This document shows, one piece after another, positions 1 to 64,000 of a DNA stretch of 64,000 bases (position 1 is the stretch's first letter; each line of letters begins with the position of its first letter). The stretch spans positions 124,001 through 188,000 of the IMG/VR virus record IMGVR_UViG_3300047560_000921. One strand, written 5' to 3'. The notes under the pieces were generated by a model. The model worked only from the letters and a program-made list of their open reading frames with translations. It made no database searches and was not told the DNA's origin. The position numbers and the translations under genes were made by a program.

Positions 1-1
1 C

Positions 2-616
2 AACAATGTCTGGACAAATAGCTTCTTCCCATTTCTCGCCACTAGCACTTAGTTTAGCACTAACACTGAATGTCACAAAGCGACTTTGCTTTTCGCCTAG
101 TGCAGGTTGTTGCCAAGCATTTAAGAAGTCGCGGAATCCTGGCTGTAGCTTTTGAGTGCCGTTAGTTTCAAAAGTAATGTTTCTAAGATTGTGCATCTTA
201 GGATTGCTAATTAGTTCTTCGTACGCACGTTGCCAACCTAGTAACGGTTCGCCACCTGTAATAACTAGATGCACATCATTGCCGTTGTCCTGTAGCCAAT
301 CGCCACTAGGGCAAATTGCTCGCATAGAATCAACTAGCTCTTCTGTAGTGTATGTTGGACTTAGTTCTTTAAATGCAGGATGCCAACTTGCATAACTGTC
401 ACAACCAGTATTAACTAGTGGTAGCTCTTCAAATGTGTTGTACATGTGTACGACTTGTGCTACATCGTCTGCTTCGGTACTCTTCTCGCCTGGCTTGCAT
501 CCAAACCCTGCACAAGTAAAGTTACAACCAAATGTACGCAAGAACACACTAGGTACACCAACAAAGCGACCCTCGCCTTGCAAACTATAAAATTTCTCAG
601 ATACCTTGATCTTCAT
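2..616 (-). CDS. queE: 7-carboxy-7-deazaguanine synthase QueE-like radical SAM protein (5' part; runs off the left edge, absent from the ORF track)
   Basis: Manual translation: MKIKVSEKFYSLQGEGRFVGVPSVFLRTFGCNFTC...CDSYASW...HLVITGGEPLL. SLQGEG, FLRxxGCN and ITGGEP are QueE hallmarks; FolE and a QueD-like gene are in the same operon. Confidence 0.85.
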   Translation of the reverse strand, partial: MKIKVSEKFYSLQGEGRFVGVPSVFLRTFGCNFTCAGFGCKPGEKSTEADDVAQVVHMYNTFEELPLVNTGCDSYASWHPAFKELSPTYTTEELVDSMRAICPSGDWLQDNGNDVHLVITGGEPLLGWQRAYEELISNPKMHNLRNITFETNGTQKLQPGFRDFLNAWQQPALGEKQSRFVTFSVSAKLSASGEKWEEAICPDIV

Positions 617-998
617 AATACTTCCATTTCCATCCTAATCGTTTCAAATCGTTTTCGATTTCTTCTTTAACTTGACCTTCGTTGGCAAACGTTCTGCCTT
701 CGTCGCCCATTTCGTCGCCGTCATGATCCGCATCACGAATGCCACTACAGTAATAGTCTAAGTAGTCTTCGTCGCGCTTGCCCAGACCCGCAACAAAGCC
801 ACCTGCCCAACGCCAACTGCAACTCCATTCGTTGTTACCAGTTAATACAGGCAGGAATTCTGTTTCTTTGTACCAAATAATGTTGCACAATGCCGCATAT
901 AAGTTTTGTGCATATATCCTGTCGTGAATTATTTTACCAACAACAACGGGGTCGTTGGTAATGTCGTCGCTTAAACTAACGTGTTCTTCAAGGTCCAT
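597..998 (-). CDS. hypothetical phage protein
   Basis: 133-aa ORF in operon orientation, directly downstream of a sigma70 promoter. Confidence 0.7.
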   Translation of the reverse strand: MDLEEHVSLSDDITNDPVVVGKIIHDRIYAQNLYAALCNIIWYKETEFLPVLTGNNEWSCSWRWAGGFVAGLGKRDEDYLDYYCSGIRDADHDGDEMGDEGRTFANEGQVKEEIENDLKRLGWKWKYYEDQGI

Positions 999-1003
999 GT
1001 CGT

Positions 1004-1032
1004 ATTATAACTTATAATGTCTTTTGCGTCAA
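1004..1032 (-). promoter_or_regulatory. sigma70-type promoter
   Basis: TTGACG-N17-TATAAT on the minus strand just upstream of ATG 998. Confidence 0.75.
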
Positions 1033-1604
1033 GTCCACATTTTCTTACAAGCATCGATGATTTGTTGGTTCCGGATAAAAGCCCTATCCACTAATCCAAT
1101 TTGTTTATCAAACCATTCTGCGCCAACACTAGCACTAGTAGGCGTAGGAATACTGATTTTGGCAGTACTGTCGGGACCTTCTCTTACGATACCAATGTTA
1201 TGCTTGTGCAATAGCCTGACCATTTTGTCGTTGTAGCTCAAGCAATGCATATAGACCCAATTGTAATTTCTATTCTGGCACCAGCGTAAAGCAAACAGTA
1301 ACAAGTCACTGCCAGCGCCGTGTCGCTGATACTTCTTATCGATGCTTAGGCCAATCTCGGCTTCTTCGTCGTTGTTAATTGCAATGTGACAAATACCAGC
1401 AATGTTGCCTTCAATGTCTTTAACTGCAATAATTGTGTCAACGTCTTTGGCCGCCCACTCATCAATCATTTTGTCAATCATGTATTCGGTAGCATGGTAA
1501 CTAAAGCGACATGTTAGACTATCTGGATCTAAGCTCTTTAAATGCTTGCGATAAATTTCCCACTTGTCTGTTGTTAAGACAAATGGGTGTGTTAAGTTAG
1601 GCAT
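1029..1604 (-). CDS. GNAT family acetyltransferase
   Basis: AEIGLSIDKKYQRHGAGSDLL acetyl-CoA motif A; MHCLSYNDKMVRL. Confidence 0.8.
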   Translation of the reverse strand: MPNLTHPFVLTTDKWEIYRKHLKSLDPDSLTCRFSYHATEYMIDKMIDEWAAKDVDTIIAVKDIEGNIAGICHIAINNDEEAEIGLSIDKKYQRHGAGSDLLLFALRWCQNRNYNWVYMHCLSYNDKMVRLLHKHNIGIVREGPDSTAKISIPTPTSASVGAEWFDKQIGLVDRAFIRNQQIIDACKKMWT

Positions 1605-1824
1605 TGGCTAGTACCGAGGCAACTGACTTCATTTCTTCTGGGTTTAGAAAAAACTCGTAAGTGCTTTCGTTGATTTGTTCGCCTTTGTCGTTAAACTCTT
1701 CGCGAACAAAGTAAACAGCTTTAAGGTTAGATGGACGTAGTACGTCATTGACCTTAACAGTCATTTTGAAACTAGGTGTGTCAGTAATAACTGCTTGTCT
1801 TGTGTTTAGGTTAAAAGTTGTCAT
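1597..1824 (-). CDS. hypothetical protein
   Basis: 75-aa ORF overlapping both neighbours by a few bases. Confidence 0.65.
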   Translation of the reverse strand: MTTFNLNTRQAVITDTPSFKMTVKVNDVLRPSNLKAVYFVREEFNDKGEQINESTYEFFLNPEEMKSVASVLANA

Positions 1825-2249
1825 TTCTCTGCCTTCTTGTAATTTCCTTTTGACGGGATTACATGTCTAACGCCGCCAGTAGGATCCTCCATATCACCGT
1901 GATATCTAGGAATAAGGTGTACGTGAGGCCAATCAACAGTTTGGCCCGCCGCCTTACCGTAGTTAAGTCCAATGTTAAAGCCGTCCCATTCGCCGTTCTT
2001 AACACGTTCTTTACCGTGGTCGATTGCATCTTCAAATGCATTGTTTAAAACTCTTGTGTTGTTATATTTTGGGACAAACAACAAATGTCCGTAGTTAACA
2101 GGGTACTTGTCTCTGTATACAGCAACGTGAAAGTCTTCCCACACTAACTCTGTCCATGGTGCGGTGCTATCTTCTTTACTGTCTGGTATCCCTGGAAAAA
2201 TCTTTTCGTCACGCATTTTTAATTTCTCTAAATCTTTCAAGAAACGCAT
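1821..2249 (-). CDS. HIT family nucleotide hydrolase
   Basis: DKYPVNYGHLLFVPK; GFNIGLNYGKAAGQTVDWPHVHLIPR (HxHxx HIT motif). Confidence 0.9.
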   Translation of the reverse strand: MRFLKDLEKLKMRDEKIFPGIPDSKEDSTAPWTELVWEDFHVAVYRDKYPVNYGHLLFVPKYNNTRVLNNAFEDAIDHGKERVKNGEWDGFNIGLNYGKAAGQTVDWPHVHLIPRYHGDMEDPTGGVRHVIPSKGNYKKAEK

Positions 2250-2391
2250 CGATTAAACATTCATACATTTTTTCAGTGCGTTCGTTGGAGTAGGTTACCC
2301 ATACTCCTGCATCATTTTCGTAGACCATTTCAACTTTGAACGACTCAAAGTTTGATCCTGACCATCTACTACCTGGATTTACTCTATTCAT
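2209..2391 (-). CDS. hypothetical protein
   Basis: Likely start ATG 2391 (TAATG coupling with the PRTase stop). Confidence 0.6.
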   Translation of the reverse strand: MNRVNPGSRWSGSNFESFKVEMVYENDAGVWVTYSNERTEKMYECLIDAFLERFREIKNA

Positions 2392-2888
2392 TATTCCCAC
2401 CAATTTTCCCAAGGGAAGACTAACCACTTGTCTTCTTCTGCCTTGTTAACATAGCTAGCGGCGTAGTCAACACGTTTAAATTCGCTAGCTTCGTTGTTAA
2501 TTAAAACAGCAAAGCGAACATTTTCATGCCATACACCATTCCACGCTACATCATGTGGGAAACAGCCACTAGGCCAATCATTTTTAATCCATTCTAATGT
2601 TGCGCCACTATCATTAATATCGTCAACAATAAGAATATTCTTTCCTGCCAATGCATCTTCGGCCATCCATAAGTTTGACTCTGGACCAAGTTCACTGCCA
2701 TCGCGCAAACTAACGTTCAGTGTATGCATGGGAACCTGTAACCAATGACTTAACATAGTAGCAGGTACAAGCCCGCCGCGAGTTAAGCCAACAACATAGT
2801 CTGGACGCCATCTGGCAATGGTAATTTGTCTAGCAATGTTTGACACATAGCTTTTCAAAAGTTTATCGTCAATATATACTTTGTTCAT
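2391..2888 (-). CDS. type I phosphoribosyltransferase (xanthine/guanine PRT-like)
   Basis: VVGLTRGGLVPA and ILIVDDINDSGATL PRPP-binding motif. Confidence 0.9.
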   Translation of the reverse strand: MNKVYIDDKLLKSYVSNIARQITIARWRPDYVVGLTRGGLVPATMLSHWLQVPMHTLNVSLRDGSELGPESNLWMAEDALAGKNILIVDDINDSGATLEWIKNDWPSGCFPHDVAWNGVWHENVRFAVLINNEASEFKRVDYAASYVNKAEEDKWLVFPWENWWE

Positions 2889-3376
2889 TTAAGTCCTCTT
2901 AACATCCATTCGGCCAACATGTCTCGAATCTCGGGATATTTGTTCATTAAGTCTTCGTTGTTTGACATTGTCATAAACGCACGTTTAATTGCGTAAATGT
3001 CTTCCACCAATCTGTCCCAGTTAACAGTATGTTCTTTTGTTTTAAAAATAACCTGTTCGTCTTCTACATCTATTTGTAACTTGGCTTCCATATTAGTAAA
3101 GGTACCATTCCAACCAGCATTACTGCCTACAGCGCCAATGCCTACGTTGTAATTACTGCTCAATGTAGCAGTAGTAGTACCGCTGGCACCAATGCTAATG
3201 TAGGACGGAACTGTAACAGTGCCACTAGCCATGGTTGAATTTGTAATAGTAGAATTCAAAATGGCATCAATGTCTGCGCTATTAATTGTAATTGTATCCG
3301 TACTATTAATAGTGTACTCAGACTCGTCCTTCCAATCAAACTCCAAAGGAGTTAAATCATCTAATGGATGAGTCAT
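2885..3376 (-). CDS. hypothetical protein (Ser/Thr-rich middle)
   Basis: 163-aa ORF tightly packed in the operon. Confidence 0.65.
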   Translation of the reverse strand: MTHPLDDLTPLEFDWKDESEYTINSTDTITINSADIDAILNSTITNSTMASGTVTVPSYISIGASGTTTATLSSNYNVGIGAVGSNAGWNGTFTNMEAKLQIDVEDEQVIFKTKEHTVNWDRLVEDIYAIKRAFMTMSNNEDLMNKYPEIRDMLAEWMLRGLK

Positions 3377-3378
3377 AG

Positions 3379-4074
3379 TTACCTCGGTGCAAACTCTTGT
3401 TGGAGTTTAATGTTATCAAAAAACTCTTTCTTTGTACCTTGGTCAGTGTTAAATGCACCTTTAAGCACAGTAGTCTGGGTTAACGAACTATGTGCCATAA
3501 TGCCGCGATTCTCACAGCAACCGTGTGTAGCTTGAATGTAAACGGCTACATTTTCCGAGTCTGTTGCTTTGGATATTTCTCGTGCAATGTCATTACAAAG
3601 TTCCTCTTGAAGAGTACCACGACGAGCACACCACTGAGCAATACGAGTATACTTACTAAGGCCAATAAGTTTGTTGGCAGCAATAATGCCAATATAAGCG
3701 ACACCACTAACAGGCTGGTGGTGATGGCTACACATAGAACGTAGTTCACTACGAACAACCAACATGCCTTCGTATCTATCTTCGCTATCATTCGGGAAAG
3801 CAGTCGCGTCTGGTGCTGGTTCATATCTACCTGCCATAATTTCGTTAAAGTACATTTTAGCTAGACGCTTCGCCGTACCGTGCGAGTTAGGATCGGTTTC
3901 GCGGTCAATAAGCAATGAGTCTAAGACTTGTTCAAATGCTTGAGTAGCTTCACTGATTAATGCTTCTTTTTGTTCCTCGTCAACATAATCGCTGATGTTG
4001 TCGCCTGCCCAGAAGCGTTTGCCCTGAGACTTCATTTGTTCTCTAATTACTTGCGATAAATTCTTTTCACTCAT
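3379..4074 (-). CDS. folE: GTP cyclohydrolase I
   Basis: SMCSHHHQP, IGLSKYTRI, LQEEL, HGCCENRG: FolE zinc/active-site motifs. Confidence 0.95.
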   Translation of the reverse strand: MSEKNLSQVIREQMKSQGKRFWAGDNISDYVDEEQKEALISEATQAFEQVLDSLLIDRETDPNSHGTAKRLAKMYFNEIMAGRYEPAPDATAFPNDSEDRYEGMLVVRSELRSMCSHHHQPVSGVAYIGIIAANKLIGLSKYTRIAQWCARRGTLQEELCNDIAREISKATDSENVAVYIQATHGCCENRGIMAHSSLTQTTVLKGAFNTDQGTKKEFFDNIKLQQEFAPR

Positions 4075-4552
4075 TGTTATTGTCCTTCAAAATGTTCTTT
4101 AAATTTTCAGCTTCGGCTACACGCTTACGTAAACTACTAGAGCTAAAGCTATGATCTCTACTGTTAAAAACTAACTGGATGTTCCTGGAGTGACACTCTA
4201 CTCGTCCAGTAAAGTTTTTATCTTCGTACTCGACTCCTAGTATTCTAACATCAATAGGCAGAATAAGCAAGAGGTCAACTAAGTCTTGCTCTGTGTTATA
4301 CACTACAATTTCGTCCACATAACGAACAGCGGCCAATTGGATTTGTCGTTCGACAATACTTTGGATTGGTGCGTTCTTCTCTGGACGATCCCATTGTGCA
4401 TTATTTTGGAGTCCTGCAATTAAGTAGTCACAATGATTCTTAGCTTCGGCCAGCATAGCAATGTGTCCGGCATGTAACATGTCAAACTGACTAAAGGTAA
4501 TACCAATCTTTAGTCCTTTATCTTTAAGCTCTCTGACCTTGCTAAAAATCAT
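4067..4552 (-). CDS. cytidylyltransferase (TagD/RfaE-II-like HxGH nucleotidyltransferase)
   Basis: FDMLHAGHIAML (HxGH), QSIVERQIQL, SSSSLRKR. Confidence 0.9.
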   Translation of the reverse strand: MIFSKVRELKDKGLKIGITFSQFDMLHAGHIAMLAEAKNHCDYLIAGLQNNAQWDRPEKNAPIQSIVERQIQLAAVRYVDEIVVYNTEQDLVDLLLILPIDVRILGVEYEDKNFTGRVECHSRNIQLVFNSRDHSFSSSSLRKRVAEAENLKNILKDNNNE

Positions 4553-5628
4553 TTAATGTTCCTTAATATACCTTCGGCAGTAAAGAAGTTGCTCTTAACA
4601 AGATCTTTAGTTTGTACAATAGTTTCGTAATGACCTTGATTCTTCAAAGCAGTCATTGTTGCTCTAATGTATTCGATCATACGATCCTTGTAAGTTAGAT
4701 AACTGTCAAAACTTTCTGTCCAACGAGAATCATACTTAAAGTCTTGCGGGTACATTTCTGTATAGCTAAGTCTGTTTGGCATCATAGGAAATGCGTTAAC
4801 ACACAATGCTTCGTAACAGCTAATGCCTAGAGTTTCTTGTAAGTTTGCACTAAACACAATTCTACTGCGACCAAGTAGTTCATGATATTCTTTCTTGGTC
4901 AATTGTTGTTCTTGTGCTACTACCCATTGGTACTCTGGCATTGCCGCCGCTAAGTCTTTAAAGATATCTAATTGTTTCTCTGGAGCAATACGATGTGGGA
5001 ACAGTATAATGTCTTCCTTAGGAATGTCTTTAAACGGAACTAACGTTTCGTCTAAGTATTCCATTGGCCAACCACTGCGTACAATTTTACCTGTGTGCAG
5101 TTGTTCCTTAACCCACCACTCTGCACCATCTGCAAAAACTTCTGCAAACAGTTTGATATGGAAGTCTGTAGCAAAGTAGTTATGGTCAACAGCACTAAAG
5201 AAACTGATCTCTGCATGACGTACCCACTTGGCATCGCCGATTAAGCGTCCTAAGAAGTCTTGTGGGTCATAGCTACCAGCGTGCCACAATGCGTGAATAG
5301 TTACAGGAATCTGCAACAGTTCACTCATGTACTTTAAGTTTATGATACCAGGGTGCCAAGCATCAGTAAAGATAAAGTGATCGCCGGCACGAACGGCTCC
5401 GTCACAAAATAACCTGCCCATTTGCTCAACTTGAGCAGACTTATAGATATTAGTCCCGCCAAAATTAAGAAAGGCGCCAGGAGTAGTGGCACTAGGAATG
5501 TCCGTAGGACCAGAGATAATTTGAACATTGTGACCTGCCTTTTGTAAGAGATCAGGTACATGGGTCTTCCATTGGCCCGTGTACCTTGTTTCAACGCTTT
5601 CTAAATCAACTAGAAAAACGTTCGCCAT
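4549..5628 (-). CDS. GT-B fold glycosyltransferase (GT4-like)
   Basis: FPHRIAPEKQ and SANLQETLGISCYEAL (E-x7-E GT4-type motif); start at ATG 5628 by TAATG coupling. Confidence 0.8.
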   Translation of the reverse strand: MANVFLVDLESVETRYTGQWKTHVPDLLQKAGHNVQIISGPTDIPSATTPGAFLNFGGTNIYKSAQVEQMGRLFCDGAVRAGDHFIFTDAWHPGIINLKYMSELLQIPVTIHALWHAGSYDPQDFLGRLIGDAKWVRHAEISFFSAVDHNYFATDFHIKLFAEVFADGAEWWVKEQLHTGKIVRSGWPMEYLDETLVPFKDIPKEDIILFPHRIAPEKQLDIFKDLAAAMPEYQWVVAQEQQLTKKEYHELLGRSRIVFSANLQETLGISCYEALCVNAFPMMPNRLSYTEMYPQDFKYDSRWTESFDSYLTYKDRMIEYIRATMTALKNQGHYETIVQTKDLVKSNFFTAEGILRNIK

Positions 5629-5939
5629 TACTTCTTCCACGAATCAGGAACTGCCACATGTGGTCGATTCCATGCACTCTTGTAAACACCAACGTGGATC
5701 TTGAGCTTCTTAGGACTGCGATCCTCGGTTAGTTGAATCACTGCATCAAATGTTACAGAGTTCTCTTTGTATTGTTCTTCTGGCAGGTCATAACCGTAAA
5801 TCAAACGGTCTTTCTGCAAGTCACGCAAGTATGCGTGGAACAAGTCTGCTACAAGGTAACCACTACCTTCGTACATGATACCATCGTATGGCTCTGCAAT
5901 TTTAAGTAGGTCATACTTAATATTGTCCATGCTCATCAT
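5628..5939 (-). CDS. hypothetical protein
   Basis: ORF between the QueD-like gene and the glycosyltransferase; start reassigned to MMSMD. Confidence 0.6.
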   Translation of the reverse strand: MMSMDNIKYDLLKIAEPYDGIMYEGSGYLVADLFHAYLRDLQKDRLIYGYDLPEEQYKENSVTFDAVIQLTEDRSPKKLKIHVGVYKSAWNRPHVAVPDSWKK

Positions 5940-5955
5940 GGGTCTAATCATTGGC

Positions 5956-6321
5956 TTAGTATTCTGTATATGCGCCATTTTCGTCGTCCTCGGAAATATC
6001 GATCCGGACACTGCGTCCTGGATACTTGGATGAAATTTGTTTGTACAAGTCTTCTGACATCATTTCGCAACTCTTAAAGTCTAGTTGCAATGTGCCATCT
6101 TTGTATAAGTTCTCTAGCCAGCGTTTAAACTGGATGAACTCAATATCCCTGTCATCGTGCGTTACACTAATGTAAACTTTGAAATGGAAGATATGACGAT
6201 GTGGGTAGCCAAGAAAGCTAACATCGTATTCGTCTCCTGTTGCAAGGTTAGGGTCCGTTAGTGCCGCTGGGTATTTGTGAATACCTTCTTTTTGAAATTT
6301 TACGTAAATCCACTTTTGCAT
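5956..6321 (-). CDS. queD: QueD-like 6-carboxytetrahydropterin synthase (T-fold)
   Basis: EGIH...PHRHIFH metal-binding His cluster, SCEM, C-terminal SEDDENGAYTEY; size 121 aa; folE/queE context. Confidence 0.7.
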   Translation of the reverse strand: MQKWIYVKFQKEGIHKYPAALTDPNLATGDEYDVSFLGYPHRHIFHFKVYISVTHDDRDIEFIQFKRWLENLYKDGTLQLDFKSCEMMSEDLYKQISSKYPGRSVRIDISEDDENGAYTEY

Positions 6322-6323
6322 GG

Positions 6324-6842
6324 TTACTCCTTAATTGGCGTGTCGCCAACATAATCTTTCCAGTCAGTGTAGACTGCTCTGGACTTTAGTGTTTCCAATG
6401 GATGGCACCAAACACCTGGGTTACTGTGTCCCCAAGTAGTGTCATCAATCTTCAACGTTGCGTTGTAATTGTACAATTTAATGTAAGGCAACTTAACGCT
6501 AATCATAGGAATGAATGTAAAGAATTCATTCCAACCTTCTTCATGAATGTCGTTGGCAAACTCAACGCCAAAGTCCAATGTAACCCAATAGCCCTTTTGT
6601 AGAAGTGGAGTGATCATAGCATCCCATTTGCGCCAATCTTCTTGACTCTTGGGTTGAAAACTTTGACTAGTTCCAAAATACAAATGTCTTAGGTTGTTGT
6701 CTGTGGCGTGCTTGATAATTTCTTCAATTGGTTGAACACCCACAACGAATAAAGTCTTTTCATCCTTCATTGCTGTGTGTTCGACTTCTGTACCAACAAA
6801 GTAAATTACTTGCTGACGACCTTGTGTATCAAGTTCAAGCAT
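6324..6842 (-). CDS. conserved hypothetical phage protein
   Basis: 172-aa ORF in the operon; no recognised motif. Confidence 0.7.
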   Translation of the reverse strand: MLELDTQGRQQVIYFVGTEVEHTAMKDEKTLFVVGVQPIEEIIKHATDNNLRHLYFGTSQSFQPKSQEDWRKWDAMITPLLQKGYWVTLDFGVEFANDIHEEGWNEFFTFIPMISVKLPYIKLYNYNATLKIDDTTWGHSNPGVWCHPLETLKSRAVYTDWKDYVGDTPIKE

Positions 6843-7740
6843 TGTTGTTCCATTTAATGTACCCTCTGGAATATCCAGCGGGACGATTTAATCCGTCAGT
6901 AAAAGCCTGTTGCCACTCTGTATCTCTATTATACTCCTTAGACCAGAAACTGTCAACACTAATGTCGCCATTAGTTATCCAGTACTCTGCATCCTTCATA
7001 CACTGATAAAACTTATCAGTTCTAGGACTAGGAAATATAATAGTGCAAGCCTTCCACAACAATGATGCAAATGTAGTTTCGATTTTCTTTTCTACGCCCA
7101 TAACAACTAATGCTTCGTTGGCAAGCATAGCGTTAACAAACACATCGTCATGTGGACTCAAATCAATTACAACATCAAATAATCCGTCGTATTGTGGACT
7201 GAGTGCATTGCCCCATAGTTCTTTGTTACTGTTACCGCATACAGTGATTTCAAAATCCAAATGATTCAACAGTATAGTATTGTAAGCTACCCAAGCTAAA
7301 AAGCCACTGCCTAGAATTAAGAGTCTTTTTCCGGGGCCGCTTCGTTCGGCAATTTCGCGTATGGGTTGTTGTACCACGTTAATGCCGCAAGCCACTGGCT
7401 CCAAAATATATCGTGGTAAAGGCTCTGGAACCTTAACATACTCTCTAGAACGAACATTGTATTCGTCTGCGTATCCTGGTTCTCCTCTTGTTGCGACATA
7501 GTCACCTACCTTTACATCGTTAACGAATTCACCAACTTCGAATACTTGACCCAAGCCTTCATGTCCGTGCATGTGTTCAGGAAGTGGACCAAATCCACCT
7601 GTCATCATATCAATGTCACTGCGACATACGCCGGTCATTACAGACCGTACGGCAATCTCATCTGGTTTACACAAAGGCCTTTCGTAAGTTGTTTCAATAA
7701 ACTCTCCGTTGCCTTTGGTAACTAAATGCCTTGTAATCAT
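6835..7740 (-). CDS. zinc-type medium-chain (sugar/polyol) dehydrogenase
   Basis: GVCRSD, GHEGLG (GHE motif), EPVACG, ILGSGFL Rossmann motif; start 7740 by ATGA overlap. Confidence 0.85.
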   Translation of the reverse strand: MITRHLVTKGNGEFIETTYERPLCKPDEIAVRSVMTGVCRSDIDMMTGGFGPLPEHMHGHEGLGQVFEVGEFVNDVKVGDYVATRGEPGYADEYNVRSREYVKVPEPLPRYILEPVACGINVVQQPIREIAERSGPGKRLLILGSGFLAWVAYNTILLNHLDFEITVCGNSNKELWGNALSPQYDGLFDVVIDLSPHDDVFVNAMLANEALVVMGVEKKIETTFASLLWKACTIIFPSPRTDKFYQCMKDAEYWITNGDISVDSFWSKEYNRDTEWQQAFTDGLNRPAGYSRGYIKWNNNA

Positions 7741-8615
7741 AAATCTTCTATTTGTTGGTGAATCCAAATGTCCTGTGTCAGTTGATTCTGCCAGAACGTG
7801 TCATTGTCTTTGTTTGTAATAGCATGTGACACCATGGCCTTATATGCACTTTCAGGACACAAGCCTAACGAATGTTTTACAGCACTGAATTTCATTCCAA
7901 AGCTAATATAAACATCGTCGGCTAAATCGTCTTTCCAGTTAGCACTTAAGATCCATTTAGTGTTGCCATTTTGATACTCTAACGTGCAGTAATCATCTAC
8001 ATTGTAAATGCCTTGCTTGTTTACAGTACCATAATCAGTATCAACAATACTATTTAGGTCATGGCGTTGTTCTGCCACTTTTGTTAGTGTAGTACCTTTA
8101 GTGATATCTGTCAATGCACAATAGTAACTTAACATGTGAGGAATTAAGTCTCTACTAACGCCACCAAATGCTTGCTCTTTATTTGTAAACCAACTACCCG
8201 GATTGGGTACTCTGTTTTTGCTATTCCAAACTACTCTGACAACTTCACATTGGTCTGCTAGTTGTTTAAAGTGGGTAATAGTGTCTCTATATTGATTATT
8301 CTTAACCATCATGAATCTAGTATTGGGAAAGTCTGCAACTAACTTAGCCCAAACATTATGATCCTTGACTCCGGGTTTCTCTACAAATACAATGCCTGCA
8401 TGTGGTGCAACTTCTCTGGCAATTTGTTCGTGTGTATAATTTGGAGTACAAATATTCACAGTATCAAAATAACCATGGGCGGCAACAGCGTATCCGATAT
8501 GTGTAAAGTCAGCATCACGAACTGGGTCAACGGTTACTACTTGATGACCCAGTTGTTCTAATACTGTGCGATAGACAGCGTTACCAAAGCCCATGCCCAC
8601 TATTAAACTTTTCAT
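7737..8615 (-). CDS. Gfo/Idh/MocA family oxidoreductase
   Basis: IVGMGFG Rossmann motif, ICTPNYTH, FVEKP, GGVSRDLIPH. Confidence 0.9.
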   Translation of the reverse strand: MKSLIVGMGFGNAVYRTVLEQLGHQVVTVDPVRDADFTHIGYAVAAHGYFDTVNICTPNYTHEQIAREVAPHAGIVFVEKPGVKDHNVWAKLVADFPNTRFMMVKNNQYRDTITHFKQLADQCEVVRVVWNSKNRVPNPGSWFTNKEQAFGGVSRDLIPHMLSYYCALTDITKGTTLTKVAEQRHDLNSIVDTDYGTVNKQGIYNVDDYCTLEYQNGNTKWILSANWKDDLADDVYISFGMKFSAVKHSLGLCPESAYKAMVSHAITNKDNDTFWQNQLTQDIWIHQQIEDL

Positions 8616-10144
8616 TACAGCATACCTTCTAACATTTGTTCGCCCTGTTCAACAGTTTCAGGATCGTCAAACATGTTACTGTCATTGTCCTTACCTGCAT
8701 CTTCAGTTTCAAACAAACTGTTAAATCCTGCAACAGTACTCTTAAGAGTCTTAGTGCCGTTAAAGTTAGCTAACAAATCTTGTGCTTTGTCTAACTCAGT
8801 AAACGGAGTTTGACTTGTAAACACACGATTAACAAGTTCGTTCATGTAAATTACATTACGTGGAACCCACTCGCTAAACTCATCTGCACCTTTCTTAACC
8901 TTGTGCCATGCACTTGGATCTGGTTGATGCATTGCACAAGCCGCATCGTTTAATGCGTTAGCACGTTGTACACTTTCAATGTGTTGGTAAACGTTGTGAC
9001 CCATCATTAGGAAGTAAGAGAAACTATCCCAAGATGTTCGACCTTCTTTACCTAACTTGTTTAGCATACCAGGAGCATACCAACACAAGTCACCCATTGT
9101 CATACGTTCGCCCACTGGACTGTTCCATGGCCAAGCAACTTTACTACCGCTCAATTTCTTATTATCGATAGCCTTAGTCATCAAGTAACTAAAACGATCA
9201 TTTTGATGAACGTGTTGTGTGTATACTTGTCCGTATGCAGTTGCCAAGAATGGACTTGCACAGTCAAATGTAACTTTCATGTTAGGGTTAACATGTTCAC
9301 GGATGTTACGTTGAACGGCCGTTAACAAGCAGGCAAGTTCAAGTTTACTAGTTCCCAGGAAGTGGATTACGTCTCGTCCAGGTTCTAGTAGTTTTTCGTC
9401 ACGTAGTTTAATTAGGCGTCGCAACATAAGGTCTACGTCCTTCATGTTGTTACCCCCCATGGCCCAACCTTCGAATGGATAATGCTTAACTGCATCATAC
9501 CAAATTTCTGCGTCAACGTTGTTACCGCCTTGTAGAACGTTTAGGAACTTAGTCTTGCCTTGGCGATGCTTTAAGAAGAAATCGTTGTTAAACAATGTTC
9601 CTTTTAAACAGTCGTTAAAGTCTTTAAGTCCTGTACGTGGTTGGTTAATAGGATTACTTGCCCATGTAGGTAAGTCAAGCACCATACTATAATCAGCAGT
9701 AAACTCTAACCAGTTAAGGATAGCCATACGAGTTTTATCTGCTTCGCCGATGTAGCCAGCATCGCCTTGCTTTTCCCAGAAGTGCTTCCAGTCAAAGTTA
9801 ATAACACCTTTACCAATCTGGAATCCACCAGAGTCTCCTAAGATAAAAGTATTAGGCTTGTCACGTTGTTGTACCATGCTTTCTTGCACCCAAGACTTTT
9901 TCAAATCTAATTGTGCATGTCCGGCCGAGTACAGTGCGTGACTATAATGAAAGTATGCCTTTTCCTTATTAAGGAAGTTCATACCTTCGATACCATTCTC
10001 AAACTCAGAAGGAATACGACTAGCTTCAATGTATTCACCTTCTTGTTGTTTAGAGATAAAGGTATTGTAGAATCCGCTAATACTAGGCAAGAATATTGCA
10101 TAGTCTTTATTGCGCGGATCTAAGTCCACTGTTGTTTTACTCAT
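8615..10144 (-). CDS. tRNA-guanine transglycosylase fold protein (TGT/DpdA-like deazaguanine transglycosylase)
   Basis: ILGDSGGFQI, MVLDLP, GWAMGG, IHFLGT, TFDCASP (nucleophile-position Asp), GHNV; co-located with folE/queD/queE. Confidence 0.85.
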   Translation of the reverse strand: MSKTTVDLDPRNKDYAIFLPSISGFYNTFISKQQEGEYIEASRIPSEFENGIEGMNFLNKEKAYFHYSHALYSAGHAQLDLKKSWVQESMVQQRDKPNTFILGDSGGFQIGKGVINFDWKHFWEKQGDAGYIGEADKTRMAILNWLEFTADYSMVLDLPTWASNPINQPRTGLKDFNDCLKGTLFNNDFFLKHRQGKTKFLNVLQGGNNVDAEIWYDAVKHYPFEGWAMGGNNMKDVDLMLRRLIKLRDEKLLEPGRDVIHFLGTSKLELACLLTAVQRNIREHVNPNMKVTFDCASPFLATAYGQVYTQHVHQNDRFSYLMTKAIDNKKLSGSKVAWPWNSPVGERMTMGDLCWYAPGMLNKLGKEGRTSWDSFSYFLMMGHNVYQHIESVQRANALNDAACAMHQPDPSAWHKVKKGADEFSEWVPRNVIYMNELVNRVFTSQTPFTELDKAQDLLANFNGTKTLKSTVAGFNSLFETEDAGKDNDSNMFDDPETVEQGEQMLEGML

Positions 10145-10366
10145 TTATCGTCTTTCGTCCTCGTCCCAATGATCAAGCGATTCTCGATCATGATCGTGTT
10201 GTAGTCGCTGTAGCCTAGCGATTTCGTCTTTAAGCATTAGCTTTTGTTTTTTCATCTCATGTAGTTTCTTTTCTTCTACATGAGGATGATTACGTTCCAT
10301 GTCTGCAATTTGCTTATCTAATAGATGATGGGATTCTGTTAGATGTTTGATGCGGTTCTCGTACAT
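10145..10366 (-). CDS. YdcH/DUF465-like coiled-coil protein
   Basis: HHLLDKQI...MKKQKLMLKDEI pattern, 73 aa. Confidence 0.7.
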   Translation of the reverse strand: MYENRIKHLTESHHLLDKQIADMERNHPHVEEKKLHEMKKQKLMLKDEIARLQRLQHDHDRESLDHWDEDERR

Positions 10367-10378
10367 GGAAGCTCCTTA

Positions 10379-11119
10379 TTAACGAGTCATTGCTGGAAGG
10401 ATGTAATCGTATGTACCAATGCCACTATCGACGCGGATCATACATGCACCCTGGTTGCTGAAGTTAACAGCACAAATACCACCCATGCCCAACTTAAGAA
10501 TGTTTAGGAACTGTGTAAGTGGGAAGCTAAGGTCACCTTTGATAGTGCCGCCTACATTGTTTGCAAATGTACGCTTACCAAAGTGACTGCCGCCGTTGGC
10601 GCTACCTAGTTCAAACACTAAGTTACCATTGTCTGTGCGAACAGTAAATGTTGGCTCAATGCTAGAATAAATGCTAGCAGCCTGTGCCAAGTCTTGTACT
10701 TTGGCTTTTGTAGGTTCAAATGTCACGTCCCATGTAGCACCTTTGAACTTAACAGTTTGGATCTGTGTATCGATAACTTCTTTGCTCATCAATCGATACT
10801 TGTCCGAGTTACCGTCTGGGTCTTTGAACACTAGTGTTTCAGGCAAGTCTACACCATTGCGGTTAGTCTTAACTACTTCTACAGTTGTACCATCTTTGGC
10901 ATACAAGTTACAAACACCGTTCAAGAAGCCTAGGTTACCCATACCAAATTCGCCGACAAAGTCGCCTTCTGGTTTGTGTAGTTTGGCATTCAGGATAACA
11001 GTCTTGTCCTGGTCAATGGCCGCAATTTGTGTTTCTTCTGCGGTTCCTGTTACCTTAAGACTGTCAATAATGCCAAGTCCGCTGGTATGTCTAACGATAT
11101 CTAATACGATGTCTTTCAT
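10379..11119 (-). CDS. DNA polymerase sliding clamp (T4 gp45-like)
   Basis: 246 aa, beta-rich, ends YDYILPA, directly downstream of the DNA polymerase gene. Confidence 0.65.
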   Translation of the reverse strand: MKDIVLDIVRHTSGLGIIDSLKVTGTAEETQIAAIDQDKTVILNAKLHKPEGDFVGEFGMGNLGFLNGVCNLYAKDGTTVEVVKTNRNGVDLPETLVFKDPDGNSDKYRLMSKEVIDTQIQTVKFKGATWDVTFEPTKAKVQDLAQAASIYSSIEPTFTVRTDNGNLVFELGSANGGSHFGKRTFANNVGGTIKGDLSFPLTQFLNILKLGMGGICAVNFSNQGACMIRVDSGIGTYDYILPAMTR

Positions 11120-11139
11120 CTGTGTATCTCCTTTGTGTG

Positions 11140-11168
11140 AGTATATAGGTTTATTTAGGTCATGTCAA
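11140..11168 (-). promoter_or_regulatory. sigma70-type promoter
   Basis: TTGACA-N17-TATACT upstream of the clamp/TGT operon. Confidence 0.8.
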
Positions 11169-11171
11169 CTA

Positions 11172-13817
11172 TTATTCAAATAATAGGTTGAATGTGTTTT
11201 TCATTTTTGTTGACTGTAAGTCCCATCCTAGAACGCCTAGTAGGTTGTCAATCTTGTTATCAATAATAGTTTCTTCCATTGCGTCTTCATCAAACGGAAG
11301 TTCTTTGAACCACATTGGAAGTCTCTGTTCGTCGGTTGGATAAGCGATACTGGTCATGTTTAATGGATTGCTTTTCAATTTGCAAACAACAACTTTCATA
11401 CCGTCAACTGCATCCATACTAAATTGGTCGCCGTGCATCTTTTTAATGCGATTCCAATTGATAGCCGCCATGGCATGTCCAACTCCACATTTACCAGTTT
11501 TGTTAAACACAGCAGTATGTTGAGTCAAATTGTTAACACGCTTCGGTGTACCTTTTTCCCAAGCAGCCTTGGCTTTAAAGCCTTTTCTAAAGTCCAAGAT
11601 TCTGTCTAGGATCTTTTGACGTTCTTCTCCAGTTAGCAACATAAGCAAAATCTCTTCAAGAAACTTTTGCATAAATTCTGGAGTGTCTGCTCGCTTAAGG
11701 TCGAGACCCATAGCTTTAACTTCGCCCGGCTCTCCGTCCAAGTCCTTGCGCTTGCCTTCCTTATCATAGATAAGAACAGCATAACGCTTCTTGGTCATGT
11801 AAATGCCTTTACTAGCAACAACTTCTCGACCAGCTTTAATAGGAGCCGCATATACGCCTGGCACATTAAACGCACGATTCATAAATGAAGGGAATGTATC
11901 GTTAACTTCGTTACTTACAGTATCGTATAGTTCAACAATCTTGTCCTTACTCCATTCAATCTCGCCACGTTCGGCTTCGCCTTTAAACACCGGCCATGCG
12001 CTAAAGTAAACAGAGTCAGTATCACCGTAGATAATAGTTTCACCTACGTGATTGTATTCTCCTGTAAACATAGCATTAACTTGTGCCGCCATGTGTCTAG
12101 CAATGCAACGACCTGTAAGAGTAGTTGATTGTCCTAGTCGTTGGTCGAAGAACCTGCTACCTGCGTTAAGCAAAGCGCCGTATGCAGAGTTCAAGTTAAT
12201 CTTCTTAACTAGCTGTCGCTTGTCCCAGAACTCAAACTCTTTTTCGTTGTCAATACATGCCTTGGCTTTCTTCTGCAAGTCTTTACGCTCACTGTACCAA
12301 CGCTCTAACAAGCCTGGAATAACACCCTTCTCGGTAAAGTTAAAGATAGTACCGTTGGCACTAATCATTAAGTTTTGTCCGCTAAGGAAAATCATTTCAT
12401 ACGCTTGCTTTCCGCTAACTTGTTCACTGCGACCATTTTCCCAGTCAATGATAACGTCTGTGCCAACATCTTGGTTCATTACAACTTCGTATTCCATTGT
12501 GGCAAATCTGCCGTCCCAACAGTCAGCAAAGCTCTTGCCAGCATCCATTCCATCGCGGATCATTTTCTTTGTCATATCAAGACGCAGTTGTCCTACGATG
12601 GTTTCTGGACTCATGTTAAGCGCACGAATAACAGAAGGATACAGTGAGTTCAAGTCCATTGAGCCAATCCATTCGTGAATACCTTTTTTGGGGTAAGCAA
12701 CGTATGCACCAGCGGCCTGTGTTTCTGCGTGATCCCTTGTACGGTCCGGAACAATAAGTCCACGATTGTGTGCTTCTCTGATAACAGCTTGGTCAGTTAC
12801 AGCAACAGCGCCCATGGTAGTTTGGAACAATACACAGTTAGCATGAGCCAACACGTTTACTAAGTCAATGTACTGTAGCTTTTTATCCAGCTTGACTAAC
12901 AGCATAACGTCTTGCCTGTTATACGCAATAAACTTTTCAAAGTCATTGTTGTATAACTGATCTAGTGTACCTTCGTAGTGAACTTTAGTTTCACCTAGTT
13001 CATATTCTCCCACATAGTCTAGGCGGTATGTATGAAGTTCATGATAAGTGTACTTGCGGTATAGTTCAAGATAGTCTAAGTGTACACGACCGATTAAGTC
13101 GTAGGTAACAGCAGTCTTGCCGTACTTTTCAAATTCACGTGCCTTAGGCTTTTGTCCCCACAAGCAGAAACGCTTGCAGTGGTCCTGCCCCATTACTCGA
13201 GCAATACGATTAAACGTATATGGAATGTCAAAGCCTTCACTGTTCCAGCCGCTAAGAATGTCAGCATCGTCGACTAGTTGAATAAACATATCCAACATTT
13301 CTTCTTCTGTGCTACACAGAACTGTATTGTCGAATCTGCTACATATATCTTCGGCTTGTGCCACAGACAATGTGTCTGGCTTTAAACAAAGAGTAATAAG
13401 TCTATCTAACCAGCTTAGATATAATGTGATACTGGTAATGTTGTTAAAAGGATCGCTGGGATCAGCAAAACCTTTTTCTTTATCGAAGTTAACTTCAATG
13501 TCGAAGAAGCATACGTTTAGTTCAGGAGTATCACCGTTTGGATACTCATCTTCTAAACAACGGAACACAGGCTTGATATCGCTTTCATACAGTTTCTTAC
13601 CACTGTAGATGCGCTTCTCTTTGTCAAAGGCCTTGTGATTGTTAACAGCTACTTTGCTCAGTGGCTGTCCATAGATGCTTTTGTATTTGCCCTTGGCGTC
13701 AGGATAATAAAATACATACTTGGCAGGAATGTCTTTGAACTTCCTTTGTCCGTTAATACGCTCGACAACTTGAATTAAGTCTTTTTGTTTATTGTAGAAT
13801 GCGTCTACATAACTCAT
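11172..13817 (-). CDS. family B DNA polymerase (T4 gp43-like)
   Basis: Exonuclease motifs FFDIEV, GWNSEGFDIPY, YNRQD; polymerase motifs MDLNSLYPS, KINLNSAYG, YGDTDS, KKRY. Confidence 0.97.
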   Translation of the reverse strand: MSYVDAFYNKQKDLIQVVERINGQRKFKDIPAKYVFYYPDAKGKYKSIYGQPLSKVAVNNHKAFDKEKRIYSGKKLYESDIKPVFRCLEDEYPNGDTPELNVCFFDIEVNFDKEKGFADPSDPFNNITSITLYLSWLDRLITLCLKPDTLSVAQAEDICSRFDNTVLCSTEEEMLDMFIQLVDDADILSGWNSEGFDIPYTFNRIARVMGQDHCKRFCLWGQKPKAREFEKYGKTAVTYDLIGRVHLDYLELYRKYTYHELHTYRLDYVGEYELGETKVHYEGTLDQLYNNDFEKFIAYNRQDVMLLVKLDKKLQYIDLVNVLAHANCVLFQTTMGAVAVTDQAVIREAHNRGLIVPDRTRDHAETQAAGAYVAYPKKGIHEWIGSMDLNSLYPSVIRALNMSPETIVGQLRLDMTKKMIRDGMDAGKSFADCWDGRFATMEYEVVMNQDVGTDVIIDWENGRSEQVSGKQAYEMIFLSGQNLMISANGTIFNFTEKGVIPGLLERWYSERKDLQKKAKACIDNEKEFEFWDKRQLVKKINLNSAYGALLNAGSRFFDQRLGQSTTLTGRCIARHMAAQVNAMFTGEYNHVGETIIYGDTDSVYFSAWPVFKGEAERGEIEWSKDKIVELYDTVSNEVNDTFPSFMNRAFNVPGVYAAPIKAGREVVASKGIYMTKKRYAVLIYDKEGKRKDLDGEPGEVKAMGLDLKRADTPEFMQKFLEEILLMLLTGEERQKILDRILDFRKGFKAKAAWEKGTPKRVNNLTQHTAVFNKTGKCGVGHAMAAINWNRIKKMHGDQFSMDAVDGMKVVVCKLKSNPLNMTSIAYPTDEQRLPMWFKELPFDEDAMEETIIDNKIDNLLGVLGWDLQSTKMKNTFNLLFE

Positions 13818-14116
13818 TTAATAATCATCCTAATTAGCCCAATAGAATCTATTGTAGTTAGTAGCAAGTAATTTGCTAGCATACCGAAACTACCTCTAGT
13901 CCAAGCCGCCCACGCATATAACGCACAACCACATATCCATATTGGATACAGTATTATAAGCGGTGGGTTGGGTACTGTCAACATCATTACAATGCTATTG
14001 CCAATACTAATGGTCCAGGCCAGAACTTCGATGTAAAATCGAAATGGCCATTCATGGTAGTCCTCTTTGATCCACGCCCATGTGGGCGCGAACCAAGATT
14101 TCAGTTTATTGATCAA
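13814..14116 (-). CDS. small membrane protein (about 3 TM segments)
   Basis: 100 aa with hydrophobic segments; overlaps both neighbours by 4 nt. Confidence 0.65.
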   Translation of the reverse strand: MINKLKSWFAPTWAWIKEDYHEWPFRFYIEVLAWTISIGNSIVMMLTVPNPPLIILYPIWICGCALYAWAAWTRGSFGMLANYLLLTTIDSIGLIRMIIK

Positions 14117-14373
14117 AGGGTAAAGCCTGAAGCTTCGAGCACTTCTTCGACTTCGCTAAATGCTTCTTGCTCGTCTTTAAGTGCGTTTTTGTGTGCGATT
14201 TTTAAAGCCTTATTAAGCACTGCTGGCTTCATATCCATTTCTTCCGCAATGGACTTAACAGTGTCTTTAAGACCTTCACGAAGATCCTCCATCTCGCGCA
14301 TTACACGCATACCTTCGTTGAATAGTTTCTTGAGTTTTGCAATATCTTCTGAATTGAATGAACGACCTGACAT
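14113..14373 (-). CDS. T4 DsbA-like dsDNA-binding protein
   Basis: 86-aa helical protein with LKDTVKSIAEEMDMKPAVLNKALKIAHK pattern; strong AGGAG RBS. Confidence 0.65.
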   Translation of the reverse strand: MSGRSFNSEDIAKLKKLFNEGMRVMREMEDLREGLKDTVKSIAEEMDMKPAVLNKALKIAHKNALKDEQEAFSEVEEVLEASGFTL

Positions 14374-14399
14374 AGGTTCTCCTAAAAAATTTATAATGT

Positions 14400-14429
14400 A
14401 TTATAATTTAGTAGACCTATGTCAGTCAA
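14400..14429 (-). promoter_or_regulatory. sigma70-type promoter
   Basis: TTGACT-N18-TATAAT upstream of the dsDNA-binding protein/polymerase genes. Confidence 0.7.
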
Positions 14430-14499
14430 GTCACATCTTAGATATTGGTGTTATTTCTTCGGGTGCTTGCCACCGCAGATTGGACAATCGTCATGCATA

Positions 14500-15036
14500 T
14501 TATTGATCCGGTGTTTCAAATAAGTCAGCTTCTGCGACTCTACGCTTAGTCAAACCAGGAAGTTCTTTTCCTCCTGCTTTGTTCCAACGCATAAACTGTT
14601 CGCGGCATCCTGCAAAGTTACCTGCGTTTACAGTCTTAAGCAAAGTGCTGGCACGTAAGTTACCTACACCTGCATTGTAAGCAAAGCTAACTAGCGCATC
14701 AAACATGTTTTGGGTGACGTGCGGGTTAGTTACCAATTTGTCCACATTGTGGGCAAACTCGTCTACTTCAGTTTCAAATAACTCGTTAGCATCAGCTAGC
14801 GAACATTCGTCACCGTCTGCTACTGGTGTATCGTCTGCCCAACGTGTATTGCCCCAACCAATGGTTGCAACGTTGGCACTACAGCGGTAGCTATATACTG
14901 TCTGTTCTGTGTTGATTAGGTTTGTTACTGGTTTTGGTTTGATCTTACCTAGTGCGGCAGATCCTGGGATTGAACTATAGCATCCTTCAAAATGCTTAAT
15001 TAAATCTAATCCATGTTGACCTATTGTTCTAGCCAT
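14500..15036 (-). CDS. GH24 lysozyme (endolysin)
   Basis: LIKHFEG...CSANVATIGWG, FDALVSFAYNAG, WNKAGGKELPGLTKRRVAE; ACAGGAG RBS before ATG 15036. Confidence 0.92.
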   Translation of the reverse strand: MARTIGQHGLDLIKHFEGCYSSIPGSAALGKIKPKPVTNLINTEQTVYSYRCSANVATIGWGNTRWADDTPVADGDECSLADANELFETEVDEFAHNVDKLVTNPHVTQNMFDALVSFAYNAGVGNLRASTLLKTVNAGNFAGCREQFMRWNKAGGKELPGLTKRRVAEADLFETPDQ

Positions 15037-15062
15037 ATGTGTGCTCCTGTATATCCTTATAT

Positions 15063-16241
15063 TTACCAAATATAGGGAAACAGTTGCTGGCTGTTTGTTT
15101 TCCTGATTGCGTCTAAGTCCGTTAAGTACTTACGGGTAGATTCTATTCCATTGCTGTGAGTTTTAAGCAAATTATCCACTAAATCAGGCATTTCAGAAGT
15201 TAAATTATGCTCTTTGAGCCATTGTCTGTGGAACTGAGTCATACGCCTTGCTTCGTCTCTATGTTCCATGGGCAGTAAATCAGCTTTTAAATTCTCTGGG
15301 AAACTGATAGTGTTGTATTGATAATTGTGTATGCCCGTAGCGGTGTAGATAGCACGTTCAATCTTGTCCAGGTCCAGGATGTTTAATATGCTAATGCTAG
15401 GGGTAATTTTAATGTCAATGTGTGGGCATTGGTTCTTAACCTGTGTTAAGTTTTCTAGTATTTGCTTCCAGCTGGCACCCCGACGAATGTAATCAAATCG
15501 GTCCCAGACGTTGTCTATGCTAACTAGCATACTGATATTGCTAAAGTTATTCCATAAGTCCAAGACATTCTTTTTCTTGTAGTTCAAGTTGGTTAAGTTT
15601 GTTATATAGGATATGTTAACTTGCTTTTTGTTTGCGGCAAAGTATTCTAGAATTTCATAGTGCTGATCCGTTACTAGTGGTTCCCCTCCGGCAAAGGTAA
15701 CGTTTTCTACGTCATCTAAATACTCTTCTTTTAACTGTTCCATAATGTCTAAACTTAATATTCTATCATGTCCGCTACTGCGTCCTAATTTAATCCAATC
15801 GCTATGCCATGTGCTACTAAACGTTGGGCCACAACTTACACAGGCCAAATTGCAAACGTTACTGAATCTAATGTCAAGATATTTAAGTTTAAAATCAGTA
15901 AAGTCTGTGGGGTGATATTTAAAGCTATTGATACGCATACTGTCCATACCAACAGCTTCTTGCTCATAGCATTTATAGCAAGTGTCTACAAGCTCACCCG
16001 CCAGCATTTTTTGTTTTATTTCTTTGAACTTGTCACCATTAACTATGTCTATGATTTTAGTTTGGTTTAAGTTACCAATGGGTTTAAGCGGATCACTCAA
16101 GCAACAAGGAAACGCTTTACCGTCGGGCCATGCATGTAAATGAACCCATGGTAAAGTGCAGATGCTTTTATTTGTAGTAGGATCTAAGGATCTCGTACCA
16201 CTCGGGGAAAGTGTCTTTAAAGCTCTGTTTACGATATTCAT
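15063..16241 (-). CDS. N-terminal twitch-domain radical SAM protein
   Basis: CTLPW..DGKAFPCC..CYKC twitch; CNLACVSC; FAGGEP. Confidence 0.9.
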   Translation of the reverse strand: MNIVNRALKTLSPSGTRSLDPTTNKSICTLPWVHLHAWPDGKAFPCCLSDPLKPIGNLNQTKIIDIVNGDKFKEIKQKMLAGELVDTCYKCYEQEAVGMDSMRINSFKYHPTDFTDFKLKYLDIRFSNVCNLACVSCGPTFSSTWHSDWIKLGRSSGHDRILSLDIMEQLKEEYLDDVENVTFAGGEPLVTDQHYEILEYFAANKKQVNISYITNLTNLNYKKKNVLDLWNNFSNISMLVSIDNVWDRFDYIRRGASWKQILENLTQVKNQCPHIDIKITPSISILNILDLDKIERAIYTATGIHNYQYNTISFPENLKADLLPMEHRDEARRMTQFHRQWLKEHNLTSEMPDLVDNLLKTHSNGIESTRKYLTDLDAIRKTNSQQLFPYIW

Positions 16242-17358
16242 CTTGTTCTTCGTTACGCTTCATAAACAAGCGCATCTTTTCTGGGTCTGGTTCACTGGCC
16301 ATGAAGTTTAATATTGGCAGTATCTCTGGCTGGTACTCTTGTAAAGGACTTAACTTCTTAACTAGAATTTCTTTAATAGCAGGATCTAATGCCGCAATGC
16401 TTTGGTCATAAGGTGCATGTAATATATTGTACCAAACGCTGGTACCAATGTTTTTTACAATCTCATTGGTAATTTCATCTAAGTAAAATATATTGTAGTT
16501 ACTTATAGTTGCGTTAGTACTTAATCTAATCCATGAATGTTCTTTGAACTGTAGTACATGGTCACGTACTCGTGCCCATTGGCTAGGATAACGTTGGTAA
16601 TGATGTCTATCGCCAATATCATCAACACTTACTTGTACATCTACCAGTTTAAACTGTTTCCACAATTCAATTTGTTCATCACTAGGCATGATACTGCCGT
16701 TGGTATTGTAGTGTATAGTTTGGCGTTTACTGTATCCTTTTTCCGCACTGTGCTCGAGTATGGTCCACATGTTTTCAATTAGCAATGGTTCACCGCCATA
16801 TAAGTCCATGTGTTCAATGTTAGGTAATGCTTGTTCTAAATTGTCCCAAATGTTTTGATCCTTTTTCCAAGCATCACGCATTTCCTTAAAGCTACGATGA
16901 AACTCTACTTTACTTTCAGTAGGTTTACGCAAGTCATACCATTCGTCAATCCACTGACTGCTATTCATAGGATTACATATACGACATTTTAAGTTGCACA
17001 AGTTACCCATCTTCAAGTCAACAATTTTAATAACATGTTCGCCGGGCATGATTGTTTTCTTGCCGTCTAGGTATTCTTTGCTGTCGCGCATACGCTTACT
17101 GTTTTGGCCAGCACGTTCTTCATCCCAACAACGTTTGCAGTTAGGATGCTTAAAGCCAATGTTCAAGTCTCTGCGTAGCTCGCTCATCCACTTACTGTCA
17201 AAGGCTTCCTGCATGTTGTCTATGCTGGGCTTAAATGGCGTACCGTCATCTTTTCTAATAGCCAGCTCGCTCATACAACATGTTTTGTAATGTCCGTCTG
17301 GCGTAGTGCTAATAGCCGCATTAGGATGAATACAGAATGTTTGTTTATTAATATACAT
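16168..17358 (-). CDS. N-terminal twitch-domain radical SAM protein
   Basis: CIHP..DGHYKTCC..CKRC; CNLKCRIC; YGGEP. Confidence 0.9.
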   Translation of the reverse strand: MYINKQTFCIHPNAAISTTPDGHYKTCCMSELAIRKDDGTPFKPSIDNMQEAFDSKWMSELRRDLNIGFKHPNCKRCWDEERAGQNSKRMRDSKEYLDGKKTIMPGEHVIKIVDLKMGNLCNLKCRICNPMNSSQWIDEWYDLRKPTESKVEFHRSFKEMRDAWKKDQNIWDNLEQALPNIEHMDLYGGEPLLIENMWTILEHSAEKGYSKRQTIHYNTNGSIMPSDEQIELWKQFKLVDVQVSVDDIGDRHHYQRYPSQWARVRDHVLQFKEHSWIRLSTNATISNYNIFYLDEITNEIVKNIGTSVWYNILHAPYDQSIAALDPAIKEILVKKLSPLQEYQPEILPILNFMASEPDPEKMRLFMKRNEEQDEYRKQSFKDTFPEWYEILRSYYK

Positions 17359-18571
17359 CGTACCATTCCTTAAACCATGGATGCAAGTCTAGTAAGTTTT
17401 GACGTCTATGTGAATCCATAAACTTCATACGCTTGATAAAGTCTTGCTTGTCTTGTTCACTGGGACTAGGTAGTGCGGCAATCTTTTCCAAACTCTTTAC
17501 CATGTTAGATAAAGCATAGTGTTCGCCGAACTTACTGTTAATGTGTTTGGCAGCATCTAAAGCAATACTAGCTCTAACTGAATCTGGTAGCACTTCGGGT
17601 CTCATACAAGTTGGATGATCCACGTTGATGACAAATATGTTAAAGTCTAGTTCGCCTACTAAAATGTCAGCAACCTTTTTCATGCTGGGCATAGTTAAGT
17701 TGCTTAGTGTAGTATGTATGCAAGTCTTGTTATTAGGACGTTGCTTAGACCAGTACTTTAGTTCTTGTAAGTTACTGTAAATCTTATCCCACTTAGCTGG
17801 CCAACGCACATACTCGTAGTATTCTTCCACACCGTCTATGCTGGCGTTTAAGTTTACTTCTTTAAAGTGGCTCCACTTGTCGTACCACTTGCTACCAATA
17901 GTAGTAATGTTACTGTTATACTCGAGCGAAATGTTTTTAGCAAAGTCTAGTTCAATTAGCAAGTCCAGAAACTCTTCTTGCTCGTCCATGATTAAAGGTT
18001 CGCCGCCAATGATGTATACGCTTTTTAAATCGTGCCCTTGTTCACGGACAACATCAAATAGTCTGCTACGCTTAACCCAACTAGTCTTCTCCAAGAAGTC
18101 CATGTCAACTTGTGTGTATGCATTGGCTGGGTCTTTGTTAATTTCCTGTGCTAGCAAACTGCTACTATACGGATGGCACATTCTACAAGCTAAGTTACAT
18201 TTGTTACCAAAGTCTAGTTCTAAACGTTCCAGCTTTACAGTGGCATCGCCTTGTAATAACTTATTGTAAGTCTCTGGGAATCTATATGTATTATTAATTT
18301 GTCTGTAGCTTTCAGCTTTGATGTCCTCTAGCTTCCAGCAACGTTCGCATTGTGCTGGTTTGTATCCTGCTAGCATAGTACTGCGTACTCGTTGCAATGC
18401 AGAATTGTGTTGCCATGTTAATTCAACTCGTTGCGTAACAGGAGCAGGCATATCGCTATTGCTAAGTCCACCATTGAGTGCATTACAACATAAACGCTGA
18501 TGCCCACTTTGCCCAATACTCAACGTATTAAAGGGCAGTACGCACAACGTATCATTTAACGTATTTTTCAC
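17348..18571 (-). CDS. N-terminal twitch-domain radical SAM protein
   Basis: CVLPF..GHQRLCC..CERC; CNLACRMC; IGGEP. Confidence 0.9.
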   Translation of the reverse strand: MKNTLNDTLCVLPFNTLSIGQSGHQRLCCNALNGGLSNSDMPAPVTQRVELTWQHNSALQRVRSTMLAGYKPAQCERCWKLEDIKAESYRQINNTYRFPETYNKLLQGDATVKLERLELDFGNKCNLACRMCHPYSSSLLAQEINKDPANAYTQVDMDFLEKTSWVKRSRLFDVVREQGHDLKSVYIIGGEPLIMDEQEEFLDLLIELDFAKNISLEYNSNITTIGSKWYDKWSHFKEVNLNASIDGVEEYYEYVRWPAKWDKIYSNLQELKYWSKQRPNNKTCIHTTLSNLTMPSMKKVADILVGELDFNIFVINVDHPTCMRPEVLPDSVRASIALDAAKHINSKFGEHYALSNMVKSLEKIAALPSPSEQDKQDFIKRMKFMDSHRRQNLLDLHPWFKEWYDVY

Positions 18572-19898
18572 AATCTTTTAAAAACTTTTCGTATTCTGGA
18601 AATGTAGACAAGAAATCGGTTCCTCGTCTGCGGTCATGCTCCATGAAGAATCTGTAGAAGTCTGCCTTGGCGTTTATTTCTCTAACCAATGACAATGTGT
18701 GTTTGCGGAAGTGACTGCGAACACGTTCTAGTCGTTCTATTTCAATAGCATTGAAACCTTTATTTAAATGCTCTTTCATAAATGCAATGTCTGCATCTAT
18801 GTAATGTACAAAGTCTGGAGGTAGTATTCCTATGCTCCAGTGGTCGGGCTCTTTAAGGTGCGGTGTAATAAACTCTACACGATTGCCGTAGAGCTGTCGC
18901 CATTCTAATATCTTTTTCAGTAACTGATTAAAGCTAGGCAATACCATGTTGTTGTATGTAACCATAATTTCAACACTGGCATTGATGTCCTTAAAGTTAT
19001 CCATTATAGTTTTAAAGTTCTGTTCCCATACGGCACAGTCTAATCCATAACGAATGTATTCAGCAGGCTTGCCCCAAGTATCTAAACTAACATGCATACG
19101 ATAATTCTTAATTGCACGTTTGCTTAACAATGTTTTAACACGTTCGCTTAATCGTTCTATTAACGCAGGCTTGACGCCCAAGTTACTATTGATTAGCAAT
19201 GTAAGATGCGGAGCAGGTTCTGCTTCTAACTTGTCTAACAGTTGCCATGTGTTTTGATTAAGCATGGGCTCACCGCCGGTAATGCGTAAAGTCTGTAAGT
19301 CTTTAATCAGTGTAGGCCACCAAGCCCAAAATGCTTTTACGTAAGGATTGTTTTCATCATCGCTTTCGTAGTATTCTCTGTCCTTGATAAAATCGATGCT
19401 GTATTGTTTTGTTAGTACAGGAAAGTTGCCATTGGTCTTAATGTCGTTGATCCAACTGTTGCTAACTGTGGGAGTGCAATAACCACACATAAAGTTACAA
19501 ACATTACCAAAGTTAACTTCGATGAACTTGGGGTTAAAATCATCAGTAGGACCTAAGCTACGCACAATGTCATAGACGTCCATGTCATTGGCACTGTTAA
19601 TAATCCTATCACTGATGTGTCCATTGTCTTCTACTTGCCAGCAAAAGTTACATTCTTCTGGACGCTTACCCGATAGCATTTGCTGTCTACGTTCTTGCTT
19701 GTGTGCAGTATTATGTAGGCCAGAAGGGCTACGCTTGATATCCTTAATATCAATCTTATGTGGGTGTGGATGATAACAACTATGGTTATCTCCTGTTTGC
19801 AAATACAATGTTTGCTGAGTCCATTTAAGTAAACAGAATCCTTGTCCTACTTGATCCAGTTTGGCTTTAACGGACTTTAGTCTATCTAGCTCATCCAT
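18552..19898 (-). CDS. N-terminal twitch-like radical SAM protein
   Basis: FCLLKW..NHSCYHP..CNFC; CNFMCGYC; TGGEP; likely start MDELD at 19898. Confidence 0.9.
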   Translation of the reverse strand: MDELDRLKSVKAKLDQVGQGFCLLKWTQQTLYLQTGDNHSCYHPHPHKIDIKDIKRSPSGLHNTAHKQERRQQMLSGKRPEECNFCWQVEDNGHISDRIINSANDMDVYDIVRSLGPTDDFNPKFIEVNFGNVCNFMCGYCTPTVSNSWINDIKTNGNFPVLTKQYSIDFIKDREYYESDDENNPYVKAFWAWWPTLIKDLQTLRITGGEPMLNQNTWQLLDKLEAEPAPHLTLLINSNLGVKPALIERLSERVKTLLSKRAIKNYRMHVSLDTWGKPAEYIRYGLDCAVWEQNFKTIMDNFKDINASVEIMVTYNNMVLPSFNQLLKKILEWRQLYGNRVEFITPHLKEPDHWSIGILPPDFVHYIDADIAFMKEHLNKGFNAIEIERLERVRSHFRKHTLSLVREINAKADFYRFFMEHDRRRGTDFLSTFPEYEKFLKDCEKYVK

Positions 19899-21195
19899 TT
19901 GTTTGTGTCTTGTGATGTTGGCTTCCCAGCTCACCGTTGTCTAGTTTGTTCCACTCTTTACCACAGCAAGTACTACATTGACGACTACGCATATTGTGTC
20001 CTTTGTATATACTGCGTGGCAGGAACCTATCAAAGAACTGTCCTTTAAGAACTTGGGCCAATGTGTTCTGGTGCAAGCTCAATGTATCCATACCGCCAGC
20101 AAGTTCAATCATTTGAATACTTGCATCATCGCTGATGTTCTTAAATGCCGCACCTTGCTTGGCAACTTCCCACGGTCTGTCGTCACTGATATGACGCCAT
20201 GGCTCGCCACCAATAAAGCAACATGGGAATACATGTCCGCTGGCACTGACAAAGATTTCGTTTAGTTGATTATTGCCGCCCTTTTCGTGATGCTGTGCTC
20301 TGCAACTAACTTCGATGTCATTGTGTTTGAACTTGACCCATTCGTTCTTTTCGTTGTCCCATTCTCTGTGCTCCAAACTAATTTGTTGCATCTTATCAAA
20401 CTCTTGATTAGTAATGTACATAGGAACAATACCAATAGTCTTTAGTTCTTTAAAGTTACTATCCCTAAAGTTTTCGTTGTCTGGTTGTTCTAATTTGTAT
20501 AGCACTTGCTTGTCTTTGTTAAGCACTTCGTAGAACCCGCGGCCAGCATCGTCCCACTTGTGCCAACGAGTAGTACGCTTAACGTTAAAGAACTCAAAGC
20601 CCAATTCATCTGCTAGTGCTCGTGCTTGTTCGACTTGATGTTCGTTATGTTTGAATACAATAAAGTCCCACTTGGCAACCCCACCAGCAGCCTTAAATGC
20701 TTTCATGTTAGCAAGGATCTTACTGAACTTAGTATTACGGCGATACAAGTGATTAGTGTCTTCTAACCCGTCCACACTAAACACGCAAAAGTCTCCACGC
20801 TCAAAGTTATTAACCACTTTACCTAGTTCAGTCCACCAAGCAGGTGTACGTGCGCTGGCATTGGTATGTAACGTAAGAGCCATGTCAGGATTATGTTCTC
20901 TCATGTACTTGAAGATTTCTAAACTGTCTTTGGCAACAATAGGGTCTCCGTAATTACCACATGCATACACACGCTTTAACTGCTTGACAAAGGCAGGTGG
21001 GAACCATGTTTTAAATTGTTCCAGGGTAATTTCAGTTTCTTGCACCTTAGGATTCATCTCTGCGCCGTTGTTAATATAACGTGGACACATAGGACAACCG
21101 GCATTACACTTGTCTGTTAGTTCTAAGTGCATACCTGTAATTTCGCCCGGGCCGTACAAGGCTGGCACATCATAGTTCATTAATCTCATTTCCAA
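19891..21195 (-). CDS. radical SAM protein with C-terminal SPASM/twitch domain
   Basis: CNAGCPMC; GNYGDP; C-terminal GHVFPCC...CSTCC. Confidence 0.9.
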   Translation of the reverse strand: MEMRLMNYDVPALYGPGEITGMHLELTDKCNAGCPMCPRYINNGAEMNPKVQETEITLEQFKTWFPPAFVKQLKRVYACGNYGDPIVAKDSLEIFKYMREHNPDMALTLHTNASARTPAWWTELGKVVNNFERGDFCVFSVDGLEDTNHLYRRNTKFSKILANMKAFKAAGGVAKWDFIVFKHNEHQVEQARALADELGFEFFNVKRTTRWHKWDDAGRGFYEVLNKDKQVLYKLEQPDNENFRDSNFKELKTIGIVPMYITNQEFDKMQQISLEHREWDNEKNEWVKFKHNDIEVSCRAQHHEKGGNNQLNEIFVSASGHVFPCCFIGGEPWRHISDDRPWEVAKQGAAFKNISDDASIQMIELAGGMDTLSLHQNTLAQVLKGQFFDRFLPRSIYKGHNMRSRQCSTCCGKEWNKLDNGELGSQHHKTQTNG

Positions 21196-22592
21196 TTCCT
21201 ATATACTTGTTCACACATATAAAAGAAGTCTGTGTATTCTGGGAAGGTAGCTAATAAGTTAGTACCTCTACGTTTGTCATGTTCTGTAAAGAACGTATAA
21301 AAATCTCTGCGCCCTTGTCTTATAACATCTGCATTTACTGGATTCTCTGCCATGTAATCAACTACACGCTTGAACTTTTCAATTTCTACTTTATCAAACC
21401 CATGCTTAAAGTCTGGCCTGCGTTCTCGATACTTCATATGACGCAAGTGGTCATACATATTGTCCAAGAAGTTCTTAGTTAAAATGTTAATCATCCAGTG
21501 AGGCGGTTCTTTTAAGTAAGGAGTATCAAAGCCAATGCGTTGGGTATACATGTTTTCCAGTGTACCGTATTCTTCTCTTAACGCTAGTATTTTGTCCAGT
21601 AACAATCTAAACTTAACTACACTAAGGACGTTAAATGTAATCATCAAATTGATTTTACTGTTTGGTACAGTGTCTAAGAATATACGTACATTCTTTTCCC
21701 ATAGCGCACAGTCTAAGCCATTACGCATATACTCTGCACGTTCACCCCAACTGTCAATGCTGGTAAACAGTCTAAAGTCTTTAATCTTTCCTTCTGCTAG
21801 CAACTTACTTACTTTCTCGCTCAGTTTCTCTACTAGGCTAGATTTCATGCCCAAGTTACTGTTGATATGTAATTGTAGCTCTGGCGCAGGATCTTCATCT
21901 AACATGTCTAACAGTTTAAACGTATTGCTATTAAGCAATGGCTCACCACCGGTGATCCGGAATACTTTTAAGTCCTTCTTTAGACTTGGCCACCACTCCC
22001 ACCATGCATCCACATAAGGGTTCGGCATATCAGGTTCGTAAAATACTCCGGCCTTTAAGAAGTCAATGCTGTACTGTTTGGTAGTAATGTCATAGTCGCC
22101 TTTGCGTTTGATTTCTTCCATCCATGCGCTACTAGCCTGTGGACAGCAGTATCCACATTTAAGTTGGCAAGCATTACCAAAGCTAACTTCAATGTGTCTG
22201 GGATTCCAATCTGCATCAGCATCTAAGTTTCTAATAGTGTCGTAGTCTTCGATAGCATAGTCACTGGTACTGTGTACAAATCTATCACTGATGTGGTCAC
22301 CTTGCAAGTCTTCGACGTTCCAACAGTAATAACATTCACTGGGACGTTCGCCTTCTAGCATTAGTTTGCGTTGTTGCTTTTTGTACTCTGTATTGTGTAG
22401 TCCACTAGGGCTTCTTTGTATATCTTCTATTTTAATCTTGTGTGGACGTGGATGGTAACAACTGTGGTTGTCGCCCATGTGCAAATACAATGTTTCCGTT
22501 TGCCATTTCATCAAGCAAAAGCCCTTGCCCACTGCATTGAGCTTTTCTTTTGTTTCTAATAGTTTGTCGTAATAGCTTTTAGGCTCTTGCAT
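21186..22592 (-). CDS. N-terminal twitch-like radical SAM protein
   Basis: FCLMKW..NHSCYHP..CYYC; CQLKCGYC; TGGEP; start reassigned to MQEPK (22592) because the longer ORF overlaps the next gene. Confidence 0.9.
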   Translation of the reverse strand: MQEPKSYYDKLLETKEKLNAVGKGFCLMKWQTETLYLHMGDNHSCYHPRPHKIKIEDIQRSPSGLHNTEYKKQQRKLMLEGERPSECYYCWNVEDLQGDHISDRFVHSTSDYAIEDYDTIRNLDADADWNPRHIEVSFGNACQLKCGYCCPQASSAWMEEIKRKGDYDITTKQYSIDFLKAGVFYEPDMPNPYVDAWWEWWPSLKKDLKVFRITGGEPLLNSNTFKLLDMLDEDPAPELQLHINSNLGMKSSLVEKLSEKVSKLLAEGKIKDFRLFTSIDSWGERAEYMRNGLDCALWEKNVRIFLDTVPNSKINLMITFNVLSVVKFRLLLDKILALREEYGTLENMYTQRIGFDTPYLKEPPHWMINILTKNFLDNMYDHLRHMKYRERRPDFKHGFDKVEIEKFKRVVDYMAENPVNADVIRQGRRDFYTFFTEHDKRRGTNLLATFPEYTDFFYMCEQVYRNWK

Positions 22593-24222
22593 TATAACTG
22601 TTCTCGCATTGTTTCCAATAGAGCTGTAGCTCTGGGAATGTCTTAACAAAGTTTGTACCTTTGCGATAATCATACTCTCTAAAGAAAGCATAAAAATCTC
22701 TACGCAATAATGCACGTTCGTTGTCAGTGTATGTACAACTCTTCATCCATGCAATGTTGCGTTTTAGTTTGTCTATTTCAAAATCTGCAAAGCCAATTAG
22801 TTCGCCGTGTACTGCTACACTGTTTGCTTCCATAAACTCAACTGCTTTATCTAAGATGCTGTGCATGTTAGCGGGCAAGTTTTGTATAGTTAACCAAACA
22901 GGAGTGCGTAGTGTAGGAATGTCAAACCATACACGTTGTCGGTCCCAGTAGTTATTAAACTCGGGATTCTTTTCTGGAATGTCCTTGAGACTGTTAACAT
23001 ACTTACGCATGTCTAAAATCATCTCTAAGTATTTTTGCAATCCAGGAACGCTTAATAGATTGAATGTGTTAATAAAATTAACAGTGGTCATATGAGTATC
23101 ATATAACACACGCTTAGTATTAGTTATCAGTGTATCATAGTTCATTCCATTGCGAATGTACTCTGCTTGTGCGCCATGACTGTCCACGCTTACATAAATG
23201 CCAATGTGTCTACACGCTTTTGTTCTAGTTAACTCGTAGCTAAAGCTACCGTCTGCGGGAACATGGTCAATGGTTGGCAAGCCATGTATCTGCAATCTAT
23301 GTAGTGTGTCTACATTAACTTGTGACTTGTTTAACACATGGCGCGGCCATTTAGTGTGACTTTTCTTTCCATTGTTAACTGCTATAACTGTGGCACTGGC
23401 ACTGTAGTTTTCGATGGCTTGTACGCTATTAACAAACTTGTCTAGTAAGTCTTGCGATGGCGGGCACATGTTGGTAGTAATACCAATCTCTAAATCACCC
23501 TTAGGGTTCGCCGCAATGTAATCTAAAACCTTAAACGTGTTCTTATCCATGAGTGGTTCGCCACCAGTCATACGGAATACAAGTAGTGTTTCATACAACT
23601 CAGGCCACCACTTCCAAAATGCCTCTACGTAAGGATTATCTCTGTTAGCTACCTTTAAGGGCATTAAGCCGTTGGCTTCTAATGCAGGGATAGCATTGTG
23701 TGGTGTACTAGTAGGATAAGGCCCGTACTCTTTAATTTCTTCTTCCCATGCAGTGCTTAAATGCGGACTGCAATAAGCGCATTTAAAGTTACAACTTTGA
23801 TTAAAGTTAACTTCTACATAAGTGGGGTTAGGTTCTAGATTACTGATACTATCGCGATAAGGCAACGCCCAGTGTTCGCTACTACGATAATGTCTATCGC
23901 TGGCACTGCCTTGTGCTTCTAAACTCCAGCAGTACGAACAACCTGCAGGCTTTTTACCCGCAAGCATTTGTTTTCGTTCTTCTATCTTTTGGTCAGTATT
24001 ATGTAATGCGCTAGGCCTGCGCTGTATTTGATCAATGCTAATTGCGTGAGTAGGCGGATGATAGCAACTGTGAGTTCTGCCATTGGTTAAATGTAGGCTG
24101 ACGTGGTACCATTTAGCCAAACACATGCTGTCACTTTGACTGTTAAGCCATTCAGTGCTAGACTCTCTTAGTTTGGCTACCTCAGTAGCGGTAAGTGGAT
24201 TTGTGTGTACGTATGGTCGCAT
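22579..24222 (-). CDS. N-terminal twitch-like radical SAM protein
   Basis: MCLAKW..THSCYHP..CSYC; CNFKCAYC; TGGEP. Confidence 0.9.
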   Translation of the reverse strand: MRPYVHTNPLTATEVAKLRESSTEWLNSQSDSMCLAKWYHVSLHLTNGRTHSCYHPPTHAISIDQIQRRPSALHNTDQKIEERKQMLAGKKPAGCSYCWSLEAQGSASDRHYRSSEHWALPYRDSISNLEPNPTYVEVNFNQSCNFKCAYCSPHLSTAWEEEIKEYGPYPTSTPHNAIPALEANGLMPLKVANRDNPYVEAFWKWWPELYETLLVFRMTGGEPLMDKNTFKVLDYIAANPKGDLEIGITTNMCPPSQDLLDKFVNSVQAIENYSASATVIAVNNGKKSHTKWPRHVLNKSQVNVDTLHRLQIHGLPTIDHVPADGSFSYELTRTKACRHIGIYVSVDSHGAQAEYIRNGMNYDTLITNTKRVLYDTHMTTVNFINTFNLLSVPGLQKYLEMILDMRKYVNSLKDIPEKNPEFNNYWDRQRVWFDIPTLRTPVWLTIQNLPANMHSILDKAVEFMEANSVAVHGELIGFADFEIDKLKRNIAWMKSCTYTDNERALLRRDFYAFFREYDYRKGTNFVKTFPELQLYWKQCENSYNARA

Positions 24223-24238
24223 AATTAACTGCGTAGAT

Positions 24239-24245
24239 TATTTAT
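24239..24245 (-). promoter_or_regulatory. T4-like late promoter box (ATAAATA)
   Basis: AATAAATA on the minus strand about 17 nt upstream of ATG 24222. Confidence 0.5.
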
Positions 24246-24268
24246 TCTACGCTAGTTAACTGAAAATG

Positions 24269-24661
24269 TCAAGACGTAACTTTAGGTGGATGTTGAGTTT
24301 TATTTGAACTCATCATGTTCGAACTAGTAGGATGTTGCTTCCAATGTTCGCTGTGTAATTCACTAGCAATATTAGGCTTGTGTGCAACTAGCCATTTCTT
24401 AATAACAGGAATACAGTCAGCTTTGGGATCCTTCTTTTCTTTGTAAAAATCAAGAAGTTCTTGATGTAAGTCAGGATAAGTCAGGCCTACTCTGCTCAAC
24501 GCTTTGATGCTATCATAAGCATCTTTACCAACAGCAACAGTTCCAAACAGAACCAAATGGCCCAAGCCGATAATATCAATTTTAGCACGTTCGACATCCC
24601 ATAAGTCACCAGAAGGTTTCCATACTCCTTCTTGTTCATTTAAAAATTCATGTGCTCTCAT
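24269..24661 (-). CDS. hypothetical protein with MRxxE[F/L] leader
   Basis: Starts MRAHEFLNE. Confidence 0.7.
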   Translation of the reverse strand: MRAHEFLNEQEGVWKPSGDLWDVERAKIDIIGLGHLVLFGTVAVGKDAYDSIKALSRVGLTYPDLHQELLDFYKEKKDPKADCIPVIKKWLVAHKPNIASELHSEHWKQHPTSSNMMSSNKTQHPPKVTS

Positions 24662-24677
24662 AATATACTCCAGTATA

Positions 24678-25421
24678 CTATTTAATCAATTTTATCATTA
24701 AGCCTGCAAAGTCAAATTCCCACCACTTTTCTTTGGTTGTGTAGCTAATGGGATTGTCGTGGTGATTGGCATGCCATCCCTCCCCAAAGAACAGTATAGC
24801 AGTAATAGGGTTATTGTAAGCATGATGTTTAGGGTTATCCCTGTTTCTGTAGCCAAACCAGTGGTTAATAGTGTTTACACTGCCGCCTATTTCCCATAGC
24901 AATGCCATTGGGGCTAGATATGCACAAATAAACAATGCAGGGCTAATCAGCAACCATGTAATGCCAATGATAATGTGTAGCTTGAAATAGTTTCTATTCA
25001 GCTTAGTTTGGAACTTGTCCTTGAGCATGTCTATAATATGCTCTCCGCCGGCTTGCCCAAACATGCCTAAGAACTGGACTCTAGCTAGGCCCAAGTGCTC
25101 AGGTCCATGTGGGTCACGTTCCGTATCTACAAACTTGTGATGTGCTCTGTGTACTGCGGTCCATACCATGGGACTACCAATGCCCGCATAAGCACCTAGC
25201 AAACTGCCAATCTTCCTGTATCTGTCACTGGCTGGCCAACTGTTGTGTGCTAGCAGTCTGTGGTAAGTCATTACTAGGCCAAAGCATCCGCACAGAACAA
25301 ATACAACCAGTGTAACTAACCACGCAAGGGTAGTGCCGTAGACAATTTGGTATACCAGGCCCATGTGTGCAAGTATTTGTAAGTACAAGACTTTCCAGCT
25401 GGTAGTGAGATATTTTTTCAT
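24678..25421 (-). CDS. membrane fatty acid desaturase (delta-9 acyl-CoA/DesC-like)
   Basis: His boxes HRLLAH, HRAHH, HANHH; TM segments; FGEGWH. Confidence 0.93.
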   Translation of the reverse strand: MKKYLTTSWKVLYLQILAHMGLVYQIVYGTTLAWLVTLVVFVLCGCFGLVMTYHRLLAHNSWPASDRYRKIGSLLGAYAGIGSPMVWTAVHRAHHKFVDTERDPHGPEHLGLARVQFLGMFGQAGGEHIIDMLKDKFQTKLNRNYFKLHIIIGITWLLISPALFICAYLAPMALLWEIGGSVNTINHWFGYRNRDNPKHHAYNNPITAILFFGEGWHANHHDNPISYTTKEKWWEFDFAGLMIKLIK

Positions 25422-26044
25422 AGGAATAAGTTACAAAGGAGAATCTTACGAGTTTGTTGTACTAGTGGTACACAGTGCCAAGTGACTTCAGTGTTAAGCC
25501 AAAAGGTTCCTGTCCACTTTTTATTTCTACCACGATGTATAATCTTTTCAGGATACTCGTGTTCTACTTGCTCAGGCATCCAACGCATAATACGTTCACG
25601 AGCAAATGTAGTTTGCGTTTCGTTGTCCTGCAAATTAATAATACCCGACAGCAAAACAAATCTGTTATCTAAATGCCAGCCTTGATGAAACCCCGGCTTG
25701 TCTATTACACGGCTAAAAGCAACTTTAGTTCTGCTAGCATAACGCTTTGTATACCATACATCAAAGTTAGGACTATCGAACAGTGGATAACGCAATGGAT
25801 CTAGGGCCATTAAACGTTGTGTAATTGTTTTAAGTGGATCATACATTTCCTTAGACAACTTGCTGAACTCGTCATTAACATCGTCTCTGGGAAATATACT
25901 TAAACGCTGTGGCTCAACTTCTAGATTACCATAATCAATTCTGCCAGGTTCGGCAGCAAATAGCAAATCAGTATCAAACCTTTCAAACTCTGGAAACTCA
26001 ACATCCAATATAGCTGGTTCTTTGGAAATTTCGAAGATATTCAT
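25418..26044 (-). CDS. putative 2OG-Fe(II) oxygenase-like protein
   Basis: WHLD (HxD) and distal TWHCV; the ORF track starts at TTG 26080, the first ATG is at 26044. Confidence 0.55.
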   Translation of the reverse strand: MNIFEISKEPAILDVEFPEFERFDTDLLFAAEPGRIDYGNLEVEPQRLSIFPRDDVNDEFSKLSKEMYDPLKTITQRLMALDPLRYPLFDSPNFDVWYTKRYASRTKVAFSRVIDKPGFHQGWHLDNRFVLLSGIINLQDNETQTTFARERIMRWMPEQVEHEYPEKIIHRGRNKKWTGTFWLNTEVTWHCVPLVQQTRKILLCNLFL

Positions 26045-26080
26045 TAGCACAGTATACACTAAGAACAAGTGTACAGTCAA

Positions 26081-26177
26081 TAGTTCCGGTTACTTTATCC
26101 GGAGCACACTACGCGGTGCAGTTCAATTGCGCGGACGCCTATATCCGTAGACGACAACGGCCCTAAGGTGGGTTCTG
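26081..26177 (-). ncRNA. candidate structured intergenic RNA
   Basis: GC-rich gap with stems CCC/GGG, CCGT/ACGG, CGCG/CGCG, GCAC/GTGC and TCCGG/CCGGA. Confidence 0.45.
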
Positions 26178-26477
26178 TTACTTGTCTAGCAAGTCTTTGT
26201 ATACTGTATTTAATCTTGTGGTGATCCAAATGCCAGGACTTCCGTGTACGCTTTTTGTAACGTCTGGCATCTTAGCGTGATAAAAGTCGTATAGTCTATC
26301 TTGGATATCGTCTGTAACTTCGGTGCTATTGTAGTCTAGATTATTGCTGGCTAACCGTTTTAGTATTTCTATCTCTTGCTCAGTAAATTGCTTACTTAAT
26401 TGATGAGCTTCGTTTGCTGGTACAGGTATATGCGGCTTCCGTGGCGGTTTATACCTTTGCTTTTTTAAATTGTTCAT
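26178..26477 (-). CDS. hypothetical protein
   Basis: 99-aa ORF. Confidence 0.6.
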   Translation of the reverse strand: MNNLKKQRYKPPRKPHIPVPANEAHQLSKQFTEQEIEILKRLASNNLDYNSTEVTDDIQDRLYDFYHAKMPDVTKSVHGSPGIWITTRLNTVYKDLLDK

Positions 26478-26490
26478 AACCGTTATAATG

Positions 26491-26513
26491 AAAAAGGCTA
26501 CTGACGTAGCCTT
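26491..26513 (-). terminator. rho-independent terminator after dps
   Basis: AAGGCTAC-gtca-GTAGCC followed by TTTTT on the minus strand. Confidence 0.75.
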
Positions 26514-26523
26514 GTGAAACTGA

Positions 26524-26964
26524 TTAGTTTCTACGTAGAATACTTCTTAACATCCACGCATGTTTTTTGTGTACATCCACACGGTCTTGGATAAAGTTGC
26601 TTAGTCCAAGTTCTTGTGCGCCTTCTGCAAATTCGTACACTCTGTACAATAGTCCTAAGATCTTTTCGTTGTCGTCATGAATCTTAGCTATCATATCTAA
26701 TGCAGTAGGAATTTTTAATTCGTCTTCGATGATTGTTAGTTCTGCAAAACGACTTAAACTGCCAGGTGCAAACGAACCTAACTTACGAATGTTTTCAGCA
26801 ATAGGATCTACTGCTTCCCATAGTTCAGTATACAAGTCTTCAAAGAATTTGTGGAACTGAGGAAAGTGAACTCCTTCTACGTTCCAGTGATAGTTGTGTG
26901 TTTTAAGATATAATGCAAAAGTGCTGGCGTGCAACACTTTCATTTCGTGTACTAGTTGTTCCAT
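26524..26964 (-). CDS. dps: Dps family ferritin-like DNA protection protein
   Basis: LKTHNYHWNVEG, HKFFEDLY, DPIAENIRKLG, KKHAWML. Confidence 0.95.
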   Translation of the reverse strand: MEQLVHEMKVLHASTFALYLKTHNYHWNVEGVHFPQFHKFFEDLYTELWEAVDPIAENIRKLGSFAPGSLSRFAELTIIEDELKIPTALDMIAKIHDDNEKILGLLYRVYEFAEGAQELGLSNFIQDRVDVHKKHAWMLRSILRRN

Positions 26965-26965
26965 A

Positions 26966-27136
26966 TTATACTCCGCCTCCTACTAGCTTACCGTTGAATG
27001 GATGTTTAGTTCCCCATTTAGCAACAGGAATCTTTTTAGCTTTATCGGTGGCTTTAACTTGGTCCGAAAACACCTTGTCTTTAGTGTAATCAGAACCAAG
27101 TTTACTTTTCGATTCTACTAGTTCGTAGAATCTCAT
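26966..27136 (-). CDS. 56-aa peptide with MRFYELVE leader (below the ORF track cutoff)
   Basis: Manual translation MRFYELVESKSKLGSDYTKDKVFSDQVKATDKAKKIPVAKWGTKHPFNGKLVGGGV; ATGA-coupled to the upstream gene and fills the gap exactly. Confidence 0.8.
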   Translation of the reverse strand: MRFYELVESKSKLGSDYTKDKVFSDQVKATDKAKKIPVAKWGTKHPFNGKLVGGGV

Positions 27137-28407
27137 AGCATACGTGCCGCAGTAACAGCCTTGCTTACAGATTCATGAAGCTTCTGTACAACTTCTGCTA
27201 CCTTAGGATTGTTGCGTTGACTTTCGCTCAAGCTGTCAATCTTACGTAGTGTTTCTTTAACTTGCTTCTTAAGAACAGACAAGCTAGCTTGTGCTTCTTT
27301 AACTTTCTTAGGACGACCGCGGCCACGTTTTGGAGCATTAGGATCTGGCAGTGGACGAGTACGCGGACGACCGCGGCCACGCTTCTCACCAGTACTAGTG
27401 TCCTTGCCGTCTGCTGTAGTTGTTTCTTCGCTATCAGCTCCGCCGTAGTCTTTTCTTGCACGGTGGATCATACCAGTTTTAGTATACTCTACTTCACCTT
27501 TGCTTGTACGCTTCTTCTCGCCTGCTTTTGGCTTGTCGTCGTCCTTGCGGTTTTTCCAGTCGAAGGCATTACCACTGCTGGCTTCCTTCATTTTCTTTTT
27601 GCCTTCGTTAATCATACTTACTCCGATTGTATATTGGAACATTTCATCCAATTCGTCAAATTGTGCTCGTGTCTCAGACACTAGCGTTTGTACATATTTT
27701 GTAGCACCTTTGATACTATCAAAAGTATCTGCTACGTTTTCGCCTACATACACTTTAAATGCACCAGCCGCGTTCTGACGAACAGAAATTTGCGTTGGGT
27801 CTGGCATACTTACTTCAGCTTCTACTAGGGTATCTTCTTCTAAGGTACCAACTTTAACAATGTACTCTCCGTTGCTTTCTACAAAGAAAGGAATAAAGTC
27901 ATTGCTAAACTGTTGCAATGTTTCTACAATGTCCATTGCAGTTTGTTTATTAGTAGTCTTAATAGCACCGTCGACGTAAAAGTCTACACCATTCTCTAGT
28001 AAATGGTCATGCAGTGTTCCTACAATCGCATCTTCTAATGTAGGGAACGATGTTTCATGAAATTGTGCTACACGGTCTTGATATGTCATAGCGTTGTCCT
28101 CTTTAACTTCTATAGCTTGTGCAACTGTGCCCATTGGTGCGCCCATTTGCTGATATTTTGCTTTAGCTTCCATTTCGTTTTTAGCGAATACATGGAATGA
28201 TCCATTTGGATCTTTTTGTGTTTTTAAACTGTATGCTTTCTCGCCAGGACCTTTAACCAACTCTTGTGCATTTTGTTGATTAGGATCGTTGGGATTCTGT
28301 TGACCTGGCTGTTGCTGAGCTTGCTGACCAGGTGCAACTGGACCTTGCGGCTTTGTAACACCAGGTGTTACCGGTTTAGTCGGGGTCATTGGAGTAGGTG
28401 TTGGCAT
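27133..28407 (-). CDS. putative internal head protein with two AT-hook motifs
   Basis: KRGRGRPR and KRGRGRPKK; Pro/Gln-rich N-terminus; many xxE sites. Confidence 0.6.
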   Translation of the reverse strand: MPTPTPMTPTKPVTPGVTKPQGPVAPGQQAQQQPGQQNPNDPNQQNAQELVKGPGEKAYSLKTQKDPNGSFHVFAKNEMEAKAKYQQMGAPMGTVAQAIEVKEDNAMTYQDRVAQFHETSFPTLEDAIVGTLHDHLLENGVDFYVDGAIKTTNKQTAMDIVETLQQFSNDFIPFFVESNGEYIVKVGTLEEDTLVEAEVSMPDPTQISVRQNAAGAFKVYVGENVADTFDSIKGATKYVQTLVSETRAQFDELDEMFQYTIGVSMINEGKKKMKEASSGNAFDWKNRKDDDKPKAGEKKRTSKGEVEYTKTGMIHRARKDYGGADSEETTTADGKDTSTGEKRGRGRPRTRPLPDPNAPKRGRGRPKKVKEAQASLSVLKKQVKETLRKIDSLSESQRNNPKVAEVVQKLHESVSKAVTAARML

Positions 28408-29360
28408 TATTTTTTACCTGCAAACATCTTTGCTACACGGGCTAGTGCTTCTGCATCTACGGATTCGTTGCTAGTAGAACGGGTTGTAGATAACTTGTAC
28501 TGACTCCATTCGTCCATTAGCGATGAAGTTTCGCCTAGCTTGGCTTCTGTTTCTTTTACGTGATCTGGCAAGCCTTTGTGCGTGGTCTTAGCATAGTCTT
28601 TGGCTGCTTTCTTAGGCATGTCTTTTGCTACTTTAGCAACTTCCTTGCTAGCAGGCTTTTCGCCTTTTTGTGCGGCATGGACCATGCCCATAAAACGTTG
28701 TTGTGCTTTGCTAACAGCCTTTTCCATTACAGCACTTTCTTTAACATCGTCGAAGATGAAGTTTGCAATGTGTTCAGCATTTTGTGGAGTAGTGCCTTCA
28801 ATCTTTTTAGTGATTAGTTTAACTAATTTTTCCTTATCGAACTCAGGATCTAAGTCGCCGCGATTCTTAGCATACTTTTGAATAGCTTTGATACCGCTTA
28901 ATACTGTGCTTAGGTCTTGTTCAGTTGGAGCAGGAGTTGCTGGCTCAACAGCTAATGCACCATCTTGTGGTGCTGGGGCAGGTGCCTGAGCAGGAGCCGC
29001 TTGATTTTGTGTTGGATCTTGTGCGGCGTTAGGATCTTGTTGCTCACCGTCTTCACTTAATGCGCTTTCTTCGTATTCGTGGTGGCCATGGCCCGCACGA
29101 TATTCGCCGTTAAGTTGAAATTCATTGCTATGTAAACTACGATATTCTACATAGTCTTTTACTGTATCAATATAGTCGGCGGCTAGTGCAATCTTTTCTA
29201 AGATCCATGGTTCTAAGCTATCAGTATCTTTGATAATTCTATGTAGTTGGATCGCATTTTTAATGGCATCGTATAAATTACTTTTTGCCATGAATCCAGC
29301 ATCATCGGAATCGTCTAATACGCTTTCGATTAACTGTTCTTGGATAGATTTTTTACTCAT
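28407..29360 (-). CDS. putative virion/internal protein with DUF3008-like domain
   Basis: AVSKAQQRFMGMVHAAQKGEKP...KTTHKGLPDHV; low-complexity Ala/Pro/Gln linker. Confidence 0.6.
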   Translation of the reverse strand: MSKKSIQEQLIESVLDDSDDAGFMAKSNLYDAIKNAIQLHRIIKDTDSLEPWILEKIALAADYIDTVKDYVEYRSLHSNEFQLNGEYRAGHGHHEYEESALSEDGEQQDPNAAQDPTQNQAAPAQAPAPAPQDGALAVEPATPAPTEQDLSTVLSGIKAIQKYAKNRGDLDPEFDKEKLVKLITKKIEGTTPQNAEHIANFIFDDVKESAVMEKAVSKAQQRFMGMVHAAQKGEKPASKEVAKVAKDMPKKAAKDYAKTTHKGLPDHVKETEAKLGETSSLMDEWSQYKLSTTRSTSNESVDAEALARVAKMFAGKK

Positions 29361-29436
29361 ATATGTTAGCTCGCAGAATTCTTACCCAATAAATGGGATT
29401 TTCATGTATTATTTAGCAGAAAATGAAATTAAATGA

Positions 29437-29898
29437 TTAAGCCAATCGACTCTCGGCAACTTGCTTAACTGCTTGAATTGCAGGTTGTACTTGGTTCTTT
29501 TTCAGTGTAACCGGGTAAGATTTGCCATTATGTTCGAATTCATCTTTACCAGACGCCGCGGCCCTGATGTGTGCAAATGCAAAATCTTCTTCGCTGCCGC
29601 CTAGCTTTTTTGCAGCCCAGTCCCATAATTGGTCAGCGCCCGCCATGGCAAACTTACTGGCATTATAAGCACCGGCGGCACCCATTCCGATGCCTAAAAT
29701 TGGACCTAGTATTCCTATTAATGCCGGCGTGCCTGCGGCAGCAATGCCGCCAACAGCTAGTCCAGCCGCGCCGCGTACTAATGCTGGAGCCGCCTCATCG
29801 GTTTTCTTTTTAGATACTCTACGTTGCATAGAGCCCATGGGCGTTGCTACTGCGGCAACGGCACCTGACGTGCATTCAACTAGTTCGTGTAATCTCAT
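29437..29898 (-). CDS. putative internal protein with MRLHELVE leader and Gly/Ala-rich hydrophobic segment
   Basis: Leader motif; late-promoter box immediately upstream. Confidence 0.65.
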   Translation of the reverse strand: MRLHELVECTSGAVAAVATPMGSMQRRVSKKKTDEAAPALVRGAAGLAVGGIAAAGTPALIGILGPILGIGMGAAGAYNASKFAMAGADQLWDWAAKKLGGSEEDFAFAHIRAAASGKDEFEHNGKSYPVTLKKNQVQPAIQAVKQVAESRLA

Positions 29899-29903
29899 AA
29901 TTA

Positions 29904-29911
29904 TATTTATA
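29904..29911 (-). promoter_or_regulatory. T4 late promoter consensus TATAAATA
   Basis: Exact TATAAATA 6 nt upstream of ATG 29898. Confidence 0.7.
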
Positions 29912-29976
29912 CGGGGCTATAAGGGTTACGGAACCTATCGTAGCCATCGTCCTCTGGAAAAACTGGATATTCGTTA

Positions 29977-30828
29977 TCACATGACATAAACATTACCCTC
30001 TGCGTTCCCTAATACATCACTAAACATCATGCCCATATCGTTGGCTAGTCTTGCAGTTGCTTCTTCTCTACTAAGTTCATCTGCATAGTCTTGCTTGATA
30101 CGCATACCGTTAGTTGCATTACCCCATGCTTTACGGCCGTAGCTTAATGCCACTGGCAATGGGTTAAGGGTTACATGTCCAGTCTTGATATACTGGGCAA
30201 ATAATTCGTACAAGAATTCATATGGACGTTTAATTTGTCCTGTTCTACTACTACGTTGGGTGCCAATGGCATTAAACAGTGCGTTGTATTCAGCTGACAT
30301 ATCCCAGTTAACGCTGGAATTATATGAGCTTCTTGTGTTCTTGCCATAGTACTCTTGCAATATTCCATTGACGGTATTAAAGAATAGCTTTTCTGTTTCA
30401 GTCCATGCATTAGTTACATTACCCATGCGGCGATTAGTGGCTTGGATAGCATGTCCAAACCTATGTGCCATGATCCATGGGGTCATCATAACTCTACCAG
30501 TGCCACTGTTACCCACAAACACAATAGTAATTGCCGATTCGTGCCCTTGCATGATTTGATTTACTTGCTCGGGACTAAACATTTGAGCCAATGTATCTTG
30601 TTTAACTAAACCTGTTTCAGCTTTCTTACCAGTTCCAGTAACATTACTGAAAAATAGTCTAAAGTCGTAGGGAGTGTTTTCTAAAAACTGTGCAGTCTTT
30701 AACTTGTTAGTGTCGTGGGTAATAAGTTTTCTATCAACTTCATGACGAAATGGACCACTTTTGTCAAAGTCGCCTAATGTGTCGTAGCTTGCCAATGGCA
30801 TTTCGCTGATTAAATCACGTAATCTCAT
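29977..30828 (-). CDS. hypothetical protein with MRLRDL leader; HRFGH motif
   Basis: TPWIMAHRFGHAI resembles a zincin HExxH helix with Glu replaced by Arg. Confidence 0.6.
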   Translation of the reverse strand: MRLRDLISEMPLASYDTLGDFDKSGPFRHEVDRKLITHDTNKLKTAQFLENTPYDFRLFFSNVTGTGKKAETGLVKQDTLAQMFSPEQVNQIMQGHESAITIVFVGNSGTGRVMMTPWIMAHRFGHAIQATNRRMGNVTNAWTETEKLFFNTVNGILQEYYGKNTRSSYNSSVNWDMSAEYNALFNAIGTQRSSRTGQIKRPYEFLYELFAQYIKTGHVTLNPLPVALSYGRKAWGNATNGMRIKQDYADELSREEATARLANDMGMMFSDVLGNAEGNVYVM

Positions 30829-31364
30829 AGTGTTGGGTTTCCAAATACAGTTTCTCTAACAACCTTACCGCCGGGCAGTCTACGGTCGTATGTATCATTG
30901 TCTACCATTTCTAAAAATGGATCATTGAACAATGCTTGCAGTGTTTTTAAATCTTCTACAGCCGGTATGCTGAGCTTTTTCAATATATGACGCATAGCGT
31001 CACTGGACTCTAACCATACACCTGGCTTAGTTAGCATTTGTTGTATCTTATTAATAGCTTTATCTTTGCTAGTTCTAGATCCATCATGCCCGATGCCTTG
31101 AATTTTAAAACCATGCCATGGTTCGCCTGCTCTATTGCGTCTATAAAATACACAAGCATCTACATCTGGATCATGATCCCAGTCTATTACGTTCCAGTCA
31201 CTGGGTATAACATCTTTAAGACTGTTAACAAAACTTCCTTGCGGAGTATTACTATATGCAACCTGCACTAAGCCCACAAGGTCATCGCTTACTTCATGCT
31301 TGTCTGCATTAGATATGTCAATGACCCATTGGTTCTTAGGAAGGTCTAGTTCAAATAATCTCAT
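30825..31364 (-). CDS. hypothetical protein with MRLFEL leader
   Basis: 179-aa ORF, translationally coupled. Confidence 0.65.
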   Translation of the reverse strand: MRLFELDLPKNQWVIDISNADKHEVSDDLVGLVQVAYSNTPQGSFVNSLKDVIPSDWNVIDWDHDPDVDACVFYRRNRAGEPWHGFKIQGIGHDGSRTSKDKAINKIQQMLTKPGVWLESSDAMRHILKKLSIPAVEDLKTLQALFNDPFLEMVDNDTYDRRLPGGKVVRETVFGNPTL

Positions 31365-32518
31365 TAATGGAATAGTAAGTAACTGCCCACAACATCATTG
31401 CGGTTAGCAGAGTTATCGCCATCACCTGGCATAACAATAACGTTCCACTTTGGCTTATCGCCTACTGGAAGTTTCATCATTTGATCGTATGTTAAAATGC
31501 TGTCTTTATCAATGTGATACTTTTGTGCCAGACGATCCTTAAAGCCTTCTAAGTTATTTGCACTTGCAAATTGCATACGTCCTTTAGAATCCTTTTTCAA
31601 CTCGTTACCATCACGTGCAATCAAGTCAAAGAACATGTCCTTAGGGACAACCTTACTATGCTTGGTACGTACTAAATCAACTTTCTTTTCTTGTCCACGT
31701 TTAGCACCTTGGGAAAAGTTCATGTTAAAGTTCTTTGGACGAGCGGCATTGGCAACATCACCCATCTTAGTGTAAGCATAGAAGCCAACGTCTGGGTTAG
31801 CTTCAGCAACAGCGTAGGCCATGTCCATGTACTCTGGGCTAAAGAAGTCGCCAGCATCATGCCACCGCACAACAATCTTCGCACCTTTTTTAGCATACTT
31901 GACTTTAGCGGCCGCAATTTCTGCGTTTAACTTTTCTGTAAAACCTTCTGGGTCGTTTAACAAGAAGTTAAGCATACGGGCCAAGCCCATGCTAACTGCT
32001 TTGAACATCACATAGCTACCTTTCATAGCATAGCAATAAGTTTGGCAAGCACCAGCGCCCGGGCAAGTGTCTACAACCACGAACTCACCGGTCTTTTCAT
32101 TTACAGCAAGACCCTTTAAGGCTGGCAAGCCAATATCAAAGATTGCTTCAGTACCAGTTTCGCTGTGTTGCATTTTAGCATTTTGTCCAAGAATGCTCTT
32201 TGGACGAACCATAATAGCGGCTTTTAGTTTTTCAGTATCAAATGTTTTACCGGACTCGTCTTTAACTTCAATGTTGCTACCGTGGATATATGGATAATCA
32301 TATTTGTCACGCTTGGTTTTTTGTTTGTTTTTACTGCGGCCCATTAGAGCTTGCATTTCATCGTCGGGTATTGAACGATAGTTTGCGCCTAGGCCAAAGT
32401 CGGCTTCGTCAAGATCTTCGTCGGGGTCAACAAATTGACCTAAGGACATTACAGTAAGACCGTTTAACTTACTTTCCGTTAGTGTTGTTTTAGATTCGAA
32501 TAGTTCGTAAAATCTCAT
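31364..32518 (-). CDS. GP88-like protein (Cys-x5-Cys-x3-Cys) with MRFYELFE leader
   Basis: TCPGAGACQTYCYAMKG, VRWHDAGDF, YAYTK. Confidence 0.65.
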   Translation of the reverse strand: MRFYELFESKTTLTESKLNGLTVMSLGQFVDPDEDLDEADFGLGANYRSIPDDEMQALMGRSKNKQKTKRDKYDYPYIHGSNIEVKDESGKTFDTEKLKAAIMVRPKSILGQNAKMQHSETGTEAIFDIGLPALKGLAVNEKTGEFVVVDTCPGAGACQTYCYAMKGSYVMFKAVSMGLARMLNFLLNDPEGFTEKLNAEIAAAKVKYAKKGAKIVVRWHDAGDFFSPEYMDMAYAVAEANPDVGFYAYTKMGDVANAARPKNFNMNFSQGAKRGQEKKVDLVRTKHSKVVPKDMFFDLIARDGNELKKDSKGRMQFASANNLEGFKDRLAQKYHIDKDSILTYDQMMKLPVGDKPKWNVIVMPGDGDNSANRNDVVGSYLLFH

Positions 32519-32527
32519 TGTATATCC

Positions 32528-33772
32528 TTACTTTACAGTTTCAACAGCATCAGCAAATGCTTGTGGTATAAGTTTTTGTAGCAATGCGCTAAGTTCGCCT
32601 TCAATGGTCATAGCACATTCAAACTCTGCTTCTTCGTCTTCAATATCTTCTAGCACTTCTTGAATGTAGAACCATATTTCACGGCCGCGAACAAAGTCAG
32701 TAATAGGTCCACTTATCTCGTCGTACAAGGCATCGTCGTCGTTAACTAGTTCAGGAGCCTCTTGAATCAGTTGTACGATTGATCTAGTAAGATCATTGAT
32801 GCCACGCTTACTCATCATGTCTTCTGCTAGTTCATAAATTTCTTCCATGCCGTTAAAGAACTTTACAGCCCTGCCCATTTCTTTAAAGATTTCTTTAGCT
32901 AGCGTTGTTCTATTTTGTTCAAGTAAGTGTCTTAGGGATTCACCAAACACTGGCATAGCTCTAATCATCAATGCTGGTAAGTCGGTGATTTCTGGATCTA
33001 ATGCAAGGATGTGATTTTCTTTTGCTTGTCGAGCAAAGATAGTTGCTAGTTGTGGGTAGCGGTTTCTTAGTTCAGTTAAGTTAACACGATGGTCCTTTTC
33101 ATTCATGAACTGTTTTGTTTGGAAGTGGAACTGATACTTCTCACCGGCATATGAAGGCTTCTTAGGAAGGATAATATACATTTCGCCTTCTTTGTTATAG
33201 CGATTGAACATGTTATTCTCTTTACCCGCTGTACACCACTTAGTACCCTGTCCATAATAACAAGCGGCTGTTTGGTCTTCGGGAATAAGAACACGAATAT
33301 CTGCATCTTGATAGTAAGGCTTAGCCTGCCCACGGTCAACATCTTTTGGCTCATCTACTACATCTGGATGTTGGTCAACAACTTGTACTAGTCCTGCTAG
33401 GTCTTTGATACGGCCAATGTCGTTGTTTGGTGCTGGAATTTGTTTTTTGTTTACTAACTTGAAGAACTTTTGTAGGGGCTCTGTTACTTTAGTGATAGCG
33501 TCTTCAAACTTTAAGGATGGGTTGTTAACGTAGTTGCGAATAATCCATGGCACATATTGTTTGTTCTTTGTTGGATCAGCTAGTTCAATGCGTCCTAGTA
33601 AATGATCTAAGACTACTTGGTCTTCTGCGCCAGCATTAACAATGCGTTGTTGCCACTGTGGCGGCTCTTTTTGGAACTTTGCTAGCAGGCCGGCACCCAG
33701 TTTTTGCGCTGTAACGTCGCGGCTGTACTCTAGTAAAGTTGATGTATTAGTAAAAAGTTCAAATAATCTCAT
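32528..33772 (-). CDS. PcfJ-like/GTKWC-domain protein with MRLFELF leader
   Basis: AACYYGQGTKWCTAG...YIILP...KYQFHF. Confidence 0.55.
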   Translation of the reverse strand: MRLFELFTNTSTLLEYSRDVTAQKLGAGLLAKFQKEPPQWQQRIVNAGAEDQVVLDHLLGRIELADPTKNKQYVPWIIRNYVNNPSLKFEDAITKVTEPLQKFFKLVNKKQIPAPNNDIGRIKDLAGLVQVVDQHPDVVDEPKDVDRGQAKPYYQDADIRVLIPEDQTAACYYGQGTKWCTAGKENNMFNRYNKEGEMYIILPKKPSYAGEKYQFHFQTKQFMNEKDHRVNLTELRNRYPQLATIFARQAKENHILALDPEITDLPALMIRAMPVFGESLRHLLEQNRTTLAKEIFKEMGRAVKFFNGMEEIYELAEDMMSKRGINDLTRSIVQLIQEAPELVNDDDALYDEISGPITDFVRGREIWFYIQEVLEDIEDEEAEFECAMTIEGELSALLQKLIPQAFADAVETVK

Positions 33773-33792
33773 AATAAATGGCTCAATTCATG

Positions 33793-33800
33793 TATTTATT
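33793..33800 (-). promoter_or_regulatory. T4-like late promoter box
   Basis: AATAAATA upstream of ATG 33772. Confidence 0.5.
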
Positions 33801-33822
33801 GAATTTAAGCCATTTAATTTTG

Positions 33823-34926
33823 TTACAGAATGTTGGGGTTTACACCCACTTGAACTAGCCTGTTGCGTATGGTTTCTTCCATGCTGGCAGCGATTTCATC
33901 ATCTTCGCGCCACATGTCGTCGAAGTTTAAGTCAGCATTTTCTAGAATTCCTAACTTGGCAAATGTCTTAGTGATTCTAGGAGTTAACAAGCCAATGTCC
34001 TTGATGATAGGAACAATGCGGCTCATCATGTGCTTTTTGACTTTGTGGTAAGCAACGTTTTCTTTAATCTGACGGCCAACATCTTTCATGTCCAAGTGAT
34101 GGTCCAGGATTTCGTTAAAGTCTAAACGTGCATACAGCCACATAACACAAGCAATCAAATAGTCCTCGCGGTCCATTAGTTCTTGCGGGGTTAGGCTCTT
34201 ATAAAAGTCTTTAAGAATGTAACGTCCAAATGCAATATGTCTGGCTTCGTCCTGCATGATATAAGCTAACATACTTTTAGCCAATGGGTTAGAAGCATTG
34301 TCACGCATTAGTTGCATACTACCGATACCCCACCCTTCTGCTACAACGTGACTATTAAGGAACACTAAGTCCCACTTGTCGCTTTTAAACGCAATTTCAT
34401 ACATCTTCATCAAGCTACGCTGTACAGGACGTACCATGTCAATGCGGTGTGCAAACTTACCAAACGCTTCGATGTGACGACTTTCGTCAATGGCCTGTGT
34501 AGTAGCTAGCCACTTAGCATCATGATCTGGTGCGCTTTCGATAATCTTAGCCGCACTAATCATAGCACCTTGCTCACCGTGAATAAAGGCCCCAATCAAG
34601 TAAGCATTATAATCGTAGACAATATCGTCTCTAGTCTTTTGACTTAGCTTGCCCCATAGCTCAGTGCCATATAAAGGAACAATAGTTTCGTCAATACCCA
34701 TTGGATTGCGTGGGTCTGTTTCAATGGACCAATCAATTCTAGTTTGTGCGTCCCACTGCTCTCGCTTACTTTTTTCGTACAGTGCTAGCAGTTCTTTTCT
34801 ATGGTCGTTGTATTCCCAGCTGAAGTTGGTGGGACAGCCATTGGCAATTTCCCAGTTCATTTGATAGCCAGCAGGTAGCTGGCTTTGTGTTGTGTGTGGA
34901 CCCAATGGGTGCTGTCTGTTTGTCAT
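33823..34926 (-). CDS. ferritin-like diiron oxygenase (AurF-like family)
   Basis: HGEQG...DESRH...EGWG...DEARH paired ExxH diiron ligands; YEKSKREQWDAQTRIDW. Confidence 0.8.
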   Translation of the reverse strand: MTNRQHPLGPHTTQSQLPAGYQMNWEIANGCPTNFSWEYNDHRKELLALYEKSKREQWDAQTRIDWSIETDPRNPMGIDETIVPLYGTELWGKLSQKTRDDIVYDYNAYLIGAFIHGEQGAMISAAKIIESAPDHDAKWLATTQAIDESRHIEAFGKFAHRIDMVRPVQRSLMKMYEIAFKSDKWDLVFLNSHVVAEGWGIGSMQLMRDNASNPLAKSMLAYIMQDEARHIAFGRYILKDFYKSLTPQELMDREDYLIACVMWLYARLDFNEILDHHLDMKDVGRQIKENVAYHKVKKHMMSRIVPIIKDIGLLTPRITKTFAKLGILENADLNFDDMWREDDEIAASMEETIRNRLVQVGVNPNIL

Positions 34927-34931
34927 AGTGT

Positions 34932-35555
34932 TTAGTCGGGTAAAATTTGATCAGGTGGTAGTGTAACAGCCACAGGGCACATTGGACGATTCATATGCTC
35001 GATTACTGTATTGCCGTGTCTGGCTCCCCACATTTGTTGGCTAAGGAAATTAATAGCTACGTACCATGAACCCGCAGGATTGTTAACTACAGTCTTGATT
35101 TTCAAGTCGTCGTTTAGCATAATGCAAGTGGTAAATGGTAAAGTTTCCACTAATTCGTCGGCATCGTTGTATAACTCCAGCACCATGTCATCGCAGCCTG
35201 CAACAGGAATAAACAATGTTACACGTAAATGATGCCAAATCCTTAATTGCAGATTTGCACGTTGATTAGCTACATGTTGTTTAGTTTCTTTTGAAATTTC
35301 AACAATGGGGTAATCTTGCTGTGGTAATCCAAATATTTGGAAATATGCAGGATGGATAGTATTGTTGCCGGCTAGTAACTGTGCAGGTTCCCAGGATGTA
35401 AGAGAATAGTAAAATTCTTCAGGCTGGCGTGTTTTAAACACTGGCACTTCACTAAAGGTATTAGTTTCGATAGGCGTATGTACGTACAAATCAGCCATCA
35501 TTTGCTGAAATTCTGCTAATTTGTGTAAGGCAATTCTTCTATAGTTATTCTGCAT
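34932..35555 (-). CDS. hypothetical protein
   Basis: 207-aa ORF directly behind a sigma70 promoter. Confidence 0.6.
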   Translation of the reverse strand: MQNNYRRIALHKLAEFQQMMADLYVHTPIETNTFSEVPVFKTRQPEEFYYSLTSWEPAQLLAGNNTIHPAYFQIFGLPQQDYPIVEISKETKQHVANQRANLQLRIWHHLRVTLFIPVAGCDDMVLELYNDADELVETLPFTTCIMLNDDLKIKTVVNNPAGSWYVAINFLSQQMWGARHGNTVIEHMNRPMCPVAVTLPPDQILPD

Positions 35556-35566
35556 GTTAAAATCCC

Positions 35567-35595
35567 ATTATATAGTATTTACCTGGATTCGTCAA
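35567..35595 (-). promoter_or_regulatory. sigma70-type promoter
   Basis: TTGACG-N17-TATAAT, with TAAATA inside the spacer. Confidence 0.7.
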
Positions 35596-35897
35596 CTCTT
35601 TTTGGGCATTGGGTCTTCGCCTGTCATGTCCTGGCGTGCAAACCATAACTTGAACCATTCATCTGTACCTGGACGAATGTTATGTTGTTGTTGATACTGT
35701 GCTTTGTTTGGTATTTTAGGTATGCTTGCAGAATCGCGTTTTTCTGTAAGTTTGTCCATGATGCCTAACGTGTCAATGCCTGCGGATTTTTTAAGTTCTG
35801 CTAGCACACTAGGGTCAACATAAGCATCTGGAATAGAAGGATCGTCGCCTTGCAAACGGAAAGTATCACTGGTAATTTTGTATTGTTTCATAGTCAT
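35592..35897 (-). CDS. hypothetical phage protein
   Basis: C-terminal IRPGTDEWFKLWF motif; start reassigned to avoid overlap with the upstream gene. Confidence 0.65.
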   Translation of the reverse strand: MTMKQYKITSDTFRLQGDDPSIPDAYVDPSVLAELKKSAGIDTLGIMDKLTEKRDSASIPKIPNKAQYQQQHNIRPGTDEWFKLWFARQDMTGEDPMPKKS

Positions 35898-35904
35898 ATT
35901 TAAG

Positions 35905-37935
35905 TTACCATTGGCCTTTGGTGGTATACCTGTACACAAAACTAAAGTCCATATTCTTACGTTGCTCGAGTAACTCTAAATGTCGATCCCGTTCCTTGTC
36001 ATCGTAGATAACTTGTCCTGTACTACCAGGCACTGCTAAACGCCTAGCCCTGCTAGCCGCGACGCTGGTTGCAGTGGAAAAATCGTTGAAACTCCAAGCA
36101 TTGTCTGCTTGCGTAAACTTATAAGAAAAGTCAGCGGTCCACTGCCCTTGTTCGTCGATATCAAACTGTATGTTGGAAATAAAATTACTGCTCAAGTTCC
36201 AACCGAACTCCATGGAATCTTGTTGTGGATCAAACATTAAGTTTAACTTAAACGCACCCCTAGTTCTCCACAGTATACGCAATAATGGCCATACTTCATT
36301 GACTACCGAGTCGGCAAACGCACCTTGCCCTGTGCTACAGATATTAAAGTCAAACTGCTCAAATTCTATTTCTTTTACACTGTCATTGGCAAACGATAGT
36401 GTGTAAGACTTTTTAATGTTAGGGCGGCTAGTGTAATCGTGTTGATCCTTGTTTACTAAGTGTATAAGCAATATGTTAAAAATCTTTAAACGTATTAGCC
36501 TATGTACTTTACTGTTAGCATAATCGTTGGTGATCCAGTTGTTTTCAAAATAGTTTTTGGCAACATCAAATTTGCCCACTGCCTGCGCTATAATAGTGTC
36601 GGGCGGAATAATAAATCCCATGCCTGGTGCAATACTACTAATCTTGTTGTTTCTGTTACGCCATGCTAGTTGCATACTGTCATACAAGTCTTGTGGGCGT
36701 TCGGTAGGAAAACCAATAATCCAGTTAGTAAATGCTTCTACGCCTACGCTGGCACCGTCACGTAAGTTTTGCTCTATTTCGTCTACAGTAACACCCTTGT
36801 CCATGTCCCGCAGTACTTTATTGGAACCCGACTCGATACCATAGTTTAAACTAAAACATCCGGAGTCCGCTAAGTCCTTGTAATAGTCCAAGTCCATTCG
36901 GCCATCGCAACGAGCATATCCTGTCCAGTGTAGCTTCATACCACGTGCTACTACACCTTTGGCAAATGCTCTAAGCTCTTTAAGGTTGCCGTTAACTAGA
37001 CTGTCAATGAACCATATAACATCTGTGCCACGATTGTAGTATAAGTCTACTAGCTCTTCTATAATGTTCCTAGCCATTCTGCCGCGATATTTCCAGTAAT
37101 GTGTTTCGCTACAGAACACACATTTGGCTGTACACCCCCTGCTAATTTCAGCATTAACGCCATTGGGCATTGTATAATCAGTAACTGGGAAATGGCTATA
37201 ATCTGGGCTAGGCAAGCTGTCTAAGTCTAGTCGCTGGCCGTCAGTTTGTTTAAACCATACTGGACGAGGTTTGGCCACACCTGCTTCGATTTCTCCTAAG
37301 GCTTCCAATAACATTTTCTCGCCTTCACCGGATACAATGTAATCGTATTCCTTGGGTGGTTCCCAGTAGCTTTGGTGGCAACTAGGTCCACCAACCATTA
37401 TAATGACATCGGGCAGTCTGCGTTTAAGTTCTTGTGCCATCCACAAGCTGGCTTGTTCATTGCAGTAGTAAAGTGTAAGCCCTACTACAGTTGGATTAAT
37501 TGCAACAATTTTATCTACATATTGTTGCAGGAATGGTTCTACATGCGGTTTTAGTTCTTGCTCATAGTGTGGTGTGCGCCACTTCCAATCTCTATTACCG
37601 GCCCATGGATTATAATCAAGTCCCCATGAGCTATGGTCTTGGTAGGCTTTGGCATTCAAATCAAATGCATGAGTTTCAAAACCTGCGGCTTTGGTAATTG
37701 CAGCCAAACGTGCAACATTATATGGGGGAAAGTTGTGTGCCCATTCTGGTAACAGTAAAAATACTATACTAGTTTTTCTACTAATATAATTAATGTCTAC
37801 TGGAGTTAAGTTACTTTGTGGGACTGCCCTAGCATAGGGCATGATAGCTTCTAGTGCAAGCCTATGCTTTTCGTCATAGTCTTCTTCTACTCGTTTAACG
37901 GGATTTAGGTTTCGAATCTCAAAGAGTTTTTTCAT
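35905..37935 (-). CDS. cobalamin-binding (class B-like) radical SAM protein
   Basis: B12-binding segment VVGLTLYY...IMVGGPS; SRGCTAKCVFC; GIESGS; IIGFPTE. Confidence 0.9.
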   Translation of the reverse strand: MKKLFEIRNLNPVKRVEEDYDEKHRLALEAIMPYARAVPQSNLTPVDINYISRKTSIVFLLLPEWAHNFPPYNVARLAAITKAAGFETHAFDLNAKAYQDHSSWGLDYNPWAGNRDWKWRTPHYEQELKPHVEPFLQQYVDKIVAINPTVVGLTLYYCNEQASLWMAQELKRRLPDVIIMVGGPSCHQSYWEPPKEYDYIVSGEGEKMLLEALGEIEAGVAKPRPVWFKQTDGQRLDLDSLPSPDYSHFPVTDYTMPNGVNAEISRGCTAKCVFCSETHYWKYRGRMARNIIEELVDLYYNRGTDVIWFIDSLVNGNLKELRAFAKGVVARGMKLHWTGYARCDGRMDLDYYKDLADSGCFSLNYGIESGSNKVLRDMDKGVTVDEIEQNLRDGASVGVEAFTNWIIGFPTERPQDLYDSMQLAWRNRNNKISSIAPGMGFIIPPDTIIAQAVGKFDVAKNYFENNWITNDYANSKVHRLIRLKIFNILLIHLVNKDQHDYTSRPNIKKSYTLSFANDSVKEIEFEQFDFNICSTGQGAFADSVVNEVWPLLRILWRTRGAFKLNLMFDPQQDSMEFGWNLSSNFISNIQFDIDEQGQWTADFSYKFTQADNAWSFNDFSTATSVAASRARRLAVPGSTGQVIYDDKERDRHLELLEQRKNMDFSFVYRYTTKGQW

Positions 37936-37960
37936 AGTGATACATTATATATCACTATAA

Positions 37961-38935
37961 TCACTTGCGAATTGTACGAACCTTACTAACTTTCTTAACC
38001 GGATCTTTATGAACAACTTTCTTTACCTTGTGCGTAATTGGATCACGTTGGTAAACAAAGTAATGCTCGCCATGTTTAACAGGAACACCCAGTGTTACGT
38101 CTCTGCCCATATACTTGGCTTCGTCTAAGCCCTCTTCTTTTTCTACGAAATGATTACCGTCACCGTCTAGTTGAATAATCTCGTCAATGAAGTCTTTTGC
38201 ATTAGTAATAAACTCATCATAGTCAGTGACATTAGTCATGTCTGTCTTGGTATACACCATACCGTCTAAGGAATATTCTACATCAGTAAATTCGCCAGGG
38301 AATATGAATACTGAACCTTTACGGACACGCCCTTTGTCATGGAATACAAAGTGAGCTTGCCTTGCACCGCTGTCCCCGTCATCTTCGTCCCCGTCATCAC
38401 CTGGGGCAAATTCATTTAATGAACTTTCTGCACCTTCATCGAACACACGGCCACCAAAACCTCTAGCAGGTTCACGAGTGTCAGGCACACCTGCTCTGCT
38501 TGGTCGTTTACCTGGATTAGCATCCTTCCACTTCTGGACTCGTTGTTTTTGTGCAGGAGTAAGTTCGTCAGGTGATACACGGGTACCATCGTCCCACTCC
38601 CATTTACCACGCTTGTTATTGAAGCTAAGACCTTCCGCCACACCTTTTTTGGCAAAGCCGCTATTGTGGAAACTACCTTCAATAAACCATTCGCAGTCGT
38701 CATCGTTTACTTTGACATTAAGCACGTGAACACTGTAGCCTTGATCTTCTAACCATGATTGCGCTTCTTGGATCATGTGTTGTTTAGACACAGCACCGCT
38801 GACATCTAAATCGTTCCACCAGCCATCGCCTACTAAGTCAGTCATTTGGTCGTCAGTGTACCAACGTCCTGATTCACCGTTACCCGGTGCAAATTCGTTT
38901 AAGTTTCGTTTTTGTGAAAATTCTCTATAGCGCAT
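37961..38935 (-). CDS. putative internal head protein, acidic, with repeated LNEFAPG
   Basis: MRYREFS leader; LNEFAPG twice, GVAEG, GLDEAKY. Confidence 0.65.
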   Translation of the reverse strand: MRYREFSQKRNLNEFAPGNGESGRWYTDDQMTDLVGDGWWNDLDVSGAVSKQHMIQEAQSWLEDQGYSVHVLNVKVNDDDCEWFIEGSFHNSGFAKKGVAEGLSFNNKRGKWEWDDGTRVSPDELTPAQKQRVQKWKDANPGKRPSRAGVPDTREPARGFGGRVFDEGAESSLNEFAPGDDGDEDDGDSGARQAHFVFHDKGRVRKGSVFIFPGEFTDVEYSLDGMVYTKTDMTNVTDYDEFITNAKDFIDEIIQLDGDGNHFVEKEEGLDEAKYMGRDVTLGVPVKHGEHYFVYQRDPITHKVKKVVHKDPVKKVSKVRTIRK

Positions 38936-38942
38936 ATGAAAA

Positions 38943-38971
38943 AACCCTTGATATTTTATTTATCAAGGGTT
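38943..38971. terminator. 11-bp perfect inverted repeat containing an ATAAATA box
   Basis: AACCCTTGATA-N7-TATCAAGGGTT, followed by a T-run on the minus strand; ATAAATA at 38957-38963. Confidence 0.6.
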
Positions 38972-38991
38972 AAGGGGTGAGCAGTTAGCTA

Positions 38992-39210
38992 TTACTTGCT
39001 GAATACTGCACGGGCGCTTTGCATAGCAAGGTCTTGCCAAGGCTTGTAAAAAGCATTTACTTTGTCTTGGTCATAGTGCTTGGTGAATTCGCCAGCTACA
39101 CGCTTGGCAACTGTAGATTGAGCTTCTACGATAGTTTTTGTGAATTCGAAAGCAGCCTTGTTAACGTCTGTAACGAAAGCGGTTGTTGTTTCTTTGAATA
39201 AGTCTTGCAT
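38992..39210 (-). CDS. small amphipathic helical protein (phasin-like)
   Basis: 72 aa, all-helical amphipathic pattern; TAGGAGA RBS; resemblance only. Confidence 0.45.
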   Translation of the reverse strand: MQDLFKETTTAFVTDVNKAAFEFTKTIVEAQSTVAKRVAGEFTKHYDQDKVNAFYKPWQDLAMQSARAVFSK

Positions 39211-39389
39211 AATATTTCTCCTAAAAAGCGAGGTTAATTTGGAACCCTATCATTAGGCGTTCCGTGTACTAGCAGTACATTCTGTAGTATAACATTATTT
39301 ATGTTGCAGTGCAACAAGATTTCACATCTTTTTCTAGTGAGTTGATACTAATCCAATTTTTTAGGTAAATATTGGAATAGGAGAATAAC

Positions 39390-40403
39390 ATGGCAGATAT
39401 ACCATTAACCAATTTAGACAATACACTTTATTACGATGCCAATGGCCTGATCTGCCAACGTGTGGGCATTAGCGGCGGGTCAGTAAGCATCACCGGCCCC
39501 GTGACAATTCCAGGAACTGTAACCGTACAAAGCTCACCTTCTGATCCTGTGCATGTTCACTTAACTGAAATGGGTGCAGTTGATTTAACAGCCGCAACAG
39601 CATTACCTATTAGCAGAACAACAGCACCAAACAGCACAACAAATAGACTTTACGTTAGTCAAGAAACAGATGCAGTTCTAGCAGATAGTAACTATTTCTT
39701 CAACGTTGCAAGGAACAAGATTCCGGGACATAAAGTCGTTGTACGCAATGCGTTTAACCCTAGTGTGCCACAAGACACTGAAACATCAGTTTGGGTAGAA
39801 GGCGGCATCTACCCTCACGGTGCTTGGACAACAGCACAGAAACTATACGTAATTTCCACAAGTGCCGCAGACACAGGACAAAGCATTTATATCGAAGGCT
39901 TAGATGCCAACTACAATATTCAAACAGAAATTGTCACTACCAGTGGCTTAACTGCGGTATCTACTACTAAAAACTTCTTAAGAATCTACACTGCTACTGT
40001 GGTTAGTGCAAGTAGCAACAGTGCTAATGCAGGCGAAATTACATTCCGTTTAGGTAGCGGTACCGGCACTGTGGTAGCACATATACGCACAGGCTTTGGT
40101 GTTACTAAGCTAAGTCAATATACTGTACCTGCAGGAAAGACTGCTTATATTATCTACGGTGCGGCAACTAGCTTCCGCGGCGGCTCAGGCAACATTGGTA
40201 GCCAAATCCGTATGATGGTTAGACCATACGGCGGCTCGTTTATTATGGCTTATATTGCTGAAGTAGTTAACGGGCAGTATCGTGATGACTTTACTGCACC
40301 AATGGAAGTACCTGCAAAGGCTGACATTGATGTTCGTTGTATGGCTGACAGCAACGGCAGTGTGTTCAGCGCAACCTACGAAATCATTCTTATAGACAAT
40401 TGA
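39390..40403 (+). CDS. putative virion structural protein
   Basis: Thr/Ser/Gly-rich beta protein; TAAATA box and AGGAG RBS upstream. Confidence 0.6.
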   Translation: MADIPLTNLDNTLYYDANGLICQRVGISGGSVSITGPVTIPGTVTVQSSPSDPVHVHLTEMGAVDLTAATALPISRTTAPNSTTNRLYVSQETDAVLADSNYFFNVARNKIPGHKVVVRNAFNPSVPQDTETSVWVEGGIYPHGAWTTAQKLYVISTSAADTGQSIYIEGLDANYNIQTEIVTTSGLTAVSTTKNFLRIYTATVVSASSNSANAGEITFRLGSGTGTVVAHIRTGFGVTKLSQYTVPAGKTAYIIYGAATSFRGGSGNIGSQIRMMVRPYGGSFIMAYIAEVVNGQYRDDFTAPMEVPAKADIDVRCMADSNGSVFSATYEIILIDN

Positions 40404-41403
40404 TCAGCGACTGGACAGCAAGGTTCTTACCCTTGCTTTCGCACATAATATCAAATTGCTCATTAAAGCTCAGAGCCCAGCGGTTAACTGCATTGTTCCA
40501 GTAAAAGTCGCTGTGTGCTCTGAGCTTTTGCTTTTTGTAACCTTGTGCCAGCAATGACGCATGGTCGGGCAGTGTTTCTGCACAATGGTCTACAAGATAA
40601 TCTTCCCTACTAACACTATAATGGCAAGTAGGCCGAACGCCACGCCACGAATCAATAACCCGTTGAACCCGAATATCGTCCGGCTGTATGTATTCCCCTT
40701 CTCTAACCCAGTGGTGATGTACATCCATGACAATAGGGAGAATATCACTAAGCTCAAGGCAGTCTGAAAGTCCATAACTTATTTCTTCGTTTTCGATTGT
40801 AATACAGTTTCTTGCTTCTGGCGATAGTTGTTGGTAGGCACGGCGGATACCTTCTGTACCGGCTCGACCCGAGATGTGGACGTTGATTTTGAAATCCTGA
40901 AAGGATTTGCCGTAACCCATGTAACGGGCCATATCCGCATGATACTCAAACTCCTCAATACTACGTTGTACAATTACATCAGATGCGCTAGCCAAGACAC
41001 AAAATTGACCGGGATGAAAACTAAGGCGTAGATTATTAGCCCTAGCACTGCTACCAATGTTATGAAAAACTCGCTCAAGATAATCCACAACATCAGGACG
41101 GCGCCAAAAATAGCACCAGCTAGGCTCGGTATAAGCAGGCAGGATATCACTGCTAAGGCGCACCATACGAAGGTTCGGTTCAAGACTGCCTACTCTTTCT
41201 ACTAGAAGTTTAGTTGCATTGAGGTTCTGGACCATCAGGTCCCAGAGCTTTTGTTCAGCCACTGACTTAGTTTGTCTATTTAACCAACTGATTGTAGTTG
41301 TGCCAGTATTATATTTTTTAGCATCATCCTTGGGCTTGATGCCATCAACTTGGCCTGCATGGTCAATCCACTTGCAGGCAAAACCGATTTTATTTTGTGT
41401 CAT
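40390..41403 (-). CDS. uvsE: UV damage endonuclease
   Basis: RLSSDILP, RLSFHPGQF, NVHISG, ITIENEE, DVHHH, HSD; start MTQNKIGFACK at 41403. Confidence 0.93.
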   Translation of the reverse strand: MTQNKIGFACKWIDHAGQVDGIKPKDDAKKYNTGTTTISWLNRQTKSVAEQKLWDLMVQNLNATKLLVERVGSLEPNLRMVRLSSDILPAYTEPSWCYFWRRPDVVDYLERVFHNIGSSARANNLRLSFHPGQFCVLASASDVIVQRSIEEFEYHADMARYMGYGKSFQDFKINVHISGRAGTEGIRRAYQQLSPEARNCITIENEEISYGLSDCLELSDILPIVMDVHHHWVREGEYIQPDDIRVQRVIDSWRGVRPTCHYSVSREDYLVDHCAETLPDHASLLAQGYKKQKLRAHSDFYWNNAVNRWALSFNEQFDIMCESKGKNLAVQSLINCL

Positions 41404-41767
41404 TTTTTGTAACAACTTTCCAAGAGCCCCAACAATGTTTGACGCCCTCACTCTTAACAATCCAATCAATAGTAACAATAGCCAACTTTACGTTATCGCA
41501 ATTGAACTCAATGGTAAGTGGCACGTTGACTTTTACAGGCCGACTAAACTTCAAATCCATTTTTGCACTTAATGCATACTTGATGTCTTTAAAGTATTCT
41601 TGTTCTGTAAATTTGCTCCACACTAACCATTGGGGTAGTTTGCTGATAATAAAGCCGCCTTGCACTACACCGTGAACTACGTGAATTTCCTGGTCGTCAC
41701 CGCTGATACGTGCAAAGTCCTGCACTTGCTCTAGCGTAAAACAGTCCGTGGCAATAAATGTAGTCAT
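41390..41767 (-). CDS. MaoC-like hot-dog fold dehydratase/hydratase
   Basis: FARISGDDQEIH (D-x4-H hydratase motif), LKFSRPV. Confidence 0.75.
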   Translation of the reverse strand: MTTFIATDCFTLEQVQDFARISGDDQEIHVVHGVVQGGFIISKLPQWLVWSKFTEQEYFKDIKYALSAKMDLKFSRPVKVNVPLTIEFNCDNVKLAIVTIDWIVKSEGVKHCWGSWKVVTKNDTK

Positions 41768-41772
41768 GCTGT

Positions 41773-41801
41773 ATTATACACTATTTTTGAATATTAGTCA
41801 A
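41773..41801 (-). promoter_or_regulatory. sigma70-type promoter
   Basis: TTGACT-N17-TATAAT immediately upstream of ATG 41767. Confidence 0.75.
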
Positions 41802-42072
41802 TAATGGTAATAGCTGTAACATTCATAATTTTGAAACTACGCCATTCCAATTTATCAGTACACCAAACGCTGAACACATTTGGATTTTTGGCTTTCGTTC
41901 CCTTGCTTTCCACAATGGGAAAACTACCTTCTTTTAGAGTACAAGGCATTACTCGTTGTGTACCGTCTACTTTGGTAAAAGTAACTTCGCAGTGGTTAAC
42001 TCTTAGCAAGTCGCCAATGGTTTCGGTACGTTGTTCTAGTGTGTCTGCTTCTGTAAATTCAATGGTAATCAT
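41794..42072 (-). CDS. T4-like WYL_2/DUF2693-type SH3-fold protein
   Basis: EVTFTKVDGTQRVMPCTL...VWCTDKLEWRSF. Confidence 0.75.
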   Translation of the reverse strand: MITIEFTEADTLEQRTETIGDLLRVNHCEVTFTKVDGTQRVMPCTLKEGSFPIVESKGTKAKNPNVFSVWCTDKLEWRSFKIMNVTAITIID

Positions 42073-42434
42073 TTGGTATGGTCCTTGGCTAGTTCGTAAA
42101 TCAAATCAAGTTCTCGTTTAGCTTGATCGACGTTGTCTAAGGCAGCTTGAACACTGGCGTGCTTTTGTGCCATTTCTTTCATTGCAGATTCCTTGGCCAT
42201 TTGTTCCATGACCCAGTTAATTGCAGTTTGTACAATGGGACTGAGTTCAATGCTACTGTATCCGCCGCCGATTGTCATCCACGACACTCCGTCATAGACT
42301 TCTGCTTGTTGGGTGTTGGTGTTAAAGCGCAACATGCCAGCACTTTGACTTCCAGGGCTGATATAAGGTTTGTTGCCTTGATATGTTTGTACGTTTATGT
42401 ACGGAGAATTTGAAGTGATATTGTTGATAAACAT
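42069..42434 (-). CDS. hypothetical phage protein
   Basis: GMLRFN..EVYDG..W motif; promoter upstream. Confidence 0.7.
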   Translation of the reverse strand: MFINNITSNSPYINVQTYQGNKPYISPGSQSAGMLRFNTNTQQAEVYDGVSWMTIGGGYSSIELSPIVQTAINWVMEQMAKESAMKEMAQKHASVQAALDNVDQAKRELDLIYELAKDHTK

Positions 42435-42439
42435 GCCAT

Positions 42440-42468
42440 AGTATAGCTAAGTTTAACTTAAATGTCAA
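42440..42468 (-). promoter_or_regulatory. sigma70-type promoter
   Basis: TTGACA-N17-TATACT. Confidence 0.75.
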
Positions 42469-42752
42469 ACGCTAGTACTGGCTTCAATGGTAAAATCAAA
42501 GGGTAATTTTGCCAATAGCTTTTTGGATATTACATCGCCGTCAATTTTACTTAGGTCACTGCTCAGTGGTATATCATAGCAATGTTCCATGTCACGTTCG
42601 TGATAAACCATTACAGCACCGTCTGCTTGCTGACTAATTAACTTGCCCACAGGACTGTCAAATACAATTTTGAAAAATGACTTTAGTGTGTCTTTGTCTA
42701 GTTCTTGATCCGATACTAGTCTAATAAAATGGTTAAATTCTTCTGCTATCAT
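42465..42752 (-). CDS. hypothetical protein
   Basis: 95-aa ORF, coupled to the upstream gene. Confidence 0.65.
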   Translation of the reverse strand: MIAEEFNHFIRLVSDQELDKDTLKSFFKIVFDSPVGKLISQQADGAVMVYHERDMEHCYDIPLSSDLSKIDGDVISKKLLAKLPFDFTIEASTSV

Positions 42753-43387
42753 TGTGAGTCCTTAGTATCGTAAGCCGCAGGGTTTATTAAATAGAAGCCC
42801 GCTTGTCCGCCTGTTAATCTTGTATGGAAGTCCCAGGTAGGAAGTAATCTCTTTACCATTCTTGCGTATAGCTTTGTACGTGAAGGTTCTGCAGAAGTAA
42901 ACTGTATCTCTTCTACTTTATCTCCATAGCTCGTTAAAAACGTGCGAGTAATATCGACCACAGTGGACATAACCTCTGCAGAGTTTCCTGTGCCTGCTAG
43001 GCCAAATTCTTTGTCGTAATCGAACTCGCTATCTCGTTGCTTAAATCCAATGGTCCATTGCTTAGGTCTGGATGTTCTCATTACCCTAGCATACCAAAGG
43101 TATTCTATGTCGCCAATCTTAAAACTAGCAAACGCTTCTTCACTGCCACGGAATTCCCAGTTCCAAGTCTTGCCAGATTTGAATAGCTCAGTTAGTGATT
43201 CGCTTTCAGTTACTTGAATAAGTCTGCTACTGCCAATTGGCTTAACTGGGAATATGTCGGCTATTTGTTGCTCCATGGTATGGATGCCCACATCAACACT
43301 AAGAGCACGTTCCCAGCGAGGATCTTGCGCTTCTTTTTCATTTTTAGGAATGTATCCACTACACTCTAGAAGTTCTTGTAATCTCAT
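42749..43387 (-). CDS. hypothetical protein with MRLQELLE leader
   Basis: ATG 43387 overlaps the upstream stop (ATGA). Confidence 0.7.
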   Translation of the reverse strand: MRLQELLECSGYIPKNEKEAQDPRWERALSVDVGIHTMEQQIADIFPVKPIGSSRLIQVTESESLTELFKSGKTWNWEFRGSEEAFASFKIGDIEYLWYARVMRTSRPKQWTIGFKQRDSEFDYDKEFGLAGTGNSAEVMSTVVDITRTFLTSYGDKVEEIQFTSAEPSRTKLYARMVKRLLPTWDFHTRLTGGQAGFYLINPAAYDTKDSQ

Positions 43388-44325
43388 TGGCCTCTCCACA
43401 CTGCATAAAGTCCAGTATCGGAATTATAGTTGCCATATACTTTGCTTAGGTTTGTATCAACATAGGCCTGTAGTTCTTTTTTAGTAGTGTTAGGTTGTAC
43501 ATCAAACGCAAAATATTGGTAGCCTTCGCGACCTTTGCCGAGATATTGACCACCTAGCTTGCCCATAATTGTATCTATTCTATTTTCAGCAGCTTTGTTT
43601 TTGCTAGCAATATACCTTTTATCACTTGCTCCTCTTGCATCAGCGGGATCATCAGTCTCTAAGTCCCAGTTATCAACCTTGAAAAACCCTTTCATTTCAA
43701 CTCCTGGGATTTGACTTAGACTCATCCAGTTACGACGACCACCTGGTGTTTGACTAGCTCCAGCAAGTAATGGACGTTTCATAATAGTTAAGACAATGCC
43801 ATATAAGGCTTTAGCTAGACCAACACCGCGATATTGTTCATCTACTGTAATAGTTCCAACTTGTAAGGCGCCACTAAGTGGAAACCTAAGTGGAAACCCG
43901 GGCCCTACGTTATGTAAACTTAATTTACCCACTAGTCTACCTGGCGCCTTGTCAAACTCTTCTTTGCGCCTTTCGTTTCGTTGTTTCCAGTATTCTACTC
44001 TGCTAGCATGTTCGCGACTATTATACCATGAAAGTTTCTTTGGTTCGGGTGTAAACTCGTACTCGCCTTTGTTTATTTTGTCCCATAGCTTAACTTCAAT
44101 GTCTCCGCTATCATTTGTTATAGAATAAAGTAACCCACTACCACCAGGTAATGGCTTAATTGTTTTAGTAGAACCGTATTCTACGTCTAAGTATTCCTTG
44201 CCGCCTTCGAACCCGCTCTTGCCTAAGCGTTCGATTTCAGTTAAGTTGGCACTTTCTACATTGTATCTAGGATCAGTTTTCTGACGATCCTCAGTTTGTT
44301 TTTTAAATAGTTCTCTTAATCTCAT
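43384..44325 (-). CDS. GNAT-fold protein with MRLRELF leader
   Basis: ITVDEQYRGVGLAKALY acetyl-CoA motif A; QTPGGRRNW. Confidence 0.7.
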   Translation of the reverse strand: MRLRELFKKQTEDRQKTDPRYNVESANLTEIERLGKSGFEGGKEYLDVEYGSTKTIKPLPGGSGLLYSITNDSGDIEVKLWDKINKGEYEFTPEPKKLSWYNSREHASRVEYWKQRNERRKEEFDKAPGRLVGKLSLHNVGPGFPLRFPLSGALQVGTITVDEQYRGVGLAKALYGIVLTIMKRPLLAGASQTPGGRRNWMSLSQIPGVEMKGFFKVDNWDLETDDPADARGASDKRYIASKNKAAENRIDTIMGKLGGQYLGKGREGYQYFAFDVQPNTTKKELQAYVDTNLSKVYGNYNSDTGLYAVWRGQ

Positions 44326-44326
44326 A

Positions 44327-45886
44327 TTAGAAAGTCACGGTTGTTACGGATGCAAAAGCAGTCCATTTAATTGTGTTGCTGGCCATACCAGTTGCTGTAA
44401 TAGTTAGCACATCGCCAGACACAGATACATCTGCGGCCAGTGTCGAACCAGTACTGGCTAGTATTTCGTTTACTGTTGCACCTACTAGTGTAACAACTCC
44501 GCCGTTATTAATCAATAAGCCTTTAACTATGCTAGCATAACGCTGTAGTGCATTGGCACCTACAAACTTAACTTCAAAGCTAGCACTTGCCCCTACTGGT
44601 ACATGGATCTTGTTAGTGCCCACAATAGTAAGCTCAGTTGGGATAGAATCAGTTGTTGTGCAAGTAAGAACATAGTTGCTGGTATTTACAGTTGGATCAG
44701 CATCACTGATTAAGACTTGTTGATTGTTTACTGTTGTCTTGCTATAAGTTGTCAGCCAACGATTTGTAACGCTACCGATATTGTAAGTGTCGGTACTTAA
44801 TGGAACAATGTCACTGTTAATTTCTGCGGCAAATGTTACAGTGTCAGTTGCGGCATTACCCAATTGAATGTTACCGTCTGCTGTAATGCTACCAGTTGCA
44901 TGAATGTTACCTGCAACGTTTAAGTTGCCGCCACCGATAGTTGTATCACCTTGAATGTTAACACTACCTGCACCTTCAGTAATAAGGCTAATACTAGTAT
45001 TGCCTCCGGTAGAGTTAGTACTAATAGGACCACTGCCAGTGCCGTCTTCGATATGTGTTACGCGGCCATAACTATCAACAGTAACGTTAGCATAAGCATA
45101 AACACCTGCAACAACACCACTAGCAGGAACATCAATTAAACCTGTTTGGTTGTTGTACAGCAATGGACCTTGTACGCTTAGACTTTCTCTGGCACGAATT
45201 TCAGTAAAGTAACGATTAACGCCTTCTGAAATGTCAGTGGTATTTCTAGGAATTGTAATTAAACCAGTACTGGGATTATAGTTTGCAACACCTGTAGTAT
45301 AGCTTAAACTGGCTTGTGCTCTAGCTTCTGTAAAGAATCTAGCAGTAGGTACTTCGATTAATCTATCGGTTCTTGGATTGTATCTAATCAAACCAGCAGT
45401 ACCGTCGTAGGTCAAGAAAGTTGGTTGAATATCATCGCCGACTACGTTGATACTATCGCGGGCCCTACTTGTTAAGAAGTATAAGTTGTTAGAGCCTTCT
45501 TCGATAAAATCAGTTGTTTGCTCATTTAGCTTGTATTCTACCCACTGTTTAGTTGTCGCCTCTAAGGGTAACAGCGGATCGCGGGACATAACTAGCGGAC
45601 CAGTCATAGTGTCCCCGGCCCTACTAACTGCGGAGTTAGCCAAGCTAGTAATATTTGTTATAAAATCGGGGTCATTGCCAATAGCAGTAGAAATCTCACC
45701 CAGGGTGTCTAATACACCTGGAGCACCGTTTATTAACTCGGCAACGGCGGTACGAACCCAACGAGTAGTGGCGACAACATTACTGTTTTCGCTTTGCGGC
45801 GGATCTTGTACTTCTACTGAATGAACAATAAGTTGACCTGTTGGGTCTAACTGTAAATTGCCCCTTGATTTTATAATTGTTGTCAT
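44327..45886 (-). CDS. virion structural/tail-fibre-like protein
   Basis: DTLGEISTAIGND, GDTMTGPL, repeated TTDxIxEGxNxxYFT..RAR units, Gly/Thr-rich. Confidence 0.7.
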   Translation of the reverse strand: MTTIIKSRGNLQLDPTGQLIVHSVEVQDPPQSENSNVVATTRWVRTAVAELINGAPGVLDTLGEISTAIGNDPDFITNITSLANSAVSRAGDTMTGPLVMSRDPLLPLEATTKQWVEYKLNEQTTDFIEEGSNNLYFLTSRARDSINVVGDDIQPTFLTYDGTAGLIRYNPRTDRLIEVPTARFFTEARAQASLSYTTGVANYNPSTGLITIPRNTTDISEGVNRYFTEIRARESLSVQGPLLYNNQTGLIDVPASGVVAGVYAYANVTVDSYGRVTHIEDGTGSGPISTNSTGGNTSISLITEGAGSVNIQGDTTIGGGNLNVAGNIHATGSITADGNIQLGNAATDTVTFAAEINSDIVPLSTDTYNIGSVTNRWLTTYSKTTVNNQQVLISDADPTVNTSNYVLTCTTTDSIPTELTIVGTNKIHVPVGASASFEVKFVGANALQRYASIVKGLLINNGGVVTLVGATVNEILASTGSTLAADVSVSGDVLTITATGMASNTIKWTAFASVTTVTF

Positions 45887-45888
45887 TT

Positions 45889-46056
45889 TTATTCTTTGAT
45901 AATTTCTACAACTACGCCGTTACCAACTAACTCTTGTACAAGCACTTCTAGGTTAGTTACAACATCGTGCCCAGCTAGTGGAACTACATCTGCTTCGCTA
46001 TCCTTAGTTAATCTGCTTAGTTTGATAACAACTAGTTCTTCGTGTATTTTTGCCAT
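45889..46056 (-). CDS. 55-aa hypothetical protein (below the ORF track cutoff)
   Basis: Manual translation MAKIHEELVVIKLSRLTKDSEADVVPLAGHDVVTNLEVLVQELVGNGVVVEIIKE; GGAGAG RBS; ATAAATA at 46074-46080. Confidence 0.75.
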   Translation of the reverse strand: MAKIHEELVVIKLSRLTKDSEADVVPLAGHDVVTNLEVLVQELVGNGVVVEIIKE

Positions 46057-46147
46057 ATCTCTCTCCAATATAGTATTTATTTGGATTGTATCGTAGTGAT
46101 ACTGTAAATATTTATGAATAAATACTCATATAATTTTAGGGACACAC

Positions 46148-47617
46148 ATGAGCTTCTTCAGCCAATATCCAGAATTTGTAGAGCAAGACTCTCGCAAAGA
46201 CCGCGGTTTCAGCCAAGTTACAATAGAAACATTAGACAACAGGCATCAAGTATCTGCACCATCGTGGTTAGTAGACGGAATGACGGTATTGGATTTGGGA
46301 AGTTGCCTTGGAGCAACAGGGCATTGGGTCCTTAGTCACGGCTGTACACATTACACAGGCGTTGAAGTGCAGCCAGAATTGGCTGCTACAAGCAGAACGT
46401 TATTGTCTAAATATTGGAAAGACACGCAATATTCTATTGTAGAACAAGACTTGCGAAGCTTCTTGGATCAAGAAATTGCCGCAGGTAAGAAGTATGATGT
46501 TATTGTTATGGTAGGAGTCATTTATGCTTTCCTTGATACATATAACATCCTGAGTAAGTTGGCAGAAATATGTGACTATTCCATGGTCATTGACAGCATT
46601 TATCCATGGAACATGACAACGCCCGATGTACCTATCATTGATGTAATACGCTGGCAACATATTAACAGTTCTGATTCCAATACTGCATTTCAAGGCGCAG
46701 GCAGTCGACCAGCACCTAACGCACTACGCATCATGATGGAAACTCTGGGCTATGAAAACAAAGAAGGCCTGTTATATCCAAAACCAGTAGAAAATAAAGA
46801 CGTACATGATAGCTATATTACTCCCATTGAGCGTCCAGGTTCTAAATCTTATAAATTACCTGCACGTTACATGATGCGTTTTTACAAAACAGAACAAACA
46901 TCTATCAAGCAAGTTGGCGATTATGTTGTATCGAACAACAAAGACAAAAAAGTAGAAATGGCCAAGGCGCCGCCTGTAGCAGTTGCAGATACCTGGGTGT
47001 TCGACGAAACGGTTGCTAAACGATTCCAGCAAGAAGCAGAAACACATATTCCCGATTATGCTAGAGTTATTAAAATGTGCATGGAGTACACTAACCAAGT
47101 CTACAACACTAATAAATCAATAAACATAATCGACGTTGGTAGTGCGTTAGGTAACACTATGGATTCTTTTATATCACAAGGATATACTAACGTAACAGGG
47201 GTAGATAACAGTCAATCGATGATTGCGTCTAGTAAGTATCCTGATCAAGTAACATTGTCTAATACATTCCCGCAAGGACAATACGATGTAGTGTTAGCTA
47301 ACTGGACCTTACACTTTGTCACTGAACGCAAACAGTATATCCAAGACATATATGATTCAATGACACACAATGGTATGCTTATACTAAGTGACAAAATGGA
47401 CCATAGTCTGGAAACAGAAAATTTATACTACGACTTTAAACGTGCAAACGGCGTGCCCGAAGATGTAATTCAAAAGAAGAAGACTGCACTAGTAGGCGTA
47501 TTAGTAACCAAGCCTTTGCAATGGTACTTAGACACGCTAAAGGAAATAGGATTTACTGATATCCAAGTTATAAATTCACGCTTTATGTTCTCAACAATCT
47601 ATGCAAGAAAACTATAA
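46148..47617 (+). CDS. tandem class I SAM-dependent methyltransferase fusion (CmoB-like N-terminal plus CmoA-like C-terminal domain)
   Basis: N: VLDLGSCLG, YDVIVMVGVIY. C: WVFDETVA..F...HIPDY, IDVGSALG, NWTLHF, LILSDK, YYDFKRANG. Confidence 0.75.
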   Translation: MSFFSQYPEFVEQDSRKDRGFSQVTIETLDNRHQVSAPSWLVDGMTVLDLGSCLGATGHWVLSHGCTHYTGVEVQPELAATSRTLLSKYWKDTQYSIVEQDLRSFLDQEIAAGKKYDVIVMVGVIYAFLDTYNILSKLAEICDYSMVIDSIYPWNMTTPDVPIIDVIRWQHINSSDSNTAFQGAGSRPAPNALRIMMETLGYENKEGLLYPKPVENKDVHDSYITPIERPGSKSYKLPARYMMRFYKTEQTSIKQVGDYVVSNNKDKKVEMAKAPPVAVADTWVFDETVAKRFQQEAETHIPDYARVIKMCMEYTNQVYNTNKSINIIDVGSALGNTMDSFISQGYTNVTGVDNSQSMIASSKYPDQVTLSNTFPQGQYDVVLANWTLHFVTERKQYIQDIYDSMTHNGMLILSDKMDHSLETENLYYDFKRANGVPEDVIQKKKTALVGVLVTKPLQWYLDTLKEIGFTDIQVINSRFMFSTIYARKL

Positions 47618-48527
47618 TTTTATTCAAGGTAAAGGTGTACAGTTGTATGTTAGGTGCATACCGTCTATAACACCAACGAACAAAGCAGTACTACTATTCA
47701 ATAGCCGTAGCCTTTGCGTCGAATCTAGCATGGGCATCTCAATGAGCAGTATCAGTTACGGTGATTACTTAGCCAGTAAAGGTATTGAAGTGTTTTTAGT
47801 TGATCTACGAGGATACGGACAAAGTACTATCATTCAAGAGCAACTTGCATCCACAAAAGCGCAAGTTACAGACCCAATGTCGTTACAAAAGTACTACGAT
47901 GATTTGTTATCCAGCGTCACCTATGTAAAACAAACCATGGGTGCAGATACGGAAGTGACCTTAATGGGATTTAGTTTCTTGGGTACATTAGTTGTCACGT
48001 TTGCTCATTTATATCCCGATGCCGTTAAGAATGTTATTAGCTTGAATCCAACCTGGCTTAGGGAGGAGCAAGACCCTACCAACGATTCATTTAATTTTAC
48101 TACAAATGTAGATAACAATGCTCCTTATGTAGAAGTTAATATGGCTAATATTAAGCATAGGTTAGAAGTTGCACAGCCTGAAGGAAAAAACTTTATTGAC
48201 CAAACATGGTTTGACCAAGCAAACACGGCATTGGCTATGCACCACAAGACATTTGACAGTAGCACACAGTCGTGGAAAATTCACAAAAAGATTAGTTGGA
48301 TCAAACATCTAACATCGTTGAATAGTATGAAGAATGTAAAGGCAAACGTATTGTTTATTACAGCACAGTATGATACTGAAAATCCTTTTTATCTTGTTAG
48401 GCGTATGTTTAACAGATTAGGAATTCATAATAAGTATCTTAGAATTTTACCTAATGCCACCCATCTTTGTATATGGGAAACGGCAAGGCACACACTTTAC
48501 GAATGGACAGCGGAGTTTATATTATGA
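47601..48527 (+). CDS. alpha/beta hydrolase
   Basis: VDLRGYGQS, GFSFLG nucleophile elbow, YD...ATH. Confidence 0.8.
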   Translation: MQENYNFIQGKGVQLYVRCIPSITPTNKAVLLFNSRSLCVESSMGISMSSISYGDYLASKGIEVFLVDLRGYGQSTIIQEQLASTKAQVTDPMSLQKYYDDLLSSVTYVKQTMGADTEVTLMGFSFLGTLVVTFAHLYPDAVKNVISLNPTWLREEQDPTNDSFNFTTNVDNNAPYVEVNMANIKHRLEVAQPEGKNFIDQTWFDQANTALAMHHKTFDSSTQSWKIHKKISWIKHLTSLNSMKNVKANVLFITAQYDTENPFYLVRRMFNRLGIHNKYLRILPNATHLCIWETARHTLYEWTAEFIL

Positions 48528-49162
48528 TGCCCGATATGAAATATTTGATTTTAAGCACTGAGAATTTTTGTGTTTATACTATGAGTCCCCGACACTTAAC
48601 TGCAAATGCATTAGTAGCAGGAGAAGGCGACAGCATGATTCGTGGTATTACTTGGAGCAATAGCGTTGAGTACAATCGTGTTACTAACCGAGACTTTTTC
48701 TACGATAAAATATACACAGTAGACACAGCACGAAATGCTTTTATTGAAGTAGATCCTGCTAATGTGTCCGATACATGGAAGCAAACTAGGGAAATTCTTC
48801 GATTAAGGCAAGATGCGTTTTTTAATTGGGAAACACATTTATCAAATAGTCTTGCAAGAGTTATGCGACATGGATGGGAACATTTTGATGTAGTGGCAGA
48901 ACAAGAAATTGCCAAGTCCGATCCTGCTAATAATAGCTACACATGGGTGTTAGAAGAATATGCTCGTACTATGGAAGTATCAGTACAGCAGGCCTACAAA
49001 GAATTAAAGTTACGCATCGAATCTGACAACATTACCAAATTTAGAATTCAAGCCCTTGGAGAAAAATGGCGAAATAAAATAAATCAATGTAATACATTCA
49101 ACGACATTGAAGCCGCAAGAAAAGAAATGGTACGAGAGTTTTGGCTTAACAGTTTAATATGA
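48524..49162 (+). CDS. hypothetical protein
   Basis: Start reassigned to ATG 48524 (ATGA coupling). Confidence 0.65.
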   Translation: MMPDMKYLILSTENFCVYTMSPRHLTANALVAGEGDSMIRGITWSNSVEYNRVTNRDFFYDKIYTVDTARNAFIEVDPANVSDTWKQTREILRLRQDAFFNWETHLSNSLARVMRHGWEHFDVVAEQEIAKSDPANNSYTWVLEEYARTMEVSVQQAYKELKLRIESDNITKFRIQALGEKWRNKINQCNTFNDIEAARKEMVREFWLNSLI

Positions 49163-50256
49163 AATCACTTTACTATTTTAATCCTATGACTGTTACTAAC
49201 AGCCTTTTTAGGAAGGATGCTATTGCATGGGGCAAGGTATATAATCTAATAGGCCGTGCAGTGGGTATGAATGATAGGTCGGGAACGTTAAGCCAGCCCA
49301 TATCATTGGCCACCTATGATAGATGTAAACTGCCAGTCCTTAGTTCCAACTATGTTTCTTATGATGAAGCCGCAGACCAAAGGGTAAAAGAAATATATGA
49401 ATCTAGTGTAAGGCTAGGTAAACCTATAGGCATTATGTGGAGTGGCGGCATTGATAGTACAACCATTGTTGTTGCCTTTCTAAGAAACTACAGTGTGGCA
49501 GAACTTAAACAACGAGTCAAAATTATTCTAAGTACAGAAGCTACGTTAGAAAATCCTACATTTTATTTGAATCACATTTTACCTAACTTTGAATTTGTTA
49601 ACAGTGAATACACGCCATGGCTATTTGACGGATCTATGTTAATTGTTACTGGGGAATTTAACGACCAACTGTTTGGTAGTGATTTAATTAAATTTTACTT
49701 AACTACATGCGGAGCAGAAACAGTCAATGCAAAATTTTCACGCGATGATATTTTTAGTTATATCAACAGCAAAATAAAAGATAGTAAAATATCAAACATT
49801 TTAATTGATGCAGTTATTGAGTCTAGTACCAAGTACGGCGTCAGCTTAGAAAAGAATAGTGATTTCTTTTGGTGGTACAATTTCTGCTTTAAATGGCAGT
49901 GCGTACATTTTAGATTTTATGCATTAACGTTTCCTAGATTAATCCCAACAATTAATGAAGAGTGGGACAGAACGTACATGATACATTTTTTCCAAACAGA
50001 TGCATTTCAGTTATGGAGCATTAATAGTCCGCAAGTAAGGTACATCGATGATTGGAAGAACTATAAATTTAAGGCCAAGGAAAGTATCTATAGATTTGAT
50101 AAGAACTATGAGTACTTCAGAAACAAAATCAAACGCCCTAGCTTACAAACAGTATTTTATCAGCGAATACTATCCGAAGCAGTAACTAGTGATTTTCAAA
50201 TATTGCCTACATTTGATCCGCATGAATATTATAACTCAGAAAATTCATTCAAATAA
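49159..50256 (+). CDS. PP-loop (adenine nucleotide alpha-hydrolase / asparagine synthetase-like) enzyme
   Basis: IMWSGGIDST, TGEFNDQLFGS; paralog of 62354-63274. Confidence 0.75.
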   Translation: MKSLYYFNPMTVTNSLFRKDAIAWGKVYNLIGRAVGMNDRSGTLSQPISLATYDRCKLPVLSSNYVSYDEAADQRVKEIYESSVRLGKPIGIMWSGGIDSTTIVVAFLRNYSVAELKQRVKIILSTEATLENPTFYLNHILPNFEFVNSEYTPWLFDGSMLIVTGEFNDQLFGSDLIKFYLTTCGAETVNAKFSRDDIFSYINSKIKDSKISNILIDAVIESSTKYGVSLEKNSDFFWWYNFCFKWQCVHFRFYALTFPRLIPTINEEWDRTYMIHFFQTDAFQLWSINSPQVRYIDDWKNYKFKAKESIYRFDKNYEYFRNKIKRPSLQTVFYQRILSEAVTSDFQILPTFDPHEYYNSENSFK

Positions 50257-50278
50257 AAAGCCCCGTTAGGGGCTTTTT
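50255..50278. terminator. bidirectional rho-independent terminator
   Basis: AAAAAGCCCC-gtta-GGGGCTTTTT between convergent genes. Confidence 0.9.
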
Positions 50279-50291
50279 AATTAGCAGTTAG

Positions 50292-50588
50292 TTAAACTGC
50301 TGAGTGAGTTGAAACAATGTTATTTGCAATCAAATATGCTTTTCTAGCTTGGAAGTCTGCGTGGTTAGCAAGACTTGCTTGGAATGCTTGTTGTGCGGCT
50401 TTATTTTCAAAAACCACAGCAGATTCCCACACATTTGCGTCAGTAGAACTTTGCGCTCCAGTTGACGAAACTACGCCCGGGAACGAGCTAACATAACTCG
50501 ACCAGCGTGTAGCTCCGGCGGCATCAACCTGATTCCACCATTGTACATTTGCAGGTTTAACTGTTCTTGTTGTAACTGTATATGCCAT
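50292..50588 (-). CDS. small protein, possible dimeric alpha-beta barrel fold
   Basis: 98 aa with AGGAGA RBS and ATAAATA at 50620-50626. Confidence 0.6.
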   Translation of the reverse strand: MAYTVTTRTVKPANVQWWNQVDAAGATRWSSYVSSFPGVVSSTGAQSSTDANVWESAVVFENKAAQQAFQASLANHADFQARKAYLIANNIVSTHSAV

Positions 50589-50618
50589 ATAAATCTCCTA
50601 TAGGATAGCTAACTATAG

Positions 50619-51353
50619 TTATTTATCTGTTTCCAAAAGTTCTCTATGTAAGATTACTTTGTAGACATCCATTTCGCTGGCACCAATCATTAGCTTGAGC
50701 ATAAGCAAGTCGCTTTCGTCATTAAAGTACATACTTAATGAATTCCACCAACTAAGCATATCTTGCTTCTTAGGATTTTTATGCAACAAAAGCTCTGCAT
50801 TTCTGCTTAGTTTATAGTCTTTTGAGTCTAAGTTCGCAAAGAAATTAGCTAGATTATCCCTTAAAGATTTAATCTCTGTCGTACCCCTTACTTGTACCTT
50901 ATAACGATATCCTGCACACATGCCCGATTGTTCGAACAATTTGGCTCTGAACAAGGGCGTAGCCATCATATCGCTATCGGCAATTTTAATTTGCTCAATG
51001 CTATACGGTACGTGTACTTCAACAATGTTATCTTTGAACTTTTTCAAGACTGCCCTGGCGTGTGATTCTTCTTCTAGGAAGATACTGATTTTGGAATTTT
51101 CAGTACGGCACCTAATTTTAGTTTCCAATTCCTTTTTACAGAATTTAGAAATGTCGCCGGCCAAATTCCTAGCCTTGTACCAAAGCGAGCGCCTAGAGCT
51201 AGGAGACATTGCCCATACATTCAGCTTTTCATCTTCTTTGGTTTTAACATCATATACTAACTTAAAGCACATGGTTCCAAAGTAAGGGCGTTGCACATAA
51301 TTGTGCGGTACGTTTACGCCCAAGTGGATTACTTTATTTTCGTTTTGACTCAT
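50619..51353 (-). CDS. hypothetical protein
   Basis: 244-aa ORF coupled to clpA. Confidence 0.65.
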   Translation of the reverse strand: MSQNENKVIHLGVNVPHNYVQRPYFGTMCFKLVYDVKTKEDEKLNVWAMSPSSRRSLWYKARNLAGDISKFCKKELETKIRCRTENSKISIFLEEESHARAVLKKFKDNIVEVHVPYSIEQIKIADSDMMATPLFRAKLFEQSGMCAGYRYKVQVRGTTEIKSLRDNLANFFANLDSKDYKLSRNAELLLHKNPKKQDMLSWWNSLSMYFNDESDLLMLKLMIGASEMDVYKVILHRELLETDK

Positions 51354-53586
51354 TGAATTTCCAACCAGTTTTAGTGCGAGATAGTTTAATGTTTAGATTT
51401 TTATAATCTGGACTAAACAGGATCTTCTTACTCAGCGGTTGTTTAATTTCAGAAGAAATCAAACGCTTCATAGGTCTCGCACCCATAGCTTCATTATAGC
51501 CATTTTCGATCAGCCAGTCAACTGCCGTGTCGTCCAGTGCAATAGACAAGTTACGTTCCGCAAGTTGTGCGTTCATTTCATTAATAAATTTGCCGACAAT
51601 GTTAACGATAATCTTCTTGTCCAGTTTGTTGAACTTGATAATAGCATCCAAGCGGTTACGAAATTCCGGAGTAAAGAACTTCTTCACAGCGGCATCTTCT
51701 GCACCTTGTACCTTACCAGCACCAAAGCCAATTGCGTTCTTTTCAGCATCGGCGGCACCTAAGTTAGATGTCATAATCAATACAATGTTACGTCCGTTAA
51801 CAGTTTTACCGTCACTGCCAGTAACAATACCTGCATCCATTAACTGTAAGAACACGTTGATAACACTAGGGTGAGCTTTTTCAATTTCGTCTAGCAACAG
51901 AACGCAGTTAGGGTTCTTTTCAATCTCGTTGATAAGTTTACCCGAACCTGCTTGTCCGTCACTATAACCAACATAACCTGGAGGGCTACCAATCAAGCTA
52001 GCTACCTTGTGTTGTTCTTGGTATTCGCTCATGTCAAACCTAATTAGGCTTTGTCCCATTGCTTGTGCCAGTTGTGTTGCCAGTTCAGTTTTACCTGTAC
52101 CAGTTGGGCCCAAGAACAAGAAGCTACCTAGTGGCTTGTTAGGATCTTTCAATCCAGCTTGTGCAATGTACAAGGCATTTAACAGTTCCTCGATAGCATG
52201 ATCCTGTCCATAAACACCTGACTTGAGTTTACCTTCGTAGTCAATCTTGCCCGCTTCTTTGTCATTAACAGTTGTCAGTCGATCCAAGGGAATCTTTGTA
52301 ATACTGCTAATTTCAAATTGAATCTCGGGAACATCAATTACAAGTTTTCTATCTGCTTGAGACTTGATGCGCTGACGTGCGGCACTAGCGTCAATAACGT
52401 CAATGGCCTTGTCTGGCAGTTGCTTGTCCAGCATGTACTTGCTACTAAGTTCAACCGCGGCATCTAAGGCATCAGCAGTAAACTTAATGTTGTGGAACTT
52501 TTCGTAGCTACCAATCAAGCCACGCAGAATTTCTTTACACTGAGCAACAGTAGGTTCTGTAACGTCTAGCTTATAAAAGCGACGATTCATTGCACGATCC
52601 TTTTCAAAGATCTTGCGATACTCTTCGTGTGTTGTGCTACCAATACAACGGATCTTGCCACTGTTCAATGCTGGCTTAATCAAGTTAGCCATATCAGCAG
52701 AGTTATTACCGCCTGATCCTGCACCCATAATCATGTGGATCTCGTCGATGAACAAAATGGCATTGTCGCGTGTTTCTAGGATATCAAGAATGTTTTTCAA
52801 ACGTTCTTCAAAGTCGCCGCGGTACTTAGTACCGGCAAGCAATGCTCCAATATCCAAGCTGAACACTTCGTGACCTTTGAGAAGGTCTGGCACTTGGTCA
52901 TGTACAATCTTATAAGCCAGACCTTCTGCAATAGCAGTTTTACCTACGCCAGGATCGCCTACTAGGACAACGTTGTTTTTCTTACGACGTGCAACAACTT
53001 GCACAAGGTTTTCAATTAGTCCATCGCGTCCAATGACAGCGTCGACTTTGTCTTCCATTGCGGCATCGCACAAGTTTTTGCAATACTTGGCAAGGAACTT
53101 GTCTTCATCTTTGCGATTGCCTTTAGCGCCTGCTTTAGTGGTAGGTGCAGTTTCTTCCTCGACTTCGTTTTGTGACTTGATATAGTCAATCAAACTTTCT
53201 TTTGTAATACCCTGCATGGCCAAGTAGTAAGCGGCATGGCTTTGCTTTTCGCTAAGGATACTTAACAGCACATCTGTTACAGCAATAAAATTGCGGCCAT
53301 TGAACAGGGCTTGTGTAAATGCACGATTGAAGCTACGTTCCAGTGTACTTGTTTTGCGTGGCTTGGCACCTTCTGCCTGCATCTTTTCTTGTACAGCTAA
53401 AAATGTAACTAGCTCTGAGTGTAGCGCAATGGGGTCGCCGCCTAGCTTAGACAACAAGTCTTTAGCAGTGTCGTCTTCTAAAATAGCAAACAGTAAATGT
53501 TCCAGAGTCACATACTCGTGCTTGTTATCAGAGGCTAAGTTAAAAGCCTTGCTAATCATTTCGTGGATCTTATCCTGATCGCTCAT
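51334..53586 (-). CDS. clpA: ClpA/ClpB family AAA+ chaperone
   Basis: Clp N-domain HEYVTLEHLL; GDPGVGKT, KYRGDFEERL, FIDEIH; GPTGTGKT, LLLDEIEKAH; no ClpB middle domain. Confidence 0.93.
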   Translation of the reverse strand: MSDQDKIHEMISKAFNLASDNKHEYVTLEHLLFAILEDDTAKDLLSKLGGDPIALHSELVTFLAVQEKMQAEGAKPRKTSTLERSFNRAFTQALFNGRNFIAVTDVLLSILSEKQSHAAYYLAMQGITKESLIDYIKSQNEVEEETAPTTKAGAKGNRKDEDKFLAKYCKNLCDAAMEDKVDAVIGRDGLIENLVQVVARRKKNNVVLVGDPGVGKTAIAEGLAYKIVHDQVPDLLKGHEVFSLDIGALLAGTKYRGDFEERLKNILDILETRDNAILFIDEIHMIMGAGSGGNNSADMANLIKPALNSGKIRCIGSTTHEEYRKIFEKDRAMNRRFYKLDVTEPTVAQCKEILRGLIGSYEKFHNIKFTADALDAAVELSSKYMLDKQLPDKAIDVIDASAARQRIKSQADRKLVIDVPEIQFEISSITKIPLDRLTTVNDKEAGKIDYEGKLKSGVYGQDHAIEELLNALYIAQAGLKDPNKPLGSFLFLGPTGTGKTELATQLAQAMGQSLIRFDMSEYQEQHKVASLIGSPPGYVGYSDGQAGSGKLINEIEKNPNCVLLLDEIEKAHPSVINVFLQLMDAGIVTGSDGKTVNGRNIVLIMTSNLGAADAEKNAIGFGAGKVQGAEDAAVKKFFTPEFRNRLDAIIKFNKLDKKIIVNIVGKFINEMNAQLAERNLSIALDDTAVDWLIENGYNEAMGARPMKRLISSEIKQPLSKKILFSPDYKNLNIKLSRTKTGWKFNESKRK

Positions 53587-54407
53587 ACCGTTCCTTTAAG
53601 TTGGTTAATTGTTTTGTTGGAATCTTCTTCCGAGACTGCTGGAATTGAAATGTTCAATTTGACCAACATATCGCCTTTTAATCCATTTGCACCGTAGGGC
53701 ATTCCGTAACCTTTAAGGCGCATGAATGTTCCGTGTTGTGTACCTGGGTTAATCTTCACTTCTAGTATTTTATTATCTATTGTATTAATTTGCAAGTCTC
53801 CGCCTGTCATTGCCGTCCAAACGGAAACTTTTTCAATTATAATCAAATCATTGCCATCACGTTCAAAACGAACATGTGGGCGTTGTCTAATAGTTACATA
53901 TAAGTCTCCCGGCGCCGCGGCACCTACTGCCTTGCTACCCAAACCAGTGTATCTAATTTTGGTTCCGTCTTTGTAATCGTGTGACAGTTTCAATTCCAAA
54001 TCCTGCATGGACATTGACGGAAGCCTCAGTCCTACTGACATTGTTTCACTGTTATACAGTTGCTCTAGGTCTACAGTAATGTCTACATGATAGTCTTGGT
54101 TCCTTGGACGTCCTGGATTTCTGAAGATATGTTCGAATGTGTCAAAGCCCGTGTGAGCTTGTCGTTGTCCAAAAACGCTGGCTAAGTCTTCCCAATTGAA
54201 TGGGCTGTCCCCAGGCCAAGATTGTTGTCCGGCAGACTGTTGATGATTTGGATTGGTAAGGGCTTCGTAGGCCGCTTGAATCTCTTGGAATTTGGCTGTA
54301 TCGCCGCCCTTGTCGGGATGATGCTTGCTAGCCAATTTACGGTAGGCTTTTTTAATTTCATCATCGCTAGCGCCAGGCTGAATGCCTAAAACTTTGTAGT
54401 AGTCCAT
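53583..54407 (-). CDS. dnaJ: DnaJ/CbpA-like co-chaperone (no zinc finger)
   Basis: J-domain DYYKVLG...HHPDKGG; C-terminal GDLYV, GYGMP. Confidence 0.9.
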   Translation of the reverse strand: MDYYKVLGIQPGASDDEIKKAYRKLASKHHPDKGGDTAKFQEIQAAYEALTNPNHQQSAGQQSWPGDSPFNWEDLASVFGQRQAHTGFDTFEHIFRNPGRPRNQDYHVDITVDLEQLYNSETMSVGLRLPSMSMQDLELKLSHDYKDGTKIRYTGLGSKAVGAAAPGDLYVTIRQRPHVRFERDGNDLIIIEKVSVWTAMTGGDLQINTIDNKILEVKINPGTQHGTFMRLKGYGMPYGANGLKGDMLVKLNISIPAVSEEDSNKTINQLKGTV

Positions 54408-54415
54408 GTTCTTAT

Positions 54416-54444
54416 ATTCTACTACTTATTGGCATTAATGTCAA
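54416..54444 (-). promoter_or_regulatory. sigma70-type promoter
   Basis: TTGACA-N17-TAGAAT upstream of dnaJ-clpA. Confidence 0.65.
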
Positions 54445-54456
54445 TTTTCGATGTTG

Positions 54457-54684
54457 TCAAAAATCAAACAGTCCTTTTCGCTTTTCGGTTTCAATGATGA
54501 ACTCTTTGGCGATTCGTGATCCTTCAAGACGTACACTTGGATCTGGACTGCCTAGCATTTCGTTTATCAATGCAATTTTGGCCATCTTCTCCATAGTGCG
54601 GTCTCTGGAAATGGATTTGTCAGTGTCAGTTGTAGAGCAACCAACTAATAAGAGTACAGTTAGTGCAACAATGTAACTTTTCAT
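54457..54684 (-). CDS. small lipoprotein
   Basis: MKSYIVALTVLLLVGC lipobox; start reassigned to 54684. Confidence 0.7.
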   Translation of the reverse strand: MKSYIVALTVLLLVGCSTTDTDKSISRDRTMEKMAKIALINEMLGSPDPSVRLEGSRIAKEFIIETEKRKGLFDF

Positions 54685-54947
54685 TTTACGCTTTCGTAAA
54701 TCTTTTTCTGTTCGTTGTACCATTCTTGCCAACCATCAACTTTGGTTGAGCATTCGTAATACAATGTATAATTTTGGACAATGACTTTGAGCATTTCGGT
54801 TATCGCAACACTATCGCCGTCAATCTTTTTTAAACGTTCGCAACGTTCCTTTAGAACTTCAGGAGCATCTGGAAACTTTTGCTTAATGGGAGCAGTGCCA
54901 AAGCACCCGGTTAGTAGTAGTGCTGTGAGTAATACTGCGTATTTCAT
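54681..54947 (-). CDS. putative o-spanin (Rz1-like lipoprotein)
   Basis: LLLTGC lipobox; Pro- and Cys-containing periplasmic part; follows the i-spanin candidate. Confidence 0.65.
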   Translation of the reverse strand: MKYAVLLTALLLTGCFGTAPIKQKFPDAPEVLKERCERLKKIDGDSVAITEMLKVIVQNYTLYYECSTKVDGWQEWYNEQKKIYESVK

Positions 54948-55453
54948 TTCTTACCCTCCGCGGCACGGTTAACTTCGTTTATAAAATCCGGAGGAGTTGT
55001 AGCCTTGTTATGCTCATCAATGATAAGTTTAGGCACTGGACAGTGTTCTACGTATTTGACAATTTCTTTGTCCTGAGTTACAACACGGTCAATGTATTCG
55101 ATTTGTGTCTTAGCACGTTCTTTAACTACTTTGACTTTTTCGACTACACGCTCTTGTATCTCTACATTCTTCTCGCCAGATTTTTCTTCTGCTAGTTTTA
55201 ATTGCTCTTCTAGGTTGCGTACTTTATCACGCCAAGCCATTTCTACATCAATGCCGCCGCGGAACCAAACACCTGCAACTAGTAAAACAATACCAAGGGG
55301 TTTTAGAACTTCGACATATTTGCCGTAGAAAGGAATCCATCGACCTAGCCAGCCTGCAAATAGGCCAGTTAGTCCTGCAATAATTGTAACCCAGCAGATA
55401 ATGCTTAACGCACTATCAGGGATTAAGCTGATCATCCATTGAATCTGCCACAT
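54944..55453 (-). CDS. putative i-spanin (Rz-like)
   Basis: N-terminal TM segments, coiled coil, C-terminal CPVP. Confidence 0.6.
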   Translation of the reverse strand: MWQIQWMISLIPDSALSIICWVTIIAGLTGLFAGWLGRWIPFYGKYVEVLKPLGIVLLVAGVWFRGGIDVEMAWRDKVRNLEEQLKLAEEKSGEKNVEIQERVVEKVKVVKERAKTQIEYIDRVVTQDKEIVKYVEHCPVPKLIIDEHNKATTPPDFINEVNRAAEGKK

Positions 55454-55454
55454 G

Positions 55455-55673
55455 TTATCTCCGTCTGTATGTGATGCGCCCTTTACTTAAATCGTAAGGA
55501 CTAATCTCAACAGTAACCTTGTCGTTAAGGCTAACATTGATATTATTTTTACGCATCCTACCATTTATTGTAGCTAGTAGTAAATGGCCATTTTCTAATT
55601 TTACTCTAAACATTGCGTTTGGTAAAACTTCTACTACTTGTCCGTCTGCCTGTATTAAATCTTCTTTACTCAT
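55455..55673 (-). CDS. infA: translation initiation factor IF-1
   Basis: [30 protein letters not shown]...[13 protein letters not shown]. Confidence 0.96.
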
Positions 55674-56197
55674 TAGTAGTTAAGCAAAAACTTAATTCTC
55701 TTTCTAAGTTTTTCTCTCTCTGCTTCATCTAAGTTGTGTCCATATAAGTGAGGCATTTGCGGCACCGTTGCTTCAAATTTTTCACGTTCCCACTTATACT
55801 TTTGGCTATGCGTATACGGTATAAACTCCCAGTCGGTAATGTTCGTAATATTACCGGCGTCACGGAGAATGTTGTCTACAGTATCAAACATATTGCGATT
55901 ACGCTTCAATTCGATGAACACAATAAAGTTACCGGTTTCATCTGGAGCTGGACTGTAATCGCAGTCATGAATACTATAATTGCCTTTGTCGATAAAGTCA
56001 ACTAAATCACTGGCTGCACCTTCTTCTTTGGCGGTCAAACTAACAACAACTGTTCGTTTCTCGTCGCCAAATTTTGGTTGGTAAGCATCTACTAGTAAAG
56101 TAGGGAAAATCATTTTGTGTAAATCGCCCTCGAATAAACTTTCGTTTAACTGACGGATTTTATTACGCAATTTATAAAGTAAGCTGTTATTGTTCAT
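55673..56197 (-). CDS. conserved hypothetical phage protein
   Basis: 174-aa ORF in the operon. Confidence 0.7.
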
Positions 56198-56199
56198 AA

Positions 56200-56805
56200 T
56201 TATTGTTGCGGGGCTTGTTCGGGAGCCGGTGCTTGAGCTTGTGTGGCAGCACCTTGACCTTGTTGGCCTGCTTGTTCTGCACCTTGCTCTTCAGCATTGC
56301 CTTTAACGGCTTCTTCTCCGTCCAGGCCTTGATCGTATGCATCGTCTACGGCATCTTCGTCGATTTCATCAGTGTCGACAGCACCAGTGTTGAATGTTTC
56401 TTCGTCGATAAATCTACGAGGCATTTCAATGGTAATTAACCATACTTTTTGAGTGTCAGTTTTTGGGATTCGCTTGCCTTCACCATTTTCTTCCAGGTCC
56501 TGGGGGGTTTTGATTTTCCTAGGAACTAGGTATTCTGCTTTTTTATATTCTACATGGCAGTCGTATTTTGTCAGGCGGTCGGCACCGCTTGGGTCAGGCA
56601 TCAATTTGTAAGGGTACATTAGTGTGCAAGTTACCCAATATCTGCTTAGTTTTGGACCTTCGACAATCTCGCCGTATTTCCAGTTTTTAAACCCATATAG
56701 GTTAACAGTGTCTAGCATGTTCTCAAATTCCATAAGAACATCTAGCACCGTTTTGCTACCTAAAATGTAGTCTAAATTTTTATCAATTTCTTTTTGATGT
56801 GGCAT
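56200..56805 (-). CDS. conserved hypothetical phage protein with acidic tail
   Basis: 201 aa; ATAAATA box at 56831-56837. Confidence 0.7.
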   Translation of the reverse strand: MPHQKEIDKNLDYILGSKTVLDVLMEFENMLDTVNLYGFKNWKYGEIVEGPKLSRYWVTCTLMYPYKLMPDPSGADRLTKYDCHVEYKKAEYLVPRKIKTPQDLEENGEGKRIPKTDTQKVWLITIEMPRRFIDEETFNTGAVDTDEIDEDAVDDAYDQGLDGEEAVKGNAEEQGAEQAGQQGQGAATQAQAPAPEQAPQQ

Positions 56806-56941
56806 GTTAATCCGTAATAATATACATTTCTATTTATCCTACTCGATTACATGCCTAGTTAGATAAACAGAAATCGAGTTAAATACTTTTGGGTGCTTGC
56901 ATCCTATAGTAAGCATCCTTTACTAAAATTGGAGGTCGACA

Positions 56942-57661
56942 TTGGCTAAACGTAATAGAAAACCTGTTCTCGAACAACAGGGTGTAATTGAGTTAGACGT
57001 TTATCGCAGAGAGCGTAACAGAGAAGTAGAAATCCTCCCAAGAAACTTAAAGCAAGAGCAATACGTAGATCTATTAGAAAATCGCAAAAAGCCCATTGTA
57101 ATCGCACTAGGGCCAGCAGGAACGGGCAAAACCTTACTAGCCTGCTTATATGCAATTCAAGAACTAAAAGCAGGACGTTGTAAAAAACTAGTTATAACTC
57201 GTCCAGCAGTTAGCGTTGATGAACAGCACGGTTTTCTCCCAGGCACTTTGGAACAAAAGATGGATCCTTGGACCCGTCCTATATTCGACGTCTTCGAAGA
57301 ATATTGGTCAATCAAAACTATCGCTTACATGTTAGAGGAAAAAACAATAGAAATTTGTCCACTAGCATATATGCGCGGTCGTACATTTAAAGATGCAATC
57401 ATCATTGCTGACGAAATGCAAAACGCAACACAAAGTCAGATGAAGATGTTACTAACCCGCATTGGTGACAGAAGTAAAATTATCGCCACAGGAGATTTGG
57501 CACAACACGACAGAGGCTACGAAGAAAACGGCCTTTGGGACTTTGTTCAACGAATGGAACAAACTCGTAGTGATATGATTGGCAGTGTACAGTTCGGACA
57601 CAAGGAAATCGAACGTCACCCTGCCGTAGCAGAAATTCTAAGGATTTACGACGAAGAATAA
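56942..57661 (+). CDS. phoH: PhoH family ATPase
   Basis: GPAGTGKT, ITRPAV, GFLPG, AYMRGRTF, DEMQN, TRIG, GDLAQHD; TTG start with GGAGG RBS. Confidence 0.96.
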   Translation: MAKRNRKPVLEQQGVIELDVYRRERNREVEILPRNLKQEQYVDLLENRKKPIVIALGPAGTGKTLLACLYAIQELKAGRCKKLVITRPAVSVDEQHGFLPGTLEQKMDPWTRPIFDVFEEYWSIKTIAYMLEEKTIEICPLAYMRGRTFKDAIIIADEMQNATQSQMKMLLTRIGDRSKIIATGDLAQHDRGYEENGLWDFVQRMEQTRSDMIGSVQFGHKEIERHPAVAEILRIYDEE

Positions 57662-58437
57662 ATCGCTTTGAGGTTAGTCTTTTCTAACCACTCATCACTA
57701 AAGACGCCATCCACTCTTAAGCTAAAAGCCGCAAGTGGGTGGCTGTCACTTCCATGCCAGTTACTAGTATCAAACATTGCAGTTTGATTTTTAATGTAAT
57801 GCTTATCTCCAGTTTGCCCGTCTAATATATAAAACTGTTTGCGTTCAGGAAACAAATTAATCCAAATAAACTGATCTGGCTTAGCAGGCTTTTTATCTGG
57901 ACTCCAGTCTCTGTGCAAGCCACATCCTTGTCCTTCATCGTTGTAAAAGATAATAATGCGACCTTGATCTTTAAAGATACCTTGTGCATTAACCCAATCT
58001 AAAATAGGTTGAAAGTCTTTTGCCCACGGAGTAAATGCAGTTGCTTCGCCTTTATCTTTATCAATATATCTGTTACCCACAATGTATCTCAGCATCATGC
58101 AGTTGCCTAGACCCATACTAGGTGTAACTAGTTTCATATAAGCATAGGCCAAGGGATAGTTTTCTTTGGCCAAGGGATTAGCAGTAGGCCATAATGGGCT
58201 TAGTTTGTTAGTAGCATGGTCCTTTAAGGCATCGCTTAACTCTCTATAAGGATGCTTGGGCACATACGGTTCGCTACCATCAGGCCAGTTAAGTGGATCG
58301 CCTGCTGTTGCTGGTAACAGTCTACCATAGTTTCTTGCAAAGGCCAAGCAAGTGGCTTCTTTGAGTTTGTTCAGGCCTGTAATGTCAACATGCTGATCAA
58401 ATCCAGCATAGGCGTGTCCGTTAATTGTCTGTATCAT
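57646..58437 (-). CDS. putative 2OG-Fe(II) oxygenase-like protein
   Basis: GLHRD (HxD), NWHG, FSLRVDG; start reassigned to MIQTING. Confidence 0.55.
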   Translation of the reverse strand: MIQTINGHAYAGFDQHVDITGLNKLKEATCLAFARNYGRLLPATAGDPLNWPDGSEPYVPKHPYRELSDALKDHATNKLSPLWPTANPLAKENYPLAYAYMKLVTPSMGLGNCMMLRYIVGNRYIDKDKGEATAFTPWAKDFQPILDWVNAQGIFKDQGRIIIFYNDEGQGCGLHRDWSPDKKPAKPDQFIWINLFPERKQFYILDGQTGDKHYIKNQTAMFDTSNWHGSDSHPLAAFSLRVDGVFSDEWLEKTNLKAIYSSS

Positions 58438-59014
58438 TGGTGATAATTTCGTAAATCTGTTTCCAGTTTTTAACCCTAGGGATAGCTGGATCTTCGTAGT
58501 CCATATTATGGCCATGCTCTACAAGCAAACTATTTAATCCTAAGCTGGTACCTACTTGACAGTTTACAATTTTATCTTCGATCCACCACAAGCCGCTACC
58601 TCGGTAAGGTTCAAGGGCTTCGTCCTTGTCTGCACCTGTGTCTAAGTATACAAACTTTTCAAAAGCAGTTGGGCCAAATAACTTTTGCAAGTTCATTTTT
58701 CTAAGCTCTTGTGCAGCCGGATCCTTGCTCAAGCTGGTAATGCAATGAAACACATATCCGTGTTCTTCATGCAGTCGTTTAACATAGTACATACTGTCTC
58801 GCAGTGCTGGCAAGAAGCCAATACTAGCCGACTCATTAAAAATCTTAATTAGTTTCTTGCCTTGGTCTCGGTCAATGCCATATCGTTTGCCAATGTCGTA
58901 TTTGAAAGCGCCACCTTCGACTTTGTTAAAGCCATGTGTACGCATCCAAACATCAAATGCGTACTCCCAGTCAAGTAGTACACCGTCTGCGTCTGTAAGG
59001 ATAATTTTGTTCAT
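58421..59014 (-). CDS. HAD-family 5'(3')-deoxyribonucleotidase
   Basis: ILTDADGVLLDW, ITSLS, WIEDK. Confidence 0.85.
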   Translation of the reverse strand: MNKIILTDADGVLLDWEYAFDVWMRTHGFNKVEGGAFKYDIGKRYGIDRDQGKKLIKIFNESASIGFLPALRDSMYYVKRLHEEHGYVFHCITSLSKDPAAQELRKMNLQKLFGPTAFEKFVYLDTGADKDEALEPYRGSGLWWIEDKIVNCQVGTSLGLNSLLVEHGHNMDYEDPAIPRVKNWKQIYEIITNDTDN

Positions 59015-59027
59015 AAGTAATTGTAAC

Positions 59028-59942
59028 ATGAATTCTGAAATATCGCAACCAGCTTACAATTCAATCTGCTTGTACTATGTAGTTTACAAATTGGATTGGC
59101 CTAATTTGTACATGAGTCTGCGCGGCCTAGCTAAACATTGGCAAGGACCAAAAGCAGTGGCATTTATTGCCGAAGACAATGATTATGGATTCATGAAATT
59201 TGTTAAAGAGATTTTGTACGATTGGACACTATATCAAGTTCCTCCAGTTGACACCAGCTTAGAAGGTTATTATGATATAGGTTGGTACCGGCAACAAATT
59301 CAAAAACTATACTTGCCCACACAAATAAAACATATCGATTGGTTCATTAGCTTGGACTGCAAAAACATTTTTGTACGCAACGCTAATCCTAGTAGCTTTT
59401 TAAATTTCAATCTAACTACGGGCAAAACAGAAATCAATATAGCTGGTGCATACCTAGAGTCACATATAAAAGAAGGTATAGAAGCAGATCCATGGCAAAG
59501 TCAAATATATAGGGAAGGTAGAGAAGTAGTAGGAGGTTTTGATATTCATGTTGTACCTTATACTATTAGCCCTTGGATCTTTAATGGGGGAGTTGTCCGT
59601 GGAATGTGGGAAAGACTGCGTCCAGACTTATGGACAGATATGAAGTCTACTGAATATATTTTGTATTGGTATACTGTAAATCACATATACACGTGGCGGC
59701 CTGATTTACAAATCATGGGCACTTGGAAGGACGAACAAGGCAAAGGCAGTCAAATAGATCAAATACAAGATAACATAACACTAATTTACAATAGTCACAT
59801 TTATCAGTTAGTCAAATACGCTCAAGAAATTGTCAGCGGTCTAGTACAACGCGGTATACTAGAGTTCGCTGACATTGACCCTATTTTTAAACTAATAATA
59901 GACTGTGAAGTATATAGAATTACTGTGGAGAAACCTCGGTAA
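59028..59942 (+). CDS. putative glycosyltransferase-like protein (DUF6492-like)
   Basis: GWYRQQIQKL..WFISLDCKNIFV; start reassigned to ATG 59028. Confidence 0.5.
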   Translation: MNSEISQPAYNSICLYYVVYKLDWPNLYMSLRGLAKHWQGPKAVAFIAEDNDYGFMKFVKEILYDWTLYQVPPVDTSLEGYYDIGWYRQQIQKLYLPTQIKHIDWFISLDCKNIFVRNANPSSFLNFNLTTGKTEINIAGAYLESHIKEGIEADPWQSQIYREGREVVGGFDIHVVPYTISPWIFNGGVVRGMWERLRPDLWTDMKSTEYILYWYTVNHIYTWRPDLQIMGTWKDEQGKGSQIDQIQDNITLIYNSHIYQLVKYAQEIVSGLVQRGILEFADIDPIFKLIIDCEVYRITVEKPR

Positions 59943-60171
59943 CTTCAAAGTCGTCTGCGTCAAAGAATGTTACGTGATATTCTTTGTCGCCGTACTTAAA
60001 GTAATCAGTGATAAATCTTTGGTTGTTAGTTTGCTTATAAGGCTCTAGCAAGCTAAGAATCAAAAACATACTGTGCTTTTCTTCGCCTTCCAGTGTACGT
60101 TCGTTGGGACGAATGATACCAGCCTTGACAAGAAAGTCGTATGCTTCTTCCTTGGTTTTATACACGGGCAA
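59920..60171 (-). CDS. hypothetical protein
   Basis: 83-aa ORF coupled to the clamp loader gene. Confidence 0.6.
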   Translation of the reverse strand: MPVYKTKEEAYDFLVKAGIIRPNERTLEGEEKHSMFLILSLLEPYKQTNNQRFITDYFKYGDKEYHVTFFDADDFEVTEVSPQ

Positions 60172-61099
60172 TTCTTTCTAGTTCAACCAGTGTGGCACTT
60201 AGATTAATCTCAGGATCTGCACACATACTGTGGTTTACAAGACCTTCCCTAATCTTAAGAATACTCATGTCTCTTTGGTCATCGCTAGCTCCCCAGAAGT
60301 CCAAGTTACGATACAAGAAGCGATACATGTCTTCATATTCGTCTAGGCTAATTTGACTGCAAATAAGTGCTCTTGCTTCTTTGAGTTTACCTTGTCTAAA
60401 CAGTGCAACCATTTCCAGTCTGTAGTCTTTGCCAGAGTCTTCTTCTACTGCTGGCAGGATCAATGTGCCTGTTGTGCTGTGCTGTTGAATAGCGTTAATT
60501 GTTTTACGCAAGTCTGGATAGTGTGCTTTGATAAATGCACGAATAGTATCTTCTTCTGCAACAACTTGTTCGGCAACTAAAATTTTAAGCACATAAACAA
60601 AGAATTCGTCTTCGTTCAAGCTCTTAAAGTTAAATGTTTGGCAACGACTGTGTAGCGCAGGAATAATTTTTTGCGGATAGTTACAAGTGATAATAAAACG
60701 CACAACATTAGCATACTGTTCCATAACCCCACGAAGCGCGGCCTGTGCGTTAGGACTCAAGTAATCTGCTTCGTCTAATAGGATAATTTTAAAATCACCA
60801 AAAGGCATTGTTTGACCAAAGTTGGTAATCTTATTGCGTACTGTGTCGACGTTGTTGTCGCGACTGGCGTTGATAACCATTACGTCTGCAGGTTCTACAT
60901 TAAGTGCATTGATTAGGACTTTGGCCAATGTAGTCTTACCAGTACCTGCCGCACCACTGAGCAATAATTGCGGAAGATAGCGTTCCTTGATCCAAGAATC
61001 AATCATCTTCTTTTGATTATTGTCGATCCATACATAATCGTCCATTGTGCTAGGACGATATTTCTCTACCCATAGTTGTTTAAGTTGTTCAGTTGTCAT
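60158..61099 (-). CDS. clamp loader subunit (T4 gp44/RFC small-like)
   Basis: LWVEKYRP, GAAGTGKTT, INASRD, LDEADYL, AQAALRG, LHSRC. Confidence 0.93.
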   Translation of the reverse strand: MTTEQLKQLWVEKYRPSTMDDYVWIDNNQKKMIDSWIKERYLPQLLLSGAAGTGKTTLAKVLINALNVEPADVMVINASRDNNVDTVRNKITNFGQTMPFGDFKIILLDEADYLSPNAQAALRGVMEQYANVVRFIITCNYPQKIIPALHSRCQTFNFKSLNEDEFFVYVLKILVAEQVVAEEDTIRAFIKAHYPDLRKTINAIQQHSTTGTLILPAVEEDSGKDYRLEMVALFRQGKLKEARALICSQISLDEYEDMYRFLYRNLDFWGASDDQRDMSILKIREGLVNHSMCADPEINLSATLVELERIARV

Positions 61100-61129
61100 T
61101 GCTGTGCCCGTAAAAAAGTGTCTAGTACA

Positions 61130-61158
61130 ATTATACATACTAGACACTTTAAAGTCAA
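61130..61158 (-). promoter_or_regulatory. sigma70-type promoter
   Basis: TTGACT-N17-TATAAT upstream of the clamp loader. Confidence 0.75.
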
Positions 61159-61166
61159 CGCAAATT

Positions 61167-62360
61167 TTATCGAATGTAATCTAAATTGGTGCCGCCGTCA
61201 GTACTGTTGCTCAATGTAGCAGTGGATCCAAACGAGTATTTGGTTTCTTGGCTAAATGGATCTTGATAAATTTCTGTGCTAACCAATTCCTTATTGACAA
61301 AACGCATACCGATAACTTTGTTTTGGTGTACACGAGCAGTTGGGCGCCCGTACAAGATAAAGTAAACGTCTTTGCCTTCTGCAATCAGTTTGGTAATGCA
61401 TTTGATTGCGCTGTAAGTAGTATCGATCCAAGTTTTATTGTCGACACTGCTTACAGTACTAGTAGCAAAACCAAAGCTGGTAATAAAGTAACTGTCGTAC
61501 TGATTATTGATACTGCTTAAAAACACATCAAACTGTTCCCATTTTTGCTGATCCAGCAAGTCTAAATACTGAAGTGTGTCAATTTCAAAATAAGGATCTA
61601 CGCTGAGAACAACATTGTCAGTTCTGGCAGTCTTAGGATCTAATAAGTCTAAGCTAGTTAGTTTTTTCCTAAACTGCATGGACAATGCAGGAGTGCAATA
61701 GCCGCCGCCCAAATCATACGCGGCCTCTGCATTGGCAATAACATCAGTTAAAACATTAAAGTCGCCGCTGGTAGTTAGCCAAGTATAGATACTGGTATTA
61801 GTAGCAGTTTCGCCAGAGATTTTCTTTAGGCCGCCTAGTGTAACACTGGCTTTGACTACGTTGTCGATTAGGTCTGTGCGAGACATTAAATCGCGAAGGT
61901 CTTGTTCTGTTTCTAACTTTCTGCTAAACATGTTTTTGAATAATGTCTTCAACAGAATATGAATGTAGGGAACTTTGTCACGAGACTGTAGGCCGTTAAC
62001 ATAGTTTACTAGTAGTCTTGTGTTGGCAAAATTTTCTTCGTACAAAGTAATAACCCATTGGTTGATAGGACTTTTATCAATCATCTTAACAGTGTTGGCC
62101 ATAGCACTGGATTTAGTGTCAATGGCATTGCTTTTCATATACTGCATCCATGCTGTTTTGTTACTTAATTTAACTTGGGGAACAAGGATAGGCTTTTTAG
62201 TTGCTAGCAGTGCTAAAAGTCTTGTTAGTAATTCATGATAGTCTTCGCTATCTTTGTCTAAGTTATTAATTTGTTCCAGCAATTCTGCATTAGAGTACGC
62301 TGTACCCTTGCTAACCTGTTTAACAAATTGTTGGTAAGTTTCATTAACTGCCATCAGCAC
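61167..62360 (-). CDS. putative class I SAM-dependent methyltransferase-like protein
   Basis: AYDLGGG motif I-like, SLDLLDP; helical N-terminal half. Confidence 0.45.
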   Translation of the reverse strand: MLMAVNETYQQFVKQVSKGTAYSNAELLEQINNLDKDSEDYHELLTRLLALLATKKPILVPQVKLSNKTAWMQYMKSNAIDTKSSAMANTVKMIDKSPINQWVITLYEENFANTRLLVNYVNGLQSRDKVPYIHILLKTLFKNMFSRKLETEQDLRDLMSRTDLIDNVVKASVTLGGLKKISGETATNTSIYTWLTTSGDFNVLTDVIANAEAAYDLGGGYCTPALSMQFRKKLTSLDLLDPKTARTDNVVLSVDPYFEIDTLQYLDLLDQQKWEQFDVFLSSINNQYDSYFITSFGFATSTVSSVDNKTWIDTTYSAIKCITKLIAEGKDVYFILYGRPTARVHQNKVIGMRFVNKELVSTEIYQDPFSQETKYSFGSTATLSNSTDGGTNLDYIR

Positions 62361-63274
62361 ACCTCATATTTAAAATTCTCGTCGATAGAACATTTAACTG
62401 GTCCTATCTTTAAACTGCCTACTTTTAGTTTATTATCTCTGTAATTTTCATCTTTGGTATACTCGAAGATATAATCTTTTGCAGGCCACTTGTAGCTTTC
62501 CAATGTGTCTCGTATCTTGTTGTCAGGATTATTCATACTCCACAACTGGAAGTACTCAGTATCAAAGTAATGTGTAATGCCGCCCCATGGTAACATAACA
62601 CTAGGATAGATGCGTAACTGTACGTTTTGGTACTTCATGCTAAAGTTAATCCACCACATAACGTCTTTGGTTTGCTTTAGTTCGTAAGGTGCATGTACCA
62701 TTTGTGGTTCCAATGCTGTCCATAGTTCAGGACTAAAATAATCTTGCGGATTGCTGAATAACTTGCCCACTTTCCAAGCATCAAAGAAAGCGGCACTACC
62801 AAACAACTGGTCGCCGATTTCACCTGTAATGTTAATATCAGCAAGAGTTAACAGTTTTTTGGCATCTTGCACTAGCTTGCAAGGAATACCTTCACGTTGT
62901 AACAACTCATAAAACGCAGGGTACTCGCCAATGCTTTTGTCTTGTAATAAGATTACTAATCTACTACGTGCTTTATTATTTTTTAAAAAGCTAACTGCGG
63001 CAGTGGTACTATCGATACCACCACTCCACATTAAGTTTATCTTGCAATTACGCTGTTCGGCTAAAGCACCTAATTCTTCTGCACGTAAGTCACATAAATC
63101 TGCAAAAGACGTATTCATAACAGTCATTGCAGGAATAGGAGTTAGAGTCTTGTAGGCAAAGTCCCCAAATGTTAATGTGTTTGTACGGTCAAGTATGTTA
63201 CCTCCGTATAAGTTACACAGAGATTTCCAAAACGGAGTGTAATCACATCTACAAGGCAAGTAATATGTTTTCAT
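62354..63274 (-). CDS. PP-loop (asparagine synthetase-like) enzyme
   Basis: LMWSGGIDST, TGEIGDQLFGS; paralog of 49159-50256. Confidence 0.75.
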   Translation of the reverse strand: MKTYYLPCRCDYTPFWKSLCNLYGGNILDRTNTLTFGDFAYKTLTPIPAMTVMNTSFADLCDLRAEELGALAEQRNCKINLMWSGGIDSTTAAVSFLKNNKARSRLVILLQDKSIGEYPAFYELLQREGIPCKLVQDAKKLLTLADINITGEIGDQLFGSAAFFDAWKVGKLFSNPQDYFSPELWTALEPQMVHAPYELKQTKDVMWWINFSMKYQNVQLRIYPSVMLPWGGITHYFDTEYFQLWSMNNPDNKIRDTLESYKWPAKDYIFEYTKDENYRDNKLKVGSLKIGPVKCSIDENFKYEVC

Positions 63275-63564
63275 TATTGACCGGCAGGAATAGGATCTGA
63301 TTCATTACCAGCCGGGTCAGTTGGTGCGGCCGCAGGTGGTGTATACGGTGCATTTGTCTGCACAACGATTTCGTAACCAATGTCGCTTAGTTTACCGTAG
63401 ATTAAGTCTACTAAACTGCTGTCGGAAATATCTAATACTCCGTCTAGCTGAATTACAAATGTATCGCGTAAACGCTGGATACCACTCAATACTTCAAAAA
63501 TGTCAACTGTTGCTACAGTGATTTTATTAATGAAGTCGTTTTCAATTTTTCTAATTTCAATCAT
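63274..63564 (-). CDS. hypothetical protein (possible tail-fibre-associated)
   Basis: 96 aa with AGGAG RBS. Confidence 0.6.
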   Translation of the reverse strand: MIEIRKIENDFINKITVATVDIFEVLSGIQRLRDTFVIQLDGVLDISDSSLVDLIYGKLSDIGYEIVVQTNAPYTPPAAAPTDPAGNESDPIPAGQ

Positions 63565-63577
63565 GAAATACTCCTAA

Positions 63578-64000
63578 TTAGGTTTCTTTAACTTTGCATA
63601 CTAACACATTGTACTCAAATGTATATGAATGAACATTACTGGCATCGTCACTGTACTGTGAACGTTGAAAGCGGAAGAACGCTTGATTGCCTGATGTGTA
63701 TATAGTTATCTGACTAGCTCTTTCTAGTTTGCCGTTGCTCTGTACGGCTTGATCAACTAGCAAGCTACCATTGGCCGCATACCAGCGGTTAGTTGGCATT
63801 CTCCAATAGTTATATGTATTTGGTGTGCCAGCCGCATTGCTACTAGTTAGTCTAACAGAACTTATGCAAAAGTCAACTGTTACACCAGCCGGGGCTGTGT
63901 AAATTGTAGTGAGACTGTCGATACCAGATGCGCTGTAACGTGTTTCGCTACCCGATCCTTCTCTACTAGGAATACTAAATGTATAACTAGACACAGTGTT
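63578..64000 (-). CDS. C-terminal part of a beta-rich protein (possibly tail fibre/structural), truncated by the right edge
   Basis: The frame stays open beyond GTG 63994 to the window edge. Confidence 0.55.
   Translation of the reverse strand, partial: NTVSSYTFSIPSREGSGSETRYSASGIDSLTTIYTAPAGVTVDFCISSVRLTSSNAAGTPNTYNYWRMPTNRWYAANGSLLVDQAVQSNGKLERASQITIYTSGNQAFFRFQRSQYSDDASNVHSYTFEYNVLVCKVKET

Follow-up and report, generated by a model that had tools for sequence, protein, structure and literature searches.

A candidate glycosylated-deazaguanine DNA-modification module of a jumbo phage, with a transglycosylase-linked predicted glycosyltransferase

Does a jumbo phage that carries genes for making a 7-deazaguanine base and exchanging it into DNA also attach a sugar to that base? 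The question is raised by a 64,000-nucleotide stretch (hereafter the window; positions 124,001 to 188,000 of the IMG/VR record IMGVR_UViG_3300047560_000921, a 231-kb contig). Here a tightly packed run of minus-strand genes at 2-10144 follows the genes for a family B DNA polymerase (11172..13817, minus strand; a Pfam match, 51% identical to the Phosso and 47% to the Atu_ph07 polymerase) and a clamp-like protein (10379..11119, minus strand; phrog_12062, with a Phosso homolog annotated as a sliding clamp). An initial annotation listed in this run a TGT/DpdA-like protein, a Gfo/Idh/MocA oxidoreductase, a Zn-type dehydrogenase, a QueD-like protein, a GT4-like glycosyltransferase, a cytidylyltransferase, FolE and QueE, and suggested that an activated, redox-tailored sugar or polyol is attached to the deazaguanine. 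The observation holds: all the named genes are present in this place and on this strand, separated by small gaps or overlaps, and the same order recurs in more than 100 independent viral contigs, indicating that the arrangement is not due to chance. The interpretation is only partly supported—the gene calls were essentially right and the link between sugar chemistry and the deazaguanine system is strengthened, but three aspects of it require correction, as detailed below.

We first asked whether the run encodes a DNA transglycosylase. The 509-aa product of the gene at 8615..10144 (minus strand) is not recognized by the Pfam TGT model (PF01702) and has no other Pfam, PHROG, NCBIfam or PDB-sequence hit; hence, its assignment rests on predicted fold and motifs. 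Its AlphaFold model (pLDDT 87) recovers Zymomonas mobilis TGT structures as all of the top 50 Foldseek PDB hits (probability 1.0, E down to 4.5e-9, TM about 0.5). It possesses the three catalytic motifs GDSGGFQ (D104), LD (D157) and FDC (D294), whose aspartates are invariant in 31 homologs; D294 aligns with the aspartate of the MFDC motif of Escherichia coli Tgt, and the DSGG motif aligns with those of the ACP17 and X1 DpdA proteins. Profile-profile comparison with ACP17 gp123 gives a probability of 85%, while that with phiST DpdA3 (CGPG_00065) gives only 46%, with E 2e-4 over 88 columns, and no tblastn hit was obtained to phiST or Campylobacter phages. We describe it as a long-form DpdA-like transglycosylase; it has more than 7900 metagenomic homologs. 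It is accompanied by a conserved protein of 6324..6842 (minus strand), here termed u172, which has no family or PDB match but was found by tblastn in 58/58 loci with the glycosyltransferase described below, and is homologous to ACP17 gp122, which sits next to the ACP17 DpdA.

The second issue is which base might be made. FolE (3379..4074, minus strand) is confirmed as GTP cyclohydrolase I (Pfam 136.8 bits against a cut-off of 27, 7e-40; NCBIfam FolE 2e-41). The gene at 2..616 (minus strand) is the 5' two-thirds of a gene for a putative QueE, the 7-carboxy-7-deazaguanine (CDG) synthase; the 205 of 290 residues in the window match five NCBIfam QueE models at 6e-11 to 6e-9, below their equivalog cut-offs, and the gene is complete on the source contig. 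The PA5oct and ACP17 homologs are annotated as QueE. The protein of 5956..6321 (minus strand), taken for a QueD-like enzyme in the initial annotation, has no Pfam hit but matches a QueD profile with a probability of 95.7% (E 1e-8). However, in place of the QueD motif CxxxHGH it shows L37-x3-H41-R-H43-x-F45, invariant in 13 homologs, which equals the signature LxxxHRHxF of DpdL, a QueD paralog proposed to act as a CDG decarboxylase (PMC10516641). It also retrieves the DpdL prototypes in tblastn searches, with 53% identity to that of ACP17 (E 2e-34) and 31% to that of phiST (CGPG_00067; E 6e-7). No QueC, QueF or canonical QueD was found in the window. The "QueD" is thus DpdL by motif and homology, and with no QueC the base is probably 7-deazaguanine or a CDG derivative rather than preQ0 or preQ1, which removes the obvious attachment point for a sugar.

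The third issue is the sugar chemistry itself. The 363-aa protein of 4549..5640 (minus strand) scores only 17.3 bits against the Pfam Glycos_transf_1 model (cut-off 26.4; its ACP17 homolog scores 21.1). Nevertheless, its AlphaFold2 model (pLDDT 81) is predicted to adopt the two-Rossmann-domain GT-B fold of retaining GT4 enzymes, with Foldseek hits to BshA, MshA, PimA and glycogen synthase (probability 1.0, TM 0.5-0.64), and its best viral hit is ACP17 gp124 (TM 0.83-0.87). The EX7E motif of the C-terminal domain (E269-x7-E277) is invariant in 32 sequences, as are many donor-side residues. No similarity to known DNA glucosyltransferases was seen in these structural searches, and no signal peptide or membrane context was noted.

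It had been stipulated beforehand that occurrence of the sugar genes independently of the que/dpdA genes would speak against the proposed link. For the glycosyltransferase, no such independence was found: in IMG/VR, 58/58 GT4 loci carry the transglycosylase and 39/39 transglycosylase loci carry the GT4, and the pair occurs in 16/16 genome loci. The cultured phages PA5oct, ACP17, X1, BUDD, BCSR5 and Phosso have the GT4 beside DpdL, with this adjacency spanning five host genera. In the chromosomes of Pelagibacterium, Devosia and Azospirillum, the unit takes the form of transglycosylase, YhhQ-like transporter and GT4.

Only the GT4 is a core gene among the sugar enzymes; by contrast, the others, which the initial annotation had grouped with it, are variable accessories. 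The Zn-dependent medium-chain dehydrogenase (6835..7767, minus strand; ADH_N 44 bits, 2.7e-11; phrog_2640) is present in 22/45 complete modules. The putative GFO/IDH/MocA-type NAD(P) sugar oxidoreductase (7737..8615, minus strand) is present in 21/45, nearly always with the dehydrogenase; it has weak Pfam and NCBIfam hits (Pfam 21.3 against a cut-off of 24 bits) but shows an N-terminal Rossmann motif and the EKP motif. The cytidylyltransferase-like protein (4067..4552, minus strand) is present in only 6/45; it matches CTP_transf_like (PF01467; 41.4 bits against 21, 2e-10) and has an HxGH motif in the form LHAGH, while RfaE domain II (8e-18) and TagD (4e-14) both score below their cut-offs; it may be a cytidylyl/adenylyltransferase-like sugar-phosphate or polyol-phosphate nucleotidyltransferase. 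Relatives may also carry a UDP-sugar dehydrogenase or an SDR, and 30/45 complete modules have at least one nucleotide-sugar enzyme inside the module, in different combinations—the pattern expected if the sugar is under diversifying pressure.

The run further encodes proteins that had not been listed. These include a type I purine phosphoribosyltransferase (PRTase; 2391..2888, minus strand; Pribosyltran 2e-14, xanthine PRT 4e-13), which is XPRT/HGPRT-like, present in 34/45 modules and homologous to PA5oct EST35_0321; a HIT-family nucleotide hydrolase/transferase (1821..2249, minus strand; 4e-8), present in 20/45; and an accessory GNAT acetyltransferase (1029..1604, minus strand; Acetyltransf_1 1e-11) with weak similarity to the sugar N-acyltransferase WecD. 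The PRTase, HIT and, in relatives, MazG (12/45) suggest that a nucleotide-level branch also exists. Three remaining proteins, all on the minus strand, have homologs in L004, a compared locus: the small basic u127 (5628..6011; 71% identical, present in 6-13 relatives), u163 (2885..3376; no family hit) and u133 (597..998; 48% identical). A perfect sigma-70 consensus promoter (12/12 match) lies at 6928..6956 (minus strand) inside the 3' end of the dehydrogenase gene, ahead of u172, and similar sites precede the polymerase (13953-13981), the clamp-like gene (11140-11168) and u133 (1004-1032).

Taken together, the reading we favor, although held at no better than even confidence, is that the run is a replication-linked DNA hypermodification module that yields a glycosylated 7-deazaguanine-type base with a phage-specific sugar. 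In this view, FolE, a QueD encoded elsewhere or supplied by the host, and QueE would convert GTP to CDG; DpdL would convert CDG to 7-deazaguanine, by the published proposal through decarboxylation; the DpdA-like transglycosylase, probably with u172, would exchange guanine in phage DNA for this base; and the GT4 would transfer a sugar from a nucleotide sugar onto the deazaguanine, either in DNA or just before insertion. Most relatives would use a host nucleotide sugar, whereas this phage would additionally make or remodel its own donor with the nucleotidyltransferase, the GFO/IDH/MocA oxidoreductase, the Zn-dehydrogenase and perhaps the GNAT. The PRTase would most simply recycle the excised guanine or feed the deaza-base into nucleotides. 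Our analysis establishes the predicted folds, motifs, homologies and gene linkage, while every chemical step, including base exchange in DNA and the decarboxylase activity of DpdL, as well as the DNA target of the GT4 and the nature of its donor, acceptor and sugar, is inferred from sequence and comparison alone.

Some published observations are consistent with this view. PA5oct, which has the module, resists restriction enzymes at G-containing sites and is attacked by nucleases that sense hypermodified DNA (PMC12191111). The dpdA and dpdL genes of ACP17 alone gave no 7-deazaguanine (dDG) in E. coli DNA, and the authors suspected missing partners (PMC10516641). A glycosyltransferase acting on a 7-deazapurine base exists in huimycin biosynthesis. 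On the other hand, if DpdL, whose function remains a proposal, yields plain 7-deazaguanine, there is no hydroxyl or carboxyl at C7, leaving the acceptor atom unclear. Moreover, phiST has DpdL but no GT4, and its DNA holds unglycosylated dDG; GT4 enzymes usually act on small molecules, lipids or proteins, and the present one showed no similarity to known DNA glucosyltransferases; the PRTase, HIT and MazG genes hint at nucleotide-level chemistry; and there are no mass-spectrometric data for any phage carrying the GT4.

The alternative that survives best, though we consider it rather doubtful, is that the DNA carries a plain, already known deazaguanine (dDG, dCDG or dADG), and that the GT4 and sugar-nucleotide enzymes act on a free metabolite, a protein or an envelope component, being merely cotranscribed with early replication genes. 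The dDG of phiST, the lack of an obvious acceptor atom and the small-molecule, lipid or glucan acceptors used by the nearest structural neighbors of the GT4 favor it. However, the linkage to the transglycosylase is 100% in both directions across deep divergence and in bacterial islands, the GT4 sits between the transglycosylase and DpdL/QueE in phages whose polymerases are only about 50% identical, and no signal peptide or membrane context was noted.

Less likely still is a nucleotide-level, tubercidin-like route, wherein the PRTase couples CDG or 7-deazaguanine to PRPP, DpdL decarboxylates the product, cellular or phage kinases and reductase make the dNTP for incorporation by the polymerase, and MazG/HIT trim the competing pool; the transglycosylase would then only complete or repair the replacement, with the GT4 acting on a nucleotide intermediate. 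Besides the frequencies of the PRTase, HIT and MazG given above, this is favored by the tubercidin pathway, which lacks QueC and combines CDG, a PF00156 PRTase and a decarboxylase, and by the P-loop kinase-like gene and MazG next to DpdL in phiST. Against it, the PRTase is absent from ACP17 and a quarter of the modules while the transglycosylase is universal, published work assigns all known phage deazaguanines to post-replicative DpdA insertion, and an XPRT-like enzyme is equally explained by salvage of the excised guanine.

Two further alternatives appear very unlikely. The GT4-fold protein could be a noncatalytic partner of the transglycosylase, for example for DNA loading, as DpdB is for the bacterial DpdA, given that the two genes are inseparable even where DpdL and QueE are absent; but this is countered by the invariance of the EX7E motif and donor-side residues and by the nucleotide-sugar enzymes clustering around it in two-thirds of the modules. 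Equally, a parallel pathway for a pterin glycoside, akin to the biopterin glucoside of cyanobacteria, would account for FolE, a T-fold PTPS/QueD homolog, reductases and a group-1 glycosyltransferase, which are the ingredients of pteridine glycoside synthesis, but DpdL lacks the catalytic Cys/Asp/His of PTPS and QueD, the GT4 tracks the transglycosylase (100%) better than FolE (37/45) and persists in bacterial islands with no FolE or DpdL, and the reductases are missing from half of the modules.

Among described systems, the closest are the DpdA3/DpdL dDG system of Cellulophaga phage phiST and the ACP17 cluster (Cui et al. 2023, PMC10516641), which likewise combine FolE, QueE, a DpdL with the LxxxHRHxF motif and a divergent DpdA-type transglycosylase, lack QueC and lie next to the DNA polymerase. 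The present module differs in its long (about 500 aa) transglycosylase, at best remotely related to that of phiST, and in its obligatory GT4 and u172; that study does not mention a glycosyltransferase, although ACP17 gp124 is one by our homology and predicted-structure comparisons. The glucosylation of 5-hydroxymethylcytosine in T-even phages, and other phage glycosylations of pyrimidines, similarly follow base replacement or modification with a GT-B enzyme using a nucleotide sugar that varies between related phages, presumably for protection from restriction; here, however, the target would be a purine analog installed by base exchange, with no evident hydroxymethyl handle and no sequence or close structural relation to the T4 glucosyltransferases. 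In the huimycin/dapiramicin and tubercidin pathways of actinomycetes, a glycosyltransferase acts on a 7-deazapurine scaffold (huimycin HuiG), or CDG is used without QueC (tubercidin), but these produce soluble secondary metabolites from clusters lacking any nucleic-acid transglycosylase, whereas here a DpdA-like enzyme is the best-conserved gene and the cluster sits among replication genes. In bacterial Dpd restriction-modification islands, a TGT-family enzyme inserts a 7-deazaguanine into DNA, and a bacterial island version of the present pair exists with a YhhQ-like transporter and a resolvase; no DpdB or DpdC homologs were seen, and a GT4 is present instead. Finally, mannosyl- and galactosyl-queuosine of animal tRNA are glycosylated 7-deazaguanine derivatives in a nucleic acid (PMC12518689), but in RNA and with the sugar on the cyclopentenediol of queuosine, which this pathway cannot make as it has no QueC, QueF or QueA.

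All natural DNA glycosylations described so far are on pyrimidines, all eight described DNA deazaguanines carry only small C7 groups, and no paper we found describes a glycosylated deazaguanine in DNA. The module is very common in metagenomes, with more than 8000 protein clusters for each of the two key enzymes, and is present in phages that can be grown in the laboratory. The broadest reading, which we consider possible but somewhat less likely than not, is that a large, globally distributed clade of jumbo phages, together with cultured phages such as PA5oct, ACP17, X1, BCSR5 and Phosso, replaces guanine by a glycosylated 7-deazaguanine, with the sugar diversified between phages by swapping nucleotide-sugar tailoring genes, and that a related transglycosylase-transporter-GT4 island does the same in some alphaproteobacterial chromosomes. 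This would be the first sugar-bearing purine in any DNA, and a DNA transglycosylase with a partner glycosyltransferase could also be useful for site-directed DNA labeling. Such a base would add a new chemical class to those of DNA, and it could explain both why PA5oct-type phages are sensed as "hypermodified" and why ACP17 dpdA plus dpdL failed to give dDG in E. coli.

The deazaguanine module in window 2-10144 comprises seventeen co-directional minus-strand ORFs, separated by 2-30 nt or overlapping by 1-56 nt, which lie directly downstream of the genes for a family B DNA polymerase (11172-13817), a clamp-like protein (10379-11119) and a DUF465 protein. A megablast search with this region against 50,697 phage records returned nothing, but the polymerase is about 50% identical to those of the jumbo phages Phosso, Atu_ph07 and PA5oct. 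Scans with standard libraries identify FolE (3379-4074; 137 bits), a cytidylyltransferase-like enzyme (4067-4552) closest to RfaE domain II and TagD, a Zn-dependent dehydrogenase (ADH; 6835-7767), a weak GFO/IDH/MocA match (7737-8615), a type I purine phosphoribosyltransferase (PRTase; 2391-2888; xanthine PRT 4e-13), a HIT protein (1821-2249), a GNAT (1029-1604) and the N-terminal 205 residues of a predicted QueE (2-616), which is complete at 290 aa on the 231-kb IMG/VR contig (L174) to part of which the window is identical. In contrast, Pfam, PHROG, NCBIfam and PDB-sequence searches gave nothing for the transglycosylase, the unknown proteins u172 and u127, DpdL and several small ORFs. The conserved unknown u172 was compared with the Phosso "glycosylase" and with phiST CGPG_00066 and is neither of these; the latter (phiST locus L150, 8320-8799), described in the literature as unknown, instead matches the P-loop kinase family AAA_18 (E 9e-7). 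Isoelectric points were uninformative about DNA binding, because the whole proteome is acidic.

Three of the proteins required more than library scans. The 509-aa protein (8615-10144) has no family hit, but it has more than 7900 metagenomic homologs and carries the invariant motifs GDSGGFQ, LD and FDC, and its AlphaFold model (pLDDT 87) matches only tRNA-guanine transglycosylase structures at the top of the PDB search (prob 1.0, E 4.5e-9). The FDC aspartate aligns with the MFDC aspartate of Escherichia coli Tgt. The protein is remotely related to gp123 of Acidovorax phage ACP17 (prob 85%), and possibly, more weakly, to phiST DpdA3 (prob 46%); hence, on fold and motifs, it is a DpdA-type enzyme of a distinct long subfamily. 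The 363-aa protein (4549-5640) scores only 17 bits against Glycos_transf_1, but its predicted structure (pLDDT 81) is a GT-B fold closest to BshA, MshA, PimA and glycogen synthases, with an invariant E269-x7-E277 motif; its best viral structural match is ACP17 gp124 (TM 0.83-0.87). We initially considered the 121-aa QueD-like protein (5956-6321) to be a divergent QueD. Comparison with the single E. coli QueD sequence was weak (prob 6%), whereas a profile-profile comparison confirmed the homology (prob 95.7%). However, the protein has a leucine in place of the catalytic cysteine and the signature LxxxHRHxF, which is exactly that used by Cui et al. 2023 to define DpdL, the proposed CDG decarboxylase behind 2'-deoxy-7-deazaguanosine (dDG) in phiST. 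Consistent with this identification, it recovers ACP17 (53%) and phiST (31%) in tblastn searches. QueC, QueF, Gat-QueC and YhhQ (by tblastn) and a canonical QueD (by tblastn and HMM) were not found in the 64-kb window. A few relatives do have a canonical QueD within 10 kb, and ACP17, phiST and RHph_I1_18 have both QueD and DpdL.

To assess the linkage of these genes, we retrieved 80 IMG/VR loci with the GT4 profile and 80 with the transglycosylase profile. Of the GT4 loci with more than 7 kb upstream, 58/58 carry the transglycosylase, u172 and DpdL, and of those with more than 8 kb downstream, 41/41 carry QueE. Conversely, of the transglycosylase loci with at least 7 kb downstream, 39/39 carry a GT4 homolog 2.3-7.0 kb away; eight of these had appeared to lack the GT4 by tblastn, but an HMM search found a divergent version in all of them. 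The pair is also present in all 16 hits in one-genome-per-species bacterial and archaeal assemblies, most of which are mis-binned phage contigs. In Pelagibacterium (loci L164 and L165), Devosia (L167) and Azospirillum (L166), however, the chromosomes carry a small island comprising a serine resolvase, two unknown genes, the long transglycosylase, a weak Vut_1/YhhQ-like transporter and the GT4, without DpdL or QueE, raising the possibility that it is a cellular DNA-modification or restriction-modification island. Among cultured phages, the GT4 lies beside DpdL in the PA5oct group, Phosso, ACP17, Xanthomonas X1/BUDD and Burkholderia BCSR5. The most compact version is that of ACP17 (locus L149, 7320-11211), with QueD, FolE, u172 (gp122), DpdA (gp123), GT4 (gp124), DpdL (gp125) and QueE (gp126), whereas the published heterologous test used only dpdA and dpdL. 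Both genes also occur outside this association: DpdL is found without the GT4 in phiST-like phages, RHph_I1_18, Ahp1 and others, and the transglycosylase without the GT4 in Vibrio phage 2.275.O (locus L003, 11923-18949). In the latter, the same transglycosylase family is followed by an Amidoligase_2-like gene, QueF, a YhhQ-like transporter, QueC, an amidotransferase and FolE, suggesting a different, amide-type decoration in that phage.

In 45 complete modules, the transglycosylase and the GT4 are each present in 45, DpdL and QueE each in 44, u172 in 37 (but in 58/58 GT4 loci by tblastn), FolE in 37, the PRTase in 34, HIT in 20 and MazG in 12. The sugar-nucleotide genes, on the other hand, vary: 15 modules have none, 16 have GFO and ADH with or without a short UDP-glucose/GDP-mannose-dehydrogenase-family gene, 7 have that dehydrogenase alone, 6 have the cytidylyltransferase-like gene and 2 have an SDR epimerase/dehydratase. 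The short dehydrogenase (260-307 aa) occurs in 18/45 modules (L015:12880-13671, L066:11065-11880, L041:11960-12883 and 15 further loci), lacks a recognizable C-terminal domain and varies in position, being found either after the GT4 or between the polymerase and the clamp. The window phage has GFO, ADH, the nucleotidyltransferase and a GNAT, but lacks the 253-aa SDR epimerase/dehydratase that its closest relatives, including the 90%-identical L007, encode between the transglycosylase and GFO (L007:11575-12336, L009:6048-6809). Four sigma-70 consensus promoters, two perfect (12/12) and two matching at 11/12, were detected on the minus strand, each just upstream of a gene start (13953-13981, 11140-11168, 6928-6956 and 1004-1032). 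One of the perfect matches (6928-6956) lies inside the 3' end of the ADH gene just ahead of u172, which fits GFO-ADH being an insertion upstream of an older u172-DpdL-GT4 unit. Beyond the module, seven consecutive radical-SAM proteins, the first with a SPASM domain, are encoded on the minus strand (15063-24222) immediately upstream of the lysozyme and polymerase genes, and the same run is present in L007 and in another relative, L004. Families matched in the remainder of the window (24000-64000), at the family level rather than by ORF, include ClpB-like and other AAA proteins, DnaJ, PhoH, UvdE, a ferritin-like protein, an AurF-like N-oxygenase, a fatty-acid desaturase, a methyltransferase and a clamp-loader subunit.

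The production of CDG via FolE, (QueD) and QueE is established biochemistry of these families. The action of DpdL on CDG and the insertion of the product into DNA by a DpdA-type enzyme follow the published proposal for phiST, where dDG fully replaces dG. The new element is the GT4. Its linkage to the transglycosylase, unbroken in the IMG/VR and genome loci sampled, its intact catalytic motif, the cloud of exchangeable nucleotide-sugar enzymes around it and its position among early replication genes together make a nucleotide-sugar-dependent decoration of the deazaguanine system the best reading. These linkages, motifs and homologies are observed directly, whereas the base exchange in DNA, the decarboxylation by DpdL and the glycosyl transfer, with its donor and acceptor, are inferred. 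Plain 7-deazaguanine has no hydroxyl, and the acceptor could be the CDG carboxylate before decarboxylation, N2 (as in huimycin-type N-glycosides), C7/C8 via a C-glycoside, or a nucleotide intermediate. Because the GT4 stays with the transglycosylase even where DpdL and QueE are missing, the acceptor is probably not specific to one C7 substituent. The PRTase is most simply a salvage enzyme for the excised guanine, which would return it to GTP, the pathway's own substrate.

Of the alternatives, the one that survives best, though we consider it doubtful, is that the DNA contains plain dDG while the GT4 works on a non-DNA acceptor. A pre-replicative nucleotide route appears less likely still, but is kept open by the tubercidin pathway, which combines CDG, a PF00156 PRTase and a decarboxylase with no QueC. 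Synthesis of a pterin glycoside and a non-catalytic partner role for the GT4 are both very unlikely.

The initial annotation had described a tightly packed minus-strand run in which sugar-activation, redox and transfer enzymes are interleaved with deazaguanine genes, and our analysis confirms this. Its inference that an activated, redox-tailored sugar or polyol is attached to the deazaguanine is partly supported and has been sharpened here. The module belongs to the 7-deazaguanine DNA-modification systems and is closest to the DpdA3/DpdL type, from which it differs by its long transglycosylase subfamily, by the obligatory GT4 and u172, and by the variable sugar-nucleotide genes. The paper that defined DpdL does not mention a glycosyltransferase, although ACP17, one of its test phages, encodes one between dpdA and dpdL, and full-text searches of an incomplete literature collection, which cannot prove absence, found no report of a glycosylated deazaguanine in DNA. 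A varying sugar is what an arms race with restriction and modification-sensing nucleases would produce. PA5oct DNA, whose base is chemically unidentified, resists enzymes cutting at G-containing sites and is also targeted by END nucleases that sense hypermodified DNA. If the glycosylated base is confirmed, it would be a new class of DNA modification.

What the first reader, a model, noticed from the sequence alone, without database searches (positions are those of the whole stretch)
15063..24222. Array of seven tandem twitch/SPASM radical SAM enzymes
Seen: seven consecutive, overlapping genes over 9.2 kb, each with an intact CX3CX2C motif plus auxiliary Cys clusters, and six with the auxiliary domain N-terminal. 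Established: N-terminal twitch radical SAM proteins are a family of unknown function, and SPASM/twitch enzymes commonly modify peptides or proteins. Inference: a late-expressed assembly line that makes several distinct radical modifications on virion proteins, surface glycans or a small molecule. No obvious short precursor peptide lies within the array.
Basis: partly seen in the sequence, partly recalled or inferred. Interest (0 to 1): 0.8.

Follow-up and report, generated by a model that had tools for sequence, protein, structure and literature searches.

The report
Phage operon of seven radical SAM enzymes
A freshwater jumbo phage carries a conserved, strongly selected seven-gene operon of radical SAM enzymes from an uncharacterised, largely viral family, and their gene neighbours in hundreds of related phages point to stepwise remodelling of a sugar or glycan, though no substrate has been shown.

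Summary
Seven back-to-back minus-strand genes (15063-24222) each keep CX3CX2C. Six score 295-326 bits on NCBIfam NF033640, the N-terminal twitch radical SAM family. The seventh (R5) has its Cys cluster at the C-terminus.

This is not a recent amplification. Paralogues are 21-49% identical and belong to separate subfamilies. These recur in other phages in a broadly recurring order B-A-c8-C-D-E; the window reads B A c8 A C D E. The same seven genes, flanked by a 130-aa gene and a lysozyme, occur in relatives at 72-98% identity. dN/dS is 0.01-0.04, as for the DNA polymerase.

"Late-expressed" is not supported. A near-consensus sigma70-type promoter lies directly upstream of the first gene and is conserved in a distant relative. 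No RNA data were found.

No precursor peptide or RiPP recognition element (RRE) was found. In hundreds of related viral contigs the arrays follow GT8-like and GT-A-fold glycosyltransferase-like genes and sit among nucleotide-sugar enzymes. None of these conserved glycosyltransferase families lies in this window.

Best reading (about 0.45): a multi-step radical tailoring line for a carbohydrate-type substrate. Protein, DNA and lipid targets remain open.

The parts
24244..24272 (-). sigma70-type promoter (TTGACA-17-TAGAAT) directly upstream of R7
   Evidence: An 11/12 match. The window has 13 such matches against 2.1+-1.6 expected, and 12 are on the coding strand. The promoter is kept as TTGACA-17-TATAAT in L214/L215 while flanking bases differ.
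22579..24222 (-). R7, N-terminal twitch radical SAM, subfamily B, with a ~65-residue insertion
   Evidence: NF033640 at 294.8 bits. CX3CX2C at residue 144, auxiliary Cys at 34/53/95/98. Clade of 22 with support 100. Insertion seen.
21186..22715 (-). R6, N-terminal twitch radical SAM, subfamily A (probable start 22592, 468 aa)
   Evidence: NF033640 at 306.7 bits. 49% identical to R4 and its sister in the tree. The orthologue in L214 is 468 aa.
19891..21195 (-). R5, radical SAM with a C-terminal twitch-like Cys cluster (family c8)
   Evidence: PF04055 at 33.5 bits. CX3CX2C at residue 30. Cys 298/325/326/407/411 conserved in 35 homologues. Sits between A and C subfamilies in other arrays.
18552..19934 (-). 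R4, N-terminal twitch radical SAM, subfamily A (probable start 19898, 448 aa)
   Evidence: NF033640 at 303.8 bits. AF2 model pLDDT 96.3. Nearest solved folds are anSME, BlsE and viperin, with TM 0.56 or lower.
17348..18571 (-). R3, N-terminal twitch radical SAM, subfamily C
   Evidence: NF033640 at 299.8 bits. Clade of 9 with support 98.
16168..17358 (-). R2, N-terminal twitch radical SAM, subfamily D
   Evidence: NF033640 at 308.1 bits. Clade of 23 with support 76. Distant relatives in KVP40-like vibriophages.
15063..16241 (-). R1, N-terminal twitch radical SAM, subfamily E; overlaps R2 by 74 nt
   Evidence: NF033640 at 325.9 bits and Pfam SPASM 8e-10 on residues 28-92. The overlap is conserved.
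14500..15069 (-). Endolysin/lysozyme, conserved co-oriented downstream neighbour, probably on the same transcript
   Evidence: phrog_7 at 1e-49. PF00959 on the L214 orthologue. Same position in L003, L004, L214 and L215.
24269..24661 (-). 130-aa protein of unknown function, conserved upstream neighbour of the array
   Evidence: No family hit. Homologues at 57-91% identity. The 62% homologue P0007 lies directly before the same seven-gene array.
24678..25421 (-). Membrane fatty-acid-desaturase-family di-iron enzyme
   Evidence: PF00487 at 3e-14. NF049918 at 2e-20, below its cutoff. Three His boxes and a hydrophobic stretch. 81% orthologue in L214.
25418..26080 (-). c33, putative Fe(II)/2OG-oxygenase-like protein that recurs next to arrays in other phages
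   Evidence: Cluster c33 lies adjacent to arrays in L058, L065, L066 and L074. Invariant H124-x-D126, H190 and R199. No database hit, so the fold is an inference.
26524..26964 (-). Ferritin/Dps-family protein (possible iron supply; the link to the array is speculative)
   Evidence: phrog_3636. PF00210 Ferritin on the 77% orthologue in L214.
35905..37935 (-). B12-binding (class B) radical SAM enzyme, family c22, which also ends arrays in other phages
   Evidence: PF02310 plus PF04055. 54% identical to L006:18118-20142. c22 HMM at 1e-141. Only sub-cutoff NCBIfam hits.
33823..34926 (-). AurF-like di-iron oxygenase (membership in the same pathway not shown)
   Evidence: PF11583 at 2.6e-21.

Best explanation
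The seven genes are one co-transcribed cassette of seven different radical SAM enzymes.

Each enzyme binds a SAM-cleaving [4Fe-4S] cluster at CX3CX2C and one auxiliary cluster in a twitch domain. The twitch domain is N-terminal in six enzymes and C-terminal in R5. Each generates a 5'-deoxyadenosyl radical to abstract a hydrogen atom from its substrate.

Because each gene belongs to a separate old subfamily and the genes sit in a broadly recurring order, they most likely perform successive, different steps on one substrate lineage. These steps would be of the kinds known for twitch enzymes: oxidation, epimerisation, dehydration or deoxygenation, decarboxylation.

The most likely substrate class is carbohydrate: a nucleotide sugar, an aminocyclitol-like molecule, or a glycan already attached to a carrier or protein. 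The product would be an unusual glycoconjugate on the virion or on the infected cell's surface.

Shown: the enzyme family, intact cofactor motifs, operon structure, conservation, purifying selection, and the gene neighbourhoods in relatives.

Inferred: the substrate class, the order of reactions, and the final location of the product.
For: - Family and motifs. Confident model of R4 at pLDDT 96.3.
- Operon: 4-74 nt overlaps, and a conserved promoter before R7.
- Conservation of all seven genes with their flanks in L003/L004 (87-98% aa identity) and L214/L215 (72-86%), with every Cys motif intact apart from a mis-called start of R1 in L214.
- dN/dS of 0.013-0.043, against 0.023-0.037 for the DNA polymerase.
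- Distinct subfamilies and a broadly recurring order B-A-c8-C-D-E.
- At least 599 viral stretches encode relatives. 64 of 86 loci carry two or more copies.
- Carbohydrate context in relatives. Arrays directly follow c1, whose model has a GT-A fold (BcsA, SunS, PcManGT, WrtF). Two copies of c2 lie nearby, and the c2 profile hits glycogenin (GT8) at 1.8e-8.
- In c1-ascertained loci, 42 of 42 have an N-twitch rSAM and in 38 it is immediately downstream.
- The arrays also hold a UDP-Glc/GDP-Man dehydrogenase and an NAD epimerase/dehydratase. SGNH-like and methyltransferase-like proteins were recognised from motifs. c5 is possibly GT10-like.
- RsoM2USA has an R4-like gene beside a carbamoyltransferase. 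KVP40 has a GT(PF00534)-small-rSAM unit.
- Published notes: GT8 genes plus radical SAM cassettes in the pelagimyophage tail-fibre region (PMC7029224), and amidinotransferases beside rSAM clusters in CP220 (PMC2853527).
- Solved twitch enzymes acting on sugars are among the structural and sequence neighbours: BlsE and AprD4, and the BtrN twitch domain.
- This phage itself encodes ADH-type and weakly Gfo/Idh/MocA-like dehydrogenases and a UDP-Glc dehydrogenase-like protein elsewhere.
Against: - None of the conserved glycosyltransferase families (c1, c2, c5) lies in the 64-kb window or in the extra ~30 kb of the contig that I read. In this lineage the immediate neighbours are a desaturase-family enzyme, a 2OG-oxygenase-like protein, an unknown 130-aa protein and a lysozyme.
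- Structure search does not discriminate. The best match is anSME, a protein-modifying enzyme, and SuiB and EpeE also appear.
- Bacterial arrays in Bdellovibrionota have mixed neighbourhoods.
- The c1-rSAM fusion rests on one 2.7-kb contig.
- The c1 and c5 assignments are of moderate to low confidence.
- No enzyme of the family has a known substrate.
Confidence: 0.45

Rival explanations
1. The enzymes modify a protein or peptide, such as a virion or tail-fibre protein or a longer RiPP-like substrate encoded elsewhere. They would install cross-links, epimerised residues or oxidised side chains, as most characterised SPASM/twitch enzymes do.
For: - The best structural neighbours include anSME, SuiB and EpeE.
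- The best PDB sequence hit is the RiPP enzyme TvgB, 8vpo.
- In most related phages the arrays lie just after tail-fibre-like genes (c27, c7) and a Ser/Thr/Gly-rich protein, c6.
- The nearby B12 rSAM is closest to RiPP C-methyltransferases, though far below cutoff.
- One family representative (P0056) appears, by eye only, to have a subtilisin-like N-terminus.
Against: - No RRE or other peptide-binding domain was found in any of the seven.
- No conserved short ORF is present in or beside 86 arrays, and only 7 of 599 gaps are 150 nt or longer.
- The Bdellovibrionales array has no precursor in its only gap.
- The recurrent partners are sugar enzymes, not proteases, transporters or leader-binding proteins.
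Confidence: 0.2
2. The enzymes act on nucleotides or DNA. They would build a hypermodified base or a modified nucleotide, possibly glycosylated, that protects phage DNA or interferes with host processes.
For: - In this window the array lies in the replication and nucleotide-metabolism part of the genome. DNA polymerase is 1.2 kb away, and GTP cyclohydrolase I, a PRTase and a dCMP deaminase are on the contig.
- Weak sub-cutoff similarity to MoaA, viperin and QueE, and viperin among the fold neighbours.
- A sigma70-type promoter, as for early genes.
- Glycosyltransferases can also serve DNA glycosylation.
Against: - QueE, viperin and MoaA models score 17-44 bits against cutoffs of 180-284.
- No DpdA-, QueC- or hydroxymethylase-type partner was seen next to any array.
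- In most phages the arrays are at the tail-fibre end, together with three or more glycosyltransferase-like families.
- The adjacent 'DNA binding protein' is a ferritin/Dps family member.
Confidence: 0.1
3. The genes are auxiliary metabolic genes acting on lipids or other host small molecules. They might work with the adjacent membrane desaturase-family enzyme, or they might be unrelated enzymes that merely sit together.
For: - A desaturase-family gene and a 2OG-oxygenase-like gene lie just upstream and are conserved there in L214.
- GDGT-MAS/Tes, a lipid rSAM, appears among the weak hits.
- Earlier authors proposed metabolic roles for the phage rSAM genes of CP220 (PMC2853527).
Against: - The promoter between the 130-aa gene and R7 separates the array from the desaturase.
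- The desaturase is absent from the arrays of most other phages.
- The broadly recurring order and tight coupling argue for one pathway.
Confidence: 0.1
4. The array is a decaying product of tandem duplication with no current function.
For: Only the tandem arrangement itself, plus the R4/R6 lineage-specific duplication.
Against: - dN/dS of 0.013-0.043 for R1-R6, equal to the DNA polymerase.
- All cofactor motifs are intact in four related assemblies.
- No frame-breaking variants were found in other metagenomes. The only indels listed compensate each other within 8 nt and come from diverged sequences.
Confidence: 0.02

Closest known systems
NCBIfam NF033640 'twitch domain-containing radical SAM protein' (N_Twi_rSAM)
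   Same: Six of the seven proteins are full-length members at 295-326 bits. They have the reversed domain order: twitch first, then the radical SAM core.
   Different: The family has no assigned function. The window adds a fixed seven-gene arrangement of five subfamilies plus a C-terminal-twitch relative. I did not find this arrangement described.
Sugar- and aminoglycoside-tailoring twitch radical SAM enzymes (BtrN, AprD4, BlsE)
   Same: One auxiliary cluster in a short Cys-rich domain. The BtrN twitch aligns to the N-terminal domain. BlsE and AprD4 are among the fold neighbours. Sugar-enzyme neighbourhoods occur in relatives.
   Different: The domain order is permuted. Identity is 9-16% and TM is 0.56 or lower. 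No shared substrate is shown. Those enzymes act singly in their pathways, not as arrays of five to seven.
SPASM radical SAM peptide and protein maturases (anSME, SuiB, TvgB, PqqE)
   Same: Radical SAM core plus an auxiliary Fe-S domain. anSME is the best structural match.
   Different: Only four conserved auxiliary Cys, so one cluster rather than two. The domain is N-terminal. No RRE, no precursor gene, no transporter or protease partners.
Multi-copy radical SAM genes of T4-like phages (Campylobacter phages CP220/CPt10; marine T4-like genome with 12; 'radical SAM cassettes' in pelagimyophages)
   Same: Large myoviruses with many rSAM genes, some clustered, near amidinotransferase or GT8/LPS-type genes (PMC2853527, PMC5332604, PMC7029224).
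   Different: Those reports count genes and do not define family, subfamilies, order or selection. R5 finds CP220 only at 27% identity over the rSAM core.

Membership tests
Radical SAM superfamily | CX3CX2C motif ligating the SAM-binding [4Fe-4S] cluster | tested here: met
   One motif in each of the seven proteins. Invariant in 122 relatives.
Radical SAM superfamily | Profile match to PF04055 and a SAM-binding GGE motif | tested here: met
   PF04055 is above its 29.5-bit cutoff for five. R4 (26.1) and R7 (26.3) are just below. GGEP is invariant.
Radical SAM superfamily | Partial TIM-barrel core fold | tested here: met
   The R4 model has pLDDT 96.3. All top Foldseek hits are radical SAM enzymes at probability 1.00.
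NF033640 N_Twi_rSAM | Whole-protein score above the curated cutoff (170 bits) | tested here: met
   R1, R2, R3, R4, R6 and R7 score 295-326 bits. R5 scores 52.7 bits and is not a member.
NF033640 N_Twi_rSAM | Cys-rich auxiliary domain N-terminal to the radical SAM motif | tested here: met
   Four invariant Cys precede CX3CX2C. Pfam SPASM hits R1 residues 28-92. The BtrN twitch aligns to profile positions 17-84.
SPASM subfamily (two auxiliary clusters) | Seven to eight conserved Cys (CX9-15GX4C ... CX2CX5CX3C ... C) | tested here: not met
   Only four invariant Cys, and five in R1-R3, lie in the auxiliary domain. That is enough for one cluster, so the domain is twitch and not SPASM.
RiPP maturase systems | Adjacent precursor peptide gene | tested here: not met
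   No room inside the array. No conserved small ORF in 86 related loci. None in the Bdellovibrionales array gap.
RiPP maturase systems | RiPP recognition element or other leader-binding domain | tested here: not met
   No such Pfam or NCBIfam hit. The R4 model shows only the twitch, the barrel and a C-terminal helical region.
Sugar-tailoring twitch radical SAM enzymes (BtrN/AprD4/BlsE type) | Activity on a carbohydrate substrate | not testable with these tools
   Only indirect support: GT8, a GT-A-fold protein, and nucleotide-sugar dehydrogenase and epimerase genes beside arrays in relatives.
QueE (7-carboxy-7-deazaguanine synthase), as some vibriophage homologues are annotated | Score above the curated QueE model cutoff | tested here: not met
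   TIGR03963 scores 17-27 bits against a cutoff of 260. The annotations seen are therefore unsupported.
Viperin-like (prokaryotic viperins) | Score above the NF038283 cutoff (180 bits) | tested here: not met
   16-37.5 bits.

The most novel reading that the evidence does not exclude
N-terminal-twitch radical SAM arrays are the core of a widespread, virus-borne biosynthetic pathway. The family has about 8,850 clusters at 50% identity, and the Atlas clusters nearest to R4 are labelled 88-100% viral. In this reading, five to seven radical enzymes in fixed order rebuild a sugar into a structure with no known counterpart. Dedicated phage glycosyltransferases then place it on the virion or on the infected cell. 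Phages would thus carry their own radical glycochemistry.
Probability: 0.3. Interest if true: 0.8.

Novelty: new variant of a known kind. Interest (0 to 1): 0.62.

Why it matters
The enzyme family is named but has no known reaction. It comprises thousands of sequence clusters, and the Atlas clusters nearest to R4 are almost all labelled viral.

Two things make the family's chemistry directly testable. First, its members come as ordered, selected arrays. Second, two cultured phages carry small versions next to sugar-type genes: a glycosyltransferase-family gene in KVP40, and a carbamoyltransferase in RsoM2USA, which has a GT8-like gene elsewhere in its genome.

If the substrate is a glycan, this would be a new layer of phage surface or host-surface chemistry, relevant to host range, superinfection exclusion and immune recognition. 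If it is a protein or DNA, it would be a new modification system.

Either way, seven new radical reactions are on offer to enzymologists.

Tried and rejected
- Nucleotide search of cultured phages found nothing. Protein searches found only RsoM2USA and KVP40-like or Campylobacter phages, at 22-34% identity.
- PHROGs and Pfam gave no hit for most conserved partner families. Profile searches of c1, c5 and c33 against PDB sequences were empty. hhalign of c1 against c2 was negative.
- The first profile (A1) was too diverse for a genome scan, as was A5 for a viral scan.
- Bacterial neighbourhoods were heterogeneous.
- I read about 30 kb of the contig beyond the window (contig ~114.6-124 kb and ~188-215 kb) and found no glycosyltransferase module. 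About 114 kb upstream and about 16 kb at the far end remain unread.
- I looked for the T4 late promoter motif: one copy, far from the array, and fewer than chance.
- No RNA run could be listed. DNA contigs from other freshwater samples only showed presence plus cross-mapping of paralogues.
- The c1-rSAM fusion (P0055) looked decisive but rests on a single 2.7-kb contig, so I give it little weight.
- Most multi-module fusions are singletons. Only P0014 was reproducible among those I checked.
- Fold search of R4 did not separate sugar-acting from protein-acting relatives.
- Rejected: QueE, viperin or MoaA identity, a full SPASM domain, and pseudogenisation.

Full report
**What is there**

Positions 15063-24222 hold seven consecutive minus-strand ORFs of 392-547 aa, with no other sizeable gene between them. 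I call them R1 (15063-16241) to R7 (22579-24222). Each has exactly one CX3CX2C.

Pfam finds the radical SAM domain in all seven. Five are above the gathering score, and R4 and R7 are about 3 bits below. NCBIfam places R1, R2, R3, R4, R6 and R7 in NF033640, 'twitch domain-containing radical SAM protein'. They match end to end at 295-326 bits against a cutoff of 170. Every other model, including QueE, MoaA, viperin and all RiPP maturases, is far below its cutoff.

These six proteins have four Cys ahead of the radical SAM motif that are invariant in 13 and then in 122 aligned relatives. The GGE SAM-binding motif is invariant too. Four ligands fit one auxiliary cluster, so the domain is a twitch and not a full SPASM.

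R5 is built the other way round. Its radical SAM motif is at residue 30, and five C-terminal Cys are conserved in 35 homologues.

- Part of the apparent gene overlap comes from taking the longest ORF. R6 probably starts at 22592 and R4 at 19898, as their orthologues do.
- The 74-nt R1/R2 overlap is real. The frame stays open and encodes the same Cys-bearing N-terminus in three other assemblies, although a gene caller missed it in one.

**Whose genome**

The window is bases 124001-188000 of a 231-kb viral contig from a freshwater metagenome.

Its T4-type DNA polymerase (11172-13817) is 51% identical to that of Sinorhizobium phage Phosso, 47% to Atu_ph07 and about 43% to Rak2-like jumbo phages. 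No cultured phage matches at the DNA level.

**Is the array maintained?**

Two contigs carry the same genes in the same order at 87-98% amino-acid identity. A further lineage, found through the 130-aa gene upstream and present on 18 contigs, carries all seven genes at 72-86% identity. It has the same 128-aa gene before the array and the same lysozyme after it. All cofactor Cys are intact there.

dN/dS against the two close relatives is 0.013-0.043 for R1-R6. The DNA polymerase gives 0.023-0.037. dS is often above 1.5, so these ratios are approximate.

Contigs from other freshwater metagenomes show no frame-breaking variants.

**Not a recent amplification**

The paralogues are 21-29% identical, except R4/R6 (49%) and R7 against both (37-43%).

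A tree of 227 family members puts R7, R3 and R2 in separate clades with orthologues from other phages. These clades have 22, 9 and 23 members, with support 100, 98 and 76. R1 falls in a loose group of 60. R4 and R6 are lineage-specific sisters (support 56) inside the large subfamily A. The tree was built with FastTree only, and the loci were ascertained through subfamilies A and B.

Across loci the subfamilies recur in a broadly recurring order, B-A-(c8)-C-D-E. The window reads B A c8 A C D E. L070, from a 108-kb contig, reads B A c8 C D (c29) E.

A profile search of 1.84 billion representatives finds 8,853 clusters at E<=1e-30. Of the best 150, 33 contain two or three complete modules in one polypeptide. 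One of these, P0014 (950 aa), occurs full length in four assemblies, while most others are singletons.

Distinct subfamilies, a recurring order, tight coupling and occasional fusion are what a multi-step pathway looks like.

**Expression**

A TTGACA-17-TAGAAT promoter lies at 24272-24244, in the 46-nt gap before R7.

The window holds 13 matches of this quality against 2.1+-1.6 in Markov shuffles. Twelve are on the coding strand, and most sit just before gene starts, including the DnaJ gene and a site about 135 nt upstream of the DNA polymerase start.

In the 72-86% relatives the same gap reads TTGACA-17-TATAAT while the surrounding bases differ. The T4 late motif TATAAATA occurs once in 64 kb, 5.7 kb away.

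The array with the lysozyme gene thus looks like an operon read by host-type RNA polymerase. This does not fit 'late-expressed', but timing was not measured, because no RNA run could be listed.

**What the enzymes look like**

The AlphaFold model of R4 is confident (pLDDT 96.3). Its nearest solved structures are anSME, BlsE, viperin, SuiB, NifB, AprD4 and GDGT-MAS. E-values are 2e-5 to 2e-3, TM is 0.56 or lower, and identity is 9-16%.

By sequence, the best PDB match is the core of TvgB. The twitch domain of BtrN aligns to the N-terminal domain.

So the fold is as expected, no solved enzyme is close, and the neighbours include sugar-, nucleotide-, lipid- and protein-acting enzymes alike. I found no paper that characterises a member.

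**Context in relatives**

At least 599 viral stretches encode a relative. In 64 of 86 loci examined there are two to six N-twitch genes within 10 kb. The nearest ESM Atlas clusters are labelled 88-100% viral.

Clustering the neighbours shows a conserved block upstream of most arrays:
- tail-fibre-like proteins (c27 and c7; c7 gives weak hits to the Peptidase_G2 IMC domain);
- a Ser/Thr/Gly-rich protein (c6);
- a ~115-aa protein (c3);
- two copies of c2;
- c4;
- c1, and then the radical SAM genes.

The c2 profile hits glycogenin, a GT8 glycosyltransferase, at 1.8e-8. The c1 model (pLDDT 86.7) matches GT-A-fold enzymes: cellulose synthase, SunS/ThuS, PcManGT, WrtF and sugar nucleotidyltransferases. 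E-values are 4e-4 to 1e-2.

When I started from c1 instead, all 42 new loci with enough downstream sequence carried an N-twitch gene, and in 38 it lay immediately after c1. These loci are close relatives of one another.

Inside or after the arrays lie:
- a UDP-glucose/GDP-mannose dehydrogenase and an NAD epimerase/dehydratase;
- SGNH-like and methyltransferase-like proteins, recognised from motifs only;
- c5, a possible GT10-like protein (weak lead);
- an AMP-binding enzyme, and a B12 radical SAM enzyme.

In cultured phages, RsoM2USA has an R4-like gene between two DUF6071 genes and near a carbamoyltransferase, and a GT8-like gene elsewhere. KVP40 has a co-oriented unit of GT (PF00534), a small protein and an N-twitch-type rSAM.

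Published descriptions agree:
- GT8 genes, LPS-type sugar genes and 'radical SAM cassettes' in the tail-fibre hypervariable region of pelagimyophages (PMC7029224);
- amidinotransferases next to radical SAM clusters in CP220 (PMC2853527);
- an aminosugar-type trio with a radical SAM gene in cyanophage S-SCSM2R (PMC12801897).

**Context in this window**

None of c1-c7 is present in the 64 kb or in the roughly 30 kb of extra contig that I read. What the window shares with other arrays is R5 (c8), the B12 radical SAM gene at 35905-37935 (c22) and c33 at 25418-26080.

c33 keeps an H-x-D...H...R pattern typical of Fe(II)/2OG oxygenases, but it has no database hit, so this is an inference.

Between c33 and the array lie a membrane desaturase-family gene and the unknown 130-aa gene.

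The gene upstream that PHROGs labels 'DNA binding protein' belongs to the ferritin/Dps family. It could supply iron for some fourteen Fe-S clusters, but that is speculation.

Elsewhere the phage has ADH-type and weakly Gfo/Idh/MocA-like dehydrogenases, a weak GT1-like protein, a cytidylyltransferase-like protein and a short UDP-glucose dehydrogenase-like protein.

**Bacterial relatives**

Full-length relatives in genomes are almost all in Bdellovibrionota MAGs. One Bdellovibrionales chromosome has eight radical SAM genes in a row. They are flanked by PhoH/PIN, an asparagine-synthase-type amidotransferase and an ulvan-lyase-like gene. Only IS debris fills the single gap. Neighbourhoods overall are mixed, with three GT2 genes and ABC-2 transporter genes among mostly housekeeping genes.

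**Weighing the readings**

A carbohydrate-type substrate is the only theme that recurs across distant carriers. It also fits the known chemistry of single-cluster twitch enzymes (established knowledge: BtrN, AprD4, BlsE and related epimerases act on sugars and aminocyclitols). I give it about 0.45, and no more, for three reasons. The glycosyltransferases are missing near this particular array. The c1 and c5 assignments are of moderate confidence. The fold search does not discriminate.

- **Protein or peptide target, about 0.2.** It is favoured by the family's kinship with SPASM maturases and by the tail-fibre neighbourhood. It is weakened by the lack of an RRE and of any conserved small ORF: only 7 of 599 gaps are 150 nt or longer.
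- **Nucleotide or DNA modification, about 0.1.** It is suggested by the replication-region setting here and by the early-type promoter. The relevant family models fail, and no DNA-modification partners are seen.
- **Lipid or miscellaneous metabolic role, about 0.1.**
- **Decay, about 0.02.** It is contradicted by selection.

**Novelty**

The family is named, and multi-copy radical SAM genes in large myoviruses have been noted before.

I did not find the following described: that these genes are N-terminal-twitch enzymes of several fixed subfamilies in a recurring order, under strong selection, present in hundreds of viral contigs, and tied to a GT-A-fold gene. The window holds one of the longest versions, matched only by its own close relatives.

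Noticed in passing
window 51334-54407 (-): The phage encodes a ClpB-like two-ring AAA+ chaperone (750 aa) and, next to it, a full DnaJ (J domain plus C-terminal domain). A near-consensus sigma70-type promoter sits before DnaJ.
   Followed up: no
window 1029-4552 (-); contig ~194-205 kb (L138, L139): A row of GNAT, HIT, phosphoribosyltransferase, GTP cyclohydrolase I and cytidylyltransferase-like genes. A PTPS/QueD-like gene, a cupin, a dCMP deaminase, a haem-oxygenase-like di-iron protein and a short UDP-Glc dehydrogenase lie elsewhere on the contig. This may be a pterin or deazapurine-type pathway. No QueC or DpdA was seen in the parts I read.
   Followed up: partly
window 46148-50256 (+): The only sizeable plus-strand block, with lower GC (0.36-0.39) and inverted skew. 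It holds a 489-aa protein with two methyltransferase domains, an alpha/beta hydrolase and two unknowns, and looks like a separately acquired island.
   Followed up: no
window, whole: There are 13 near-consensus sigma70-type promoters (11/12 or better) against about 2 expected. Twelve are on the coding strand, mostly just upstream of gene starts.
   Followed up: partly
window 26524-26964 (-): The gene that PHROGs labels 'DNA binding protein' belongs to the ferritin/Dps family. It lies 2.3 kb upstream of seven Fe-S enzymes and is conserved there in L214.
   Followed up: partly
L010/L134 7705-19240; L008: Bdellovibrionota genomes carry seven to eight tandem N-twitch radical SAM genes. Six of those in L010 are about 445 aa with 13-nt overlaps. 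No precursor or glycosyltransferase lies beside them.
   Followed up: partly
P0013, P0014 and 31 other representatives: Proteins with two or three complete N-twitch radical SAM modules in one chain. P0014 is reproducible in four assemblies, while the others checked were singletons. P0055 fuses the GT-A-like c1 to an rSAM module but is known from one short contig. P0056 has a subtilisin-like N-terminus, judged by eye.
   Followed up: partly
L213 5707-8029 (KVP40.0274-0272): In the cultured phage KVP40, a GT (PF00534), a 97-aa protein and an N-twitch-type radical SAM gene form one co-oriented unit. Homologues in other vibriophage records are annotated as QueE, which the QueE model does not support.
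   Followed up: partly
window 22579-24222, residues ~270-335 of R7: R7 carries an insertion of about 65 residues in the middle of the radical SAM domain. It is absent from the other paralogues and from subfamily-B relatives in L006 and L007.
   Followed up: no
window 33823-34926 and 40390-41478 (-): An AurF-like di-iron N-oxygenase family protein and a UvdE UV-damage endonuclease, both unusual phage cargo.
   Followed up: no

What the first reader, a model, noticed from the sequence alone, without database searches (positions are those of the whole stretch)
24269..44325. Eleven unrelated proteins share an N-terminal leader resembling the T4 capsid-targeting sequence
Seen at start codons: 24661 MRAHEFLNE, 27136 MRFYELVE, 29898 MRLHELVE, 30828 MRLRDLISE, 31364 MRLFELD, 32518 MRFYELFE, 33772 MRLFELF, 37935 MKKLFEI (looser), 38935 MRYREFS, 43387 MRLQELLE, 44325 MRLRELF. 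Eight begin with the nucleotides ATGAGATT. Replication and metabolic genes lack the motif, and several of these genes follow ATAAATA boxes. Established: T4 internal proteins use an about 10-aa N-terminal signal (MKTYQEFIAE) for head packaging, which the gp21 protease removes after Glu. Inference: a portable address tag that loads a diverse cargo of enzymes into the capsid for injection with the DNA.
Basis: partly seen in the sequence, partly recalled or inferred. Interest (0 to 1): 0.82.

Follow-up and report, generated by a model that had tools for sequence, protein, structure and literature searches.

The report
T4-like capsid-targeting leader on phage cargo
Ten unrelated proteins of an uncultured freshwater jumbo phage carry the same short N-terminal tag, which looks and behaves like the phage T4 signal that loads proteins into the capsid and is then cut off, and related phages put this tag on about 150 protein families including ordinary enzymes.

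Summary
Ten of 76 genes in the window, all on the minus strand between 24.3 and 44.3 kb, start with M-R-[LFYA]-x-[ED]-[LF]; their bodies are unrelated, and eight start with ATGAGATT. The eleventh gene (37935, a B12/radical SAM enzyme) does not belong.

All ten leaders end in [L/I]-x-E, the T4 gp21 cleavage motif. In two unrelated cargo families, over 95% of listed metagenomic homologues keep a leader that varies in length but always ends [L/I]-x-E at the start of the conserved body. In 79 related loci, 23% of genes carry the tag, against 1% at internal Met, 2% in head-module loci and 0 of 328 core head proteins. It sits on about 152 families (SOD, NT5C, deaminase, GH19, nucleotidyltransferases, RNases, GNAT).

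The clade has a T4 gp21-family protease (PF03420), adjacent to leader clusters in three loci. The PA5oct orthologue of one cargo is a mass-spectrometry-detected virion protein with the same leader.

Best reading: a T4-type capsid-targeting propeptide, greatly expanded. Packaging, cleavage and injection remain inferred for this phage, and its own protease gene was not located.

The parts
24269..24661 (-). Leader gene, 130 aa, MRAHEFLNE|Q; predicted mature protein 121 aa; no family match
26966..27136 (-). Leader gene, 56 aa, MRFYELVE|S; predicted mature 48-aa basic protein (pI 10), similar in size and charge to T4 internal proteins; its start overlaps the upstream stop (ATGA)
29437..29898 (-). 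Leader gene, 153 aa, MRLHELVE|C; Gly/Ala-rich hydrophobic body; a full TATAAATA box lies 13 nt upstream
29904..29911 (-). TATAAATA box of T4 late-promoter type, upstream of 29898
29977..30828 (-). Leader gene, 283 aa, MRLRDLISE|MPL; orthologues in 5 related loci start MRATEF[VI]TE|APL
30825..31364 (-). Leader gene, 179 aa, MRLFELD; the only L-x-E is LFE at residues 3-5, so the processing site is uncertain
31364..32518 (-). Leader gene, 384 aa, MRFYELFE|S; body belongs to Pfam GP88 (PF17338, E=1.6e-33); leader-bearing orthologues in 15 related loci
32528..33772 (-). Leader gene, 414 aa, MRLFELFTNTSTLLE|YSRD; orthologue of the PA5oct virion protein gp205; AF2 model pLDDT 90.7 with residues 1-13 disordered; Glu15 and Tyr16 invariant in the family
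33793..33799 (-). ATAAATA box heading the tightly packed operon 33772 > 32518 > 31364 > 30828
37961..38935 (-). Leader gene, 324 aa, MRYREFSQKRNLNE|F; an ATAAATA box lies 28 nt upstream (38957-38963)
42749..43387 (-). Leader gene, 212 aa, MRLQELLE|C; body is DUF6934 (PF22028)
43384..44325 (-). Leader gene, 313 aa, with a 30-residue leader ending ...ANLTE|IERLGKSGF; GNAT-like family with 980 homologues, of which 115 of the 120 listed carry the leader
46074..46080 (-). ATAAATA box at the head of the gene string 46056 > 45886 > 44325 > 43387
35905..37935 (-). Not part of the system: B12-binding radical SAM enzyme, MKKLFEI; fails the motif and has a TATAAT-type upstream box

Best explanation
The shared N-terminus is a capsid-targeting propeptide of the T4 type. 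A short, probably amphipathic leader (clade consensus M-R-A-x-E-F-[I/L]-x-E; in this genome mostly M-R-L/F-x-E-L-x-E) would dock each cargo protein onto the scaffolding core while the prohead assembles. The gp21-family prohead protease would then cut after the Glu of [L/I]-x-E, freeing the mature protein inside the head, from where it can leave with the DNA at infection. What is shown: the tag exists, it is portable, it is an add-on outside the folded body, it ends in the gp21-type site, it is confined to a gene cluster with late-type promoter boxes, and it occurs in a clade that has the gp21-type protease. Supported only through relatives: presence in virions (PA5oct gp205, gp150, gp230). Inferred: docking to the core, cleavage, and ejection into the host.
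For: Enrichment and unrelated bodies in the window. The real T4 leaders share the EF[IL]xE core and the long ipI layout; in T4, residues 4 and 7 drive targeting and residues 8 and 10 drive processing (PMC9026906). Two unrelated families keep a variable-length leader ending [L/I]-x-E exactly at the start of the conserved body: about 110 of the 120 listed in one and 115 of 120 in the other; the junction Glu is invariant. AF2 leaves residues 1-13 disordered and the body ordered. Census: 371 of 1,644 genes in 79 related loci plus the window, against 1.05% at internal Met; [LIFVM]xE ends at residue 8-9 in 257 of 371; about 152 families; enzyme cargo. The tagged SOD aligns to cellular SODs from its residue 14-15 to their residue 2-4. 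Negative controls: 18 of 919 genes and 0 of 328 portal, protease, scaffold or MCP proteins in loci chosen by MCP; the CcrBL9 homologue has no leader. The protease is PF03420, hits T4 gp21 structure 5JBL, and keeps the His and Ser motifs; it lies a few kb from leader genes in L188, L201 and L204. PA5oct gp205 (MKLFEVF), gp150 (MKINDIITE, next to the portal) and gp230 (MRLDEIQ) carry ESI-MS/MS flags. ATAAATA boxes head the operons. Leaders show genome-specific dialects.
Against: There is no direct evidence for this phage, which is known only from a freshwater metagenome. Its own protease and head genes were not found in the 93 kb of the 231-kb contig that I read. The PA5oct mass-spectrometry list also contains RNR, thymidylate synthase and similar proteins, so detection is not fully specific, and three leader-like PA5oct ORFs were not detected. 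Atu_ph07, the closest cultured relative with a virion proteome (DNA polymerase 47% identical), shows no leader genes in the 50 kb examined. Housekeeping-type cargo such as SOD, pterin dehydratase and dCMP deaminase is not an obvious thing to inject. The spacing from Met to the EF core is one residue shorter than in T4. The Arg2 codon AGA is strongly favoured (71% against 28%), so some selection at the nucleotide level also acts at these starts.
Confidence: 0.72

Rival explanations
1. The shared start is a nucleotide-level feature: a translation-initiation context or ATGA stop-start coupling, with no function for the peptide.
For: Eight starts are identical (ATGAGATT). AGA is used for Arg2 in 71% of leaders against 28% of Arg codons elsewhere. 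Three starts overlap the upstream stop.
Against: Across relatives the conservation is at the amino-acid level, with conservative swaps (R/K, E/D/Q, F/L/I) and variable length, yet a Glu fixed at the junction up to 30 residues from the start. Highly expressed late genes (MCP, scaffold, portal, protease) never have it (0 of 328). Five of the eight ATGAGATT starts have no overlapping upstream gene.
Confidence: 0.04
2. The leader is a recognition sequence for the neighbouring radical SAM, AurF and desaturase enzymes, which would modify these proteins post-translationally (RiPP-like logic).
For: Eight radical SAM genes, an AurF-like oxygenase, a desaturase and a ferritin lie next to or between the leader genes.
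Against: Homologues of the radical SAM genes occur in only 1-2 of 79 related leader loci, and CxxxCxxC proteins in 4 of 79. PA5oct has tagged virion proteins without such a cluster. The cargo proteins are large folded enzymes, not short precursor peptides.
Confidence: 0.02
3. The leader is a removable N-terminal tag with an intracellular role other than packaging, for example a degron or adaptor tag for the phage-encoded Clp/DnaJ machinery, or a pro-sequence that keeps enzymes inactive until cut.
For: The window encodes a ClpB/ClpA-like ATPase and DnaJ 7-10 kb from the cluster, and relatives encode ClpX, ClpP and ClpS. Some cargo consists of housekeeping-type enzymes.
Against: The invariant [L/I]-x-E junction matches gp21 specificity rather than known Clp degrons. 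Tagged PA5oct proteins are found in virions. Leader clusters lie a few kb from the head module in three loci. The leader is absent from a homologue in a phage that is not T4-like.
Confidence: 0.1
4. The proteins are targeted to the prohead but act only there, as assembly or core components that are degraded or retained, and are not delivered to the host.
For: T4 core proteins are also cleaved by gp21 (PMC5694885). Small leader-like proteins sit beside the portal gene in the position of T4 gp67.
Against: Most cargo consists of complete enzymes with host-directed or nucleotide-directed activities (GH19, RNases, NT5C, deaminase, nucleotidyltransferases). The repertoire differs greatly between genomes (152 families), which is typical of accessory effectors rather than assembly parts.
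Confidence: 0.1

Closest known systems
Phage T4 capsid-targeting sequence (CTS) of internal proteins IPI, IPII, IPIII and Alt
   Same: An N-terminal propeptide of 8-30 residues on otherwise unrelated proteins. It has a basic residue at position 2 and a core of acidic residue, aromatic/hydrophobic residue, [I/L], x, Glu, and it ends at the gp21 site [L/I]-x-E. The genes are late and non-essential-looking, sit in variable clusters, and occur in a clade with a gp21-family protease.
   Different: The consensus is MRAxEF[IL]xE rather than MKTYQEFIAE, one residue shorter before the EF core. The host clade is a distant, uncultured freshwater jumbo-phage group related to PA5oct. There are ten tagged genes in one 20-kb stretch and about 150 tagged families across relatives, many of them canonical enzymes, whereas T4 has three small internal proteins plus Alt. 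There is no experimental proof here.
Propeptides of phiKZ, 201phi2-1 and SPN3US head and ejection proteins
   Same: Jumbo phages with a gp21-related protease that cuts after Glu; the propeptides are thought to target proteins into the head (PMC5694885).
   Different: Those propeptides are mostly longer than 100 residues, use A/S-x-E, and do not form one short shared tag. Here the tag is 8-15 residues long, of T4 type, and shared by many families.
Pseudomonas phage PA5oct virion proteins gp205, gp150 and gp230
   Same: gp205 is an orthologue of the window's 414-aa protein, aligned from residue 1, and carries the same leader (MKLFEVF). All three were detected by ESI-MS/MS. The genome is syntenic with the window around GroES, PhoH, DnaJ, ClpA and DNA polymerase.
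   Different: PA5oct has only 3-6 leader-like genes, and I found no mention of the leader in the literature I searched. Its gp21-type protease is annotated as 'scaffolding'.

Membership tests
T4-type capsid-targeting sequence (CTS) system | A short (about 10-20 residue) leader at the extreme N-terminus, shared by proteins with unrelated mature parts | tested here: met
   Ten window proteins with unrelated bodies; about 152 families in relatives; the leader lies outside the fold
T4-type capsid-targeting sequence (CTS) system | The leader ends at the prohead-protease site [L/I]-x-E, with Glu at P1 | tested here: met
   Ten of ten in the window; 257 of 371 end at residue 8-9; the junction Glu is invariant in 53 of 53; 115 of 120 in a second family. 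This is sequence-level evidence only; cleavage itself was not observed.
T4-type capsid-targeting sequence (CTS) system | Sequence resemblance to the T4 leaders, including the targeting determinants (T4 residues 4 and 7) | tested here: inconclusive
   The core EF[IL]xE and the ipI-like long form are shared. The Phe equivalent to T4 F7 is conserved (211 of 371). The position equivalent to Y4 is mostly Ala, and the spacing from Met is one residue shorter.
T4-type capsid-targeting sequence (CTS) system | The genome encodes a gp21-family (PF03420) prohead protease | tested here: inconclusive
   Met for the clade: 73 of 80 MCP loci; L188, L201 and L204 beside leader genes; PA5oct gp152; hit to PDB 5JBL; His and Ser motifs kept. 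Not located in the 93 kb read from this phage's 231-kb contig.
T4-type capsid-targeting sequence (CTS) system | Tagged proteins are physically present in the virion | tested here: inconclusive
   Only through relatives: PA5oct gp205 (orthologue), gp150 and gp230 carry ESI-MS/MS flags. That list also includes some non-structural enzymes.
T4-type capsid-targeting sequence (CTS) system | The leader is sufficient to package a foreign protein and is removed during maturation | not testable with these tools
   Needs fusion and N-terminomics experiments
T4-type capsid-targeting sequence (CTS) system | Late expression together with the head genes | tested here: inconclusive
   ATAAATA/TATAAATA boxes head the leader operons and are depleted elsewhere, but the same box precedes genes without the leader, and no RNA data exist
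phiKZ/SPN3US-type long head propeptides | Propeptides mostly longer than 100 residues with A/S-x-E sites | tested here: not met
   Leaders are 8-30 residues long with L/I at P3 (PMC5694885)
RiPP-type leader peptide recognised by radical SAM enzymes | Co-occurrence with the modifying enzyme genes, and short precursor peptides | tested here: not met
   Radical SAM homologues in 1-2 of 79 leader loci; the cargo proteins are folded enzymes of 48-1,000 aa

The most novel reading that the evidence does not exclude
The tag marks a large, previously unrecognised set of capsid-loaded and probably injected proteins in a very abundant clade of freshwater jumbo phages. The clade has more than 600 MCP-bearing contigs in IMG/VR and at least 8,000 protease clusters. 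Any enzyme (SOD, nucleotidases, deaminases, lysozymes, RNases, nucleotidyltransferases) can be recruited simply by grafting about 9 residues onto it. The leader would then serve as a sequence-only predictor of injected effectors and candidate anti-defence proteins in uncultured phages, with genome-specific dialects that co-evolve with the core receptor.
Probability: 0.5. Interest if true: 0.75.

Novelty: new member of a known kind. Interest (0 to 1): 0.6.

Why it matters
If the tag works as in T4, a nine-residue motif would be enough to read the packaged and injected proteome directly from the sequence of thousands of uncultured phage genomes. That proteome is the first thing the host meets and is a rich source of anti-defence functions, and it is otherwise invisible without virion proteomics. 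It would also show that the T4 targeting and processing logic (core-docking leader plus gp21 cut after [L/I]-x-E) is ancient and has been scaled up from a few small internal proteins to dozens of ordinary enzymes per genome. Finally, it would provide short, natural tags for loading foreign proteins into jumbo-phage capsids. The concept itself has been known since the 1990s; what is new is the clade, the scale and the enzyme cargo.

Tried and rejected
1. A megablast of the region against cultured phages found no match.
2. An exact-pattern scan of IMG/VR with ATGAGATTANNNGAACT gave single chance hits in the loci listed, about a dozen of them on T4-like contigs that carry tail-sheath and portal genes. 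It was uninformative.
3. Single-linkage clustering of the cargo merged 249 proteins through multi-domain chaining, so I replaced it with clustering that requires reciprocal coverage.
4. Foldseek of the 414-aa cargo against the PDB found no significant match. BFVD returned only uncharacterised phage and giant-virus proteins plus PA5oct gp205, so its activity remains unknown.
5. I had planned to use the Atu_ph07 virion proteome (Table S5 is available), but 50 kb around its DNA polymerase and MCP showed no leader genes, so I dropped it.
6. The GNAT-like cargo has no homologue in cultured phages.
7. Three routes to this genome's own head module or protease all failed: walking the contig found only replication, metabolic and tail-fibre-like genes; an MCP-alignment scan did not return the contig among more than 600 hits; and a protease homology search was swamped by at least 8,000 hits.
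8. No usable RNA runs exist for the region, so I did not use read laying.
9. The RiPP/radical SAM hypothesis is rejected on co-occurrence.
10. I examined gene 37935 as an eleventh member and excluded it.


Full report
**Observation**

The window is part of a 231-kb IMG/VR contig from a freshwater metagenome. Its family B DNA polymerase is 47-51% identical to those of the jumbo phages Phosso and Atu_ph07. Its gene order around GroES, PhoH, DnaJ, ClpA/B and DNA polymerase parallels Pseudomonas phage PA5oct.

Nearly all genes are on the minus strand. Ten of 76 called genes match M-R-[LFYA]-x-[ED]-[LF]. The same pentapeptide occurs at 13 of 19,333 internal positions, so the binomial p is about 1e-20, although the motif was defined after the fact. 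ATGAGATT occurs 11 times on the minus strand, never on the plus strand, against 2.3 expected. After removal of the leader, the bodies show no significant pairwise similarity.

None of the other 66 genes has the motif. In the 92.7 kb of the contig that I could read, all ten lie within a single 20-kb stretch. The eleventh candidate (37935, MKKLFEI) is a B12-binding radical SAM enzyme behind a TATAAT-like box, and I exclude it.

**The leader behaves as a detachable propeptide**

The real T4 leaders, read from NC_000866, are MKTYQEFIAE (ipII, ipIII) and MKTFKEFTSTTTPVSTITE (ipI). All ten window leaders end in [L/I]-x-E, which is the kind of site that the T4 gp21 protease cuts, C-terminal to Glu (PMC5694885; PMC9026906).

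The 414-aa protein (32528-33772) has 366 metagenomic homologues. Nearly all of the 120 listed begin M-[RK]-x-x-[EQ]-[FIL]-[IL]-x-E, followed at once by a conserved Y-[SN]-R-D body. The leader varies in length from 7 to 15 residues. In a 53-sequence alignment Met1, Glu15 and Tyr16 are invariant. An AlphaFold model (mean pLDDT 90.7) leaves residues 1-13 below pLDDT 50 and orders everything after the junction.

An unrelated GNAT-like protein (43384-44325) has 980 homologues. Of the 120 listed, 115 carry the leader. It again varies in length and always ends [L/I]-x-E directly before the conserved IERLS body.

**Portability and specificity**

Scanning IMG/VR with the 414-aa family alignment gave 79 related loci. 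In these loci plus the window, 371 of 1,644 called genes begin M-[RK]-x-x-[EDQ]-[FLIVY], against 93 of 8,831 internal Met positions, with up to 12 per 20-kb locus. The consensus is M-R-A-x-E-F-[I/L]-x-E, and [LIFVM]-x-E ends at residue 8 or 9 in 257 of 371. With reciprocal-coverage clustering the tag sits on about 152 families, 60 of them seen in at least two loci. A variant without the basic residue (M-[FL]-x-x-E-L-F-E) adds about 30 more genes.

Pfam assigns representatives to these families:
- GH19
- NT5C
- nucleotidyltransferases
- Fe/Mn superoxide dismutase
- cytidine/dCMP deaminase
- pterin dehydratase
- amidoligase
- HicA-like and RegB-like RNases
- GNAT
- GP88, DUF6934 and DUF6321

The tagged SOD aligns to solved cellular SODs from its residue 14-15 to their residue 2-4. 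It is therefore a complete enzyme plus a 13-residue addition. NT5C looks the same.

Negative controls:
- In 80 loci selected by MCP alone, only 18 of 919 genes match, and none of 328 portal, gp151-like, protease, scaffold or MCP proteins does.
- The homologue of the 414-aa cargo in the phiCbK-like siphovirus CcrBL9 starts MKSPKAVEV, with no tag.

Leaders of unrelated proteins in one genome are more alike than leaders between genomes (0 of 300 permutations reach the observed difference). Examples are MRVNEV in L202 and MRLxEL in this window. This suggests co-evolution with a genome-specific receptor, or homogenisation by recombination.

**The processing enzyme and the virion link**

PA5oct gp152, annotated as scaffolding, is 38% identical to T4 gp21 (E=1e-22). 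Three leader loci (L188, L201, L204) carry portal, gp21-like protease, scaffold and MCP genes; in L201 and L188 the first leader genes lie 2.6 and about 4 kb beyond the MCP. The clade protease hits only the T4 gp21 structure 5JBL in the PDB (E=6e-15). It keeps the GEL[D/N]HP and GVSSRG motifs and has its own N-terminal L-x-E, like T4's LIE-9. All 120 listed homologues carry PF03420. MCP N-termini in the clade also contain L-x-E sites.

PA5oct gp205 is the orthologue of the window's 414-aa protein, aligned from residue 1. It starts MKLFEVF and is flagged ESI-MS/MS as a structural protein. Two other tagged PA5oct proteins are also flagged: gp150 (MKINDIITE, immediately after the portal gene) and gp230 (MRLDEIQ).

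**Expression signals**

ATAAATA occurs only ten times in the window, and every copy lies 12-92 nt upstream of a start on the same strand. It heads the leader operons (33772, 29898 as a full TATAAATA, 38935, and 46056 leading to 44325 and 43387). It also precedes genes without the leader. It therefore marks a promoter class, plausibly late, but not the tag itself.

**Rival explanations**

- *Nucleotide-level start signal.* The identical ATGAGATT and the AGA bias at codon 2 (71% against 28%) point this way. The amino-acid-level pattern, the variable length, the fixed junction Glu, and the absence from highly expressed late genes argue against it.
- *RiPP-like leader for the adjacent radical SAM cluster.* Rejected, because such genes occur in only 1-2 of 79 leader loci.
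- *Clp-related degron or zymogen pro-sequence.* Not excluded, but it does not explain the gp21-type junction or the virion detection.
- *Packaged but not ejected.* Whether the cargo is injected or only packaged remains open.

**Limits**

- There is no experiment on this phage.
- Its own protease and head genes were not found in the 40% of the contig I could read.
- The PA5oct mass-spectrometry list is not perfectly specific.
- Atu_ph07 shows no tag in the 50 kb examined.
- The gene calling for the censuses is crude (first ATG, at least 45 aa), so the counts are approximate.

**Comparison and verdict**

The system matches the T4 capsid-targeting sequence in position, length, core sequence, cleavage motif and associated protease family. 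It differs in consensus, host clade, and above all in the scale and nature of the cargo. The idea that the CTS lets T4-like phages load assorted proteins is already in the literature (PMC9026906). Full-text searches found no paper describing this leader in PA5oct-like, huge or metagenomic phages.

I classify it as a new member of a known kind. My confidence in the capsid-targeting mechanism is about 0.7.

Noticed in passing
window 15063-24222 (-), 35905-37935 (-), 33823-34926 (-): Seven radical SAM genes in tandem, plus a B12-binding radical SAM gene and an AurF-like N-oxygenase. This is an unusual enzyme battery for a phage and might be a DNA or metabolite hypermodification pathway. Homologues occur in only 1-2 of 79 related loci.
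   Followed up: partly
window 26524-26964 (-) and 24678-25421 (-): Ferritin/Dps-like and fatty-acid-desaturase-like genes sit inside the leader cluster. They recur in the leader clusters of relatives (20 and 12 of 79 loci) but never carry the leader.
   Followed up: partly
window, both strands: The heptamer ATAAATA is strongly depleted: 10 copies, where base composition suggests roughly 25. It occurs only 12-92 nt upstream of gene starts, so it behaves as a dedicated promoter element.
   Followed up: partly
window 29437-29898 (-), residues 9-22; related family C32: A second short motif, [ST]SGA[IV]AxVAxPMG, follows the leader in two otherwise different proteins. Its meaning is unknown.
   Followed up: no
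window 46148-50256 (+): A plus-strand cassette of four genes (methyltransferase and others) with lower GC (36-39%) interrupts the minus-strand gene array. It is probably a recent insertion.
   Followed up: no
L121 34079-34711 (PA5oct gp152, EST35_0152): This gene is annotated 'prohead assembly (scaffolding) protein' but is a clear homologue of the T4 gp21 prohead protease (38% identity, E=1e-22; His and Ser motifs conserved).
   Followed up: yes
L121 32921-33142 (PA5oct gp150); L219 6564-6797; L201 2401-2664: A small protein (73-87 aa) encoded right after the portal gene, in the position of T4 gp67, begins with a leader-like sequence (MKINDIITE, MFVTELFD, MFIVEMFP).
   Followed up: partly
related loci L129-L207: A leader variant without the basic second residue (M-[FL]-x-x-E-L-F-E) occurs on about 30 further genes, so the simple motif undercounts the tagged genes.
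   Followed up: partly
L126 2255-7321 (contig about 190-195 kb, just beyond the window end): A 1,688-aa protein with a tail-fibre-like N-terminus lies next to an NlpC/P60 protein. Structural genes therefore begin immediately beyond the window.
   Followed up: no
window 43384-44325 versus P0126, P0134, P0149: Some homologues of the GNAT-like cargo carry an extra 80-110-residue domain inserted between the leader and the body, which shows modular growth behind a constant tag.
   Followed up: no
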